In this document: positions 1 through 64,000 of the stretch, piece after piece | Layout of the letters: every line of letters begins with the position of its first letter | Numbering within the stretch: the first letter of the stretch is position 1 | DNA from: Eledone cirrhosa | Lineage: Eukaryota | Length of the DNA: 64,000 nucleotides | Direction: 5' to 3' | Assembly: GCA_964016885.1 (NCBI GenBank) | Contig: OZ024752.1 | Coordinates: 22,320,001-22,384,000, forward strand | The notes under the pieces: generated by a model | Told to the model about the DNA's origin: nothing | Seen by the model: only the letters and a program-made list of their open reading frames with translations | The model's database searches: none | Program-made: the position numbers and the translations under genes

Positions 1-111
1 TACACTGAGACAGGTCATAAAGAGGAACTCTACACTGAGACAGGTCATAAAGAGGAACTCCAAACTGAGACAGGTCATAAAGAGGAACTCTGGAATAATT
101 CAGTCATCCAG
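1..111 (+). CDS. OGFr-domain gene A, partial upstream exon with 30-bp coding repeat (YTETGHKEEL-type x3, then WNNSVIQ)
   Basis: Frame 1 is open and ends CAG|gtaaga at 111/112. Phase 0 matches the next exon at 6440. The exon runs off the left edge of the window. Confidence 0.6.
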
Positions 112-1019
112 GTAAGACACTTATGTTTAATAAGAAATATCTGAAAACTTTGCTGAGCCTCATTAATGAAAGATATATTCACTTTTCTAAAAAATAATTC
201 ATAGACAAAACGCCAGCACCAACAGTTTTGCAAGAGATGTCAACATGAATGGACCTGTTATTTTTATCTAAAGACATTTTTTCCAATTCCAACCCGCCCG
301 TCCCCTCAATCTATCTTATTTCTCATTCTTTCTTCTGATGAAGGACTAGCGTCCAAAACGTTAAGACCCTCTTCCTGCTATATCAAGCGTTAATCTAATA
401 TATCCCTTCCATATACTGTACTGATTGTGTTGTTATTTCTGTTTACCTTTTACTTATATATCTATATCTATATATATCATCATCATCATCATTTCATTTT
501 ACGTCCGCTTTTCCCTGCTCCCCCCCCCCCCCCTACATCATACTGGTTCGAGGCCAACCCCCCCCCCCCCCCTCTCTCTCCATATATAAGATAAATACTG
601 CAAGTACGAAAAATCAGAACAGCCAATTCCTATTCCGGATGGCTGCTTTCATGGCATAATGTAACATACAAATATTTCTTCATTCTTCTCACCATTTTAA
701 TTCCTTAGTCCATTCGTCATTCTCTATCATTTTCCCCCGAATCCAATCTTTGCCTTTCTACTCGATACTCTGTCGTATTTCCAAAACAAATCTTGTATTT
801 TTGTTTCATGCTTGTTAAATTATGCCCAAAATACGGGGATCTTATTTAAACCTTACCTTCTCGCTAACTACCCAATATCCCTCCCACCCGCCCCCACGCA
901 CCACCATTATTACGTGGACCAATCATAAGTCAGAGGCCTATACTATCACTTACCTGGTTGCCTTTCGATATGATGGATGGACTATGGAATTCTGGAGAGT
1001 TGAAAAGAAAAAACTGGAC

Positions 1020-4000
1020 GCTCAGTGACAATGCCAAAGATAAAGACAAATTCACCTCGTGGACGAGAATGCAAGCACTCCTCTTTGTTTCATCTGCGGA
1101 TGGCTAACATACCCCCCCCCCCCCGCGCCCCACCGCTCCCACCCTCCAAACGCAATCCAAAACTTCAGAGTTGGTACCATGAATGTAGGCACCACGAGGT
1201 TGTAGAAATGCTTGAACATAAGGAGGTCGATGTTTGTTGTATTCAATAGACCAGGTGGAGGGGTGGGTCTGCTAGATTCATCGTGGGTAAAGAACGATGC
1301 TATAAGCTTTTCTGGGTGGGAAATGACAATGGGCTGGGTGGAGTAGGATCATGGTAGCAGAAAAGTGGGCAGATAAGATAATAGATGTAAATAGAGTGAA
1401 CGACAGAATAATTAAAATAAGACTTGTCCTCAATAGAACTACGGTGACAGTAATATCTGCATACGCACCCCAATCCGGACTGCCCGGCACTATAAAAGAC
1501 AGATTCTATGAGACACTGATGCTCACTACCTCCCAAATAACCGACAGTGACTATATAATTATTGCAGGTGACCTAAATGGTCACGTTGGACAACGTTGTG
1601 ACGGCTATGACAGAATCCATGGAGGCTATGGGTTTGGTACTAGAAATGAGGAAGGCTCCAGAATGCTGGAATTCTGTGACGCAAATAACCTAACTATCTG
1701 TAACACTAACTTCAAAAAATGAGACAATCACTTGATCACCTATAGATTGGGGTAACACACAAGCCAGGTAGATTATATCCTTACCAGGAGACGTGACAGA
1801 GTGTCTGTTGTAAACACTAAATCCCTCCCCCATGAAGAATGCACGTCTCAACATAGCCTCATAATTAGCGACCTCATAGTCAGGACGAGACGTATTCGAC
1901 AACAGAAGAGGACTATCCTCAGGAGAAAAATATGGAAATTAAAGGACCCCACAACCAGTCATAAATTTAAAAGCATATTACTTGATGCTTTTGATAGTAA
2001 GGAAGAGCAATTAGAGTCGCACAATATAGAGGAACAGTGGGAATTCCTGAAAGCTAACCTGCTGAAGGCGACAGATGAAACCTGTGGCTGGAGCAGGCCT
2101 ATAGGCAGGAGGAGAGTAACTTGGTGGTGGAACAGTAAGGTGGAGAGGTCAATCAAGGTCAAAAAGCAGGCTTGGAAAGCATGGCGGGATGGAGGAAGTA
2201 GAGAAGACTATCAAGTGGCCAGGAGGGAAGCTAGGAGACAAGTGTACTTCGCAAGAAGGGAAGCAGAGGAAAGAAAGTTCAAGCATGTTCTACAACGCGA
2301 GGACCAAAAACGTGAGGTGTTCAGGATTGCTAGGCAATGTGTCAAGGAAAACAGTGATATTGTCGGGGAGAAGTGTGTCCTAAATGATGATGGTGTACTT
2401 GCCATCACTGACGCTGATAAGAAGGTAGCTTGGAAGTGTCACTACGAAAGTCTACTAAATGAGAAGAATAATTGGGAGAAAGAAAGTCTCCCCCACATCG
2501 ACCCAATAGAGGGACCAGCAGAGCAAGTTGAAGGTAGTATAATAAGTAAGGCGATCAAAGACATGAAGACGGGCAAGGCGGCCGGCCCTTCGGAAATAGT
2601 TGCCGAAATGCTGAAAGCATCTGGAACGGTGGGACACACTATGGTCACCCGGATAGTAAACCAAGTCATATAGAATGGGGTCGTTCCGAAGGACTGGCGT
2701 AGCATCATCATCATTAATTGCTACAAGGGTAAAGGTGATGCCCTAGATAGGGGAAACTATACAGGCATTAAATTAATTGACCAGGTCATGAAGGTCACAG
2801 AAAAAGTAATAGCGCAACTAATCAGATAGCGAATTGATCTAGATGAAATGCAGTTCGGGTTTGTGTCAGGTAAAAGTACAACAGATGCTCTTTTCATTGT
2901 ACGACAACTACAGGAGAAGTACCTAGCTAAAAGTAAACCCCTATACTTAGCTTTTGTTGACTTGGAGAAAGCCTTTGACAGAGTACCCCGCTCGATTAGC
3001 TGGTGGGCCCTTAGAAAACTAGGTGTTGATGAATGGCTTGTGAGAGCTATACAAGCCATGTATAAAGAAACAGTCAGCAAGGTTAGAATTAACAACGAAT
3101 ATAGTGAAGAGTTTAGCGTAAAAGTTGGTGTTCATCAGGGCTCCGTCCTTAGCCCCCTACTATTTATTATTGCCCTTCAGGCTATAACAGAGGAGTTCAA
3201 GACCGGCTGCCCATGGGAACTCCTATATGCAGATGATCTAACGCTCATAGCTGAATCAATGGCTGAACTAGAGAAGAAATTCCAAACATGGAAGCATGGC
3301 CTAGAATCAAAAGGCCTTAAAGTTAACTTGTCTAAGACTAAAGTTCTAGTTTGTAGGAAGGAAAATAGGGCACCGGTCCCATCTGGGAAATGGCCATGCT
3401 CAGTGTGTAGGAAAGGAATAGGTAGAAACTCCATTTTATGTCCCAAATGCAAAGTATGGGTACATAAAAGATGTAGTGGGATCACAGGTAAACTATCTAA
3501 GAATATAGATTTTATATGTGGCCGGTGCTCTGGTGCAATAAGTAGCAGCAAGTGCCCACAGAATACTAACTCATTCCATTGCACAGATGGTTCTATAGAA
3601 ATAGTGGACAGCTTCCGTTACCTGGGTGATAAAATCAGCAGTGGGGGAGGGTGCTCTGAAAGTACAGTAGCTAGGGTCAGAACGGGATGGAAAAAGTTCA
3701 GAGAGCTTATACCACTATTGGCCGCTAAAGGGTTCTCTCTAAAAATGAAAGGCAGGCTGTATGATGCCTGCATACGAACAGCAAAGTTACATGGCAGTGA
3801 GACCTGGACATTGTGTGGAGAGGATATACGCAGACTAGAGAGAAACAAAGCTTGCATGCTCCGCTGGATGTGTAATAGTAATATACGTGAACGGCAAAGC
3901 ATAAACGTACTAAGGGAGAAATTAGAAATAAGAGGGATCAGATGTTGTTTACTCGAGAGAAGACTACGTTGGTATGGTCACGTGATGCGCATGAAAGACG

Positions 4001-4569
4001 ACAGATGTATAAAAAAGTGCTGGGCAATAAAAATAGACGGTAGCCACGGAGTAGGCAGACCCAGAAAAATCTGGGACGACTTGATAAATTCCCACCTCAC
4101 ACACTTACACCTCTCCAAGACAATGTCACTCGACCGAGAGCTTTGGCGCTACACAGTAATAGAGAAGATCCGCCTTGCCTAAGTACAAAGTGAAATCTAC
4201 TACAGTCAGTAGGCACCTCTAACATAAATACACCCCGTCTCACTACCCCCACCCCATCCACACCAATGTAAAGTTATGTTGGTGTCACAACATCCAGCCC
4301 GAAACAAATGAGGTTGTGTAGGTGTCACGACAACAAAAACACAGTCCACGCTGTAATGTGGCCATGTAGGTAACACGGTAAAAACCTCCCAGTTCCACAC
4401 TGTAAATGTGGTTGGTGTTAGGAAGGGCATCCAGCCGTAGAAAACCCGCCAGACAGTCCTATGCGAGCAAGACAACCACTCTTGCCTCAAGTGGGAAAAC
4501 CCCCGTCCAAACCCATGCAAGCGTGGAATATGGACGTTAAACGATGATGATGATGATGATGATGATGAT
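1020..4569 (+). mobile_element. RTE-clade LINE, near full-length but decayed (APE endonuclease, RT, PHD-type finger, (GAT)n tail)
   Basis: Motifs SAYAPQ, GDLNGHVG, QFGF, FVDLEKAFD, GVHQGSVLSP, LLYADD and RRLRWYGHV. Several in-frame stops. 5' boundary approximate. Confidence 0.93.
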
Positions 4570-5427
4570 ATATAGCTCTTATAGGTAATGAAGGTAGTGA
4601 TTGTGGGTGGGGTGGGGTGGAGCACAAACTTAGAAGGCGAAGGGAGGAAAATTCTGGGGAGAAAGGATTGGAGAAGTGTTTAGTGCTAGATTAAAGGGAG
4701 ACAGGGTGAGAGATGAAGGAAAAGGTGAGACAAATGGGTTTAGGGTGGAAATGGTATAGAGCAAAGTTTAAAGGAGTAGTGACTGTTGTAGTGTAAGTGG
4801 TAGTGGAAGAAAGAGAGAAGGAGGGAGATAGAGAGTGAGAGAGAGAGGGGGGAGGGAGAGTACATAGTAACTTAATGACAGAGGGATCAGGAAACTATTG
4901 ATGAATAAATAGGCAACATAAAGAGACACAACATATAGCAATAAATAGTGGGAGCACTGTATAACGAACAATTATAAAGACGTAGTACTGGATTGAAGAC
5001 CACCTACAGGGGACAAAATCAGAAGTCCCTTACAGTTTAATTTCTCCCCTCTAGTAACCTTTTAAATTCTTCATATGTTGGTCTACAGGTAATTATTTGT
5101 GATGATCCACAGGTAATATGGTCCTCAAGTAATTACTTGATGTTCTACAGGTATATATCTATTGATGATCCACAGGTAATTATCTATTGGTGATCTACCT
5201 GTTGGTCCCAAGGTAACTACCTGTGGTTCGAATGTAATCTTTACAGTGAATAACACCCCTTTCACCTTTCATGGTGATCACAGGCATCCGATGTGAATCT
5301 TGGCAGACACCATAATTGCAAGGACCAGATCTTAGCATAAGATCTGATTTAGCCCTGTATCTGGCCAGAATTTTCTCATCTCTTTCTGTTCAAACCGACT
5401 ATAACCAGCTGCTCATACTTAAGTTAA

Positions 5428-5860
5428 CCCTTTAGCATTTAAACCAGCTATATCCAGCCAGAATTCTCTCATCTCTTTCGGTTCAAACCAGCCATAACTG
5501 ACTGCTAATACTAACATTAAGGTATTGTTCTCAAAATAAATAACATCAAAATCTTGTAGCTTCGGTATTATGTGAGATAATTATGTAAGTTAAAGCCTTT
5601 GCCACAAAAATACAATAGTAAATATAGAGTAATGTAAATGCTAAAGGGTTAACTCTTTAACATTTAAACTGGCATATCCAGCCAGAATTCTCTCATCTCT
5701 TTCTGTTCAAACCGACCATAACCGGCTGCTCATACTTATGTTAAGGTATTGTTCTTAAAAATATATAATATCAAAATTTTGTAGATTCGATATTATGTGA
5801 GATAAAGTGTTTACCATGAAAATACAATAGTATATATAGAGTAATGTAAATGTTAAAGGG
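5428..5860. mobile_element. Two tandem piggyBac-type MITEs (5428-5648, 5653-5860)
   Basis: TTAA|CCCTTTAGCATTTA...TAAATGCTAAAGGG|TTAA termini, with one TTAA shared between the copies. Confidence 0.8.
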
Positions 5861-6439
5861 TTAATCATGCCATATTTTTGGCTGTCCACCTTTACTGTTT
5901 ACACATCTATTAAGGGGCTTTGGCTCAACTGCATCACAGATTAATTCACCTTGTAGGTGGCATAGTTGGGAACTAAACCAATCAATTAAGTTGCTGGAGA
6001 GAGTTGATAATAATCACAAATTTCAGAATCCCCTGCATAAACATGGAAAATTTGGTGAAGGCAATAGTGGTGGAAACTTTCCAACTTGCATAAATCTGTT
6101 ACTTGCATTGTCCACATCTCAAAGCTGAAGTATGGTGTTAATGTCACTTTTCACAGAAGGATCATGTAAATAAGCAATCAACAGATGCAGATTTTTGTGG
6201 CCTGATAGATGTCTGACCTAAACCAGAAGCTAGCTTTGAAAACGATAGAAATCAGTGTATGTTTGATGTAGATATCTATCTCCTCTTTACTTTTGCCTGT
6301 GGCAGTGAAGACAGTGCTGAGCTACTGGGTGGAATTAAACAGACATGGCCATAATTATAATAATTAAATGTTGCCATTTAACAAAAAATATATTGTCTGA
6401 TGAGGAATATCACGGTTTCTTCTGTTTTCCAATGTTTAG

Positions 6440-6542
6440 CCAATGATAAACAATCGTAAGCAAACATTCCCTGATTCGACTAAGGAAAAATGCTATCCAA
6501 ATCTGGAATTTTACAAAAATATCAGAAAATCTCAACCAAATG
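6440..6542 (+). CDS. OGFR-like: OGFr-domain gene A exon (PMINNRKQTFPDSTKEKCYPNLEFYKNIRKSQPNG)
   Basis: Acceptor tgtttag| and donor G|gtaagt. YPNLxFYxN...PNG matches the start of the OGFr_N domain. Confidence 0.85.
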
Positions 6543-6589
6543 GTAAGTCAGTCAATAACCCATCTTTAAATTTAATTTTCTCGTATTAA

Positions 6590-6803
6590 CCCTTTTGTTA
6601 CCTATTTCTAATGAAATACACTGCCTATGATTTAAATAGTCAAGAATTTGGAGATATTTAGTAATATAAGCAATCTTTTCATTATAAATCTGGTGTTTGG
6701 AACATAACCTAACAAAGGTTTTTACATAAAATTAGATAAATATGTTTTATAACAAATAGTTTTGTATCATGGAACCAGGCAAGGTTGTTTGGTATCAAAA
6801 GGG
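6590..6803. mobile_element. piggyBac-type MITE, second family
   Basis: TTAA|CCCTTTTGTTACC...GGTATCAAAAGGG|TTAA. Confidence 0.7.
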
Positions 6804-6826
6804 TTAAGAAAAGACTAAAAAGAAGT

Positions 6827-7019
6827 ATAACCTTACCCCACTGAAACCACAGATTCTTGTCTGATCACCAAAGTTAAGCAATGTCATACCTAATTAGTAT
6901 TTAGATGGTTGACCACTTGGGAAACCTTGGTGCTGTAAGCATCTCCAATTAAATATTTCAACGGCAGTGCCCCAACATGGCCTAGCCAGTCGGCTGGAGC
7001 AGTTAAAAGAATAAAAGAG
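6827..7019 (+). mobile_element. 5S rRNA-derived sequence with SINE-like tail (SINE3 or 5S pseudogene)
   Basis: gtctgatc..aagttaagca..ttagtatttagatgg..gaccacttgggaa...gtgctgtaagc follows 5S rRNA. It is followed by a short tail ending aaaagaataaaaga. Confidence 0.7.
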
Positions 7020-7060
7020 TATCTGGCGGAGGAGAAACAATTCCCATCATGTTTATAACC

Positions 7061-7425
7061 CAGTGGTTCTCAACCTTTTGTGCACCATGCCCCAACCCAA
7101 CATCTCAAAAATTGTTATCCCCCCTCCTCCTGAACTTGATATGAAAATACACCCCTTTGTTATGAAAACAGAGATGATCAACAGCAAAGTATAAACAAAT
7201 TGGCATATAGTTGGTGCCACATGGCATAATAACATGTGTGGAGGAGGTGAGACAGAAGTTTCTGACAGTAATATGTACCAAAGTTACCTTGGTGTAAAAG
7301 TAATAAGGTAAAATCTGAAGTTTGTTCTCATTAACATCATTTTCAAATTTTCCCACCCCTATAAATATTCAAATTGCCCCCCCCCCCCCACCTGTGATGC
7401 ATGACCCCCATTTAGGGAATCATTG
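7061..7425. mobile_element. hAT (Charlie-like) MITE
   Basis: Left end CAGTGGTTCTCAACCTTTT; decayed right end TTTAGGGAATCATTG. Confidence 0.55.
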
Positions 7426-7519
7426 TTGTACTCTGTTGTGTTCAACTGGTGAGATTGAGGTGATCAAAGTTCAGTTTGGACTTGTTTGGGAAAAACATGA
7501 GCAGAGAGAGAACTCTTAA

Positions 7520-8200
7520 CAATGATGAAGAAGATGATGGTAGTGGTGGTGGTGCTGGTGGTGATGGTGGTGGTGGTGATGCTGGTGGTGATGGTGATGA
7601 TGATGGCAGTGGTGATGGTGGTGGTGGTGGTGGGGGGGTGATTTATGACAATGGTGATGATGGTGGTGGTGGTGGTGATGGCGGTGATGATGATGATGGC
7701 AGTGGTGATGGTGGTTGTGGGGGTGGTGATTTATGACAATGGTGGTGATGGTGATGGTGGTGGTGGGGGTGGTGATTTATGACAATGGTGGTGATGGCAG
7801 TGGTGGTGGTGCTGGTGGTGGTGGTGGTGCTGGTGGTGATGATGATGGCAGTGGTGATGGTGTTGGTGGAGGTGGTGATTTATGACAATGGTGGTGATGG
7901 CTGTAGTGGTGGTGGTGATGGTGGTAGTGGTGGTGGTGGTGGGGGGGGGGGGTGATTTATGACAATGGTGGTGATGGTAGTGGTGGTGATGGTGGGGGTG
8001 GTGATTTATGACAATGGTGGTGATGGCGGTGGTGGTGGTGCTGGTGGTGGTGGTGATGGTGGTGATGATGATGGCAGTGGAGATGGTGGTGGTGGGGGTG
8101 GTGATTTATGACAATGGTGGTGATGGTGGTGATGGTGGTGGTGGTGGGGGGGGGGGTGATTTATGACAATGGTGGTGATGGTGGCGGTAGTGATGATGAT
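7520..8200. repeat. Compound (GGT/GAT) microsatellite with recurring gtgatttatgacaatggtggtgatgg unit
   Basis: Directly visible in the sequence. Confidence 0.9.
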
Positions 8201-8274
8201 CTGCCATATCTGGGTTCTATCAAGAAGGAAAATACTCATTTATTTTCATTTCATTTTTATCTTCATATTACCAG

Positions 8275-8353
8275 GAGATCTTATAGAAAATATTTTAAAG
8301 AGCTGGTTTACCGACTACAAGAAACTGGAGGAACATCATGGCTATATCCAGTG
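8275..8353 (+). CDS. OGFR-like: OGFr-domain gene A exon (DLIENILKSWFTDYKKLEEHHGYIQW), GC donor
   Basis: Acceptor ttaccag|; carries the HxYIQW motif. At 79 nt it equals the paralogous exon 42660-42738. Donor is TG|gcaagt. Confidence 0.9.
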
Positions 8354-8703
8354 GCAAGTATTGATGTTTAGGCTACTTTGATTATGAGGAAAATACTTAT
8401 AGCTAATATATATATTTTACACCTCCCTTCCACTTCCGCCCACACCACCCTTACTCTGTAAAGTTATATTGGTACCACAAAACATCCAGTGGTCGTGTAG
8501 GAGACATGACAAAAAGCATCCAGCACACACAGTAAATGTGGTTGGCATTAGGAAGGGCATCCAGTCGTAGAAAACCAGCCAGAAATAGTCCTACATGAGC
8601 AAGACACGATCACCCGACTCAATTTGCCTCAAATGGGACAAACCCACTTAACCCATGCTAGCATGAAAAATAAATGTTAAACAATGAGGTTGATATATAT
8701 ATA

Positions 8704-9222
8704 CGAGGGGACTTCAAAATGTTTGTGGAAAAAGTACATAGCTAAAAATTCTATGCAAGGATTTTGATCTCAATGCACCTGTATGTTCCCGTACTAATGT
8801 GTCATAACATATTCTAACATGAACCCTTAAATGCATGTTGCAATGTGGCGCCGCCAGTCAGAAGCTACCACCCTCTCAAGCAACATGGCTGCCATCAAAA
8901 CATCAAATTCATGGTGGCAGAGCAGCCAAATCATTGACGCTCTGGAGCAAGTTTATGGGGACAATGTCCCAAAGAAATCAACAATCTACAAATGGATATG
9001 TCGTTTTAGAAGTGGAAGGGATGAGGCTAAAGATGATCCCCAGTTGAAGATGTAAAAATAGCTGCTTTGACGTGGTTTAAATCACATGGCCCTCAGTTTT
9101 TCACAGATGGGCTTAAAGGCTGGTATCAATGCTTGCTGAAGTGTATTGATCTAGGTGGAGCATCATAATTTAAACCGTTTCTTCACATGTCCTTTTTCCA
9201 CAAACCTTTTGAAAGCCCCTTG
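8704..9222 (+). mobile_element. Internally deleted mariner transposon
   Basis: TA-flanked TIRs of about 30 bp (CGAGGGGACTTCAAAATGTTTGTGGAAAAAG). Transposase HTH remnant ALEQVYGDNVPKKSTIYKWICRFRSG and a C-terminal KCIDLGG remnant. Confidence 0.85.
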
Positions 9223-9599
9223 TATGTACATACATGAGCTTCAACACATACACACACGCATGCATGCACCCACACGTACATGAACACACACACATATACA
9301 CATGCACACGCATATACATGTACATGCACACACACACACATGAACACACATACACATACATATACATACACTTAATTTGAATTATTGATGCTCTGGACAA
9401 ATGTCCATTGAGCTTTTATACTGAGAAACATAATCATCATACATATTATATATGTTGTGATACTTTAAATTAGTGTATAGGATAAGGATAAAAATGTCAT
9501 AACTCCTTGTGGAGGCACTGTCATACAGCATGTCTAGGGCACTTTTAAATCTGGCAGAGCCCAACCCTCTCCAGGTCTGAACACAGCCAATTTTTTCTA

Positions 9600-9763
9600 T
9601 AGAGAAAGAATTGATCCCAGTACTGGACTGGTACTTTTTTTATCGACCTTGAAAGGATGAAAGGCAAAGTTGACCTCGGCGGGATTTGAACTCAGAGTAT
9701 GCAATGAGGTGGGACGAACACCATTCTATCCGTCGTCTTAACAACTCTGCCAATTCACCACCT
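9600..9763 (-). mobile_element. tRNA-derived SINE (Nin-domain-like family)
   Basis: Reverse complement of gagttcaaatcccgccgaggtcaactttgcctttcatcc...gtcgataaaa..agtaccag. Confidence 0.75.
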
Positions 9764-10259
9764 TAGTATAATTCTGCTTCAAATTCTTAATTTGTTGAAT
9801 TGCTCATACAGTAGTAGTACTTCGCACCACTTTCTATTGGCTATCACATCCAGTCCTATTTATATCTGCTGCCAAAGTTAAAACATTCTTCACACCACCA
9901 GGTATGGTTTGACTACTTATCGGAACATAACAGATATAAAGGTATTTTTGTACTTTATTGGAACTTATCAAAAGACGGTTTCCTCGGCTGATTAGATCTG
10001 CATCTTCTGTAGCTCTACTAAAATTGATAGTTGGTAACTGATAATCGATTGCTTAGATCAATTTTTGCTTTGGTTTATGAACTATGAAATGGTACCGTAA
10101 GGAAAATAACAACCTTTCCACCTTAAAGTATGTACTTTTTCATAAATATTATATGCTTTATATATATTTACAAAATATTATGTTTCTCTAACGATATATA
10201 ACTCTTTCTCTCTATATATATCCTTTAATTTGAATTATATATATATATATATATATATG

Positions 10260-10600
10260 TGCAATGTAAATGTGTGAGTTAGGCAGAGCTGAAAGAGAAG
10301 CTGGGTTTAAGGGGAATCTGAGGTGGTATGCAGCAGAAAAGCCTGCATTGGTATGTACATGTGATGCGCATGGACAATCACCGATGGGTGAAGAAATGCC
10401 AGGAAATCCCAGTGGAAGGAAACCGCAGTAGAGAACAATCAGGAAAGACCTTGGCAGAGGTTGTGTGAGCTGACTTCAAATCGCTAAGACTGGCAGAGAA
10501 GATGACAAAGGAACGTGACAAGTAGAGAGATGCCATGCCTAGAAGGACCCATCCAACCCATGCAAGCATGGAAAAACAGACGTAAAAATGATGATGATGA
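10260..10600 (+). mobile_element. RTE LINE 3' fragment
   Basis: Decayed LxWYxHVMR C-terminus and (GAT)n tail. Confidence 0.75.
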
Positions 10601-10619
10601 TATATATATATATGATCAT

Positions 10620-10995
10620 GGAGGCACATGGCTTAGTGGTTAGAGCATTGGCCTTGCAATCGAAAGGTTGTGAGTTCAATTCTCAGACCGGGTGATGTGT
10701 TGTTTCCTTGAGCAAGACACTTTATTTCACATTGCTCCAGTTTACTCAGCTGTAGAAATGAGATGATAGGGACTGGGGTCCCTATCATTCCACTGCAAAG
10801 TGGTCGTGGAGGTGCCACAGCAAAAAAGCACCCAGCCCCACTGTAAAGTGGACATGTAGACGCCACAGCAAAAAAGCACCCAGCACTCACTGTAAATGAG
10901 GTTGGTGTTAGGAAGGGCATCCAACGGTAGAAATCAAGCCAGAATCAGTTCCTGTCCCACCCTTGCAAGCAGGGAAAAGTGGACATAAAATGATG
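10620..10995 (+). mobile_element. tRNA-derived CORE-like SINE with RTE-type 3' tail
   Basis: A box TGGCTTAGTGG and B box GAGTTCAATTC. CORE-like ccttgagcaagacacttt...ctgtagaaatg. Tail ends aaatgatgat. Confidence 0.8.
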
Positions 10996-11007
10996 ATATA
11001 TATATAT

Positions 11008-11238
11008 AATAAGAACAAAGTCGAGGTGTTACATATGAGAGTTATTGCTTAACCCAGTTACAAATGTTTCCCAGGCAGCTGGCTCGTGATCTGGGGTCAT
11101 CACAGGTAAGCCTGAGGATCAGACTTGGAGTCTGGTCTGGGATGATGACCCCAGATCATGAGCCAGCTGCCTAGGAAACACTTGTAACTGGGTTAAGCAA
11201 TAAATCTCATATGTAACACCTCTACTTTGTTCTTATAT
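11008..11238. repeat. Inverted repeat with arms of about 95 bp, probable Penelope pseudo-LTR foldback
   Basis: Near-perfect arms beside (TA)n, containing a TGATGA...GAAAC..GTA hammerhead remnant. Confidence 0.7.
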
Positions 11239-11699
11239 ACACTCTGCTCTGCATCGAGTGCTGACATTGGTACTTTAGCAGAAAAATAATATTATGCGGT
11301 GTTGGTATAATATTAATACAAAAGTTTAATTATGCTGTGTTGGCACAATAAGAATAAGATTGAATTATTGTTATTTGTTGTAGTAGCACATGAGGAGTTG
11401 TCAGGCTAATTGTTATAGTGAGAAATGTAACGTAGTTGAAAGTAAAATGTATGTTTGAATTAAAGAGGAATGTAAGAAGTTGTTGTAGTTCGGTAGTAGG
11501 TTTTGTAGCCATGAAAGAAGTATATCTGCCGCTGTAGTGATAACAACCTTGGGAAAGGATTTTTCCCTTATCGCGTCGAGGTGTTGGCTGTGGTAAAAAT
11601 ATTACAAGACTTTATAATATTTTACAAGTTTTATTTACAACCGATTACAAAGTAGAGCTGAATTGACATGTCATATAAAAAGGAACAAACAAACAAACA

Positions 11700-12410
11700 A
11701 ACTGGTTGGTAGGTTGGTTCCACAACCAGATAGTTGTTTATATATTGTCAAAGTTCTTTCGTCACACATTCTGTGACCTCTTCAGTAAAACTAGAAATGT
11801 AGTGTATAGCATAAGATGTACTGAAGGACAATGTAGAGACAAAAATATAGTGTACATGGGTGAGGCAGCTCGTAGTGTGGGGGAGCGGATAGATGAACAC
11901 TGGCGAGACCTTCAAGATAGTGAAGAATCATCTGTACTCTACCAACATGCTAAAATAGAACATAAGGGTAAATTAGAGAACATAGAAATAAAAATAAAAT
12001 CTACACACAGAAAAGACGCAATGTTTAATCAAATCACAGAGGCAATAAACATAAAAGAATTACAACCAAAATTAAATAGAAAATATGAGTGGAACAGCAA
12101 CATTACAACTTACAATTAAGGACAAAATGAAAACACACACACACATAGAACAAACAACCAACCTGTAACATGTAAATAAACAAATAAATAAACAAATATA
12201 AACACACACAGACACCCGGATGTGGCGCAGGCACAGACTGAGCACACAACACACACACAGAAACAAAATGGCATAGGACAGAACAAAGGAGAGGCACAAA
12301 AACAAAGAAAAGAATCCCCAGTCACTGAAGAGGTCACAGAATGTGTGACGAAAGAACTTTGACAATATATAAACAACTATCTGGTTGTGGAACCAACCAA
12401 CCAACCAGAA
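11700..12410 (+). mobile_element. Penelope-like element 3' fragment (GIY-YIG endonuclease plus pLTR with inverted copy)
   Basis: VVYSIRC..C...YMGEAAR...R..EH...H...H...EA..I....P.LN. 11700-11785 is an inverted copy of 12322-12410. Confidence 0.85.
12321..12363 (+). ncRNA. Minimal type I hammerhead ribozyme motif
   Basis: gtca-CTGAAGA-g-gtcac(agaatgt)gtgac-GAAA-gaactt-tgac; stems I and II are complementary. Confidence 0.65.
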
Positions 12411-12969
12411 ATTTATAGATTTATAAATTCCTAAATTTATAAATTTATTATAATAAATTGAAGTGAAAGCAACTGGTGCGTGTGTTTCTTATTGGCAACA
12501 TGACCCTCCCAAAGTATAACAATATCGGTTTCAACACACGATTTCAGATAAAGAATCTTGCTAAACAAATTCAGAAACGAAATATAAATAAATACATGCA
12601 CAGTTAATACAGTCCTCTCTATCATTGTAAGGCACAAGGCTAGCAATAATTATAGCATTTAGTCTTAACTACAGTGGCAACAATACTATTAAAAGGGCTG
12701 TTAGGCTATGGAAGAGAGTTACGGGAAGCGAAAGTAGGGACAGGAATAAGGAGATAAGAAATCGAGAACACATATAAAGAACACAATAATAAAAGAACGG
12801 GACAAAAATACATAAAAAACAGCAGTAGGTATATAAACAGAGAAATAAGGAACAAGTGACAAGAAATATGTACACATAGAGACTCCAGGTGTGCAAACAA
12901 GGTTTGCCAGGTGCTGGGGTTGTTGTATGGCCACGCGCGGCTTCCACGGTCAAGTTTGCAATAGTCTTC

Positions 12970-13220
12970 AACTAGTACAACTATGTTGTTAGTCCGTTCA
13001 GTTTGAGGATGGTTCCAGATGATCTGTGGAGGCAGGTGCTGAAGAGGTTACTCCTTTTATTGATAACTTGAGCTCCCCTCTCGATTATTTCCATAATCTC
13101 GGTGACACACAAATCACACAAGTCATGTTCACCCCCTCTGTAGGGTTGGGCCGATGCTACCTTGGGCCACGGCATGGTGAATTCTAAGTTATCATGTTTG
13201 AGATGCCACACCAGTTCTGA
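12970..13220 (-). mobile_element. Penelope-like GIY-YIG C-terminal fragment
   Basis: W.LK.......W......PY......CDLC..E...I......INKR.....C.H, homologous to 47018-47200. Confidence 0.65.
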
Positions 13221-13276
13221 GGGGGCGGTGTTGTGTTTCTTATCAACCCTCTTAATGGTGTGGCAGTGATTGTACC

Positions 13277-15437
13277 AAAGGTCTGGAAGTTAAAAGACCT
13301 TTCACTAAAATATAAATTTAGGAAAGCCCCTCAAGATGTGTATGACAAAAAAGAAGACGATTTAGAGTCGTATGACATAGATGATAACTGGAATTTCTTA
13401 CGTGACAACTTACTGAAGAAACTTGTGGCTGGAGAAGAGCTCCAACCAGACAGAGAGTGACCTGGTGATGGAACAGCATGGTAGATAAGGCCATTAGAGA
13501 CAAACAACTAGCATGGAATGCTTGGTAAAATGGTGGGAGTAGAGAAGGATACGCAGCTGCTAAGAGAGAAGCTAGACGTCAGGTGTACTTAGCATGCAGG
13601 GAGGCTGAGAGTAGGAGGTTTGCCAATGTTCTGCGATGGGAAGATCAGAGACGTGCAGTGTTCCGCATTGCAAGGCAGTGTGTTAGTGCAAATCAGGATG
13701 TTGTTGGAGATAAATGTGTCTGCAATGATGCCAGTGTACTTAGTGTCACGAATGATAAAAAAAAAAGGAGGCCTGGAAATGTCATTATGAGGGACTGGTG
13801 AATGTGGAGAACGAATGGGAGAGAGAGAAATTACCCACAGTAGACCCAAAAGAGGGACCAGCTATTGAGATTGACAGAGGGGCCAGCTATTAAGGGTCGA
13901 AGAATTAAGGAAATAAAAAATGGTAAGGCCACTGGACCGTCGGGGATAGTTGCTGAGATGCTGAAGGCATCAAGAGAAGTAGGCACTAAACTGGTTGCAC
14001 GCATCGTCAATCAAGCTATATATGGCGGTGTCATACCCAAAGACTGGTGCAGCAGTATTCTCATAAATTGCTACAAAGGTAAAGGGGATGCTCTGGAGAG
14101 GAGAATTATAGGGGTGTAAAACTGATGGATCAGGTTATGAAAGTGGCAGAGAGAATATTAGCGCAACTGATTAGAGAAACGGTCAAACTAGATGAGATGC
14201 AGTTTGGTTTTGTGCCTGGGAAAAGTACAACAGATGCCCTCTTCTTGGTGAGACAATTACAAGAGAGGTTCTTAGAGAAGAATAAGCCACTATACTCAGC
14301 TTTTGTTGACCTAGAGAAGGCTTTGATAGGGTACCCCGATCTGTGATCTGGTGGTCCCTAAGAAAATTAGGTGTTGAGGAATGGCTTGTGAGGACGGTGC
14401 AAACTTTGTACAGAGGTGCTGTCAGTAAAATCGGTAGGAATGGAGTTTAGTGAAGAATTCCAGATACAAGTAGGAGTACATCAAGGTTCGGTCCTCAGCC
14501 CGCTCTTGTTCATTATAGTCCTCAAAGTCATAACAGAGGAGTTTAAGACTGGCTGCCCATGGGAACTTCTCTATGCTGACGATCTGGTTCTTATAGCAGG
14601 GATCAGTAGAGGAGCTAGAGAATATATTCTGGCTATGGAAACAGCAGTTGGAAGCAAGAGGACTGAGAGTGAACATAGCTAAAACAAGAGTGTTGATAAG
14701 TAGAAGAGAGGACAAAACTCTGATTCCAAGGAGCTGGCATAAATTCTATAAAATGTACGCAATGCAGATCTTGGGTACACAAGAGATGTAGTGGGATAGC
14801 AGGCAAACTAACTGGTAGGGAAAACTATGTATGCAGTAGATGTACAGGGAAAGTTGACAGTAGTAATTGCAGTGATAGACACATTTTTCAAATGTAGGTG
14901 GCTGCTATAGCAGTGGTTGATAGCTTCCAGTACCTAGGTGATCAGATTAGCATGGGAGGGGGTGTTCCGAGGCCAGAGTATCTAGAATAAGGATGGGTTG
15001 GAAGAAGTTTAGGGAGCTGCTTCCTCTGTTGACAAAGAAGGGTTTCTCCCTGCATATGAACGGCCGGTTATATGATGCCTGTGTGAGATGTGCGATGCTG
15101 CATGGTAGTGAGACATGGGCAACAACTTCAGAGGATATGTGATGGCTGGAGAGAAATGAAGCAAGCATGCGCCGTTGGATGTGCAATGTCAATGTGCATG
15201 AACGACCAAGCGTAGATGAGTTGAGAGAGAAACTGTGTATAAGGGAGATAAGTTGTGGTGTGCAGGAGAGAAGACTGAGATGGTATGGACATGCGATGCA
15301 CAGCACAAGGAGGGTGACCGCTGGGTAAAGAAGTGCCAAGAAATTCCAGTAGAAGGAACAGTGGACTGATGATGTGTTGTATAAGACCCGTCCCACCCTT
15401 GCAAGCAGAGAAAAGCGGACGTAAAATGATGATGAAT
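13277..15437 (+). mobile_element. RTE LINE, 5'-truncated and frameshifted (same subfamily as 21069-23849)
   Basis: QFGFVPG, FVDLEKA, GVHQGSVLSP and LLYADD fragments; short tail ending atgatgatga. Confidence 0.9.
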
Positions 15438-16042
15438 ATGATAAACGAATTGAGAGAGAGACTAAGCATAAGAGGTATCAAATGTTGTGTTTTGGAGGGG
15501 AGATTGCGTTCGTATGGCCATGTGATGCGTGTGAAGGATGATAGCTGTATAAAAAAGTGCCGGGCAATGAAAATGAATGGAAGCTGCGGAGTGGGTAGAC
15601 CAAGAAAAACCTTGGACAAGGTGATAAAAACTGACCTTGCCCACCTACACCTCTCTAAGACAATGACACTGGATCAAGACCTTTGGCACCATGCAGTTGT
15701 ACAGAAGACCGGACTACCATTGCATACAAACCTACAGTTAGTAGGCACCTCTTAACACAATATACACCCCACGCCACGCACCCTACCCCATCCTCCCTCT
15801 CCCGTTCCGTCCACAGTGCCGATGACACAACAGTCCACACAGTAAGGTGGCCGTGTAGGAGACATGGTGAAAAGGCTCCCAGTCAACACTGTAAATGTGG
15901 TTGGTGTTAGGAAAGGCATCCAGCTGTAAAAAACCTGCCAGAGGCACTTCTGTACGAGCGAGACACGCATCAAATGGAACAAAAAGCGTCTAACCCATGT
16001 TAGCGCGGAAGCTGGACATTAAACGATGATGATGATGATGAT
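15438..16042 (+). mobile_element. RTE LINE 3' end (second family)
   Basis: RLRSYGHVMR...GRPRKT, 3' UTR and (GAT)n tail. Confidence 0.85.
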
Positions 16043-16159
16043 ATATATACAGTCAACTTTCCATGTCAGTATACATATATATATATATAATGTATATATA
16101 TTTTAGTCTTCAATTTTATTATTATTACTATAATGTATATATATATATATATATATATA

Positions 16160-16632
16160 TAGTGAAAGAGTGAAGAATAACATGGTCGGCTGTACAATAA
16201 GGGTTTTATTTACAGTATTAACAATTGTTTCATTGATCAGGTGAGTCTAAAGGCTGCTAATCACTTGAAATTGCGTCTATAATTGTGTATCTCTAATCAA
16301 ATCATCTGAATACAGTATTCTGATGATTTGATCAGAGACACACACTGTATTTAAGGTTGAGTGACGCAATTTCGAGTGATAAGCGGCCTTTAGACTCACC
16401 TGATCAATGAAACAATTGTTAATACTGTAAATAAAACCCTCTTTTGTACAGCCGACCATGTTATTCTTCACTCTTTCACTATTATTACTCCAAGAATGAC
16501 CTGGGAATTATCGCCAACTCGCTACCTAACTAAGGAAACCTCTTGTTGAGTCAAACAATGCCGTACGTTAAAACTATCCATAGTACAGAGTACTCACAAC
16601 TGGATTACCTAAAATGATAACTTGTTATCCCA
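16160..16632 (+). mobile_element. Penelope-like solo pseudo-LTR with inverted 5' copy, in (TA)n
   Basis: 16160-16277 is an inverted copy of about 16362-16481. Related to the pLTRs at 45713 and 49605. Confidence 0.75.
16313..16427 (+). ncRNA. Type I hammerhead ribozyme with long loop II
   Basis: cagtatt-CTGATGA-t-ttgatcag...ctgatcaa-t-GAAAC-aatt-GTT-aatactg: 7-bp stem I, 8-bp stem II, palindromic stem III. Confidence 0.8.
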
Positions 16633-16964
16633 TATATATACAAAAAGTAAATGGAAACAACAAACCAAGCAACACGGTACAATATATTAGTTTAACACTT
16701 GATATAGTAGAAAAAGAGTCTTTATGTTTCGGTCAATAATCCTTCATCAGAAGATAGAATGAGAAATAAAAAATGAAATAGAAAGGTAGAGAGTAAGAAG
16801 AGGAAGGGATGGAAAAACATTTTTTGAGAAAAAGCACGTGTGGATTCAGTCAGCCATTTTGGAGAAAGAAAATATGTTCATTTATACCTGAACAAATTTA
16901 TGAATTGTATATTTTGATTTTAAATACCATGTGTTTAATATATTTCTTGTTTTACATAATTTAG

Positions 16965-17031
16965 GTTATTTCCCAATAGACATGAAGGTGTAAATCGTGA
17001 AGCTTTCTGTCTTGCTGATTATGAAGCTCAG
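16965..17031 (+). CDS. OGFR-like: OGFr-domain gene A exon (LFPNRHEGVNREAFCLADYEAQ)
   Basis: Acceptor atttag| and donor CAG|gtaaat. Completes the W-LFP..GVN motif in the correct phase. Confidence 0.9.
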
Positions 17032-17131
17032 GTAAATATATGCTAGTGTTGGTGGGTGGGGGCGTTGTTTGGGTTAGCCTCTCGGTCCAAACTCATCAAG
17101 CAGACATATCATTATGTGACATAATCTAATA

Positions 17132-17496
17132 CAGTTGTCTCCCAGTATTTGCGGGGGTTAAGTCCCTAAAACACCCGTGAAGAGTGAAAAACTGCATATA
17201 TTGGACGTGGTTCATAAAAATGCCTATAAACCTCAAAATATAATGTAAAATGTAATAAAAAGAAAGGGAGCGCCTTATGCAAAGGGGCGTCTAATTGGCC
17301 AGCAAATACGGTATATTGTTATTAAAAATTTAGTGCTAAAAAAAAACATATTGCCATGAAAAAAATCGCGGAAGATATTTACAATTCAGTGAATATGCGG
17401 TGGTTTCTACAAACAATTATTAATCAGGTTCTAAGGAAAATTCCGCAAATAACCAGGACCACGAATGTCGGGACCGCAAATGTCTGGAGTACACTA
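17132..17496. mobile_element. Tc1/pogo (Tigger-like) MITE, with a duplicated right end near 17686-17720
   Basis: TA|CAGTTGTCTCCCAGTATTTGCGG...CCGCAAATGTCTGGAGTACACT imperfect TIRs. Confidence 0.55.
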
Positions 17497-17778
17497 TATC
17501 CTTTCGTTATTTAAAAAGACAGAAAACCAACCTTCGGGTGGTCTTCTGCTAGCATGTGTAGTGTGTATATTGATATTATAAGCAAATATACATACATGTA
17601 GATATGATAGATCAAATGAAATAGTAATTGACAATATACACAGAAATTGAACGAAGTCTGCGTTACACTCTCTTCTGTAATCAGTAATGTCGGGACCGCA
17701 AATGCCTGGAGTACACTGTATATCCTTTCATTATTTAAAAAGTTAGTATTAAATTTAGCAAGATTTAGCTGTCTGTAT

Positions 17779-18765
17779 TACCTCAGTAATATACCCAACA
17801 TCATAGAGTACCTCAGTAATATACCCAACATCATAGAGTACCTCAGTAATATACCCAATATCATAGAGTACCTCAGTAATATACCCAACATCATAGAGTA
17901 CCTCAGTAATATACTCAATATCATAGAGTACCTCAGTAATATACCCAACATCATAGAGTACCTCAGTAATATACCCAATATCATAGAGTACCTCAGTAAT
18001 ATACCCAACACCATAGAGTACCTCAGTAATATACTCAATATCATAGAGTAACTCAGTAATATACTCAATATCATAGAGTGCCTCAGTAATATACCCAACA
18101 TCATAGAGTACCCCAGTAATATACTCAACATCATAGAGTACCCCAGTAATATACCCAATATCATAGAGTACCTCAGTAATATACTCAACACCATAGAGTA
18201 CCTCAGTAATATACTCAACACCATAGAGTACTTCAGTAATATACCCAACATCATAGAGTACCTCAGTAATATACCCAACATCATAGAGTACTTCAGTAAT
18301 ATACCCAACATCATAGAGTACCCCAGTAATATACCCAATATCATAGAGTACCTCAGTAATATACTCAACACCATAGAGTACCTCAGTAATATACTCAACA
18401 CCATAGAGTACCTCAGTAATATACCCAACATCATAGAGTACCCCAGTAATATACTCAACATCATAGAGTACCCCAGTAATATACCCAACATCATAGAGTA
18501 CCTCAGTAATATACCCAACATCATAGAGTACCTCAGTAATATACCCAATATCATAGAGTACCTCAGTAATATACCCAACATCATAGAGTACCCCAGTAAT
18601 ATACACAACATCATAGAGTACCCCAGTAATATACCCAACATCATAGAGTACCCCAGTAATATACACAACATCATAGAGTACCCCAGTAATATACACAACA
18701 TCATAGAGTACCCCAGTAATATACCCAACATCATAGAGTACCCCAGTAATATACCCAACATCATA
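17779..18765. repeat. 30-bp minisatellite, about 33 copies (tacctcagtaatatacccaacatcatagag)
   Basis: Uninterrupted tandem units within an intron of gene A. Confidence 0.97.
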
Positions 18766-19357
18766 AAGTTTGTGTTCATACCATTGGCTTGTTCTTTTGA
18801 GGCCACATTTTCCACATAATTTCCAATGAATGATTTTTGTGACGTTATGATTGTGTCACTTATATTCTGTGCCAGCTTTGTGACAGGCTGGTGATATGCC
18901 ACACAGGCTGGTGATATGCCACACATATTCTCCCTTTTCTCCACATATCCTATGTTTCATCTCAGTTGTCATTTATATATCATTATTAAGGTTGGCATTG
19001 CCTTTCGTTGTTACAGGGTTGATAAAATAAAGCACCAGTAATGCACTGGGGTCAATTTAATCAACGTTCCCTTCCCCCAAATTGCTGGCCTTGTGCCTAA
19101 ATCAGAATCCATTATTATTGTTATTATTAAGGTTGGTGTTACCTTTCATCCTTAAGGGGTCAATAAAATAAAGTATCAGTAATGCACTGAGTTCGATTTA
19201 ATCAACTATCCCTTCCCCAAAAATTGTTGGTCTTGTGCCTAAATCAGAATCCATTATAATTTACCTTATCTTAGGTTAGAAGGCTAAGATATATATCCAC
19301 TGAACCAGTTTCTTTGTCAAATCTTTAATCTGTTTTACTATTTCCAATATATTTCAG

Positions 19358-19500
19358 ATGATATCAAGTGAGAAAGTTTTAAGGAATAGAGTGAGGAGAA
19401 GCTTCAAGATGATGCTGAATTTCTTTGGAATGGCTATGGATGATAGGTATCAGTTTTCTTTCACTTCACAGAAGAAAGCAAGAGTTAGAAATCTGAAAGA
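19358..19500 (+). CDS. OGFR-like: OGFr-domain gene A exon (MISSEKVLRNRVRRSFKMMLNFFGMAMDDRYQFSFTSQKKARVRNLK)
   Basis: Acceptor tttcag| and donor GA|gtaagt; MLxFFG motif. At 143 nt it equals paralogue exon 56566-56708. Confidence 0.9.
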
Positions 19501-19780
19501 GTAAGTTATTCTAGAAATATCTTTGATTGTTTTTTATTTATATTATTTCTTTTTTCAAGAGAGTAACATATATTGTTCCGTAGGCTTGTGAGTTGAAATC
19601 CCACTTCTTCTGGGTTTGATAAAATACCAGTTATGTATTGGATCAAATTCAATTAATTTATACCATTTCTTTACAAATTACAATGTAAATTTGGCAGGAA
19701 AATATGCAAAGCAGAGTCCACTCATAAATGATAATGTTATGGATATAATAGTTTTTAATATCTTGCAAATATATAACTTA

Positions 19781-20448
19781 CTAGCAGTGGTACCCGGCGT
19801 TGCACGGGATAATGTATTTTGGAATGCGGGCCGCCAACAGACCTAATCGTGGAAAAACTGCATGCCCCGACAATATGTAAAGAAAATAAACCGAATACTC
19901 TGATGGCTGGATAATATTTAAAATTTTCCTCGATGAAGCAGAAAAAATGCAGGTTTTCACCTAATACAGGCCCTAGGGAATCAAGAAAATGAATTTTTTT
20001 TATGTGCATAATATGCCTTGAAATTTCGGGAAAATCGGCTAGACGTAATGCCTCAAAAAAGCCCCAAAAAGCTGAAAAAATGAAGTTTTTTACCTAATGC
20101 GGGCAGCAGACAGATATTATAAGGGCGCATTCTGGATGGAGAGGGAATTGTAGGAAGTGACATAATGCAGACAGTCAGACATACAGACAGATATTATAAG
20201 GGCGCGACGTTATATGTATGTATCTATCTAAAAAGAGTAAGACTAAGAATTATAGAGGGAGATCGCTAAATCGCCTAATGCGGTCCCTAGGGCATTGGAA
20301 ATTTGAAATTTCTTTTGCTCAGAACACTCTCTGAAACATAAGTATTACATGTGTAAAGTTTGAAAACAGTTGGTTGGGTGCTTCTCTAGTTTTAGGGATT
20401 CATACTCACACACACACAGACAGACATCCTCAGTTTTATATATATAGA
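19781..20448 (-). mobile_element. Non-autonomous Helitron
   Basis: On the minus strand it starts TC and ends with the hairpin cccgtgcaacgccggg plus CTAG. It sits between A and T and has a subterminal (tgtc)n tract. Confidence 0.85.
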
Positions 20449-20555
20449 TAAATAATTAGAACAATAAAAATACAACTTATATTAAATTAGTAATACACTG
20501 TACAACATTGTCTATACAATGTTGTTTTGTGTTTAGAGAAACAAAACTAATTAGT

Positions 20556-20746
20556 GCGGTGGATTGGCAGTATTGGTAGATGTTCGGATGCCATGCTTTG
20601 CAGCAGAGTTACGGCCTTTTATGGTCTGAGTTCAAATCCTGCCGAGGTTAACTTTGCCTTTCATCCTTACAGCGTCAATAAAATAAAGCACCAGCAATAA
20701 ACTGGGACAATTGCTGGCCTTGTGCCAAAAGTAGAAACAATTATTA
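20556..20746 (+). mobile_element. tRNA-derived SINE (Nin-domain-like); partial copies also at 18988-19258
   Basis: A box tggcagtattgg, B box gagttcaaatcc, core gcctttcatcc..gtcaataaaataaag and (ATT) tail. Confidence 0.8.
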
Positions 20747-21068
20747 AATGGATAATTAGTAAAGTGAAGAAGTCAACCCTCATCAGTAGGCCATCTTATT
20801 AATTAGACAAAATATTAACTGTCCAAAATTAAGTTTGAGTTGAGACAAAACCTCCTGTGTGTTCTTATGATGGCTGAGACAATAACTGTAACAGTCATGG
20901 ACAGTTGGTAGGGAAGGAATGCTAAAAATAACACACTTGCAAGCCAAGTAGCAACTCACTGATATATTGAAAAAATAGGGAGCAGAAATATACATTTGAA
21001 TCAATATACAATAATATTGACTCACTGTGCCATAACCGCTTAATGTCATATGTATATATATATATATA

Positions 21069-23849
21069 TCATCATCATCATCATCATTTTACGTCCGCTT
21101 TTCCCTGCTTGCAAGGGTGGGATGGGTCCTATTCAGCACAGCATCTCTCCACTTGTCACGGTCCGTTGTCATCTCCTCTGTGAGTTTCAGCAATCTGAGG
21201 TCTGCTCTCACCACCTCCACCCTTGCTTTTCTTGGTCTTCCTCTACTGTGTCTTCCTTCTACTGGCATTTCTTGGCACTTCTTTACCTAGCAGTCATCAC
21301 ATGTTCATACCATCGCAGTCATCTCTCCTGCACACCACAACTTATCCCTCTTATACCCAGTTCCTTTCTCAATTCATCTATGCTTGGTCGTTCACACACA
21401 TTGACATTGCACATCCAACGGAGCATGCTTCCTTTATTTCTCTCCAGCCGTCGCATATCCTCTGCAGATGCTGCCCATGTCTCACTACCATGCAGCATCT
21501 CACACAGGCATCATATAACCGGCCTTTCATATGCAGGGAGAAACCCTTCTTTGTTAACAGAGGAAGCAGCTCCCTAAACTTCTTTCAACCCGTCCTTATT
21601 CTAGATACTATGCCCTCAGAACACCCCCCCCCCCTCCCATGCTAATCTGATCACCTAGGTACCGGAAGCTATCAACCATTTCTATAGAACCCACCTGCAT
21701 TGGAAAAATGTGTCTATCACTGCGATTACCACTGCCAACTTTCACTGTACATCTACTGCATAGGCAGTTTTCCCTACCCGTTAGTTTGTCTGCTATCCCA
21801 CTACATCTCTTGTGACACAAGATCTTCATTGTATACATTTTATGGAATTTATGCCAGTTCCTTTTCTACATATCGAACATGGCCATTTCCCTGATGGAAT
21901 CAGAGTATTGTCCTCTCTTCTACTTATAAACACTTTTGTCTTAGCTAGGTTCACTCTCAGTCCTCTTGATTCCAACTGCTGTTTCCATAGCCAGAATTTA
22001 TTCTCTAGCTCCTCGACTGATTCTGCTATAAGAACCAGATCATCAGCACTGTCCTCACAAGCCATTCCTCTACACCTAGTTTCCTTAGGGATCACCAGAT
22101 CACAGATCAGAGTACTCTATCAAAGCCTTCTTTAGGTCAACAAAAGCTAAGTATAGTCGCTTATTCTTCTCTAAGAACCTCTCTTGTAGTTGTTTCACTA
22201 AGAAGAGGGCCTCTGTTGTACTTTTCCCAGGCACAAAACCAAAGTGCATCTCATCTAATTTGACCGTTTCTCTAATCAGTTGGGCTAATATTCTCTCTGC
22301 CACTTTCACAACCTGATCCATCAGTTTTATGCCCCTATATTTGCTCATCTCCAGAGCATCCCCTTTACTTTTGTAGCAATTTATGAGAATACTTCTGCAC
22401 CAGTCTTTGGGTATGACACCACCATATATAGCTTGATTGATGATGCATGCAACCAGTTTAGTGCCTACTTCTCCTGGCACCTTCAGCATCTCAGCAACTA
22501 TCCCTGACAGTCCAGCAGCCTTACCATTCTTCATTTCCTTAATTGCCTCTTGGACCCTATATTCATCAATCTCAATAGCTGGTCCCCCTGTCGGATCTAC
22601 TGGGGGTAATTTCTCTCTCTCCCATTTGTTCTCCACATTCATCAGTCTCTTATAATGACATTTCCAGGCCTCCCTTTTTTGATCATTCGTGACACTAAGT
22701 ACACCGGCATCATTCTGGACATACTTATTTCCAACAACATCCTGATTTGCATTGACACACTGCTTTGCAATGCGGAACACCGCACGTCTCTGATCTTCCC
22801 ATCGTAGAACATTGGCAAACCTCCTACCCTCAGCCTCCCTGCGTGCTAAGTGCACCTGATGTTTAGCTTCTCTCTTAGCGGCTATGTATCCTTCTCTACT
22901 CCGACCATTTTTCCAAGCCTTCCATGTGAGTGTTTTGTCTCTAATGGCCTTATCTACCGTGCTGTTCCAACACCAGGTCACTCTCTGTCTGCTTGAAGCT
23001 CTGCCCCAGCCACAAGTTTCTTCAGTTGCCTGCAGTAAGTTGTCACGCAAGAAATTCCAGTTATTATCTATGTCATACGACTCTAAATCGTCTTCTTTTT
23101 TGTCATAGACATCTTGAAGGGCTTTGCTAAATTTATATTTTAGTGAAAGGTCTTTTAGCTTCCAAACCTTTCTTTTCCACACCTTCCTGTAAGTCTCATT
23201 CTGTCTCTTGCTTACTGAGATGTCACTAACGACTAACCTATGCTGAGGGGTACATTCTTCCCCACGGTAAGCCTTAGCATTTGACACCATCTGTCTGTCT
23301 CGCTGTCTAACTAGCAGGAAGTCAATCTGGCTTATGTGCTTGCCTGATTTGTAGGTTATTAGGTAGTTGGTAGGATTCTGGAAGTTAGTGCTGCAAATGT
23401 TTAGTGCACTTGCACCACAAAATTCAAGAAGCCTCACTCCTTCATTTCTTGAGCCGTAACCGTGCCCACCATGTACCCCAGTGTAACCATCCTGGAGCTG
23501 TCCAACATGACCATTGAAGTCCCCTGCTAGCATAACGATGTCTCCATCCTCTGTCATTGTGGCTGTTTCTAAAAGTTGCTCGTAAAAGCAGTCTTTCTCT
23601 TCCTTACCTAGGCCTGCTTGGGGAGCATAGGCAGAGATGATTGTCAGTAGTCTCTTGCCTACAACTAATCTAAGCTTAATTATTCGATTACTAACTTTAA
23701 CTACCTCTATTGTCTTATCGCTCCATCTCTCAGCCAGTAATATGCCTACCGCACCTAACCCATCATCATCACACACCCAGAAAAGCTTATAACTAAGATG
23801 TTTGCCTGCGATTAGTCTTGCAGAGGCACCTCTCCATCTCACCTCTTGC
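21069..23849 (-). mobile_element. RTE LINE, decayed (APE plus RT with internal deletion)
   Basis: 607-aa ORF with QEVRW, SAYAPQ, GDFNGHVG and HFGFVPG; (CAT)n tail at 21069. Confidence 0.93.
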
Positions 23850-23925
23850 ATATATATACATGCATAGACATATATATACATGCATAGACATATATATATA
23901 TACATGCATATATACATATACATAT

Positions 23926-24110
23926 ATTCATTTAATCATTTATTATGGCTAAGCAGTGAGCCTTGTTACTCTGGAATTTCACTTGTGCACTTGATCCTCT
24001 GAGTGTGCAGGTGAAACTCCAGAATAACAAAACTCACTGCTTAGCTATAATAAATGAATATTTAAACTTTACTTTGGTATTGAGTACTTTTTTTCATACC
24101 TGTCAATAAC
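23926..24110. repeat. Inverted repeat, Penelope pLTR-like (related copy at 50480-50620)
   Basis: Arms of about 55 bp; GAAACTCCAGA.TA hammerhead remnant; flanked by (TA)n. Confidence 0.55.
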
Positions 24111-24116
24111 ACTTGG

Positions 24117-24189
<73 letters not shown>

Positions 24190-24194
<5 letters not shown>

Positions 24195-24650
24195 GAAGAG
24201 TAAAGAATAACATGGTCAACAGTACAAAAAGGGTTTTATTTATAGTATTAACAATTGTTTCATTGATTAGGGTGTCAAATTTCAACAAACCCAAATCTCA
24301 GCCTATACTTAACAATATACAAAACCGCAATGGAGAACCTGCACACAGGAAGGCCTCCAAATGTAACTGTCATTTACCGGACGAATGCCCACTACAAAAT
24401 AGATGCCTGGAATCAAATATAGTGTACCTGTGTACTATAAATTCGGGCAACTTAGCATGGCACTACATAGGTTCTACGGCTGGGGAGTTAAAACAAAGAT
24501 GGTACGTCCACAGACATTCTATGAAGAACCGTAGACTAGTGAACACAACAACGCTGGCCAATAAAATCTGGCAGGTTAAGGATACAAACCAAGAATACGG
24601 GATTAGCTGGTCGAAATTATTGGGTGCAAAGGCCTACAGAAATGGAATGT
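24190..24650 (+). mobile_element. Penelope-like fragment: inverted pLTR piece plus GIY-YIG endonuclease
   Basis: CNCHLPDECPL...IVYLC......HYIGST....RWYVH, the same family as 47226-47549. Confidence 0.85.
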
Positions 24651-24697
24651 CCCACCACCACCACTATTTTCAACGATCATATTATGTTCATTTTTTT

Positions 24698-27275
24698 GTC
24701 ACTATCTCACTGTCACTATGTCACTGTCACTATGTCACTGTCTCACTGTCACTATGTCACTGTCAGTATCTCACTGTCACTATGTCACTGTCACTGTCTC
24801 ACTGTCACTATGACACTGTCACTATGTCACTGTCACTATGTCACTGTCACTATGTCACTGTCACTGTCTCACTGTCACTATCTCACTGTCACTATGTCAC
24901 TGCCACTGTCTCACTGTCACTATGTCACTGTCACTATTTCACTGTCACTATCTCACTGTCACTGTCTCACTGTCACTATCTCATTGTCACTATCTCACTG
25001 TCACTATGTCACTGTCACTATCTCACTGTCACTATGTCACTGTCACTATCTCACTGTCACTATATCACTGTCAATATGTCACTATCTCACTGTAACTATG
25101 TCACTGTCACTATGTCAATGGCACTATCTCACTGTCACTTTGGCCCTGTCACTATGTAACAGTCACTATGTCACTCTCACTATGCCACTGTCACTATCTC
25201 ACTGTCACTGTGTCAATGTCACTATCTCACCATCACTGTGACACTGCCACTATATCACTGTCACTATGTCACTGTCAACATCTAACTGTCACTATCTCAC
25301 TGTAACTGTGTCACTGTCACTAAGTCACTGTCACTATGTCACGCTCACTATATCAGTGTCACTATCTCACTGTTACTATGTCACTGTCACTATGTCACTG
25401 TCGCTATGTCACGGTCACTATGTCATGGTCACTATGTCACTGTCACTAAATCACAGTCACTATATCACTGTCACTATGTCCCTGTCTCTATGTCACTGTC
25501 ACTGTCACTATGTCACGGTCACTATCACTATGTCACAGTCACTATGTCACTGTCACTATGTCACAGTCACTATCACTATGTTACAGTTTCTATGTCACTG
25601 TCACTATATCACAGTCACTATGTCACTGTCACTATCTCACTGTCAATATGTCACTGCCACTATCTTACTGTCACAATGTCACTGTCACTCTCTCACTCTC
25701 ACTATCTCACTGTCACGATCTTACTGTCACTCTCTCACTGTCACTGTCTCACTGTCACTATGACACTATGTCACTGTCACTATCTCACTGTCATTATCGG
25801 ACGCCTTGCTTTGAGGCATAGAGTTATGGCCCTTGCCATTGTGAGTTCAAATCCCGCCGAGGTTAACTTTGCCTTTCATCCTTACGGGATCGATAAAATA
25901 AAGTACCAGTTACGCACTGGGGTCGATTTAATCGACTTTCCGAAAATTGCTGGCCTTGTGCCTATATAAGAAACCATTATGTCACTATCACTATGTCACT
26001 GCCACTGTCTCACTGCCACTGTCTCACTGTCACTATGTCACTGTCACTATCTCACTGTCACTATCTCACTGTCACTATCTCACTGTCACTATCTCACTGT
26101 CACTATGTCACTGCCACTGTCTCACTGCCACTGTCTCACTGTCACTATGTCACTGCCACTGTCTCACTGCCACTGTCTCACTGCCACTGTCTCACAGTCA
26201 CTATCTCACTGTCACTATCTCACTGTCACTATCTCACTGTCACTATGTCACTGTCACTATCTCACTGTCACTATGTCACTGTCACTGTCTCACTGTCACT
26301 ATGTCACTATCACTATGTCACTGCCACTGTCTCACTGCCACTGTCTCACTGTCACTATGTCACTGTCACTATCTCACTGTCACTATCTCACTGTCACTAT
26401 CTCACTGTCACTATGTCACTGTCCCTATCTCACTGTCACTATCTCACTGTCACTATGTCACTGTCACTATCTCACTATCACTATCTCACTGTCACTATGT
26501 CACTGTCCCTATCTCACTGCCACTGTCTCACAGTCACTATCTCACTGTCACTATCTCACTGTCACTATCTCACTGTCACTGTCACTATCTCACTGTCACT
26601 ATGTCACTGTCACTATCTCACTGTCACTATCTCACTGTCACTATCTCACTGTCACTATCTCACTGTCACTATGTCACTGCCACTGTCTCACTGTCACTAT
26701 CTCACAATCACTATGTCACTGTCACTATGTCACTGCCACTGTCACTATGTCACTGCCACTGTCTCACTGTCACTATGTCATTGCCACTGTCTCACTGTCA
26801 TTATGTTACTGCCACTGTCTCACTGTCACTATGTCACTGCCACTGTCTCACAGTCACTATGTCACTTCCACTATCTCACTGTCACTATCTCACTGTCACT
26901 ATCTCACTGCCACTATCTCACTGTCACTGTGTCACTCTCACCATGTCACTGCCACTGTCTCACTGTCACTATGTCACTGCCACTGTCTCACTGTCACTAT
27001 GTCACTCTTACTATGTCACTGTCACTATCTCACTGTCACTGTCACTGTCATTATGTCACTGTAACTATCTCACTGCCACTGTCTCACAGTCACTATGTCA
27101 TTGTCACTATGTCACTCTTACTATGTCACTGTCACTACCTCACTGTCACTCTCTCACTGTCACTATGTCACTGTCACTATGTCACTCTTATTATGTCACT
27201 GTCACTATCTCACTGCCACTGTCTCACTGTCACTATGTCACTGTCACTATGTCACTGCCACTGTCTCTCTGTCAC
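24698..27275. repeat. Low-complexity satellite of TCACTG/TCACTATG/TCACTATC units, interrupted by a SINE at 25796-25980
   Basis: About 2.5 kb of 6- and 8-bp units, directly visible. Confidence 0.95.
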
Positions 27276-27390
27276 CATCACTATATCCCTGTTGATATTC
27301 CTTCTTTTCATAAACCTGTCTTTCTTCTCCTGGACTATTTCTCTTCTTCATTTATTTATCTCTCCATTCTGAGAAATATTTCTGCTTTAA

Positions 27391-27989
27391 CCCTTTAGCA
27401 TTTAAACTGGCTCTATCTGGCCAGAATTCTCCCACCCTATTCTGTTTAAACCAGCCGTAAATGGCTTCTCATACTGATGTTAAATTATTGTTCTCAAAAT
27501 AAATAATATTAAAATCTCATAAATTTGATATTATGTAAGATAAAGTCTTTCCTTTAAAAATACAATAGTAAATATAGAGTAATGTAAATACTAAAGGGTT
27601 AATCATATTTCAGAGTTGAATGAGTTTACCCATTTGTGGTTATATTTCTAATGAAATACACCCTATTTCAATTAATTATTGATGACTTTTGAGGGTTTTA
27701 CGAAGATTATTAATTTTTTCCTTACTAAGACAGTAACTTAACAAATTGTAAATAGTAGATATTAATTAACCCTTTACCATTAAACCAGCCATATCCAGAC
27801 AGATGGCTCTCACCTCTTTCTGCTTAAACTGACTATAACCAGCCACTCATACTGACGTTAAGGTATTGTTCTCAAAATAAATAACTTCAAAATCTCATAG
27901 ATTCGATATTATGTGAGGTAATTTTGTAAGATGAAACCTTTACTGTGAAAATATAATAATAAATATAGAGTAATGTTAATGCTAAAGGG
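27391..27989. mobile_element. Two piggyBac-type MITEs (27391-27598, 27770-27989), same family as 5428
   Basis: TTAA|CCCTTTA...TAAAGGG|TTAA termini and shared internal sequence. Confidence 0.8.
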
Positions 27990-28307
27990 TTAAAATACCT
28001 TTTATAATATATTGTTGTTGAATAAATAACAGCAATACTGAACATACTCATTCTCTCTTACATACACATATATATATACCAGGTCCGAACACAAAAGAAC
28101 CAAACTCCCACTGTCACTGCTTCCATCTCTCCCACACTCGCCACTTAATAAATGGTTTTACATAAAGTTATGTTAGAAGATTTTAATTCAAATGGGAATT
28201 CTTTAAAATATATGGTTTTGTTTCATACAACTAGGACCAATTTGAAAGTGCTTGTGTTATGTTTCTCAAGTTGACTAAGAAATATTCAATGTTTGCTTTA
28301 TTTCTAG

Positions 28308-28506
28308 AAACAGGCATAACTTTTTGAGGATCACCAGAATTCTGGTAGCCCTTGGAGAATTTGGTCTCACAGACGAACAGAGAAACTGGTTAGAATTCCT
28401 GAAGAAAATAGTCACTGATGGTATTCTGAATGAAGCTGCCTTTTCTTTGTATACATTCTGGATTCCAGCTGTAGAAGAATTCAGTTTTTGTTCGGAGTCC
28501 TACTAA
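28308..28506 (+). CDS. OGFR-like: OGFr-domain gene A terminal exon (NRHNFLRITRILVALGEFG...FWIPAVEEFSFCSESY*)
   Basis: Acceptor tttctag|; HNxLRITRILxxLG signature; TAA stop. The six exons total 702 nt in frame. Confidence 0.9.
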
Positions 28507-30379
28507 AATATACAAGGTCATCATCATTTAACATCTACTTTCCATCTACTTTCCATGTTTGCATAGATTAGATGAGCTGTTACATTATGAGGTTAGTCAG
28601 ATCATGTGATCATGTCTTACTCATATAATCTACTTTGGGCTTTTTTCAGTTGGCTTCCCTTTCTAATGCCAACCACATTACAGCATGTACTGAGAGCATT
28701 GTTTTTGGATGGACACAAACACACACACCATCTCTACTGCTTTACAGGGTGAACTGGATATTATTTGTCATGGGCCCAACACCACCACCTTACAGGATGT
28801 ATTGGGTGCTTTTTGTTGAGGGGGTCAGCACCTCACTGTCATACATTTTGACCCCCAGCCTATCTGAATGCTATGATGGGCTGAGAGGCCAATATCTCCT
28901 ATACATTCCCGCAGTCTACCTAGTGCATTTCATCATGACACCAGCACTAGAGAGGTTGTTGGGCATCATCAACATTGTCATTTTCAATGTTTGTGTGAAC
29001 TGGATAGGTTGTCATGGTTTAAGTATAGATGAGTCATCTTGTCTATACATTCCATTTCTGGCATGGTTTCTCTGACTGGATGACTTTCCTAATGCCAACC
29101 ACTTTATAGAGAGCACTGGGTAAATTTCATCATGGCACCGGCACTACCATTTTATAGAATGTTCTGAGTGCATTTTACCATGGCCCCAACACAAGTAAGT
29201 TCACTATGTCCTAAACAGAGCTAAAGGGATCCATTCAACCCTACATTTTCTTGGTTTGGTCACAATCACTTTATAGAGTGTTCTGGGTACATTTTATTAT
29301 GGCACTAGCATTAGTGAGTTCATGAAGTCTTCTACAGGAGTAAAGGGACTTGTCAGAGACTTAATGGTACTCACCAATTTATATTGTTGCATCACTGGTT
29401 CAATCTATCCAATGTAACCCAGATGGTGGATAGAAGAAGGACCTGGGTGAATGAGGATATAATGGAAGAGACAGATTGGAATGGAAGGTAGCAGAGGAAG
29501 TGTGGGGGGGGGGGGACAGTGCATACAACCATAGAAAGCTGGACGTGTTCCACACTTACTCTCCCAGTGCTGCTGCCATGACAAAATGTGCCTAGGCCAT
29601 TCTGCATACTGACAGGGCTGGCGCTACAACAACAAAAGCACCCAGTCCACCCTGTAAGATGGTTGTGCTGGTAACTTAACTAAAAATCACCACCACCCCT
29701 GCCTGTAATGTGGTCATACTGGTGGCATGACAAAAAGCAACCAGTTCACCCTTTAAGGTGGTCATACTGGTGACATGACAAAAAGCTCCCAATCCACACT
29801 GGTCATTTTGGTGCTACAATAAAATTGCACCAAGTCCACACTGCAATGTGGTTGGCATTAGGAAGGGTATCCAGCTGTGTAAACCAAGCCAAAAACATAT
29901 CTGTATGAGCACGACAAGATTACCTGACCTGACTTGTCAGATAATGTAACAACTTATCTAACCCACTATGAAACTAAAGGAAAAAAAATATATATATAAA
30001 ATAAAATTTGCTACAAACCAATGTGCTGCAACTGAAAAGAAGAGATGGTAAGAAAGGCCAACATATTCGCCGAGAAGAGAAAGTATGCACAGGTGGCAGC
30101 CCACTTGAGTAATCATAACTCCAGTTCCATAACAAAAACAAAAACACCACAACTTTGCACCTGTCTGGAACATGACAAAGGGTTATCGTGCAATGACGTC
30201 GACGTCTTCGCAATACATATAACAGGATTATGTAATAAACATAGGATATACATTTAAAACTGTCTCTCTTTATAATATTTATGTAATGAAAAACACTTTA
30301 GAGTGTTTTACGTCTGTTTTCAACCAGTCAGTGGATTATCTGATCAACCATCTTTCCTATATTGAATATGTATATATAG

Positions 30380-30410
<31 letters not shown>

Positions 30411-30494
30411 CATACACACACACATGTATATATTTATTATATATATTGTTTACCTCTCAACATATTAAACAGCTAAAACAAATAAGCGCATAAA

Positions 30495-30700
30495 TACAGT
30501 AAAAAGTTCCCAGTTCCACACTATAAATGTGGTTGGTGTTAGGAAGGGCATCCAGCCGTAGAAAACCTGCCAGATAGTCCTATACGAACGAGACACAGTC
30601 ACTCGACCAGCCTTGCCTCAAGTGGAACAACTCCCGTCTAACCCATGCTAGCATGGAAAATGGACATTAAACGAAGATGATGATGATGATGATGATGATA
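30495..30700 (+). mobile_element. RTE 3' UTR fragment (similar pieces at 8420-8690, 29640-29940, 50760-51110, and 59770-59897 on minus)
   Basis: gtggttggtgttaggaagggcatccagccgtagaaaacc...(GAT)n, shared with the RTE at 1020-4569. Confidence 0.8.
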
Positions 30701-30868
30701 TTCAAAGTTATGGATGTTATGATTGAGATATTCTCAAACATGTGTCTTGTCTCCCAAAATCAGCTCATAGAAAAAGTTCAGAGAATAAATCCAAGTATTT
30801 AATCATTATAAAATAGTGAATGACATATATACATACATAAATATCTAATGATATAAATGTATGATAGG

Positions 30869-31369
30869 TCACATCAAACTTTAACAAGAGACAATATATG
30901 TGGAATGTAAAAATACATACTTCCTTAGAGTATCATATTAAAATTTAACAAAAATAAAAAAAAATTTAAATATATTTATGCTCCTATTTGTTTGAGCTGT
31001 TTAATATGTTGAGAGGTTGGACTGCTATTTCTAGTTGGCCTGAACCCTTTCATGTCATTGCGGGCGTTGACTCCGTGCATTGGCTTTTTAAAATAATACC
31101 ATGTGCCTCTCTCGTCACCTTCAGTTCTGTATGTTAATGGGTGTAAGTTTAGATCGATTCCCTCACTGACAATTCAAAATTGATTATCTAACTTCGCCGA
31201 TATTTGGTGAAATGTATTCATGTTTTGTGAAGGATACATATGAGGGAGATATATATGATTTTTATCAGGTGTCTATGTTTAAAATTTTAATTAAATTTTA
31301 ATATGATACTCTAACGAACTATGTATTTTGAGATTCTATATAGATTGTCTCTTGTTAAAGTTTGATGTG
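30869..31369. mobile_element. MITE-like element with imperfect terminal inverted repeats of about 80 bp
   Basis: cacatcaaactttaacaagagacaat... versus ...attgtctcttgttaaagtttgatgtg. Confidence 0.55.
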
Positions 31370-31568
31370 CGGATCACGATTGGCCGAACTTAGCCAAATC
31401 ACGTACGGACAGCGTATCAATGCGCCAAAGGAAAGTAGCTTGCTACAAATCTTGGTTATATAAAAAAGATTTGTTGTATTATATTATAAGATACTGAAGT
31501 ATATGGTTAGGTATGATCCTTTTGTGAATAAATGAATGAAGTATCAATCAGTTTTAACTTAATTTATA

Positions 31569-31996
31569 ATGAATGTATATATAGTGTATTTTGCAATACA
31601 CTGTATGCTTAATAAAAAGTATTTTGAAGACCTTAAGCTATTGTTTTAGAGTAGTGACAGACTCACTTACTTTAATTTCAGCAAACAGGAGGAGATAAAG
31701 CTGACAAGGCCTTGTTTCTGCATTTATTGATGCTTATCAAAGCCAACTACTCCTCCCGTTTGCTGAGAACCTGGATGTTTTGGTTCTTATAGAATTCTAG
31801 TAAATAATCAGGAACTGATTATACAGAGCGGTTGCCGGTCAAGCAGAAATTAAGGCCTTGTCAGCTTTATCTCCCCCTGTTTGCTGAAATTAAAGTAAGT
31901 GAATCTGTCACTACTCTAAAACAATAGCTTAAGGTCTTCAAAATGCTTTTTATTAAGCATACAGTGTATTGCAAAATACGCTATATATACATTCAT
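31569..31996. repeat. Inverted repeat with near-perfect arms of about 145 bp
   Basis: 31569-31713 is the reverse complement of 31853-31996. Part of the spacer is re-inverted at 32035-32075. Confidence 0.85.
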
Positions 31997-32804
31997 ATAT
32001 ATATAGTTATTTCAGAGCAACAATTCTAATTTTTAATTTCTGCTTGACCGGCAACCGCTCTGTATAATCAGTTCAATCAGAGCAACAATTCTAATTTTTA
32101 ATTTATAATATTTATATATGTAAACAACGATGGGGAAGTAACTCTTAATTTGTAACGTTTTTATGACAGTATTCAAAATATGATTTTGATAACGGTGTTA
32201 TTTACTTCGAATAAAATATGTTTCTATCTACTAGATCTTATAATTATTTATATTATAGATAAGTAAAACATAATACAGTAAATTATATAAATGGTCAATG
32301 TACTAACTGTAAACTTTGTGGAAAGTCTTGGAAATACGGTGCAAGCAAGAATTAAATAATTCATTTTTCTTGTTAATAATATTACCTGGATTAGTAATAA
32401 TTTGAAAGATTTCCTCCGTACAAAGATGACAAATTATTTGAAAAAGGACTATAAAAGCTATGAATGAGAAGGGAATCTTGGGTCACAGAAGAAAAGGAGG
32501 GGAAGGGAAGAGGGTGATGGGCTCTCAGTCAGTGACGACTTGAGTGAGGTGCTAAGAAGCCAGCTTGGAGTAGGAATCATGTGAGGCTGCATCTCATGTG
32601 GCCAGACATTTCATAGAGCATGCACCTCCTTCGTCACCCCACCTCCTTGTGAAGCTGGACATACTGCCAAAGAAATAATCTTACCTGATATTGAAGACTG
32701 AGATACTATAGAATTTTAGTAGATACCATTATTTATTTCAGAAACTAAAGTTCTGATGACCAGTTCTCACCCAGTTTTTCCTATCTCCTATTACTGTACA
32801 GATG

Positions 32805-33675
32805 TATTGGCAGTATTGGTAGAGTGTCGGACACCATGCTTTGCGACATGGAGTTACTGCCCTTTACGTTCCGCGTTCAAATCCTGCCTAAGTTAGCTTT
32901 GTCTTTCATCCTTATGGGGTCAATAAAATAAAGTACCAGTAATGCACTGGGGTCAATTTAATTGACTTTTCCTTCCCCCCAAATTGTTGGCCTTGTGCTT
33001 AAATCAGAAACCATTATTGCGGTGGATTGGCAGTATCGGTAGAGGGTCGGACGCCATGCTTTCCAGCATAGTTACGTCCCTTTACGATCTGAGTTCAAAT
33101 CCCACAGAGGTTGACTTTGCCTTTCATCTTTACGGGGTCGATAAAATAAAGTACCAGTAATGTACTAGGTAATTGCTGGCCATGTGCCTAAAGTAGAAAC
33201 AATTATTACTGTACTGTGTTACTCTGCAAGATGTTGACACAGCATGGTTGACTGGTTAAGAAGTTCACTTTGGCCCCGGGTTCAATCCCACTGCATGGGA
33301 TTTTGGGCATGTCATTTATCATAGCTTTTGGCAGTATCGGTAGAACGTCAGACATCAGGCTTTGCATCATAGAGTTATGGCCCTTTACGTTAACTTTGTC
33401 TTTCATCCTTACGGGATTGATAAAATAAAGCACCAGTAATGCACTGGCGTAATTGCTGGCCTTGTGCCAAAAGTAGAAACAATTATTAAGATTGGCAGTA
33501 TCGGTAGATCATCGGACACCATGCTTAGAGTTACAGCCCTCTACGAAGTTAGCTTTGCCTTTCATCGTTTCGGGGTCAATAAAATAAAGTACCAGTTACG
33601 TACTCAGGTTGATGTAATCGACTTTCTCCACCCCCAAAATTGCTGGCCTTGTGCCTAAATCAAAAACCATTATTA
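32805..33675 (+). mobile_element. Head-to-tail cluster of four Nin-like tRNA SINEs (another copy at 34890-35048)
   Basis: Repeated ttggcagtatcggtaga...tttcatc...gtcgataaaataaagtaccag...gaaacaattatt. Confidence 0.85.
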
Positions 33676-34708
33676 TATCCAGAGAGAGAGAGAGATGTTT
33701 TCGTGTGAGTTTATGACCAAGGACAAATATGAGGAACAGAGCAACATTGAAACAAGCCCACAATGTTGGGTATTTTGAAGTCTTGGTAACTATAGAAACA
33801 ACGCAGCTAGGTAAGTTGTAGTTTTCGTAGTCTTCCAACTAGTCAAAGTATTAGGGATCTGCTGGGATGACGATTATTAAGCTAGGCTTGAAAGGGAACA
33901 AACAATCTACAGATATAACACGGTTCGTCCCTAAATTCAGTCCGGGCTACAACTGACAGGGAGCTTGAAGGGTTGTGCATGTGTGTCAAAACAACAACAG
34001 CAACAAAACCTTTCTTCCTTCATTTGGACAAAAAAGAACAACGAACCAAAACTAAGAAACAGTCCAAAATATCTTTCAAAGTGCAACGAATGCCCCCTTA
34101 AAAAAAAAATTGAATAAGTATTCCCTTTCACCGATTGGAATTATATTTTCTAGCAAGCGGTAGAAAATATTTTCGTATTTCGCGACGACTTGCTGGTTAA
34201 GGTGTGATGTCATCTTACACAAGTTGTTGCCTTGTTGATTAATAATATACCAATATACGAACCTTTTTCAGGGAAGCTAACGATTTTACTTGACTATCAA
34301 TCAGGACATATATATATATATATCGTTTACTTTTCGAATATACAAGTATATATCACTCGCTTTTTCTTTATAACTGTAAATATATAGAAACATAGTTGCC
34401 CTTTGTTTAAATGAAAAATAATACTCGTTCTAACTAGAACACTTACAAAAGTTACGAAAAGTTGCATTGTTTTGATGCGAGACATTTTCAGTTCAGTCTT
34501 TGGCTGTTGGAAAACAATTTTTAGTAGATAAGGAGTTATGTATTGACAAACAGTGCCTCAGATTGTCAAAGCGACAGACAGATAAATATGTAGATAGACG
34601 GACAGGAGGCTGACAGCTAGATATAGAGAGATAGAAAGATAGATATAGATAGAGGGACAGACAGATAGAGAGATAAGGAGAAAGAAATATAGACAAACAC
34701 ATTCAAAA

Positions 34709-34786
34709 ATGATTGTACTCCCCTTATTGACCATATCGTTGATGTTCATTGTGGTATCACTTTTATTCAGGTATAAACCCCTAAAG
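34709..34786 (+). CDS. OGFr-domain gene B putative first coding exon, hydrophobic signal-anchor (MIVLPLLTISLMFIVVSLLFRYKPLK)
   Basis: caaaaATG start context and consensus donor AAG|gtaagt. Phase 0 joins the acceptor at 40812. Linkage is inferred, with no transcript evidence. Confidence 0.65.
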
Positions 34787-35059
34787 GTAAGTTTTTCATT
34801 ACTTTATTTTAGATATTGGTGCACAAAGTGATCAGGATTGTTGTCTTTGTGGTTGTTTTTCAACAGGAAATTTCATTTTATATCTTGTGAGGGTGGTAGA
34901 TTGGCAGTATTGATAGAGCGTCTGACACCATCCTTCTCTTTACGTTCTGAGTTCAAATCCTACCAAGGTTAGCTTTGCCATTCGTCCTTATGGGGGTCGA
35001 TAAAATAAAGTACCAGTAACATACTGTGCCTAAATCAGAAACCATTATAACATCATATA

Positions 35060-37845
35060 AACACTGTAGCCGGAGGCATTCAGACTTGCCTGGCGTCTTT
35101 CTATCACTTTGGCGAGAGTCGTTCCACTCTCCACGTGGGGTTCTTCCAACAGTGTCTATCTTCACACGACACGTCTCCTCACGGTGCCAACAGCCAAGTG
35201 CAACTGCCCACCGCTTGGTCCCTCGTGTCGCCTCCCGTCCTCCTGCTTCTGGTCAGCCCTCCCTCAACTTCCGGTAATCCCTCTCCCATGGCAGCTCTAC
35301 ACCCCCCTCCCTCTATCTCACGGCAGCCCCACAAACACAATATTGGTAATAAATATTATTTACATACAATACCGGATTGTCAAGCATTTCCCCCAGCGCC
35401 TCCGAGCGAAACGCTGTGCTGTTGTTCATCTACAGGGCCTCGCTCCAAGAATATCTCTCAGCGTCCGCGCGATTTCCTCCGCAGTCCTTGTCTTCATTTC
35501 CCTCCATATTGCCATTTGTCCCGGCCCACAAACGACCATCAAGAGATACGTTCCTTGTCGGTAGTGTGTCACGTCCACCCCCTATCGTTTCCAGTTGTGC
35601 TCCACCGGGATGCTGCCTCTCTCGTGCACACCCGGGGAAGGGTCGATAGACTGGCATCTGTCGCAACCTCCGACCACTCTCTGGACACTCTATCTGCTAA
35701 CATCAGAGTTGATTCTTCTGGCTAGGAACAGGGTCCTATCCACTCCCATGTGGTGCATGGCATACAGTCCCCTCAATTCCGAATCAATCAGCCGACACAC
35801 TGCAGCTATCCCCCTATCTGCGTCCTCTGGCGTTTCCAGACAGGCGTTCTTCACCCTGGTTAATACGTCTGCCCTGTTTTTCTCTGAGGGTACAAAAACC
35901 ACACTCAACTCCAGGCCAAACTTGGTGGACAGCTCTCCCAGAGTTCCTGGGTGGCGCGTAATCAACATTTCTGCTGCTCCTCACATTCGTACCCTCTTCT
36001 CAGTACGAATTTCTATGGTGCACAGCCCCCATCTCAGGGCGAGATTCATTCCTATCAGCACAGCATCCAGTTCGGCCACATTGAATAGGTTGTAGTCCTT
36101 CTTCTTGAGCCAGGCTTCATCCTCGACCTCGACATCCCCTCTCCAGAGTGACCCCTAGTGCTATGCTGCTGGCATCGCACCATATCGTCCCACTCTCCGA
36201 TTTGGGGACGTACCAGCGTCCTATCACTAAGTCATCCGCCTTTACCCTCTCTATAATCTCCTACATCATGGCCACTGTCCTCTCTCCAACCCTGTCACCC
36301 CCAGCTCATCCCGTCTGCTCGTCTCTTGACATAGCTGCATGCCGTCCGGAGCTACCCTGCAATCGGATAGTGGCCCACAAATTTACCACACATTGAGAAG
36401 AGTTCCCGTCTATTCATATCGGGGCCCAGTTCCAGGACTTTGTTACTCCTCCGAAACACCAGTGTACCCACCTTATCTCTTTGCGGCTCCTCCTCCTATC
36501 ATCTCTGGCAGTTTTGCGGTCAGACCGAACCTTCCCAAGTAACCCGAGACCTCTGCTGCTGACACCACCGTCTCGTCCACCAAGATGTCGTCGATGTAGG
36601 AGTTGGTGGCCCTCTTCACCTTGTCTGCTTTTCCCAGAATGGCCTTGAGGACCGTGGCCATGATTTTTGGTGCAGAGTTCAACCCGAAGCCAAGCCTGGT
36701 CAGGCAGTATGTCTGGCCCTTATACCTGACCAGCTGATATTTCCACAGCTTCTCATCCATGTGTAACTGCAGATATGCCGACTGTAAGTGACAATCGTGG
36801 AGGCCCCCGTCATTCGTCTACACTCTTGCAAGGTTCCCCCGCAATTATCCGTAACCTCACCGCCTATGTGGCATGAAACGTGTTCGTTCAGCTCACGAAA
36901 GTCCAGCACCGGTCTAACCTTGTTCTTCGTGGGATGCACCACTGCCATCAGCGGCAACACTCCACACTTCACCTCCTCCTTCCAAGGAATCAGTATACCC
37001 TCCTGGGTATCTTTCCCTCAAACTCGCTTCTGGCATTTCCTTTCTGGGTATGCTGATAGCAGCCCACTTTATTCTTCAGCATTGGTGGATCTCCCTTTCA
37101 GTACCACTCAACTACCCACCGCTGCCCATCGAACACCGCCCTGAAATCCTTGTCCTGTATGGTGTTTTCTTCGTGGATTCTCACCGCACTCACGGCACAT
37201 GATGTCTCCTCGCTACCAAACGTCACCCTGACTTCACTCACTGTAACACCTCCTAAGCAGCCAATCGCATCCATGCCCATTACTACATCGATTCCGTCCA
37301 CCACCTGGTCAATCACGATCGCCCCGAACCTAATTTTTCTTCCCCGTACCACCACCGACACCTCCCTACCGTCGACTGCCCTTATACTGCTCATCCCGCT
37401 CCACCTTTTAACCACCTCCGTGGTCACTAATGTTGTCGTGCAACCCGTGTCCACGAGTGCTCGCAATGGCTTCCCCCTCACCAGAACTTCTACTACGGGC
37501 AGCGACTGCAAAGGTGTCTTTACTCGCTCCCAGGGGTGGCTGCCGATGCAGTAGTCCCCCTTGAACCATTTCCCTAGTCGCAGTTATTGGCGATGTGGCC
37601 TGGTCGCTCGCAGCGGTAACAGACTATGGCTGGCTTCGGCTCTCTGCAGTCCCTTGCCATGTCGGACCCTGGCACCTGAAGCACTGGCCTCTGAACGCAC
37701 GTGGACGGCTATTCACAGCGGCTGGTCTCCTTTCGTCGTACGTCAGTCGCTGCTTCCGTCGCTGCCTGGCGCTGCAACATTCCACCTTGTGTCTTGTGTT
37801 ATTAAGCACAGGGCCCCGTTGGCCAGAGGATGCCCATCTTCCTGC
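35060..37845 (-). mobile_element. Decayed Ty3/Gypsy LTR retrotransposon internal region (gag knuckle, protease, RT, RNase H, integrase)
   Basis: CFRC, ALVDTGC, VRPVLDFRELN, LGFGLNSAP, YIDD, N.AD.LTR and an integrase HH..CC region, in PR-RT-RH-IN order. Frameshifted; no LTRs seen. Confidence 0.85.
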
Positions 37846-37956
37846 CAAAAAAAATTTTACTATGCATTTTTCAAATGTTTGGGGCCCTTCAACTTAACTA
37901 GCACAGGGCCTCATTTGTCCATAATCTGGCACTGTTTATATGTAAACAATATATAT

Positions 37957-38310
37957 AATTGTTTCTACTTTTGGCACAAGGCCAGCAATTATCCCAGTGT
38001 ATTACTGGTACTTTATTTTATCGACCCCGTAAGGATGAAAGGCAAAGTTACCTTGGCGGCATTTGAACTCAGACCATAAAAGGGCATAACTCTATGCTAC
38101 AGAGCATGGCGTCCGACCCTCCACTGATACTGCCAATCCACCGATCATTATCGGTAGAGGGTCAGACAACATGCTTTGTAGCACAGAGTTACGCCCCTTT
38201 CTGATCCGAGTTCAAATCCTTTGCCTTTCATCCTTACGGGGTCGATAAAATAAAGTACCAGTAATGTACTGGGTAATTGCTGGCCTTGTGCCAAAAAGTA
38301 GAAACAATTA
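37957..38310. mobile_element. Head-to-head pair of Nin-like SINEs
   Basis: Minus copy at 37957-38142 and plus copy at 38148-38310. Confidence 0.8.
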
Positions 38311-38759
38311 TATATAATGAATAAGATTTACAAAAGAGACATGTCGATAGAGATTAATCATAGATAAAAGGTAAATTTTTACAATTACACCTGCCTCGGA
38401 GTTGAAATTTATGTTATTGTGTTTTCTGGATTTCAAAACGGCCAGATATTCGTTTTTAACTTAAGGAGGGATGGTGCCAGCACCAAACAATCTAGCCAGT
38501 TTTCACAGGACATATGTACAGCCCAGGAAATAGCAATACCAACGGCTGTAAATATTGTTTGGCTATTCTCATACATCTTTTCTTTAAATAGTTTTTCTTT
38601 TTTTTGTTGTTGTTTTTCAAATGAAAGTATGTATAGGGAGAGCTACAGATGGAGAGAATGTTTAGCTAGACGTTAGGAATGGATAAAGGAAAGAATGTCT
38701 TGCTAGATGTTGGAAATGGAAGGTGTGAAAATGTTTTGTTATCATGGAGATATGTTAAA

Positions 38760-39245
38760 TGGAGAGGGGAACTGAACTTGGTGATAGTTGCTAGTGTGAG
38801 AGATGTATGGAGGAAGTTCTGGGAACCAAGGGAGGGAATTGTTGCTGGAAGACAAATACATAGGCTGCATGTAGATGAAGTGCCATGATTTATGTGAGTG
38901 AGACATAGGTAATAAACATGGAGCAACAGAGATGGCTGGAAAGAAAAGAAATGAGAATGATACAGTGGCTGAATGGGGTTTCAGTCGGAGAGAGGGAGAC
39001 AAAGAATAAATTGCAGATGATGTTGGGAAGAGAACAAGTGATGAATGTTGTGAAGAGAAATGAAATGAGATGGTTGGGTCATGTGTTGAGGGAGGATGAA
39101 AATGACAGGGTGAGAAGGATGATGGAGGTAATAATGATGGAAAAGGAAATGAAAGCCAGGGGATCAGTTAAGGGAAATGCAGATGAAAGGAAAAAATGGG
39201 ATCCGCAAAGCTAACCCATGGTTTAGCAGGGAAAGGGACTTTAAA
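38760..39245 (+). mobile_element. Old RTE LINE 3' fragment
   Basis: LERKEMRMIQW..GVS...RWLGHVLR. Confidence 0.7.
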
Positions 39246-39339
39246 ATACTTCTTGTTGTGGGTGGACATTTTTAGGTTATCCAAGATGTACCTAATTCTT
39301 GTTTAAGAAAGGAAACTTTTGATGTATTTTTCAAACAAT

Positions 39340-39340
39340 G

Positions 39341-39411
<71 letters not shown>

Positions 39412-39532
39412 TACTACTACTACTACTACTGCCACCACGACTCCCAACTACTACTACTACTACTACTACCACCACTACTACTACTACTACTGCCACCACG
39501 ACTCCCAACTACTACTGCCACCACAACTCCCA

Positions 39533-39570
<38 letters not shown>

Positions 39571-39585
39571 TACTACTATTACTAT

Positions 39586-39625
<40 letters not shown>

Positions 39626-39641
39626 GCCACCACGACTCCCA

Positions 39642-39697
<56 letters not shown>

Positions 39698-39729
39698 TAC
39701 TACTACTACTACTGCCACCACGACTCCCA

Positions 39730-39783
<54 letters not shown>

Positions 39784-39784
39784 G

Positions 39785-39816
<32 letters not shown>

Positions 39817-39921
39817 GCCACCACAACTCCCAACTACTACCACTACTACTACTACTGCCACCACAACCCCCAACTACTACTACTACTACCACCACAACCC
39901 CCAATTACTACCACTACTACT

Positions 39922-39957
<36 letters not shown>

Positions 39958-39973
39958 GCCACCAAAACCCCCA

Positions 39974-40042
<69 letters not shown>

Positions 40043-40717
40043 GCCACCACAACTCCCAACTACTACAACTACTACTACTACTACTGCCACCACAACTCCC
40101 AACTACTACTACCACTACTACTACTACTGCCACCACAACTCCCAACTACTACTACCACTACTACTACTACTGCCACCACAACCCCCAACTACTACCACTA
40201 CTACTACTACTGCCACCACAACCCCCAACTACTACCACTACTACTACTACTGCCACCACAACCCCCAACTACTACCACTACTACTACTACTGCCACCACA
40301 ACCCCCAACTACTACCACTACTACTACTACTGCCACCACAACCCCCAACTACTACCACTACTACTACTACTGCCACCACAACCCCCAACTACTACCACTA
40401 CTACTACTACTGCCACCACAACCCCCAAATACTACCACTACTACTACTACTGCCACCACAACCCCCAACTACTACCACTACTACTACTACTGCCACCACA
40501 ACCCCCAACTACTACCACTACTACTACTACTGCCACCACAACCCCCAAATACTACCACTACTACTACTACTGCCACCACAACCCCCAACTACTACCACTA
40601 CTACTGCTGCTACTACTACATCTGCTGCTGCTGCTACTACCACTACTACTGCTGCTACTACTGCTGCTCCTACTACTGCTGCTACTGCTGCTACTACTAC
40701 TACTACCACTACTAATG

Positions 40718-40768
<51 letters not shown>
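39340..40768. repeat. (CTA)n compound microsatellite grading into a 40-bp minisatellite
   Basis: Unit acccccaactactaccactactactactactgccaccaca is regular from about 40140 to 40600. Confidence 0.95.
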
Positions 40769-40811
40769 GGTCAAGTCATAATTATGTAAATTATTTATTA
40801 CCATTACCCAG

Positions 40812-41046
40812 CCTTATATCATCCTGCCCATGGCCCCAATAGTGCAGATAACAACTGGATCTACACCTTTGCCACTTCACAATATGGTACATCGATATGG
40901 GAAGAAGTCCATGAAGAATAAAGCTATGATGATAGGGGATGTTGCACCAAGAGATGAGGCTATTTGTACACCATTTTGTCCATTTCAACAAAAGACCTAC
41001 CCAAATGTGAACTTTTACTCCAACATTCAACCATCACTTCCTAATG
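40812..41046 (+). CDS. OGFR-like: OGFr-domain gene B exon (PYIILPMAPIVQ...QKTYPNVNFYSNIQPSLPNG)
   Basis: Acceptor acccag| and donor G|gtaggt. YPNxxFYxN...PNG is homologous to exon 6440-6542. An alternative ATG lies at 40830. Confidence 0.8.
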
Positions 41047-41409
41047 GTAGGTTACCTTCATTTTAGAATTTCTATGTAATGATGACAAATACTGTGTATA
41101 CTTGCATATAAGCTGATCTGAATATAAGCCAACCCCTTATTTTATTATCTGAGAAATAGACAAAAATCCAAACCCTGTTTATAAAGTGAGGCAGGTAAAC
41201 AACACATGTTTAGATGGTGCAGTTTTGAAATTCTTATGATTGGAGAATATATTTATGAAGTTTTGATATTTTGATATTGGAAATGTTTTAAATGTTGTTT
41301 AGAGTGTGGCTTTTGTTTTATAACTCCGTTACATAATGATATTTTACCAATTTCCAACAGTTTTGAAGGCCATATTCATTCAAAATATGAAAAACAATAG
41401 GAAATATTA

Positions 41410-41830
41410 ATTTCACCTTGAAAGTGAAACCGGTGTAATATTCACCTCCAAAGTGAAACAGGTGTAATATTCCCCTCCAAAGTGAAACTGGTGTAATATT
41501 CCCCTCCAAAGTGAAACAGGTGTAATATTCCCCTCCAAAGTGAAACAGTTGTAATATTCACCTCCAAAGTGAAACTGGTGTAATATTCACCTCCAAAGTG
41601 AAACAGGCGTAATATTCACCTCCAAAGTGAAACTGGTGTAACATTCACCCCCAAAGTGAAACTGGTGTAACATTCACCCCCAAAGTGAAACTGGTGTAAT
41701 ATTCACCTCCAAAGTGAAACAGGTGTAATATTCACCTCCAAAGTGAAACTGGTGTAATATTTACCTCCAAAGTGAAACTGGTGTAACATTCACCCTCAAA
41801 GTGAAACTGGTGTAATATTCACCTCCAAAG
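41410..41830. repeat. 29-bp minisatellite, about 14 copies (tattcacctccaaagtgaaactggtgtaa)
   Basis: Direct tandem repeats. Confidence 0.95.
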
Positions 41831-42659
41831 CGCAAATATTTTAACTCTTCATTTTGAAGTTGGTAAAAATCAACAAAGTATTGACCTTACATATAAGCCA
41901 ACCCCCATTTTACCATCGATTTGTTATCACATATTTTCCAGCTTATATATGAATATATAGAGTAAATCATGTTAATTTGATATCATTTCATTCAGGAGCT
42001 GAAAGACCAAAACACTACACATCTCAAGGACAAGTCTTTCACTACATGCTTTGCACACATGAACAACACACAGCTGTAACTAACAAAGTGTCACAGTTTC
42101 TGTTCTCTGGTGGAGATCCTAAATATATAACATTGTGAAAAGTGTTTCTAAAAGACTAGGATTTGTCTTTAGAATCAGACAACACATCAACCCAATAAAT
42201 TGCTGATCCCTTGACAAGGCTCAGTTACAACCATCATTGAAATACAGTATATATATCTGAGACAGTTATGGTATGAGGTTGTATGTTTGCTGTTATGTGT
42301 GGTGAGGACAATGGCTTATATGTTACTGACTGGAGTTATAAAGGACCTAATCTGGGAAAATATCACTAAAATAGACTGTGGGAAAGTATATAAAAAAGAT
42401 ATAGGCTCTCAGCCTGTCTGAGATGGTGCCATGATAAAATGCACTCAGTGCACAATGGAGAATGAGTTATGGGAACATATGTTAGCAAGATCTGGGCTCA
42501 CAGCTCTTCTGAGAGGGTGCTATGATAAAATTCACTCCAATTAAGTACTGACTTGGTCTGTGATGACCTGTCCAATCCTTACTGTCAGGGAAAATGGCCA
42601 TTAAATGATGATAATGATATTGATGTCATTGCATGTATTATTTGTTATTTATTTTAAAG

Positions 42660-42738
42660 GTGATTATATAGAAGAAATTTTGAAAAATTGGGCAAATAAT
42701 TTCAAAAAACTTCAACAACATAATGGATATATCCAATG
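42660..42738 (+). CDS. OGFR-like: OGFr-domain gene B exon (DYIEEILKNWANNFKKLQQHNGYIQW)
   Basis: Acceptor tttaaag| and donor TG|gtgagt; YIQW motif; 79 nt. Confidence 0.9.
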
Positions 42739-42879
42739 GTGAGTGACTGATTAAATTTTGGACAATTATTTTATTTTATAGCATAAGAATGTTAATTAAA
42801 TATACTGGGTCGGTCTTTCTAAACCTGCAAAACTAGGCTTTTTTTAGAGGCGGCCTCTACTTGTCTTGTCATAGCTACA

Positions 42880-44228
42880 TCACTGGATTGTGATAGTTTT
42901 CATCTTCACCCTACAGACCCACACTCCCCCCCGGGCTAAACTCCTCACCCCTATTCCTTCAGCCTTCGGCCGCCCTGTTCTCCCCCCCCCCCACATATCC
43001 CCCACTAACACCACTAACACACTCCTCCTTTTCACCGCCCACCCCACAACTAACAATACTAACACCCCCACCCCACCCCCGACCACCCTCCCCCAACTAA
43101 CAATACTAACATCCTTTTTCTCCCCCCTCCCCCTATCACGCACACACACACCAGTACACTACACCCTCTCTACTGTCCCCCACACCTTTCTCTCTCTCTC
43201 CCCGCTCCACCCACACCCCTTCACACACACACACACACATTCCACTAACACCTCTACTAATACACCCCCCCTCCCCACTCCACCTTTCACACCTACCCAT
43301 CCTCTCCTCTGTCCACCGCACCTCCGCACACACTGACACACCGACTTTCTCCACCTGCCATTCTCCCCTACAGCTGCTATGCCCTGACCCCCTGACCACC
43401 TCTCCGCACACACAGACACACAACCCTCCTCCTGCCTTGACCCTCTGACCACTTCCTGTTGCGCGCGCCCCCACATCTCGCCTCTTCCGACCAACCCAAC
43501 CACGGATTACACACATTGGACATCGCTCCCACGAATCAACTCCATCACTAGGAAAATATCCGGCAACCCACCACACCCTCTACGGAACTACCTTAGGAAC
43601 TTACCCACGGACATAGACTAAAAAAAAAATGTTTTCCCATACGCCACCTACATCCACAATTCATATAAACACCACACACACGTGCGTACCCCCACATATT
43701 TACACACTCAGTCTCCGGAATCCTCTCTCCCCCTCCCCCCACCCTCTGACCCCTCCCCATCCACACACGAACACACACACCGACCTACACCCCACCCCAC
43801 ACACCTTTTCCTGAACATGGAACCCCGTTCTTCCCCCAACCCTCACATTCACATACACACACACACGTACACCTACACACACACACCACCTTCAGCCCTC
43901 CCCTCTCGGACACCCCGCCTCTCTCTCCCCACTCCACCCGCCACCACCCCTACACGCCCCACACCCTTCCACCACTTGTTTATCTTCATGTTTATTTTTA
44001 TTATGTTTTTCTATTTATTTTCATTTGTACCCCATCCACCGTTTCCTCGCACCCCATTTTTTCTAAATGTCTCTCTCCTACTCACCCTTGGAACTCTCTT
44101 CCCACACACTTTTCGCCTGAAGAAGGGCTTATGCCCGAAACGTCGTTCCCCCCGACCCCACCCTCAAGAGCGTGAAACTAATAAACCTTTGTTCATACTG
44201 CCTCTCTGTTTTGTTCTCGTTCCATTTT

Positions 44229-44232
<4 letters not shown>
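42880..44232 (+). mobile_element. C-rich Penelope-like remnant ending in a hammerhead motif (44117-44145)
   Basis: CTGAAGA-a-gggc(ttat)gccc-GAAACGTC followed by AATAAA and (TA)n. The same motif occurs in 51115-51600. Confidence 0.5.
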
Positions 44233-44269
<37 letters not shown>

Positions 44270-44319
44270 TGCAAGCAGGGAAGAGCGGACGTAAAATGAT
44301 GATGATATATATATATATA

Positions 44320-45682
44320 TACTAGGATCGGAATTAAGAGTATTCCGCAGTTCACAGTAATAATAACAATATTAGCTCAAAGAAGAATAGAGAATTTTCT
44401 TCTGAGCTCAGATACAAATATATTACACAAAGAGAAGTGTGTTACACAGTGAGATGTGTGTAAAGAATTATTACAAGTGATTTTTACCGTTACTGTCTAG
44501 AAAACAATATCTACAGGTTTAGCAATTAAATAGAAAAAAACCTAAGTCAGAATCCAATCTCTGAAGTAGAGTTTTAAATTACTAACCTTATAACTATAAG
44601 TTTGCTGATACGAATTAAGTTCGTTTCGCCACAGAAATGTGCAGTTTAACAGCCACTGGTTCATCAGTCAGCAAATGTGGATTCTGTTTACTACACATCT
44701 AACCTCATGGATAGAGAGAAAGCTAATATACACGCTGCCCAGGGTAGGGCGAAATCACGTGTTATTTGCATCAAATAACGGCTCTCATAGATTGGAGAAA
44801 ATGCTAGAGAGAGCAACCATTCGAATTTATTAGCTCAACAATTTGGAGCTCGTTAAGTATACTAGGATCGGAATTAAGAGTATTCCGCAGTTCACAGTAA
44901 TAATAATAATATTAGCTCAAAGAAGAATACAGAATTTTCTTCTGAGCTCAGATACAAATATATTACACAAAGTGAGAGCCGTTATTTGATGCAAATAACA
45001 CGTGATTTCGCCCTACCCTGGGCAGCGTGTATATTAGCTTTCTCTCTATCCATGAGGTTCGATGTGTAGTAAACAGAATCCACATTTGCTGACTGATGAA
45101 CCTGTGGCTGTTAAACTGCACATTTCTGTTGGGAAATGAACTTGATTTGTATCAGCAAACTTATAGTTATCATTTCATTTTTTTCATTTTACGTCTGCTT
45201 TTTCCCTGCTTACAAGGGTGGGACGGGAACTGATTCTGGCTTGATTTCTACAGCTGGATGCCCTTCCTAACACCAACCTCATTTACAGTGAGTGCTGGGT
45301 GCTTTTTTGTCGTGGCACCTCCACGACCACTTTGCAGTGGAATGATATGGACCCCAGTCCCTATCATCTCATTTCTACAGCTGAGTAAACTGGAGCAATG
45401 TGAAATAAAGTGTCTTGCTCAAGGAAACAACACATCACCCGGTCTGAGAATTGAACTCACAACCTTTCGATTGCAAGGCCAATGCTCTAACTACTAAGCC
45501 ATGTGCCTTATAAGGTTGGTAATTTAAAACTACTTCAGAGCTTGGATTCTGACTTAGATTTTTTTCTATTTAATTGCTAAACCTGTAGATATTGTTTTCT
45601 ATACAGTAACGGTAACAATCACTTGTAATAATTCTTTACACTCATCTCACTGTGTAACACACTTCTCTTTGTGTAATATATT

Positions 45683-45686
<4 letters not shown>
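44320..45686. mobile_element. Penelope-like pLTR tandem and inverted array with a CORE-like SINE inserted (45168-45508, minus)
   Basis: Direct repeat 44320-44431/44860-44971. 44973-45686 is an inverted copy of about 44414-44787. Flanked by (TA)n. Confidence 0.75.
44602..44674 (-). ncRNA. Type I hammerhead ribozyme (inverted copy at 45086-45158, plus strand)
   Basis: ttgctga-CTGATGA-...-GAAACgaa(cttaa)ttcGTA-tcagcaa: 7-bp stem I and 5-bp stem III. Confidence 0.75.
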
Positions 45687-45715
<29 letters not shown>

Positions 45716-46092
45716 GATAACAGATTATTGTTATAGGTAGTCCACTTATGTGTAGTCCAGTTAGGGTACTCCGAGTAGTGGATGATATCAACGCTTGGCT
45801 ACGTTTGACTCAACAAGGCGTTTCCATAGTGATGCTGCGAGTACGCGGTAATTTCTATGTTGTTAACACTTGGAATAATGATAAATCAAGAAAGAAGAGT
45901 GACACGGTTTGCTATACAATAAGGGCTTTATTCACATTGCTGACAATTGTTTCTCTGAACTGGTAGGTCTAGAGATCGCTACCCGCCTGTTTTCGCGTCA
46001 TTCGATCACCAATACATAGTTGTAACCAGTCAATTCATCAGAGCTATCGAGAATGAAGGGAATACACAGGCATGGCTTATATATATAGTAAT

Positions 46093-46279
46093 TGTTTCTA
46101 CTTTTGGCACAAGGCCATCAATTACCCAGTACATTACTGGTACTTTATTTTATCGACCCCGTAAGGATGAAAGGCAAAGTTAACCTCGGCGGGATTTGAA
46201 CTCAGACCGTAAAGGGAGGACGTAACTATGCTGGAAAGCATGGCGTCCGACTCTCTACCGATACCGCCAATCCACACCC
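46093..46279 (-). mobile_element. Nin-like SINE inserted in Penelope pLTR
   Basis: TSD ggcttatatatatagtaat at 46074-46092 and 46280-46298. Confidence 0.85.
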
Positions 46280-48493
46280 GGCTTATATATATAGTAATGG
46301 CATTCAATCAGAACAATAACAACAATACTAACAATGCTAGCAATAAATTATTTGAAATAATCACAACATCAATCTAAGTAAGACATAGAGTATACTCATG
46401 ACTTTAGCATATAAAACAAGCTGATATGAGGCAGATGTATGACATTGACATGTAAAAGCTGTTGTGGGGTGTATTATATAGTGTAGAGATAGGCCGGGGC
46501 TTTAAACAATCTACCATTTCCTTTACCGTAGGTCTGCTGACCGTAAGAATTATTTATTATCTGACAGATAAAATATTTAGCATTGTAGTGAGGATAGTAA
46601 TTTTTGTGGTGTGAAGTGGATTCAATATTTATGTGGTCTATATTAGATGAAGGGATTGTTAGTTTCAATCATGGGGTTGTTTAGCTTTCACATCATCAAT
46701 AACATACAAGTATAAGATAACATTAACAGAGTAGCAATATAATAGGTAAGTTAATACAGAGGTTAAGGAGGCAATATCCAAACCCATGCAAGCGTGGAAG
46801 ATGGACGTTAAACGATGATGAGAGAGAGAGAAAGCATGCTGACTACAATTATAACAACAGGAGGAAGGTGATGTTTTTCTGTGGTAGTATTCTGAAAATG
46901 TACTTGGATTTAGGTTAATAGTGTGGGTATGATATTTTGAATGCTAAGTTATGTTGGTTCGATTCACGGAGGCTTAAATCTTGTGAATTTAGTGGCTATC
47001 CTGTGTATGCAGAAAATTTATCTTTCTATCTTGTTGTTGAGTAGCCTTTTTTCATTCCTAAGGATATACAGTAATTCAAGATCACAGAGCCTACAGTAGG
47101 ACATACCGGTACTGTAAGCCCTTGCGGCCGACAAGTTCGACCAGTTGATATTGTAGTTGGTGTTATTGTCCTTAAGTTCCCAGATTTTTTTTGGCGAGGG
47201 TTGTAGAACCCATAAGTGCATGGTTCTACATCGAGTGTCTGTGCACATACCATCTTTTTTTAAAAGTACCCGCGGTGGATCCAATGTAATGCCAAGTGGA
47301 GTTGCCCGAGTTGACCGTACACATGTACACTAGGCTCGAATCAAGGCATCTATTCGCCAATGGGCACCTATCCGGTAGGTGACAGTTGCATTTTGAGGTG
47401 TTATTCCGTGCAGCTTCCACACTGCTGTTTTGTACACTGCTATAAGTGGGTTGTGATTCATGCCCGTTGAGGTTTTGCTGCTGCGTGCTTGTATGCGGTT
47501 GTGATACTGTGATGTGTTTATGTTTATAATTTGGTGCTATGTTGCGCATAGGTGGGGGTGGATTCCCTAGAGGTATTTCTGTGGTTGATCTTGCGTATGT
47601 GTGATTCTATATTTGCAGCCGTAGAGTATGAGAGTTTTATAGTTTTTCTATTGAGTATTTTATGATATCTGTGAAGTGTTTATCTATTAGTTTAAAGAAC
47701 GTAGAAGGCAGTCTAGTTTTTACAGAGGAGTTGAAGATTGGATTGAACCACAGGTATTTTCTTTCTCTGATTCTTCTATTGTTTCCAGGGTTTACATTAT
47801 TGGTGTTTGGACCACTTACTCTAGGTGCTATGTGCCTAACTCTATGTCTAGTCCTGTTACCTCTATTTTTGTGTGAGCGGTTGGTGTCATTGTTAGTAGG
47901 TTTGTTTAAGTTGTCTTTATTTGTTATAAACTGCAGCTTTTCTTTATGTCCGGCCCTATGTAATGCGGCGTTATAATAGTTAGCATATTCATTAAAAATT
48001 TCTAGGTTTGAGGATAAGCGTTATATTCTAAGGGATATACTACGTGCTATGGATCTGATTATGGATCTGGGGTGGTTTGAGTTATAACTAATGTAAGCCA
48101 GCTTGTCATTATTTTTGTGGAAGGGTTCTATTAATCCCGTATTTAGATTTAGACTCACATCTAGAAAGTTTACCTTTTTATGGTTCAGTTCGTAGGTGAT
48201 ACTTAGGCCTAGTTTTTTTAAGAATGTTCTAATGTTTTTTCTTAATCTTTCCATGCTCTGGTTGTTTAAGTTCCTAGCTATAAGGAGCGTGTCATCTCTA
48301 TAAATCCCTCCTTGGAGGTTACTGAATTCTTTATGTAGGCTGTGTGCTATAAATAGCCCCACGACGTCAGTGATTTGCGCAGAGTCATTTGATCCCATTG
48401 TGATATCGAAGCTTTTTATTCTATCTTTTCATACCCAGTAGCTATTTTCAAATTTTATGATAGTCCTTCTAGCCGCTATTATTATATCAATTT

Positions 48494-48707
48494 TAACATG
48501 TTGAACCCACATTGCAAATAAAGGGTGGTGGATTGGCAGTATCGGTAGAGGGTCGGACGCCATGCTTTCCAGCATAGTTACGTCCCTTTACGATCTGAGT
48601 TCAAATCCCGCCGAGGTTGACTTTGCCTTTCATCCTTACGGGGTCGATAAAATAAAGTACCAGTAATGCACTGAGTAATTGCTGGCCTTGTGCCTAAAGT
48701 AGAAACA
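48494..48707 (+). mobile_element. Nin-like SINE inserted in Penelope RT
   Basis: TSD attattatatcaattt at 48478-48493 and 48708-48723. Confidence 0.85.
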
Positions 48708-50434
48708 ATTATTATATCAATTTCCTCAGGGGTAAGATCGGAGTTATTTTGGGCAAATTTTGGATGCAGAGTAATCGTTTATATCAAATTGTATGAAGTT
48801 GCATGTCTCTCTATTTCTTATTTTATTGAACCATTCTATTACCTCGTTAGTGTTACCCCATAAATTGATTTCTAGTTTTCCCTTTATTTGTGCAATTACC
48901 CTATCTAGCATGTTCTTGCTAATTTTACCTATATCTGACTTAGAATGGCATATTAATCTCATAGTAGGGTTTGTTTCAAAATGATTTTTGTGATCCTTCA
49001 GGTTAAATGTGGGGTTGCATGGGGTTAGAGGCTCGGTCCTATCGGGTATTCCGAGTTTATTTACTATCCTAAGGCCCTCCACGTTAATGCTGGTGAGCGT
49101 GGATTCATTTGTTTTTTTGTATTTTTTGTGTAGTTCACGCTGAATAAAATTATTGTATGTGTTAAGGTCCATAGAATATACGTTTGATGTTTTGTCTGCC
49201 TTTACTATGATACCGTTGGTGTCTTTTAGTTATTTTAGTAGTGTGTTGATGTCATTTGGTAACTTGTTGTGGTGTGTTCTTTTTTTGAATTTAGTTCCAC
49301 TTATCATATTCATAAGGTCCAGCTCGAAGGCATCGAGTGTGGGGTTGTTTGGAGGGTTTTAGCAGGATTTGAATCCGTAATTCTCCTTAGAAAATTCTCT
49401 TGCGTTAATAGCTGGTCCTTTGTCGAAGTGGTAAGCCTTCCATCGGACCCTACGGATGAAATCATTAGTCCGTTGTATCATGCCTAGTGTATAGTCCTTA
49501 TTTGTAGCCATAGGTATGTTTTTCAGTGACATTCCTATACGGTGCTTTTCCATGTTGTTGCCGTGCGTTAATGGTGTTGCTCAACCAGGTGGGAGCTATG
49601 TATACGGGGTAACAGATTATTATTATAGGTAGTCCACTTAGATGTAGTACAGTTAGGGTACTCCGAGTAGTGGATGATATCAACGCTTGGCTAAGTTTGA
49701 CTCAACAAGGCGTTTCCATAGTGATGCTGCGAGTACGCAGTAATTTCAATGTTGTTAACACTTGGAGTAATGATAAATCAAGAAAGAAGTGTGACATGGT
49801 TTGCTATACAATAAGGGCTTTATTCACATTGCTGACAATTGTTTCTCTGAACTGGTAGGTCTAGAGATCGCTACCCGCCTGTTTTCGCGTCATTCGATCA
49901 CCAATACATAGTTGTAACCAGTCAATTCATCAGAGCTATCGAGAATGAAGGGAATACACAGGCATGGCTTCTATATATAGTAATGGCATTCAATCCTCAC
50001 TACAATGATAAATATTTTATCTGTCAGATAATAAATAATTCTTACGGTCACCAGACCTACGGTAAAGGAAATGGTAGATTGTTTAAAGCCCCGGCCTATC
50101 TCTACACTATATAATACACCCCACGACAGCTTTTACTCTATGTCTTACTTAGATTGATGCTGTAATTATTTCAAATAATTTATTGCTAGCATTGTTAATA
50201 TTGTTGTTAATGTTCTGATTGAATGCCATTACTATATATAGAAGCCATGCCTGTGTATTCCCTTCATTCTCGCTAGCTCTGATGAATTGACTGGTTACAA
50301 CTATGTATTGGTGATCGAATGACGCAGAAACAGGCGGGTAGCGATCTCTAGACCTACCAGTTCAGAGAAACAATTGTCAGCAATGTGATTAAAAACCTTT
50401 TTTGTATAGCAAACCGTGTCACTCTACTTTCTTG

Positions 50435-50480
<46 letters not shown>

Positions 50481-50637
50481 TCATTTTATTTAAGCTGAAT
50501 TTCACTTTGATGACCTTGTGACAAACAAGCAAAACTCCAGAGTAACAAGACTCATTATTTAGCCATAATAAAATGAATATAAAAACTACTTCAGTAATTG
50601 AGTATGCCTTTCTCTGTTGTCTACCATATACGGGTAT

Positions 50638-50669
<32 letters not shown>

Positions 50670-51114
50670 CAACGCTTACATGAACCTACATACATATATA
50701 TATATATATATGTGGACCTCCCAAAATTCGTTGGATTTTCTAATTAGATTTTCACCCCCAAACAAAATACACCACCCCGTCCCACTACCCCCACCCCATC
50801 CACACCACCCCTTTCTCTGTAAAGTTATGTTGGTACCACAACATCTAGTCCTAAATAAATGAGGTTGTGTAGGTGTCACGACAAAAAACACAGTCCACGC
50901 TGTAATGTAGCCGTGTAGGTAACACAGTAAAAACCTCTCAGTCCACACTGTAAACGTGGTTGGTGTTAGGAAGGGCATCCAGCCGTAGAAAACCTGCCAG
51001 ACAGTCCTATTCGAGCGAGACAACCAATCTTGCCTCAAGTGGGACAATTCCCGTCTAAACCCATACTAGCGTGGAAGATGGACGGTAAACGATGATGATG
51101 ATGATGATGATATT

Positions 51115-51600
51115 TATAAGTTAAAACAAAAAACAAAAACAATAACAAAGTGTGCAGTACAAAGTGTTAGTATTAGGTTCACGCTTGAGAGTGGGGGGTG
51201 GGGGGTCGTTTCAGGCATAAGCCCTTCATCAGGAGAAAGGTGGGAAGGGAAAGCGTTCCGAGGGTGTGAGGAGGAGTGGTGGAAAGACATTAAAAAGGGT
51301 AGTACAGGGGGAGAGAGAGACGGTGCTGGGTACAGTATGAGTGAGGGTAATATACTGGTGTGTGTGTCTGTGGTGGGATGTCGAATATGGGTGTGTGTGC
51401 GGGGGTAATCTCTACGGATGAAAGGGCTCACCAGAGACAGGGCCTGAGTCTTGAAGTCAGAATCTCGGCTGCAGAGGCAGCGTATCTGGAGGAGTAGGGA
51501 GTGGAGTGTTTGGTGTGTGTAGGAGGTCAAGTTGAGGTAGGAGTGGAGTTGGTGGGTTTGAGTAAGGTGGAGGTGATGAGGGAGTCGATGGCGACGGATA
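51115..51600 (-). mobile_element. Penelope-like fragment (RT thumb remnant plus hammerhead motif)
   Basis: SLLLQIRCLCSRDSDF...FIRRDYP, followed by CTGATGAagggcttatgcctGAAAC. Confidence 0.65.
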
Positions 51601-51622
51601 TATATATATATATGTATATATA

Positions 51623-54234
51623 TCATCATCATCATCATCACCGTTTTACGTCCGTTCTTCCACGCTAGCATGGGTTAGACGGGTTGTCCTGTTGTGGGCA
51701 GTGTCTGGTCGGCTGACCATGCCTTGTTCATACAGGAACTGATTTGGCTTGATTTTTACAGCTGGATGCCCTTCCTAACACCAACCTCATTTACAGTGAG
51801 TGCTGGGTGCTTTTTCGTTGTGCCTACATGTCCACTTTACAGTGTGGGCTGGGTGCTTTTTTGCCGTGGCACCTCCACGACCACCTTGCAGTGGTGGGTG
51901 TGGGGGCATATTGTCTATATGCTTCAGCTTGTACCCATGGGAGGTCGGGTACTCTGTATTACTGCGTGACGCCAGAGGTCACGGTCGTGAGTCATCGCCT
52001 TTGAGAGGTGTAATTGGGTAAGGTCAGCTTTTATCACCTCATCCCAGGTCATCTTGGGTCTCCTCACTCCGCAGTTTCCATCGACTTCTAGTGCTCTGCA
52101 CCTTTTTATGCAGCTGTCATCCTTCATACGCATCACATGTCCATACCAACGCAACCGCCTCTCCTGCACACACATTTGATTCCTCTTATGCTCAGTCTCT
52201 CTCTCAATTCATTTATGCTTTGTCGTTCGCGTATATTACTATTACACATCCATCGGAGCATGCAGGCTTCGTTTCTCTCTAATCTACGTAAGTCCTCCAC
52301 CTTCAGCGCCCAGGTCTCACTACCATGCAACATCGCTGTTCGGATACACGCATCATACAGTCTGCCTTTCATTTTGAGGGAGAAGCCTTTTGCAGCTAGC
52401 AGTGGTAGTAATTCCCTAAACTTCTTCTATCCCGTTCTTACCCTAGTTATTGTACTTTCTGAACACCCACCTCCGCTGCTAATTCGGTTGCCTAGGTAGC
52501 AGAAGCTGTCTACTGTTTCTACAGAGCCCTCCCAGAGATTGGTGGTACTTGTTTCCTGTGGCTGTTTGCTGCTTGCTGTCCCAGCACAGCTGCTGCATGT
52601 GAAGCCTACATTCTTAATTAAGCTTCCTGAGATCCCGCTACATCTCTTGTGTACCCATTGTTTGCATTTGGGGCAGAGAATGGAGTTCCTACCTACACCT
52701 TTCCTACATACTGAGCAAGGCCATTTCCCTGAGGGGATCTGGGTTCTGTTTTCTCGTCTACTTACAAGGACCTTAGTCTTTGTCATGTTGACTTTGAGAC
52801 CCTTTCTTTCTAGTCTCTGCTTCCAAGTTTGGAATTTCTTCTCTAGTTCTACCATAGATTCAGCTATAAGTGCGAGGTCATCAGCATACAGGAGTTCCCA
52901 TGGGCATCCGGTCTTAAACTCCTCCGTTATTGCCTGCAGGACTATGATCAACAGGAGGGGGCTAAGAACAGAGCCCTGGTGGACCCCAACATGTACGCTA
53001 AATTCCTCGCTATACTCATTGCTAATCCTAACTTTGCTGACTGCTCCCCTATACATGGTTGTACCGCTTTCACAAGCCATTCATCTACTCCTAGTTTTCT
53101 AAGAGCCCACCAGATGACAGCACGTGGAACTCTGTCAAAGGCTTTCTCAAGATCGACAAATGCCAGGTAGAGTGGCTTACTTTTAGCTAGGTACTTTTCC
53201 TGTAACTGCCTCACAAGGAAGAGGGCATCAGTGGTGCCTCTTCCTGGTACAAACCCAAATTGCATCTCGTCTAGTTTCACCCGGTCCCTAATCAACTGTG
53301 CTATAACTCTTTCTGTTACTTTCATGACCTGGTCCATCAGCTTTATACCTCTATAGTTTCCTCTATCTAGTGCATCACCTTTACCTTTGTAGCAGTTGAC
53401 AATGATGCTACTGCACCAATCTTTTGGTATGACACCTTCTAGTATTACCTGGTTAACAATACGTGTGGTTATAGTGTGACCTACAGACCCAGATGCCTTC
53501 AGCATCTCGGCAGCTATACCTGATGGACCGGTTGCCTTCCCCATCTTCATATCTTTGATTGCCTTACTTACTATGCTGCCCCCTCTATAGGGTCTACTTG
53601 GGGTAGGGTCTCTTCTTCCCATGCATTCTCCTCATTTAGTAATCTATCATAATGACTCTTCCATGCATCTTTCTTCTCAGCACTTGTGAGGGCAAGCTCA
53701 CCTTTATCATTCCGGATACACTTCTCTCCAATGACATCACAATTCTCTCTGACACACTGCCTCGCAATCTTGAACACCTCCTGTTTCTGGTCCTCATGTT
53801 GCAAAACATGCTTGAATTTTCTATCCTCTGCTTCCCTCCTAGCTAAGTATACTTGTCGCCTAGCTTCCCTCTTGGTCTCTATGTAATGTACCCTGCTCAC
53901 CCCGTTCTTCCATTCTTTCCATGCCTGTCTCTTGGCCTTAACTACCTCATCTACCTTATTGTTCCACCACCAAGTCACTCTCCTCCTGCTTGTGGTCTTA
54001 CTCCAGCCACAGACCTCATCCGTCGCCTCTAGTAAGTTATTTTTTAGGAACTCCCAGTTATCTTCTACATTGAATGTCTGTATCTGTTCTTCTTTACTGT
54101 CGTAGGCATTGAGTAAAATATCTTTAAATCTGTTACTGGCTGAGGGGTCTTTCAGCTTCCAGATCTTTCTTCTCCAGGTTGGCCTCTGTTTCCAGGTTCG
54201 TCTAGTTCTGACTGTGAGGTCGCTGACAACTAAG
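51623..54234 (-). mobile_element. RTE LINE, 5'-truncated and frameshifted
   Basis: TWWWN, NYRGIKL, QFGF, DLEKAFD, LLYADD, PHD finger, RRLRWYGHV and a (CAT)n tail. Confidence 0.93.
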
Positions 54235-54250
54235 CTATATATATATATAT

Positions 54251-54382
54251 ATAGGAAAAAGTATGATCCCGACAGCAGAGCTCAAGCCGTTTCGACGGTT
54301 ATTTCTGGACTGAGGTATTTCAGTCCAGAAATAGCCGTTGAAACGGCTTGAGCTCTGCCGTCGGGGTCATACTTTTTCCTAT
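54251..54382. repeat. Near-perfect hairpin with arms of about 62 bp
   Basis: ataggaaaaagtatga...ctggactga / tcagtccag...tcatactttttcctat. It contains a GAAACggc..gccGTC hammerhead half. Confidence 0.85.
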
Positions 54383-54752
54383 TTCCCTCTCTACTACCCT
54401 AAGTATTGGGTACTTTGGTGCATTATGGTCCATCTGGTTCCTTACCACAATTCCTTTGTTATATAAATTTATATATATATGTATATATATATATATAAAT
54501 TTGAGCAACTTCCACAATGTGTGTGTGTATTTGTGTGAATGTATGTCTGTGAGTGTGTATTTTTGTAAGTGTGTCTGTGTTTGCATGTTTATATTTGTAT
54601 ACTCATATATATAAATGTATGCATATGCACATATACACATATGCGTCAGCATGTTGAAAAATTTCTAGTATATATATAATAGCACAGTGGACCAGGTTTT
54701 AGTGTAGGGATGGTATGTTTTGTCTCGTGTTAATTTTTGTTTTTTATTTCAG

Positions 54753-54822
54753 GTTATTTCCAATCCCGAGAATCAGCAAAACTAACAGATATGCTCAACC
54801 AATAACAGAAGAAGAGAGAGAT
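54753..54822 (+). CDS. OGFR-like: OGFr-domain gene B exon (LFPIPRISKTNRYAQPITEEERD)
   Basis: Long pyrimidine tract and tttcag|; donor GAT|gtgaga; LFP..N..A.P.T..E motif. Confidence 0.9.
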
Positions 54823-55187
54823 GTGAGAGTTGTCACCATTATATATTTACACAACATTCTGTGGTTGTTTTTATTGGTTTCAGTTATTGGACAATAGCCA
54901 TGATGATATATCACATTCAACAGATTTATTTAGTTAGTCATATCAACCCCAGTAGTTATTTAACCAATCTCTTTTTGTCAGACTGTTATGTTATAGGCTA
55001 TAAGAAAACAAGCACACACATACACATTGTGCTTGTTTGCTTACGTCAGCAAACAGAAGTTTGATGAGCTTTTCATTCCAGAGTCGGGCCTGATCAATAG
55101 AGATGGAACCTTGAGCTGATCAGTCGTGAAACGTGTGTCACACCTGAATAAACTTAATGAAAATTTGACATCTCATCCACACTTATT

Positions 55188-55565
55188 AGTATCGGGAGAT
55201 GGTCGGACGCCATGCTTTGCAACATAGAGTTACACCCCTTTACGGTCTGAGTTCAACTCCCGTCGAGGTTAACTTTGCCTTTCATCCTTTCGGGGTCGAT
55301 AAAATAAAGTACCAGTAATGCACTGGGATAATTGCTGGCCTTGTGCCAAAAGAAGAAACAATTATTATTATTACTGGTGGATTGGCAGTATTGGTAGAGG
55401 GTCAGACGCCATGCTTTGCAGCATAGAGTTACAGGCCTTTATGGACTGAGTTCAACTCCCATCGAGGTTAACTTTGCCTTTCATCATTAAGGGGTCGATA
55501 AAATAAAGTACCAGTAATGCACTGGGATTATTGCTGACCTTGTGCCAAAAGTAGAAACAATTATT
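55188..55565 (+). mobile_element. Two tandem Nin-like SINEs
   Basis: Same family sequence as 20556-20746. Confidence 0.85.
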
Positions 55566-55690
55566 ACTATTACACTCTGCTTAGTACAGCCCCAAAATAC
55601 ATTCTGGAGACTACACAGCGAGTCCTCATTTTGGTGAACCAACAGTAACTTGGTGTTACAATCCCTAAACTATATATATATATATATATA

Positions 55691-55985
55691 TATTCATTAG
55701 TTAAGCAAAACAAGACCACAAATTTCACAACATTATTAAAAGATTGTCAACATATTTTAGTTTGATGTAAGGAATGTAGAGAATAATAATAATATTAATA
55801 TGGAGTAGCGAAACAATTGTAAACGGACATTATTGTAAACAATTGTAAACAATTGTAAACAATTATTATTAATATTATTATTATTATTCTCTACATTCCT
55901 TACATCAAACTAAAATATGTTGACAATCTTTTAATAATGTCTTCCTTGTGAAATTTCTGGTCTTGTTTTGCTTAACTAATGAATA
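55691..55985. repeat. Inverted repeat with arms of about 110 bp
   Basis: tattcattagttaagcaaaacaagacc... versus ...ggtcttgttttgcttaactaatgaata, next to (TA)n. Confidence 0.8.
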
Positions 55986-56150
55986 TTTCCAGCTCTGTGC
56001 GCCTAACTTCTGCATGAACCCAGCCACCTAGCTGCTTTCTACTGCATATTGCACATTGAGCACATGCCTTTATGCTTTGGCTTCTAACTAATTCACCAAT
56101 CTCTCCTCTCCTATCTCCATCTCTCTCTTTAAGATTGGTTACTCTTGAAC

Positions 56151-56193
<43 letters not shown>

Positions 56194-56565
56194 ATATCAT
56201 GATCATGATCTTAATCATGTACCTTGGTCAATTTGGCGAAATCATGAGAGATTCCTTCTTTGGAATGGTTTCTATAGCTGGATACTCTTCCTGATATCAA
56301 CTACTTTACAGAGTGTACTGGGTGTATTTTATCATGGCTCCAGTAAGAGGTAGATAACTGATTATAAAACAACTAAATATTCCACCCCACATTCACCTTT
56401 TTTTAGTTCATTCAAGTTACTATAGCACACACATACACACACTCACACATATAATGCACACAAACACATACACAACACAAACACACACACACATACACAC
56501 AATACATTTGTCCTGAACCTTTATAGTTTAAAGTTTACACTGTAAATTTTGTTCACCTATTTCAG

Positions 56566-56708
56566 ATCTTTCGCAGCCAGCCTATTCTCAGAAGTAGAGT
56601 TCTGCAGTCTTTTAAAATAATGCTGAGATTCTTTGGTATACAAATGACTGATCCATACCAGTTTGGACATTATCCTAACTACCGTGAAAGATTTGATTAC
56701 CTCCAAAA
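56566..56708 (+). CDS. OGFR-like: OGFr-domain gene B exon (IFRSQPILRSRVLQSFKIMLRFFGIQMTDPYQFGHYPNYRERFDYLQ)
   Basis: Acceptor tttcag| and donor AA|gtattt; MLxFFG and NYxERF motifs; 143 nt. Confidence 0.9.
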
Positions 56709-57217
56709 GTATTTAGCAAAGTTTTATTCACTTCAGTAATAGCAACTTTCCATTAGTCCTCAGTCTTCCGTAATCACATTCTTACCAATCCGGCCTATTC
56801 TATGAAATAAAACCATCCATTTTAAAGGTTTCTAATTTAAATTAAAATCTTCCAACATAATTTTATATAAGAGTCTTACACATTACTATATTAGTGCTTT
56901 TTATTGTGACACCAAAACAACCAACTAACAGGTTAGACTGGATAGTTTTCCTTCGTGTTACCAGCATGACCACCTTACAGGGTGGACCAGGTGCTTTTTG
57001 TCATGTCACCAACTAGCTGTTAAATCATTACCCAAAAAGGACCTGCAAGGCTAACTTCTGCTTTAGCAGAGAAAATGCCAATAAAACGTCTGTTGCGTTA
57101 TTGCATCATTAATTTTACCAAAGGTGTTCTTCCCTCTGTTCCTCATTTGCTATAAAATATATATGATAGTGCCTTACTAGTGTACCAAATTTCACTATGT
57201 AACTTCTTTTATTTCAG

Positions 57218-57428
57218 ACATCCAAACAACTACAAACGAATCACAAGAATGATAGAATCTCTCAGATATTTGGACTTCAAACCACATATACTATATTTCA
57301 TCAGATTTCTTGCATATATGGTCAGATATGATTTGCTACCAATGGCTGAGGAATCAATAAACAAGTACTGGATTCCTCAACTATGTAAACATGAACAATA
57401 TCAATTGCAACAATTACTTGACTTTTAA
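57218..57428 (+). CDS. OGFR-like: OGFr-domain gene B terminal exon (HPNNYKRITRMIESLRYLDF...YWIPQLCKHEQYQLQQLLDF*)
   Basis: Acceptor tttcag|; NxxRITR motif; TAA stop. Total CDS is 816 nt, 271 aa. Confidence 0.9.
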
Positions 57429-57494
57429 AGAAAACAAAACAAAATGAACAACAATTATTAAACCCATCATTCCTTAATTTCTGCTGTCAATGTG

Positions 57495-58088
57495 TGGAGA
57501 TAAAGAGATAGATTTTGGTGGCTTTGGTCCTTCTTTAAAGATAAAGAGATAGATTTTGATGGATTTTGTCTTTGTTAGAAGATAAAGAGATAGATTCTGG
57601 TGGTGTTGGTCCTTGTTTCAAGATAATGACATTGATTCTGGTGGCTTTGATCCTTGTAGGAAGATAAAGAGATAGATTTTGGACTGATCCATGTAAAGAG
57701 GAGATAGAATTTAGTGACATGTATGAAGACAAAGAAAAGTTAGATTTTGGTAACTTTGATCTACCCAGGCTTGATACCCATGTTCTCTCAAGTGTTAAAT
57801 GGTTTACTTCACCAAGCTAAAGGTGATCCAGAACTTAGAGAGAAATTGATGATTTGTAAAACTGCTTTCTTCTTACATGTGTTAGACATTGACACAAATG
57901 GACATTCTTAACAACATTCTTTAACCTGTTGACTACTGTGTATATTTTACACAGCTACAGTTGCTGTGTTGACTGCTGTGTATATTTTACACAGCTACAG
58001 TTGCTGTGTGAACTGCTGTATATATTTTACACAGCTACAGTTGCTGTGTTGACTACTGTGTATATTTTACACAGCTACAGTTGCTGTG
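57495..58088. repeat. Two short minisatellites 3' of gene B (about 39-bp degenerate unit; 40-bp unit x4 at 57928-58088)
   Basis: aagataaagagatagattttgg... and gactactgtgtatattttacacagctacagttgctgtgtt units. Confidence 0.85.
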
Positions 58089-58729
58089 CCAGGTTTTTTT
58101 TCAGTAAAATGACTATAGTTTTAAACAAACATTTATTAACAACACATATCTGAATGATTGACAAACATCACGTCAATAAACTAGTAACGCCATCTAGCTT
58201 TGAAGTTATGAACTGTTGGAAACAAGTTGATAACTTTGAAGTTAGGAACTGTCACAAAAATGTTCAAAATTGTTAGGACGAGTTATCTTGTCTGTGGCAC
58301 TGAAGAGGTTAAGAAATACCGAAATTGCTGACCTATAAATCAAAGGGATTTACATGTTTTTGATGATTTTTTTAAAAAGAAAGATGGCCAAACCACCTTT
58401 ATACTAATAACTGACAATGGAAGTTGGTTACCTAACTAACATGGAGTTGGTAACCTACATGAAACATGAAATATATTAGTTACCTGAGGTGCAGAGAATT
58501 GTCCAGTTATGTCTGCTGGAAAACAGTCAGACATAAATGTTGAAGAGCCACATTGTACATCAACAATGATTTCATACCCAATGTGCAGAAATACATACTT
58601 CTAAACATACACTCACACACACATATAAAAAAATACATATTTCTAAACATATACACTCTCATACATATATATAAACAGAAATACGTATTTCTAAGCATAC
58701 ACACTCACTCACACACATACACACTCACA

Positions 58730-58767
<38 letters not shown>

Positions 58768-59392
58768 CATCACTCTTTACTTTCTATTTATCTTCTATTT
58801 CTACCTCTATCTTATGAAGGACTAGTGTCCAAAATGTTAAGACTCTCTTCCTGCTATTTCAAGCATTAAACTAATATATTTCTTCCATGTACTGTGCAAT
58901 TTGTTTTGTTATTTTTGTTAATTCTGTTTACCCCTTACACATATATATATATTATATAAAAGACCAAAAACAGTTAATAATATTTCATTAATTAATTAAC
59001 GAACGTTTCAGCCATATTTTGAGTAGATGCATAATTAATTATTACTTAATTAATTAAATAAACCTCAAAATTGGAATTATCAGCATTATTAAATGAAAAT
59101 ATAAATCAATTGTTACCGTGTAAAAACATTTTGAAGTCAATATTAGCGCAAAATTAGTGATAAATCTCATATTTTGAGCTGTAATCTTTTCTTCACCTAT
59201 TTTTATGTGTTTTCCTGTACAAAAACGACTTTTTATGAACTATATTATATATATATTATATATATATATAATATATATATTATATATATATATATATTAT
59301 ATATATATATATTATATATATAATATATATATATATTTTTTGTTTACGTCCACTTTTTCCCTGCTTGCAAGGGTGGGATGGGACCTGATTTT

Positions 59393-59705
59393 TTACGTCC
59401 GCTTTTCCCTGCTTGCAAGGGTGGGACGGGAACTGATTCTGGCTTGATTTCTACAGCTGGATGCCCTTCCTAACACCAACCTCATTTACAGTGAGTGCTG
59501 GGTGCTTTTTTGCCGTGGCACCGCCACGACCACTTTGCGGTGGAATGATAGGCACCCCAGTCCCTATCATCTCATTTCTACAGCTGAGTAAACTGGAGCA
59601 ATGTGAAATAAAGTGTCTTGCTGAAGGAAACAACACATCACCCGGTCTGAGAATTGAACTCACAACCTTTCGATTGCAAGGCCAATGCTCTAACCACTAA
59701 GCCAT
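59393..59705 (-). mobile_element. CORE-like tRNA SINE with RTE tail
   Basis: Reverse complement of the 10620-10995 family. Confidence 0.85.
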
Positions 59706-59936
59706 ATATATTATATATATATATATATTATATATATTATATATATATATAATATATATATATATATTCATCATCATCATCATCATCATCGTTTAACGTC
59801 CGTGTTCCACGCTTGCATGGGTTTGGACGGAGGGTTTTCCCACTTGAGGCAAGAGTGGTTATCTTGCTCGCATAGGACTATCTGGCGGGTTTTCTACACG
59901 GCCGTACATACACAAATACGAACACACATAGACACA

Positions 59937-60371
59937 TGTGAATACAAAATTCCTCCGAAGACGAAAAAAAAAAAATGGATAGAGGCGCCTTCGCAAAATC
60001 CCACCATTTATCTTTCAGTTACCCGTTGGTCACAACTCCTAGGCTGAAGTGTGTGGAGAAGAACAGAGGTCTTCTCTTGGGGGTGTTAACATTTTCTTAA
60101 GCTGCCGGTGGCATTCTTCTTGAGTGGCGAAGGAAATGAAGCAGGAATTCTTCTTCTTGATGGCGAAGGAAATGAGACAGGAGTCATCTCATGACACGGT
60201 CGCAGGTGTTGTTAACACTTTGGGATTCAGGAGGCGAGAGAGTGAGATCGCCCTGACCTGTCCCTTTTATAGGGTCTCAGGACGGAAGTGACAAAAAGGG
60301 TTCTGCAACCCCAACGGGAAGTAACTCCAGCTACTTCCTGTCTAGAGAGCAGTGATGTGATTGTCATAACA
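59937..60371 (-). mobile_element. Possible solo LTR
   Basis: The minus strand begins TGTTATGAC and has TATAAAAGGG. The other end and TSD were not resolved. Confidence 0.3.
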
Positions 60372-60388
60372 AGGGAGGCTACTCTTGC

Positions 60389-61110
60389 TACAAGTCATTT
60401 TCACCAACAGTGGAGTTACTTCTGACAGCTAATACCATGAACTATATTTTCATAGTCATGGTTATTAATGTAGAAAACAAGTCATTTTCACCAACAGTGG
60501 AGTTAACTTAAATGAAAATATAGGTGGCCCTTAAAAGGGCCAAATTAGAAAACAAATTTATGGTTATCAAATTTTTTTCACCAACCCTTTATGAAGAAAT
60601 GTTTAGAAAACAAATTTTTTTCACCAACCTTATTCAAAAGCATGGATACAGTCGACATGGAGACAAGAGACAGTCCCCATGGAGATTGAGGGTATCTGCT
60701 GTAGTAGCGGTAGCGATGGAAAGATCGCGATGGTTAATTCCATTAACAATTTGGCCCTTTTAAGGGCCACCTATATTTTCATTTAAGTTAACTCCACTGT
60801 TGGTGAAAATGACTTGTTTTCTACATTGATAACCATGACTATGAAAATATAGTTCATGGTATTAGCTGTCAGAAGTAACTCCACTGTTGGTGAAAATTCA
60901 TTTAAGTTCATGGTATTAGCTGTCAGAAGTAATTCCACTGTTGGTGAAAATGACTTGTTTTCTACATTGATAACCATGACTATGAAAATATAAGTGATTA
61001 AATCCAATTTATTTGATAACCATGACTTGTTTTCTAATTAACTTAAATTTGTTTTCTAATTTGGCCCTTTTCTAATGGACCACCTATATTTTCATTTAAG
61101 TAACTCCACT
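60389..61110. repeat. Complex inverted and tandem repeat carrying histone-type stem-loops
   Basis: 60389-60546 is inverted at 60748-60897. GGCCCTTTTAAGGGCCACC occurs at 60753 (+) and 60541 (-), with a decayed copy at 61063. Confidence 0.8.
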
Positions 61111-61188
61111 TACATCTATATGCTTTAGTAAAAAAAAAAATAATAATAATTTCATATAAGCAACTCCGCTTACATCTATAATGAAGAA

Positions 61189-64000
61189 TGTAAGTCGTTA
61201 GATCAGAAGGCATTAAATAGACAAACTCCATTACAAGTATGCACTTCATTTATTCTTGCTTCACACTGTGAAAGTCATTTTGCCTGTATTTCCATGTGTG
61301 AGATACGACAGGATATGGCGTATCGAAGAATCGACGTTTTGACGATAGCAGATTTTTCTGGAGACTGGTCTTCTGTCTTAACTTCCGTTCTCTGGTCTAA
61401 GTAGCCCAGTTACTTGTATCGCTACGCTGAAGGTTTTGATTGGCTCACACTTCAGCCAATTTACTTCGTAACATTTTTCTTCTGCCGAAGGAAAATACAT
61501 TTAATTACAAAGGATATATATTACTGCTACATCACCCCCTGCTTAGGCTTAAAGCCGACAGAGAAAAAAGGGTAGCAGTTGCAAGAAATATAACAGTAAA
61601 TATATAATAAACAATATCAATTAACAGAAAACTAAATATTCATTTCACAGGAATGTCTGCGTTTTGCTTCAGAGAAAAAGAGGAAAATAAAAAAAAACTG
61701 AGCAGCAGAAATAGTCCAAAGTTCACATTAATTAATGCAGTTAATATAAATACAAGAGAGGACAAGAACTCAAAAAGCTTGCTCTATATAGCATAGTTCA
61801 TATATATAGAGTCTTGCAAAGCTTCTTGGGCCAATGTACTCGGCAACCACTACGTATGGTGGTGACATATGTAGGTGTAGGTGGAGAAGGTGTGTGCAAT
61901 GTTGCATGTGTAGCGTGTGTTGGCTGATGCAGAGTATATGTAGGGGGAATATGGGGCTCTTGTGTGAGAGTGTCTGTAAAGGCCCGTTTCACCCTATCGA
62001 TGGATACAGTCTCTTTTTTACCACCAATGTCCAGAGTGAACAGTTTATCTGTGCGTGCAAGCACACGATAAGGACCGGTATAAGGTGACGTGAGAGGAGC
62101 TCTTGCGGCGTCCTTCCGTAGAAAGACGTGGGTCCACGAAGCAATGTCTTTCGGGACCGCAGATTTTGTCTGTTCATAGGCGGAAGATTGTCAAAATAAG
62201 ATCGCAGTCTGTCCACATACAGAGCTGGATCTGTTTCAGGTAAATCCATTGAGGTCAACATCTGACCCGGTAAAGATATAGGTACTCCGTAAACCAGTTC
62301 AGCCGGGGAGTATCCTAGATCCTCCTTGATAGCTGCACGACAGCCAAGAAGGACAATTGGTACATACTCGCTCCATTGCTGTTGATCTGGATAAGCGCGC
62401 AATGCGGCGGCTTTCAATTGGCGGTGGAAGCGCTCTATCATTCCGTTCGAAGCTGGATGATAGCTAGTCGTTCGGATGCGCTTAATTCCCAGGATCCTTG
62501 AAAGTTCTCGGAAGAGATGGGACTCGAACTGTCCACCACGGTCCATGGTGACAGTGGTTGGAACTCCGTAACGCGATATCCAACCCGTTACTAGAGCTCG
62601 CGCTACAGATTCCGCCGAAATGTCACTTAAAGGAATGGCTTCAGGCCAACGTGTGAAGCGATCAATACAGGTCAGGAGATAGGTAAATCCTTGGCTGACC
62701 GGGCATGGTCCAACGAGATCTATGTGGACATGACTGAACCGAGCGTCTGGCGTGCTGAAAGTTCCGAGGGGTGCGCGGATGTGTTTGTGCACCTTTAACT
62801 TCTGGCAGGACAAGGAGGAACGTGTCCAGGCAGTGATGTCACGCCTCATATTCGGCCAGAAGAATCTAGCCGAAATGAGCTTCACTGTGGTTGATATTCC
62901 AGGGTGTGTTAGACCATGCAAGGTCTCGAAAACTGCACGACGATGAGTCGCTGGAACTAGAGGACGAGGTGAATCCGTCGAGGTGTCACAAATAATCTGT
63001 GTGTCCGAAGTGGGCACAGGTTGATATGAAAATTTGCCAGTTGCAAATTCAGGAGACGAAAGATCCAAGGTCTCCAGGGGTGACTGTTCTGTGGCCATCC
63101 GTTGAAGGTCAATATCCGAAGGTGATGACAGGGAATTGATTGGGAGGTGAGACAAGGCATCTGCCGCCGCATTCTGCTCACCGGAGATGTGTCGGATATC
63201 GCTGGTAAATTGCGAAACGAAGTCCAAATGACGAGTTTCGCGAGGTGAATATTTATCCGGCTTAGAACGCAGTGTGAACGTAAGCGGACGATGATCGGTG
63301 TAGATCGCAAATTGGTGACCCTCCAGTGAATGCCGAAAATGTTTCACTGCGAGGTACATAGCCAGGAGTTCACGGCCGAACGTGCTATATCGTGTCTCTG
63401 CTGGTTTCAGTAGTCTCGAGAAGTACGCGAGAGGTTGTAGTTGTTGTTGGTGATGCTGTTGCAAAACTGCACCTACAGCTGTGCCCGATGCATCAACGAC
63501 CAGTGAAAACTGGGCACCAGACACAGGATGTGCAAGTAACGATGTCTCCGCAAGTTTCTGCTTCACTTCGTTGAAGGCTTTTAGCTGATTCGTGTCCAGT
63601 GTGATGGATTCATTTTTCCTTTTCCTGTTACGTAACATGTCAGACAGAGGAGACTGGAGATCTGCACAGTGTGGGATAAAACGCCTGTAGTAGTTCAGCA
63701 GACCAAGGAAATGTCGTAGCTGTCGAAGTGAAGTAGGTGGGTGAAGGTCTTGCAGAGCTTTCACTTTGTCAGGTAGTGGTGAGATTCCCTCAGGGCTGAT
63801 AACGTGGCCCAAGAAGACAAGTGAAGGCGCACCGAAAACACATTTCGCTGGGTTAATTCGTACCTGATACTGCTGAAACCGCTCAAACAGTAGACGGAGG
63901 TGAGTGACATGTTCCTCGGGTGAGGCCCTTGCCAGAGAAGTCATCAATGTAGTTATACATGAAGTCAAAATCTCGCACAACTTCATCCATGAAACGTTGG
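61189..64000 (-). mobile_element. Ty3/Gypsy LTR retrotransposon: pol (RT C-terminus, RNase H, integrase), PPT and probable 3' LTR 61189-61531; continues beyond the window
   Basis: 665-aa ORF with FLG..NYYRRF, DAS, YST..RELLA, TDH.PL, HHCC-like, HIDLVGP and [12 protein letters not shown] aagcagggggtga precedes TGTAGC, and the LTR ends TACA. Confidence 0.93.

What the first reader, a model, noticed from the sequence alone, without database searches (positions are those of the whole stretch)
1..57428. Tandem, strongly diverged OGFr-like gene pair with identical intron architecture but different N-termini
Seen: both genes have the same intron phases (0,1,2,0,2) and matching exon sizes (79/79, 67/70, 143/143 nt), yet their proteins differ at many positions. 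One has a repeat-containing N-terminus and the other a hydrophobic anchor. Both frames are intact amid heavily decayed transposons. Inference: an old tandem duplication retained by selection, possibly part of a larger cephalopod OGFr family cluster.
Basis: partly seen in the sequence, partly recalled or inferred. Interest (0 to 1): 0.7.

Follow-up and report, generated by a model that had tools for sequence, protein, structure and literature searches.

The report
Intact and disarmed OGFr gene pair
Two neighbouring, unbroken copies of a poorly understood gene (the 'opioid growth factor receptor' family) match genes already annotated in octopuses; one keeps the family's most conserved residues, while the other has swapped them out and carries a predicted membrane anchor, so it is likely a non-catalytic, membrane-tethered partner whose changes would point to the family's unknown active site.

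Summary
The pair is real. Two six-exon OGFr_N (PF04664) models lie head to tail with intron phases 0,1,2,0,2. They are 42% identical over 171 aa, and synonymous sites are saturated. Each gene has its own orthologue (about 65% domain identity) in Octopus, where a third paralogue sits on the same chromosome.

Two of its points are weaker. The shared introns are expected of a duplicate. Gene A is cut by the window edge, so its N-terminus is unseen, and its orthologues start with a hydrophobic or amphipathic helix.

Gene B and its orthologues replace a Glu/His/His set, kept in 136-143 of 148 non-cephalopod domains, with Gln/Asn-or-Ser/Asn, while staying under purifying selection. Best reading: A is an active enzyme-like copy and B a membrane-tethered pseudoenzyme.

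The activity is unknown. An ADP-ribose link, which this scan noted earlier on a bacterial homologue, got only weak support here. No RNA holder was listed. Ten literature searches found no description of the cluster. Verdict: new variant of a known family, modest interest.

The parts
1..111 (+). Gene A, 5'-truncated coding exon with three 30-nt (10-aa) repeats; donor phase 0
   Evidence: repeat stretch matches O. sinensis P0006 230-270 (E 7e-6)
6440..6542 (+). Gene A exon (103 nt), start of the OGFr_N domain; phase 1
   Evidence: matches Argonauta P0007 44-77
8275..8353 (+). Gene A exon (79 nt) with conserved Glu90 and His93 (numbering of the partial model); GC donor; phase 2
16965..17031 (+). 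Gene A exon (67 nt); phase 0
19358..19500 (+). Gene A exon (143 nt); phase 2
28308..28506 (+). Gene A last coding exon with conserved His171, ending in the stop codon
   Evidence: (PF04664, E 5e-6)
34709..34786 (+). Gene B first coding exon: ATG, hydrophobic residues 2-20, then basic residues (predicted signal anchor); phase 0
   Evidence: orthologues P0001 and P0002 start alike; topology is inference
40812..41046 (+). Gene B exon (235 nt): linker and start of the domain; phase 1
42660..42738 (+). Gene B exon (79 nt) with Gln123 and Asn126 in place of the family Glu and His; phase 2
54753..54822 (+). Gene B exon (70 nt), loop one residue longer than in A, same length as in Octopus paralogue C; phase 0
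56566..56708 (+). Gene B exon (143 nt); phase 2
   Evidence: (PF04664, E 1e-7)
57218..57428 (+). Gene B last coding exon with Asn205 for the family His and Lys208 for Leu, ending in the stop codon; AATAAA or ATTAAA signal at 57457

Best explanation
Two intact OGFr_N-family genes lie in tandem: gene A keeps the family's near-invariant Glu/His/His residues and is likely an active enzyme-like copy, whereas gene B has Gln/Asn/Asn there, carries a predicted N-terminal membrane anchor and is likely a catalytically dead binder or regulator kept by selection. Steps: (1) shown: both frames are open, each has its own Octopus orthologue, and B's replacements are shared with those orthologues. (2) Inferred: the pair arose by tandem duplication inside a cephalopod gene cluster, before this species split from Octopus. 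(3) Inferred: polar residues kept from phages and bacteria to vertebrates form an active site, possibly metal-binding, so the domain is an enzyme and not only a peptide receptor. (4) Inferred: size-preserving Glu-to-Gln and His-to-Asn swaps remove the chemistry but keep the fold and pocket; the anchor, with basic residues on its C-terminal side, would hold B's domain on the cytosolic face of a membrane, where it would bind the substrate or an active paralogue. (5) Speculative: the substrate is an ADP-ribose or NAD-derived group. My odds: old selected duplication 0.9; B non-catalytic given that the family is enzymatic 0.7; ADP-ribose chemistry 0.3.
For: Gene models and 42% identity; pS 0.80 and pN 0.40 between A and B. 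Orthologues at 64.6% (A-P0006) and 64.8-65.3% (B-P0001/P0002) domain identity, so both genes have diverged from Octopus about equally. Clades A 99/97 with Argonauta and B 100/100; all cephalopod-type rows 94/92 under LG+G4 after dropping 16 of 54 rows. Octopus cluster: P0001, P0006 and P0156/P0158 on a 135,913,566-base O. sinensis contig; XP_036359307-9 (B) next to XP_036359310-11 (C); CAI9722422.1 (C) next to CAI9722423.1 (A). Glu kept in 143 of 148, first His in 136 of 148, second His in 143 of 148 non-cephalopod domains; A keeps 40 of 44 conserved columns, B 31 of 44. In 104 bacterial and viral domains the same Glu, His and His are 97, 97 and 100% conserved. Of 129 single-domain non-cephalopod proteins, 123 keep all three. 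Six of 11 proteins with several domains pair an intact first domain with a second that lost at least two of the three, so intact-plus-degenerate pairs recur. The B-type model keeps the same helices at pLDDT above 90 in the domain. pN/pS of B's last exon is 0.23 (3 synonymous, 3 replacement), 0.29 (7, 8) and 0 (3, 0) against runs X4, X6 and X7. ADP-ribose-related neighbours lie within two genes in 5 of 26 viral loci (PARP twice, ART-PolyVal, Deltex WWE/DTC, NUDIX), and 1 of 17 long bacterial proteins is fused to a microbial PARG domain.
Against: No activity is described for the family in the papers I saw, and no solved relative was found, so 'catalytic' rests on conservation alone. I could not measure whether the three residues meet in one pocket. 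The first His in the bacterial set is biased, because the scan pattern required it. The B-type model was built from the family alignment, so it is not independent evidence of the fold. With the LG+C20 model and long-branch rows kept, the cephalopod clade dissolves, and B with the vertebrate-like clade is not rejected (p-AU 0.088). The pN/pS counts are small, cover one exon, and use only the differences the tool listed (15 of 25 for X6, 3 of 8 for X7). In bacteria, ADP-ribose or NAD families made up 3 of 70 adjacent same-strand ORFs against 2 of 84 distant ORFs: no clear enrichment. The two PARP phages are related, and the viral count has no control. Gene order and distances in Octopus are inferred from accessions and contig length, not read from DNA.
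Confidence: 0.55

Rival explanations
1. B is not dead but re-specified: it is still an enzyme, or binds a different ligand, with Gln/Asn/Asn/Lys forming a new site.
For: The new residues are fixed across B orthologues (Gln, Asn or Ser, Asn, Lys). The neighbouring Gln, Asn, Arg, Thr and Arg are kept. After a long stem (0.6), B diverges from Octopus no faster than A.
Against: The first His position varies (Asn or Ser) among B orthologues, as expected of a relaxed site. Other degenerate copies lose the same positions to unrelated residues such as Pro, Thr or Ile, which looks like repeated loss, not one new chemistry.
Confidence: 0.22
2. The domain is a non-enzymatic peptide receptor, as the name and the vertebrate literature hold, and A and B differ in ligand or location.
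For: OGFr is described as a nucleus-associated receptor (PMC5876317, passages), and OGFRL1 as a potential orphan receptor of largely unknown function (PMC11062026, passages).
Against: The same polar residues are conserved in bacteria and viruses. Opioid precursors had no representative in the O. vulgaris transcriptome although an OGFR did (PMC12919962, passages).
Confidence: 0.1
3. A and B belong to separate, much older orthogroups and are neighbours through an ancient linkage, not a cephalopod duplication.
For: A-B identity (39.7%) is about the level of each gene's best non-orthologous hits (49% for A, 39% for B). A+B monophyly is neither shown nor rejected (p-AU 0.257), and deep nodes are unresolved under the mixture model.
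Against: The LG+G4 trees hold all cephalopod-type rows together (83/94 with two long-branch intruders; 94/92 without). No B-type protein outside Octopus appeared among the best 150 of 1,888 hits.
Confidence: 0.1
4. B is a decaying duplicate under relaxed selection.
For: It lost 13 of 44 conserved columns.
Against: Its frame is open in this species and in two Octopus species (91% domain identity between them). Synonymous sites against A are saturated, and pN/pS is 0-0.29.
Confidence: 0.03

Closest known systems
Octopus 'opioid growth factor receptor-like protein 1' gene models: A-type XP_029636202.1, CAI9722423.1 (and Argonauta GAB1598532.1); B-type XP_036359307-9.1, XP_014770404-5.1; C-type XP_036359310-11.1, XP_014770397/398/401.1, CAI9722422.1
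   Same: Orthologues of both genes, with the same motif states, the same anchor on the B type and a repeat-rich region in the O. sinensis A type.
   Different: Only about 65% domain identity. They are automatic annotations that give all paralogues nearly the same name; I found no paper on the cluster or on the lost residues. The C type is not in this window.
Vertebrate OGFR and OGFRL1 (Pfam PF04664 OGFr_N)
   Same: Same domain; gene A keeps the family motifs. Exon sizes of 79, 67 and about 146-149 nt in the human genes are recalled, not tested.
   Different: The vertebrate-like rows form their own clade (100/100; identified by the OGFr_III repeat on P0095 and by Pfam score, not by name). Gene B has an N-terminal anchor and lacks the Glu/His/His set.
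Two-domain OGFr_N proteins with an intact and a degenerate copy (P0012, P0013, P0014, P0016, P0017, P0018)
   Same: An intact domain paired with one that lost the same residues.
   Different: Those are fused in one chain; here the two are separate genes, and the degenerate one is anchored.
DUF1810 / Rv1873 fold (PF08837, PDB 2jek)
   Same: Structural match over most of the small chain: Z 7.0, rmsd 4.3, 124 of 140 aligned for the A-type model; Z 5.6, rmsd 4.4, 123 aligned for the B type. Profiles align the His-x-x-x-Trp-x-Phe-Pro motifs in register over 52 columns.
   Different: The Z scores are within the noise for helical proteins. The profile match is weak (probability 2%, E 0.02), and at least 1 of 30 block shuffles scored higher. 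A lead only.

Membership tests
OGFr_N domain family (PF04664) | Match to the Pfam model above its curated cut-off | tested here: met
   Single exons score 26.6 (A) and 32 bits (B) against a cut-off of 22; orthologues score 133-158 bits.
OGFr_N domain family (PF04664) | Near-invariant Glu, His and His of the two motifs: gene A | tested here: met
   E90, H93 and H171 present.
OGFr_N domain family (PF04664) | Near-invariant Glu, His and His of the two motifs: gene B | tested here: not met
   Q123, N126 and N205; same loss in P0001 and P0002. B is a divergent member by profile, not a canonical one.
Vertebrate OGFR orthologue | Groups with OGFR in a tree; C-terminal OGFr_III repeats | tested here: not met
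   Both genes lie outside the vertebrate-like clade; A with it is rejected (p-AU 0.012), B with it is not (0.088). Both proteins end just after the domain.
Vertebrate OGFR orthologue | Met-enkephalin binding and nuclear import | not testable with these tools
   Needs binding and localisation assays.
Vertebrate OGFRL1 orthologue | One-to-one grouping with OGFRL1 | tested here: not met
   The OGFR-like and OGFRL1-like rows group with each other (100/100), apart from A and B; row identities are inferred, not named.
Tandem paralogues of one cephalopod cluster | Adjacent, same strand, shared intron positions | tested here: met
   6.2 kb from A's stop to B's start; introns 2-5 at aligned residues.
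Tandem paralogues of one cephalopod cluster | Cephalopod monophyly | tested here: inconclusive
   94/92 under LG+G4, unresolved under LG+C20 with long branches.
Pseudoenzyme | Loss of catalytic residues with fold and selection kept | tested here: inconclusive
   Loss of conserved residues and purifying selection are shown; that they are catalytic is not.
DUF1810-like fold or ADP-ribose-processing enzyme | Significant structural or profile match; enriched gene context | tested here: inconclusive
Signal-anchored (single-pass) membrane protein: gene B | N-terminal hydrophobic helix with basic residues on one side | tested here: met
   Hydropathy 2.76, charge 0 before and +3 after; helix 2-22 in the orthologue model. 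A cleaved signal peptide was not excluded.

The most novel reading that the evidence does not exclude
OGFr_N is an unrecognised metal-dependent enzyme, shared by phages, bacteria, giant viruses and animals, that removes or processes ADP-ribose. Cephalopods expanded it into a cluster of active and membrane-tethered dead copies, and the dead copies mark the active site (Glu, His, His). That would recast human OGFR and the cherubism gene OGFRL1 as enzymes and make their activity directly testable.
Probability: 0.22. Interest if true: 0.75.

Novelty: new variant of a known kind. Interest (0 to 1): 0.36.

Why it matters
The gene pair itself is ordinary: orthologues are already annotated in Octopus, and tandem paralogues with shared introns are common. 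Its value is as a natural mutagenesis experiment. The molecular activity of this domain is described as largely unknown even for human OGFRL1, whose loss was found in recessive cherubism families (PMC11062026, passages). A selected paralogue that swaps Glu, His and His for Gln, Asn and Asn names three residues to test and supplies a matched intact/dead pair from one species. It also shows a cephalopod cluster in which membrane-anchored and degenerate copies recur, which the ten literature searches did not find described.

Tried and rejected
Flanking search with the OGFr_N HMM: no whole genome is held, so the region upstream of the window, gene A's true start and any C-type gene could not be read.

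Expression: no RNA holder listed; this says nothing either way. Laying four runs on 40000-58000 was swamped by repeats and showed no spliced joint among those listed. X2 covers gene B's last exon with no difference but may be the source of this DNA. The GC donor was not checked against reads.

A-B binding: the complex predictor was not available, so binding is untested.

Structure: no PDB match by sequence or profile or by Foldseek. In the viral library only a Marseillevirus OGFr protein was significant; a WWE-domain mimivirus protein came second at E 0.15, not significant. The ESM Atlas gave no usable hit outside PF04664 and only PF04664 clusters for P0001. DUF1810 was found in 0 of 35 genomes with OGFr_N against 12 of 151 in a phylum sample; too few to claim exclusion.

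An apparent Gly-to-Lys change in B I reject as an alignment artefact: B's loop is one residue longer, and its Ser matches the Ser of the bacterial members.

No ADP-ribose-related fusion turned up in 131 eukaryote-type hits scanned with Pfam (102, 29; 20 shorter hits were not scanned).

dS between A and B cannot be computed (pS 0.80).

Literature: one search was too broad and gave nothing; others (OGFr + macrodomain; OGFR + cephalopod + gene family expansion) returned 0 papers; the listings showed no title or abstract on the domain's chemistry. Supplements were not opened; gene tables of the octopus and squid papers could list these paralogues.
Full report
Observation. Splice-bounded exons were found by scanning and by tblastn with Octopus proteins, then joined in a script. 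Gene A (1-28506, 5' end outside the window) gives 233 open codons, and gene B (34709-57428) a 271-aa protein. Both have intron phases 0,1,2,0,2 and exons of 79/79, 67/70 and 143/143 nt; introns 2-5 fall at aligned residues. Gene A intron 3 has a GC donor. The proteins share 71 of 171 residues. Between them pS is 0.80 (saturated) and pN 0.40, and blastn of the two gene regions gave 76 hits, none on an exon of A. A family HMM on six frames finds five exon segments per gene and no third gene.

Relatives. Gene B's last exon finds only Octopus sinensis P0001 and O. bimaculoides P0002 (72% and 69%). Gene A's last exon finds O. sinensis P0006 and Argonauta P0007 (71% and 60%). Domain identities are 64.6% for A-P0006, about 65% for B-P0001/P0002 and 35-40% across types. 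The window therefore most likely comes from an octopod outside the Octopus species in these databases (inference). A third Octopus paralogue, C (P0038 cluster), turned up among the best 150 of 1,888 hits. In O. sinensis A, B and C share a 135,913,566-base contig. B and C have consecutive RefSeq accessions there and near-consecutive ones in O. bimaculoides, and C and A are consecutive in O. vulgaris. Sepia pharaonis CAE1264556.1 and CAE1264559.1 share a 1,070,506-base contig. A cephalopod cluster is thus supported, though gene order was inferred from accessions.

Tree. With LG+G4 on 54 domains, cephalopod-type rows plus two long-branch intruders form a clade at 83/94. After dropping 16 rows (long branches, second domains, a near-duplicate and distant outgroups) the 16 cephalopod-type rows hold at 94/92, with A at 99/97 including Argonauta, B at 100/100, and a Sepia-containing group at 100/97 whose unnamed Logan members I take as squid or cuttlefish by grouping only. 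The vertebrate-like rows form a separate 100/100 clade. Against this, LG+C20 on 42 rows leaves the deep nodes open. AU tests reject A with the vertebrate-like clade (0.012) but not B with it (0.088); B with C is present but weak (68/54). The duplication predates the split from Octopus; its exact depth is open.

N-termini. Gene A begins inside three 10-aa repeats that resemble residues 230-270 of P0006 (E 7e-6). P0006 has about 265 residues before the domain and starts with a moderately hydrophobic stretch; the Argonauta protein has a short N-terminus with a predicted helix. Gene B's hydrophobic residues 2-20 followed by basic residues recur in its orthologues. Anchors also occur in C, in Sepia P0067 and in P0035, the last two with intact motifs. 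A type III signal anchor with the domain in the cytosol follows from the positive-inside rule (established knowledge, applied by inference).

The main result. Among 148 non-cephalopod domains a Glu is kept in 143, a His in 136 and a second His in 143. Gene A has all three; gene B and its orthologues have Gln, Asn or Ser, and Asn. A keeps 40 of 44 conserved columns and B 31. The same three positions are 97-100% conserved in 104 bacterial and viral domains, with the caveat that the bacterial scan required the first His. C, P0079 and P0021 are degenerate in other ways, and 6 of 11 proteins with several domains pair an intact with a degenerate copy. B remains under selection: its frame is open in three species, and the listed differences in its last exon give pN/pS of 0.23, 0.29 and 0 against runs of three other organisms (small counts, partial lists, split codon left out). 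Models of an A-type and a B-type orthologue have the same helical layout at high confidence.

Mechanism. Conservation of polar residues across all these groups, and their replacement by same-size neutral residues, is the usual signature of an enzyme and its dead paralogue (established knowledge; the labels are not from a call). I commit to A as the active copy and B as a membrane-tethered non-catalytic binder or regulator, at 0.55. The chemistry is not shown. For: PARP (two related phages), ART-PolyVal, Deltex WWE/DTC and NUDIX genes lie within two genes in 5 of 26 viral loci (31 found, 5 near-duplicates dropped), and one of 17 long bacterial proteins carries a PARG domain. Against: adjacent bacterial ORFs gave 3 of 70 (of 152 neighbours listed, only same-strand and mostly non-redundant ones were scanned), distant ORFs 2 of 84 (of 98 listed). 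The structural lead to DUF1810/Rv1873 (Z 7.0, rmsd 4.3, 124 aligned) is within helical noise, and the profile test was weak. I put ADP-ribose chemistry at 0.3.

Literature. Ten searches. Passages read: PMC12919962 reports one OGFR and no opioid precursors in the O. vulgaris transcriptome; PMC11062026 calls OGFRL1 function largely unknown; PMC5876317 summarises the nuclear-receptor view; 10.1101/2021.11.23.469661 reports OGFr captured in the pol frame of amphibian retroviruses; 10.1101/2024.10.31.621237 reports one ogfr gene up-regulated in bobtail squid under warming and CO2; PMC12730205 links OGFR level to PARP-inhibitor sensitivity, with no enzymatic claim in the passages seen. None of these passages describes the cluster, the degenerate paralogues or a catalytic site. 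The library lacks most subscription papers, and supplements were not opened.

Verdict. A real, old and selected tandem pair of a known family, already annotated as gene models in Octopus. The shared introns are unremarkable. What is new is the anchored paralogue that lost the family's conserved Glu/His/His set. New variant of a known kind; interest 0.36.

Noticed in passing
window 8353-8355: Gene A intron 3 uses a GC donor where gene B has GT; the flanking bases fit the donor consensus well. Not checked against reads.
   Followed up: partly
window 31569-31996 and 55690-55986: Long near-perfect inverted repeats (145-nt arms, 97%; 71- and 41-nt arms, 97-98%), one between the genes and one in a gene B intron; foldback or MITE-like.
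   Followed up: no
window 61992-63998 (-): Gypsy-type pol (RNase H, integrase) open for 669 aa to the window end, so fairly young.
   Followed up: partly
window 1327-4179 (+), 13.3-15.7 kb, 21.3-23.7 kb (-), 51.9-54.2 kb (-): Four copies of a LINE with endonuclease and reverse transcriptase; the first carries a PHD-finger match after the RT.
   Followed up: partly
window 47229-49580 (-), 24110-24700 (+), 12984-13289 (-): Broken ORFs that look like Penelope-type elements with a GIY-YIG-like motif; the label is recalled, and Pfam gave no hit.
   Followed up: no
window 17779-18769 and 24697-27279: A 30-nt minisatellite (33 copies, 94%) and a 14-nt satellite (184 copies) in gene A introns create long spurious ORFs.
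   Followed up: no
L085:25-3915, L089:1036-3564, L105:118-4101: Long viral proteins with a C-terminal OGFr_N domain, two of them directly after a UBA domain; the rest has no Pfam or NCBIfam hit.
   Followed up: partly
L012:2960-4555: Chlamydiae MAG protein fusing a microbial PARG (TIGR02452-type) domain to OGFr_N.
   Followed up: partly
L001, L006, L009, L021 upstream ORFs: In four alphaproteobacterial loci the OGFr_N gene follows an Hsp20 gene on the same strand.
   Followed up: no
P0013, P0017 (unnamed Logan proteins): Two-domain members of the Sepia-containing clade with an intact first and a degenerate second domain.
   Followed up: partly

What the first reader, a model, noticed from the sequence alone, without database searches (positions are those of the whole stretch)
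34709..57428. Hidden OGFr-domain paralogue with an N-terminal membrane anchor
Seen: six exons with valid splice sites join in frame to 271 aa. The protein starts MIVLPLLTISLMFIVVSLLF-RYKPLK-PYIILPMAP, about 20 hydrophobic residues followed by basic and Pro-rich segments. Knowledge: vertebrate OGFR and OGFRL1 have no transmembrane helix, and this hydrophobic-basic-Pro pattern resembles P450-type reverse signal-anchors. Inference: this is a lineage-specific, membrane-tethered or secreted OGFr-domain protein. I know of no description of such an architecture.
Basis: partly seen in the sequence, partly recalled or inferred. Interest (0 to 1): 0.8.

Follow-up and report, generated by a model that had tools for sequence, protein, structure and literature searches.

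The report
Membrane-anchored, likely dead OGFr paralogue
This octopod gene encodes an "opioid growth factor receptor"-type domain behind a predicted membrane anchor, has lost the three charged residues that nearly all relatives keep, and sits next to an intact, also anchored sister gene, so it is likely an inactive partner of a probably enzymatic domain whose chemistry is still unknown.

Summary
Observation confirmed: six GT-AG exons give an open 271-aa OGFr_N-domain protein. Its Octopus sinensis and O. bimaculoides orthologues in NCBI start with the same hydrophobic-then-basic segment. The anchor is not special to this gene. The upstream tandem paralogue (1147 aa, 926-aa repeat tether), other Octopus paralogues and a cuttlefish homologue have it too. 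Charge pattern points to an uncleaved anchor with the domain in the cytosol, not secretion. Membrane tethering recurs in the family: 37 of 200 homologues start Met-Gly, and human OGFRL1 is reported myristoylated. New point: this gene and its orthologues replace Glu, His and His, kept in 205, 192 and 202 of 210 other domains, by Gln, Asn/Ser and Asn, while the neighbour keeps them. That is a pseudoenzyme pattern. Viral OGFr genes lie near NAD/ADP-ribose genes (7 of 36 loci versus 0 of 31 unmatched controls), but 80 bacterial loci showed no such link. Earlier scan notes proposed the ADP-ribose link on microbial DNA; none covered this locus. No RNA run was available. No paper describing the anchor or the residue loss was found. 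Verdict: new variant of a known family.

The parts
34709..34786 (+). Gene B exon 1: start codon, about 20 hydrophobic residues, basic tail; predicted type III signal-anchor
   Evidence: orthologues; helix 2-22 in the model of the orthologue
40812..41046 (+). Gene B exon 2: short conserved Pro-rich start, poorly conserved disordered linker, start of the OGFr_N domain
   Evidence: pLDDT below 50 for orthologue residues 26-68
42660..42738 (+). Gene B exon 3 (79 nt): carries Q123 (42713-42715) and N126 (42722-42724) in place of the family's Glu and His
54753..54822 (+). Gene B exon 4 (70 nt)
56566..56708 (+). Gene B exon 5 (143 nt); scores 30.2 bits on PF04664 alone (cut-off 22)
57218..57428 (+). 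Gene B exon 6 with stop: N205 (57225-57227) replaces the family's second His; both arginines kept; ATTAAA at 57457
1..111 (+). Gene A (tandem paralogue): end of a 2778-nt exon encoding a 926-aa acidic, His-rich 10-residue repeat; it starts 2.67 kb before the window, and the candidate anchor exon lies at G000:C12:22273676-22273750
6440..6542 (+). Gene A exon 3, start of the OGFr_N domain
8275..8353 (+). Gene A exon 4 (79 nt), intact Glu and His, GC donor
16965..17031 (+). Gene A exon 5 (67 nt)
19358..19500 (+). Gene A exon 6 (143 nt)
28308..28506 (+). Gene A last exon with stop, intact second His

Best explanation
Gene B is a six-exon tandem duplicate of the octopod OGFr-domain gene whose product is predicted to hang from a membrane by an uncleaved N-terminal anchor with the domain in the cytosol, and it is likely a catalytically dead copy because it has replaced three near-invariant polar residues. 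Shown: the gene model, the conserved hydrophobic first exon, the three substitutions (Glu to Gln, His to Asn/Ser, His to Asn) in all three B-type sequences, and the intact residues in neighbour gene A. Inferred (about 0.85): N-out/C-cytosol topology, ER-inserted, equivalent to the myristoyl anchor of OGFRL1. Inferred (about 0.7): the OGFr domain is an enzyme and these three residues are catalytic, so B keeps the fold and the two arginines but does not turn over substrate. Inferred (about 0.4): the substrate is an ADP-ribose-type nucleotide or conjugate. B would then bind or shield that substrate close to the membrane, or tune gene A's product, which would reach much further on its 926-residue tether.
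For: Gene model and orthologues. Domain 122 of 183 residues identical to each Octopus orthologue while the linker is unalignable, i.e. the domain is under constraint. Hydrophobic core starts at residue 2 with net +3 in the next 15 residues; no N-glycosylation sequon in B or its orthologues; the Sepia homologue has an acidic N-side (-4) with a sequon before the helix and lysines after it. Glu in 205, His in 192, His in 202 of 210 non-B domains. Of 30 columns at least 90% conserved, B changes 4 (these three and Ile to Met); gene A and its relatives change none. 8 of 11 proteins with tandem OGFr domains have one domain degenerate at one or both His sites beside an intact one. A and B share intron positions and phases and their first exons are alike in DNA (score 92, maximum 84 in 1993 random windows). 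37 of 200 homologues start Met-Gly against 6% Gly background. NAD/ADP-ribose families within about 3 kb of viral OGFr genes in 7 of 36 loci, including a NADAR-OGFr fusion, versus 0 of 31 control loci, Fisher p 0.01-0.018. O. vulgaris lacks opioid precursors (PMC12919962, passages).
Against: No enzyme activity of any OGFr domain was found in print, so 'catalytic' rests on conservation alone. I could not inspect the models' coordinates, so clustering of the three residues in one pocket is untested. The viral control is not matched for genome size (OGFr loci are mostly on large contigs; 6.4 kb versus 5 kb windows), two of the 7 loci are related, and only 217 of 327 and 145 of 220 ORFs were scanned. 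The best 80 of 591 bacterial loci, mostly Acidobacteriota, showed no conserved neighbour and no NAD/ADP-ribose enzyme among the ORFs scanned. Topology comes from hand heuristics, not SignalP or DeepTMHMM. Exon 1 identity to the orthologues is only 6 of 21 and 7 of 23. In one tree B did not group with A (85/72 with a long-branch protist row); in another the cephalopod-type rows formed one side of a branch at only SH-aLRT 86.
Confidence: 0.55

Rival explanations
1. B is anchored as described but is still an enzyme with changed chemistry or substrate, the new Gln/Asn/Asn and nearby Lys/Arg residues forming a different active site.
For: The substitutions are fixed across three octopod species, with further fixed changes to basic residues near them; the B stem branch is long (1.2-1.3 changes per column) and then slow.
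Against: All three losses are the isosteric, charge-removing kind; the same His sites decay to many different residues in second domains of tandem proteins and in paralogue C, which fits relaxed catalysis better than one new chemistry.
Confidence: 0.2
2. The N-terminal segment is a cleaved signal peptide or type II anchor and the domain is secreted or lumenal, as reported for the nematode protein MiISE6.
For: A 20-residue hydrophobic stretch at the very N-terminus also fits a signal peptide; MiISE6 has a tested signal peptide before a short OGFr_N match (PMC5876317, passages).
Against: No basic n-region, basic residues after the helix, no small-residue cleavage-type site in the two orthologues, no sequons; many family members start Met-Gly, which implies the cytosolic face (PMC12955691).
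Confidence: 0.1
3. It is a membrane receptor for an enkephalin-like growth peptide, as described for mammalian OGFr.
For: Domain homology to OGFr; OGFr is reported at the outer nuclear envelope (PMC2253554, passages).
Against: Opioid precursors are missing from the O. vulgaris transcriptome (PMC12919962); the domain occurs in bacteria and viruses; no OGFr_III repeat in the orthologues.
Confidence: 0.05
4. In this species the hydrophobic exon is not used and translation starts at the ATG at 40830, giving a soluble protein.
For: That ATG is in frame in a good context; an anchor-less isoform is modelled for O. sinensis paralogue C (P0204); no RNA for this species.
Against: 5 of 5 NCBI isoforms of the B orthologues carry the anchor; residues upstream of 40830 in exon 2 are conserved; the exon is homologous to gene A's first exon.
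Confidence: 0.06

Closest known systems
Octopus 'opioid growth factor receptor-like protein 1' models XP_036359308.1 (O. sinensis) and XP_014770405.1 (O. bimaculoides)
   Same: Orthologues: same anchor, same length, 67% identical domain, same three substitutions.
   Different: Automatic annotations only; no description of the anchor or of the residue loss was found.
Vertebrate OGFRL1 (PF04664)
   Same: Same domain; also membrane-tethered at the N-terminus (myristoylated, PMC12955691); molecular function described as poorly understood (PMC11062026, passages).
   Different: Lipid anchor rather than a transmembrane helix; fish and frog members keep Glu/His/His.
Mammalian OGFr (OGFR)
   Same: Same N-terminal conserved domain; reported at the outer nuclear envelope (PMC2253554).
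   Different: 677 aa with 20-aa repeats and a bipartite NLS, said to bind Met-enkephalin; B has no such repeats and has a hydrophobic anchor.
MiISE6 of Meloidogyne incognita (PMC5876317)
   Same: Hydrophobic N-terminus in front of an OGFr_N match.
   Different: Cleaved, tested signal peptide, only a 28-residue domain match, secreted and nuclear-targeted.
Type III (reverse) signal-anchor proteins such as microsomal cytochromes P450 (recalled)
   Same: Hydrophobic helix at the extreme N-terminus, basic residues, then prolines, then a globular domain.
   Different: Unrelated domain; a long disordered linker follows.
Rv1873 (PDB 2JEK)
   Same: Appears for both models at Z 6.5, 118-125 of 140 residues aligned, rmsd about 4.
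   Different: Tied with many unrelated helical proteins; function unknown; relationship not shown.

Membership tests
OGFr_N domain family (PF04664) | Score above the Pfam cut-off | tested here: met
   Orthologues 131-133 bits, exon 5 alone 30.2 bits, cut-off 22
OGFr_N domain family (PF04664) | Conserved structural core | tested here: met
   26 of 30 highly conserved columns kept; domain pLDDT mostly above 90
Canonical OGFr domain | Near-invariant Glu, His, His | tested here: not met
   Q123, N126, N205 in B; met by gene A
Mammalian OGFR | OGFr_III repeats | tested here: not met
   No PF04680 match in the orthologues at E up to 1
Mammalian OGFR | Met-enkephalin binding and nuclear import | not testable with these tools
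   Needs binding and localisation assays
OGFRL1 | N-terminal Gly for myristoylation | tested here: not met
   Residue 2 is Ile
Type III signal-anchor protein | About 20 hydrophobic residues at the N-terminus, basic residues on the C-side, no cleavage site | tested here: met
   KD 2.76, C-side +3, no sequon; heuristics only
Type III signal-anchor protein | Membrane insertion with cytosolic C-terminus | not testable with these tools
   No topology predictor or experiment available
Pseudoenzyme | Loss of conserved polar residues with the fold kept and an intact paralogue present | tested here: met
Pseudoenzyme | Parent domain shown to be an enzyme using those residues | not testable with these tools
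   No activity found in the paper searches
ADP-ribose-processing domains (NADAR, macro, ARH) | Shared fold or sequence | tested here: inconclusive
   No clear structural match of any kind; only a gene-context link
Rv1873-like | Shared fold | tested here: inconclusive
   Z 6.5, tied with unrelated helical chains; no Pfam cross-hit

The most novel reading that the evidence does not exclude
The 'opioid growth factor receptor' domain is an unrecognised ADP-ribose-processing enzyme with a Glu/His/His active site that works at the cytosolic face of membranes. Octopods then carry a natural active/dead pair: an intact enzyme on a 926-residue tether and a short-tethered triple knock-out that binds substrate or regulates it. 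The pair would point to the catalytic residues of a domain whose loss in human OGFRL1 is linked to recessive cherubism.
Probability: 0.3. Interest if true: 0.8.

Novelty: new variant of a known kind. Interest (0 to 1): 0.5.

Why it matters
The biochemical function of the OGFr domain is open although humans have two such genes and OGFRL1 loss is linked to cherubism (PMC11062026). This locus gives two handles. The anchor, replaced by a myristoyl group elsewhere, says the domain is repeatedly held at the cytosolic face of membranes. The intact/degenerate pair names three residues to mutate and supplies a natural negative control or substrate trap. The anchor alone is a modest, cephalopod-wide variation already present in public gene models.

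Tried and rejected
RNA support: no RNA holder listed; the three runs laid were unnamed contig sets of one sample covering introns, with no splice joint shown. Homologue search with exon 2 alone: nothing at E<=0.001. PDB by sequence: only a spurious PsaD match for the single protein, nothing for the profile. Fold searches: no match at E<=0.001 in Foldseek and no Z>=8 in VIA-align. PHROGs: no family for the orthologues, and only unknown-function families for 2 of 30 viral neighbours. ESM Atlas: OGFr clusters only; nothing usable once PF04664 was skipped. Bacterial gene neighbourhoods: no conserved partner in 80 loci; REase-ARP next to OGFr in 2. A first viral control with a YopX gene returned the same loci and was dropped. 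More full paralogues in this genome: searches with PF04664, exon 2, exon 6, an abalone OGFR, paralogue C and gene A's last exon found only A and B exons, plus one weak E 2.1 row on C1 not followed (lower bounds). The 23-aa cassette of the O. bimaculoides isoform was not found in intron 1. PMC9503650 on viral NAD/ADPr systems has no mention of OGFr. Homology of A's repeat exon to the O. sinensis XP_029636202 linker is weak (28%, E 0.024).
Full report
Observation. The window lies on contig C12 of a 3.0-Gb genome; the closest proteins are from Octopus, at 67% domain identity, so the animal is an octopod. The six exons named in 'parts' have canonical splice sites and join to 271 aa. The first exon encodes about 20 hydrophobic residues and a basic tail (KD 2.76). 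It is the only such exon on the + strand of 264 kb under strict donor rules. Under relaxed rules 4 of 464 candidates pass, all in this gene cluster, and 3 of 466 pass on the other strand. No RNA run was listed for this DNA, so the junction is supported by orthologues: all 5 isoforms of O. sinensis XP_036359307-9 and O. bimaculoides XP_014770404-5 start with a hydrophobic segment and two lysines, and one has a 23-aa insert at the exact junction.

Surroundings. A second OGFr-domain gene (A) lies upstream on the same strand with the same intron phases. Its model has a candidate hydrophobic first exon 46 kb before the window, a 2778-nt exon of 30-nt repeats (926 aa, net charge -93, 107 His) and five domain exons; it gives 1147 aa without a stop. 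The first exons of A and B are alike in DNA (score 92; 0 of 1993 random windows reach it), so the anchor predates the duplication. Downstream lie two copies of an A-type anchor exon and two of the repeat exon, with no domain exon in the next 260 kb. Own-genome searches found no further domain copies (lower bounds).

Spread of the anchor. Of 200 OGFr-domain proteins, 14 have a 19-residue window with KD>=1.8. Seven are cephalopod or group with them: B and its two orthologues, O. vulgaris CAI9722424, O. bimaculoides XP_014770397 (a further paralogue, C), Sepia pharaonis CAE1264559 and an unnamed Logan protein. The others are a kinetoplastid protein, three unnamed proteins, one weak snail case and two C-terminal cases. 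Octopus has at least four paralogues, with neighbouring accession numbers that suggest a tandem cluster. The 12 cephalopod-type rows form one side of a branch at SH-aLRT 86 in a quick tree of 35 rows; in a 63-row tree B sat apart from A on a long branch. 37 of 200 homologues begin Met-Gly, and human OGFRL1 is listed among myristoylated proteins (PMC12955691, passage). Membrane tethering is therefore a family habit, met here by a helix.

Topology. No predictor was on hand. The core starts at residue 2, the next 15 residues carry +3, the orthologues have no small-residue cleavage-type site, and B has no sequon. The Sepia protein has an acidic, sequon-bearing segment before the helix and lysines after it. 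This fits N-out/C-cytosol. AlphaFold of the O. bimaculoides orthologue gives a helix at 2-22, disorder at 26-68 and a confident helical domain; the A-type O. vulgaris protein folds alike.

Residue loss. Among 210 non-B domains, Glu75, His78 and His156 (O. vulgaris CAI9722424 numbering) occur in 205, 192 and 202. B has Q123, N126 and N205; its orthologues have Gln, Ser/Asn and Asn. Of 30 columns conserved at 90% or more, B changes these three and one Ile; A-type proteins change none. Paralogue C changes six, and 8 of 11 proteins with tandem domains pair an intact domain with one degenerate at the His sites. The B domain is still constrained (122 of 183 identical to each orthologue). This is the pattern of a pseudoenzyme, provided the parent is an enzyme, which is inference.

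What the domain does. No solved structure matches clearly; Rv1873 (2JEK) appears at Z 6.5 for both models among tied helical chains. A Marseillevirus OGFr protein matches at E 3.8e-6. Earlier scan notes suggested an ADP-ribose link, which I tested. From 53 viral loci I kept 36 non-duplicate ones and scanned 217 of 327 ORFs, leaving out stand-alone OGFr ORFs and most short ones. Seven loci carry NADAR (one fused to OGFr), NUDIX, SIR2, PARP (two related loci) or ART-PolyVal; RNA ligase or RtcB genes occur in three more. In 31 of 46 random viral loci (145 of 220 ORFs, near-duplicates dropped) there were none; p 0.01-0.018. The control is not size-matched. The best 80 of 591 bacterial loci showed no such link. 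The ADP-ribose reading is thus a lead at about 0.4. An enkephalin-receptor role is unlikely: O. vulgaris lacks opioid precursors (PMC12919962, passages).

Literature. Ten searches found no description of an anchored or degenerate cephalopod OGFr protein and no enzyme activity for the domain; the library lacks most subscription papers. Passages read: PMC12919962, PMC5876317 (MiISE6, signal peptide plus short OGFr_N match), bioRxiv 2021.11.23.469661 (OGFr inside amphibian retroviral Pol), PMC12955691, PMC11062026, PMC2253554, bioRxiv 2024.10.31.621237 (an ogfr gene up under heat and CO2 in bobtail squid). PMC9503650 was searched with no hit. PMC12730205 (OGFR and PARP-inhibitor sensitivity) was seen as a listing only. 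The P450 comparison is recalled.

Verdict. Real gene, real anchor, shared across the cephalopod paralogues; a new variant of a known domain family. The most useful feature is the intact/degenerate anchored pair. Interest 0.5; 0.8 if the domain proves to be an ADP-ribose-processing enzyme with these residues.

Noticed in passing
window 1-111 and L002:7334-10000; L006:3676-3750: Gene A has a 926-aa acidic, His-rich 10-residue repeat (about 87 copies of a 30-nt unit in the part scanned) between its predicted anchor and an intact OGFr domain; no Pfam match.
   Followed up: partly
L008 (G000:C12:22387100 and 22389800); G000:C12:22417246 and 22422838: Partial third paralogue: two near-identical A-type anchor exons 2.7 kb apart and two copies of the repeat exon, with no OGFr domain exon in the next 260 kb. 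Either relics or a short anchor-plus-repeat protein.
   Followed up: partly
L021 (about G000:C12:22478400-22481200, minus strand): Inverted, fragmented copy of gene B exon 4 and flanking intron, 93-98% identical.
   Followed up: partly
window 8353/8354: Gene A uses a GC donor where gene B has GT.
   Followed up: no
window 1327-4179 (+): LINE-type element with endonuclease, reverse transcriptase and a PHD finger match inside gene A intron 2; many relatives nearby.
   Followed up: partly
window 61992-63998 (-) and 37101-37583 (-): LTR-retrotransposon pol (RNase H, integrase) after gene B, and an aspartyl protease fragment in gene B intron 1.
   Followed up: partly
window 47229-49580 (-): Broken retroelement-like frames in gene B intron 3, Penelope-like by recall; no Pfam match for the three pieces tried.
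   Followed up: partly
window 39332-40777: About 1.4 kb trinucleotide microsatellite ending some 35 bases before the exon 2 acceptor.
   Followed up: no
L111:2344-3474; L116, L133; L156:3001-4659: Viral fusions of the OGFr domain: with NADAR, with UBA domains in long proteins, and with a ubiquitin C-terminal hydrolase.
   Followed up: no
P0068, P0063 and six unnamed proteins: Clam, poison-frog and unnamed proteins carry tandem OGFr domains, one intact and one degenerate.
   Followed up: partly
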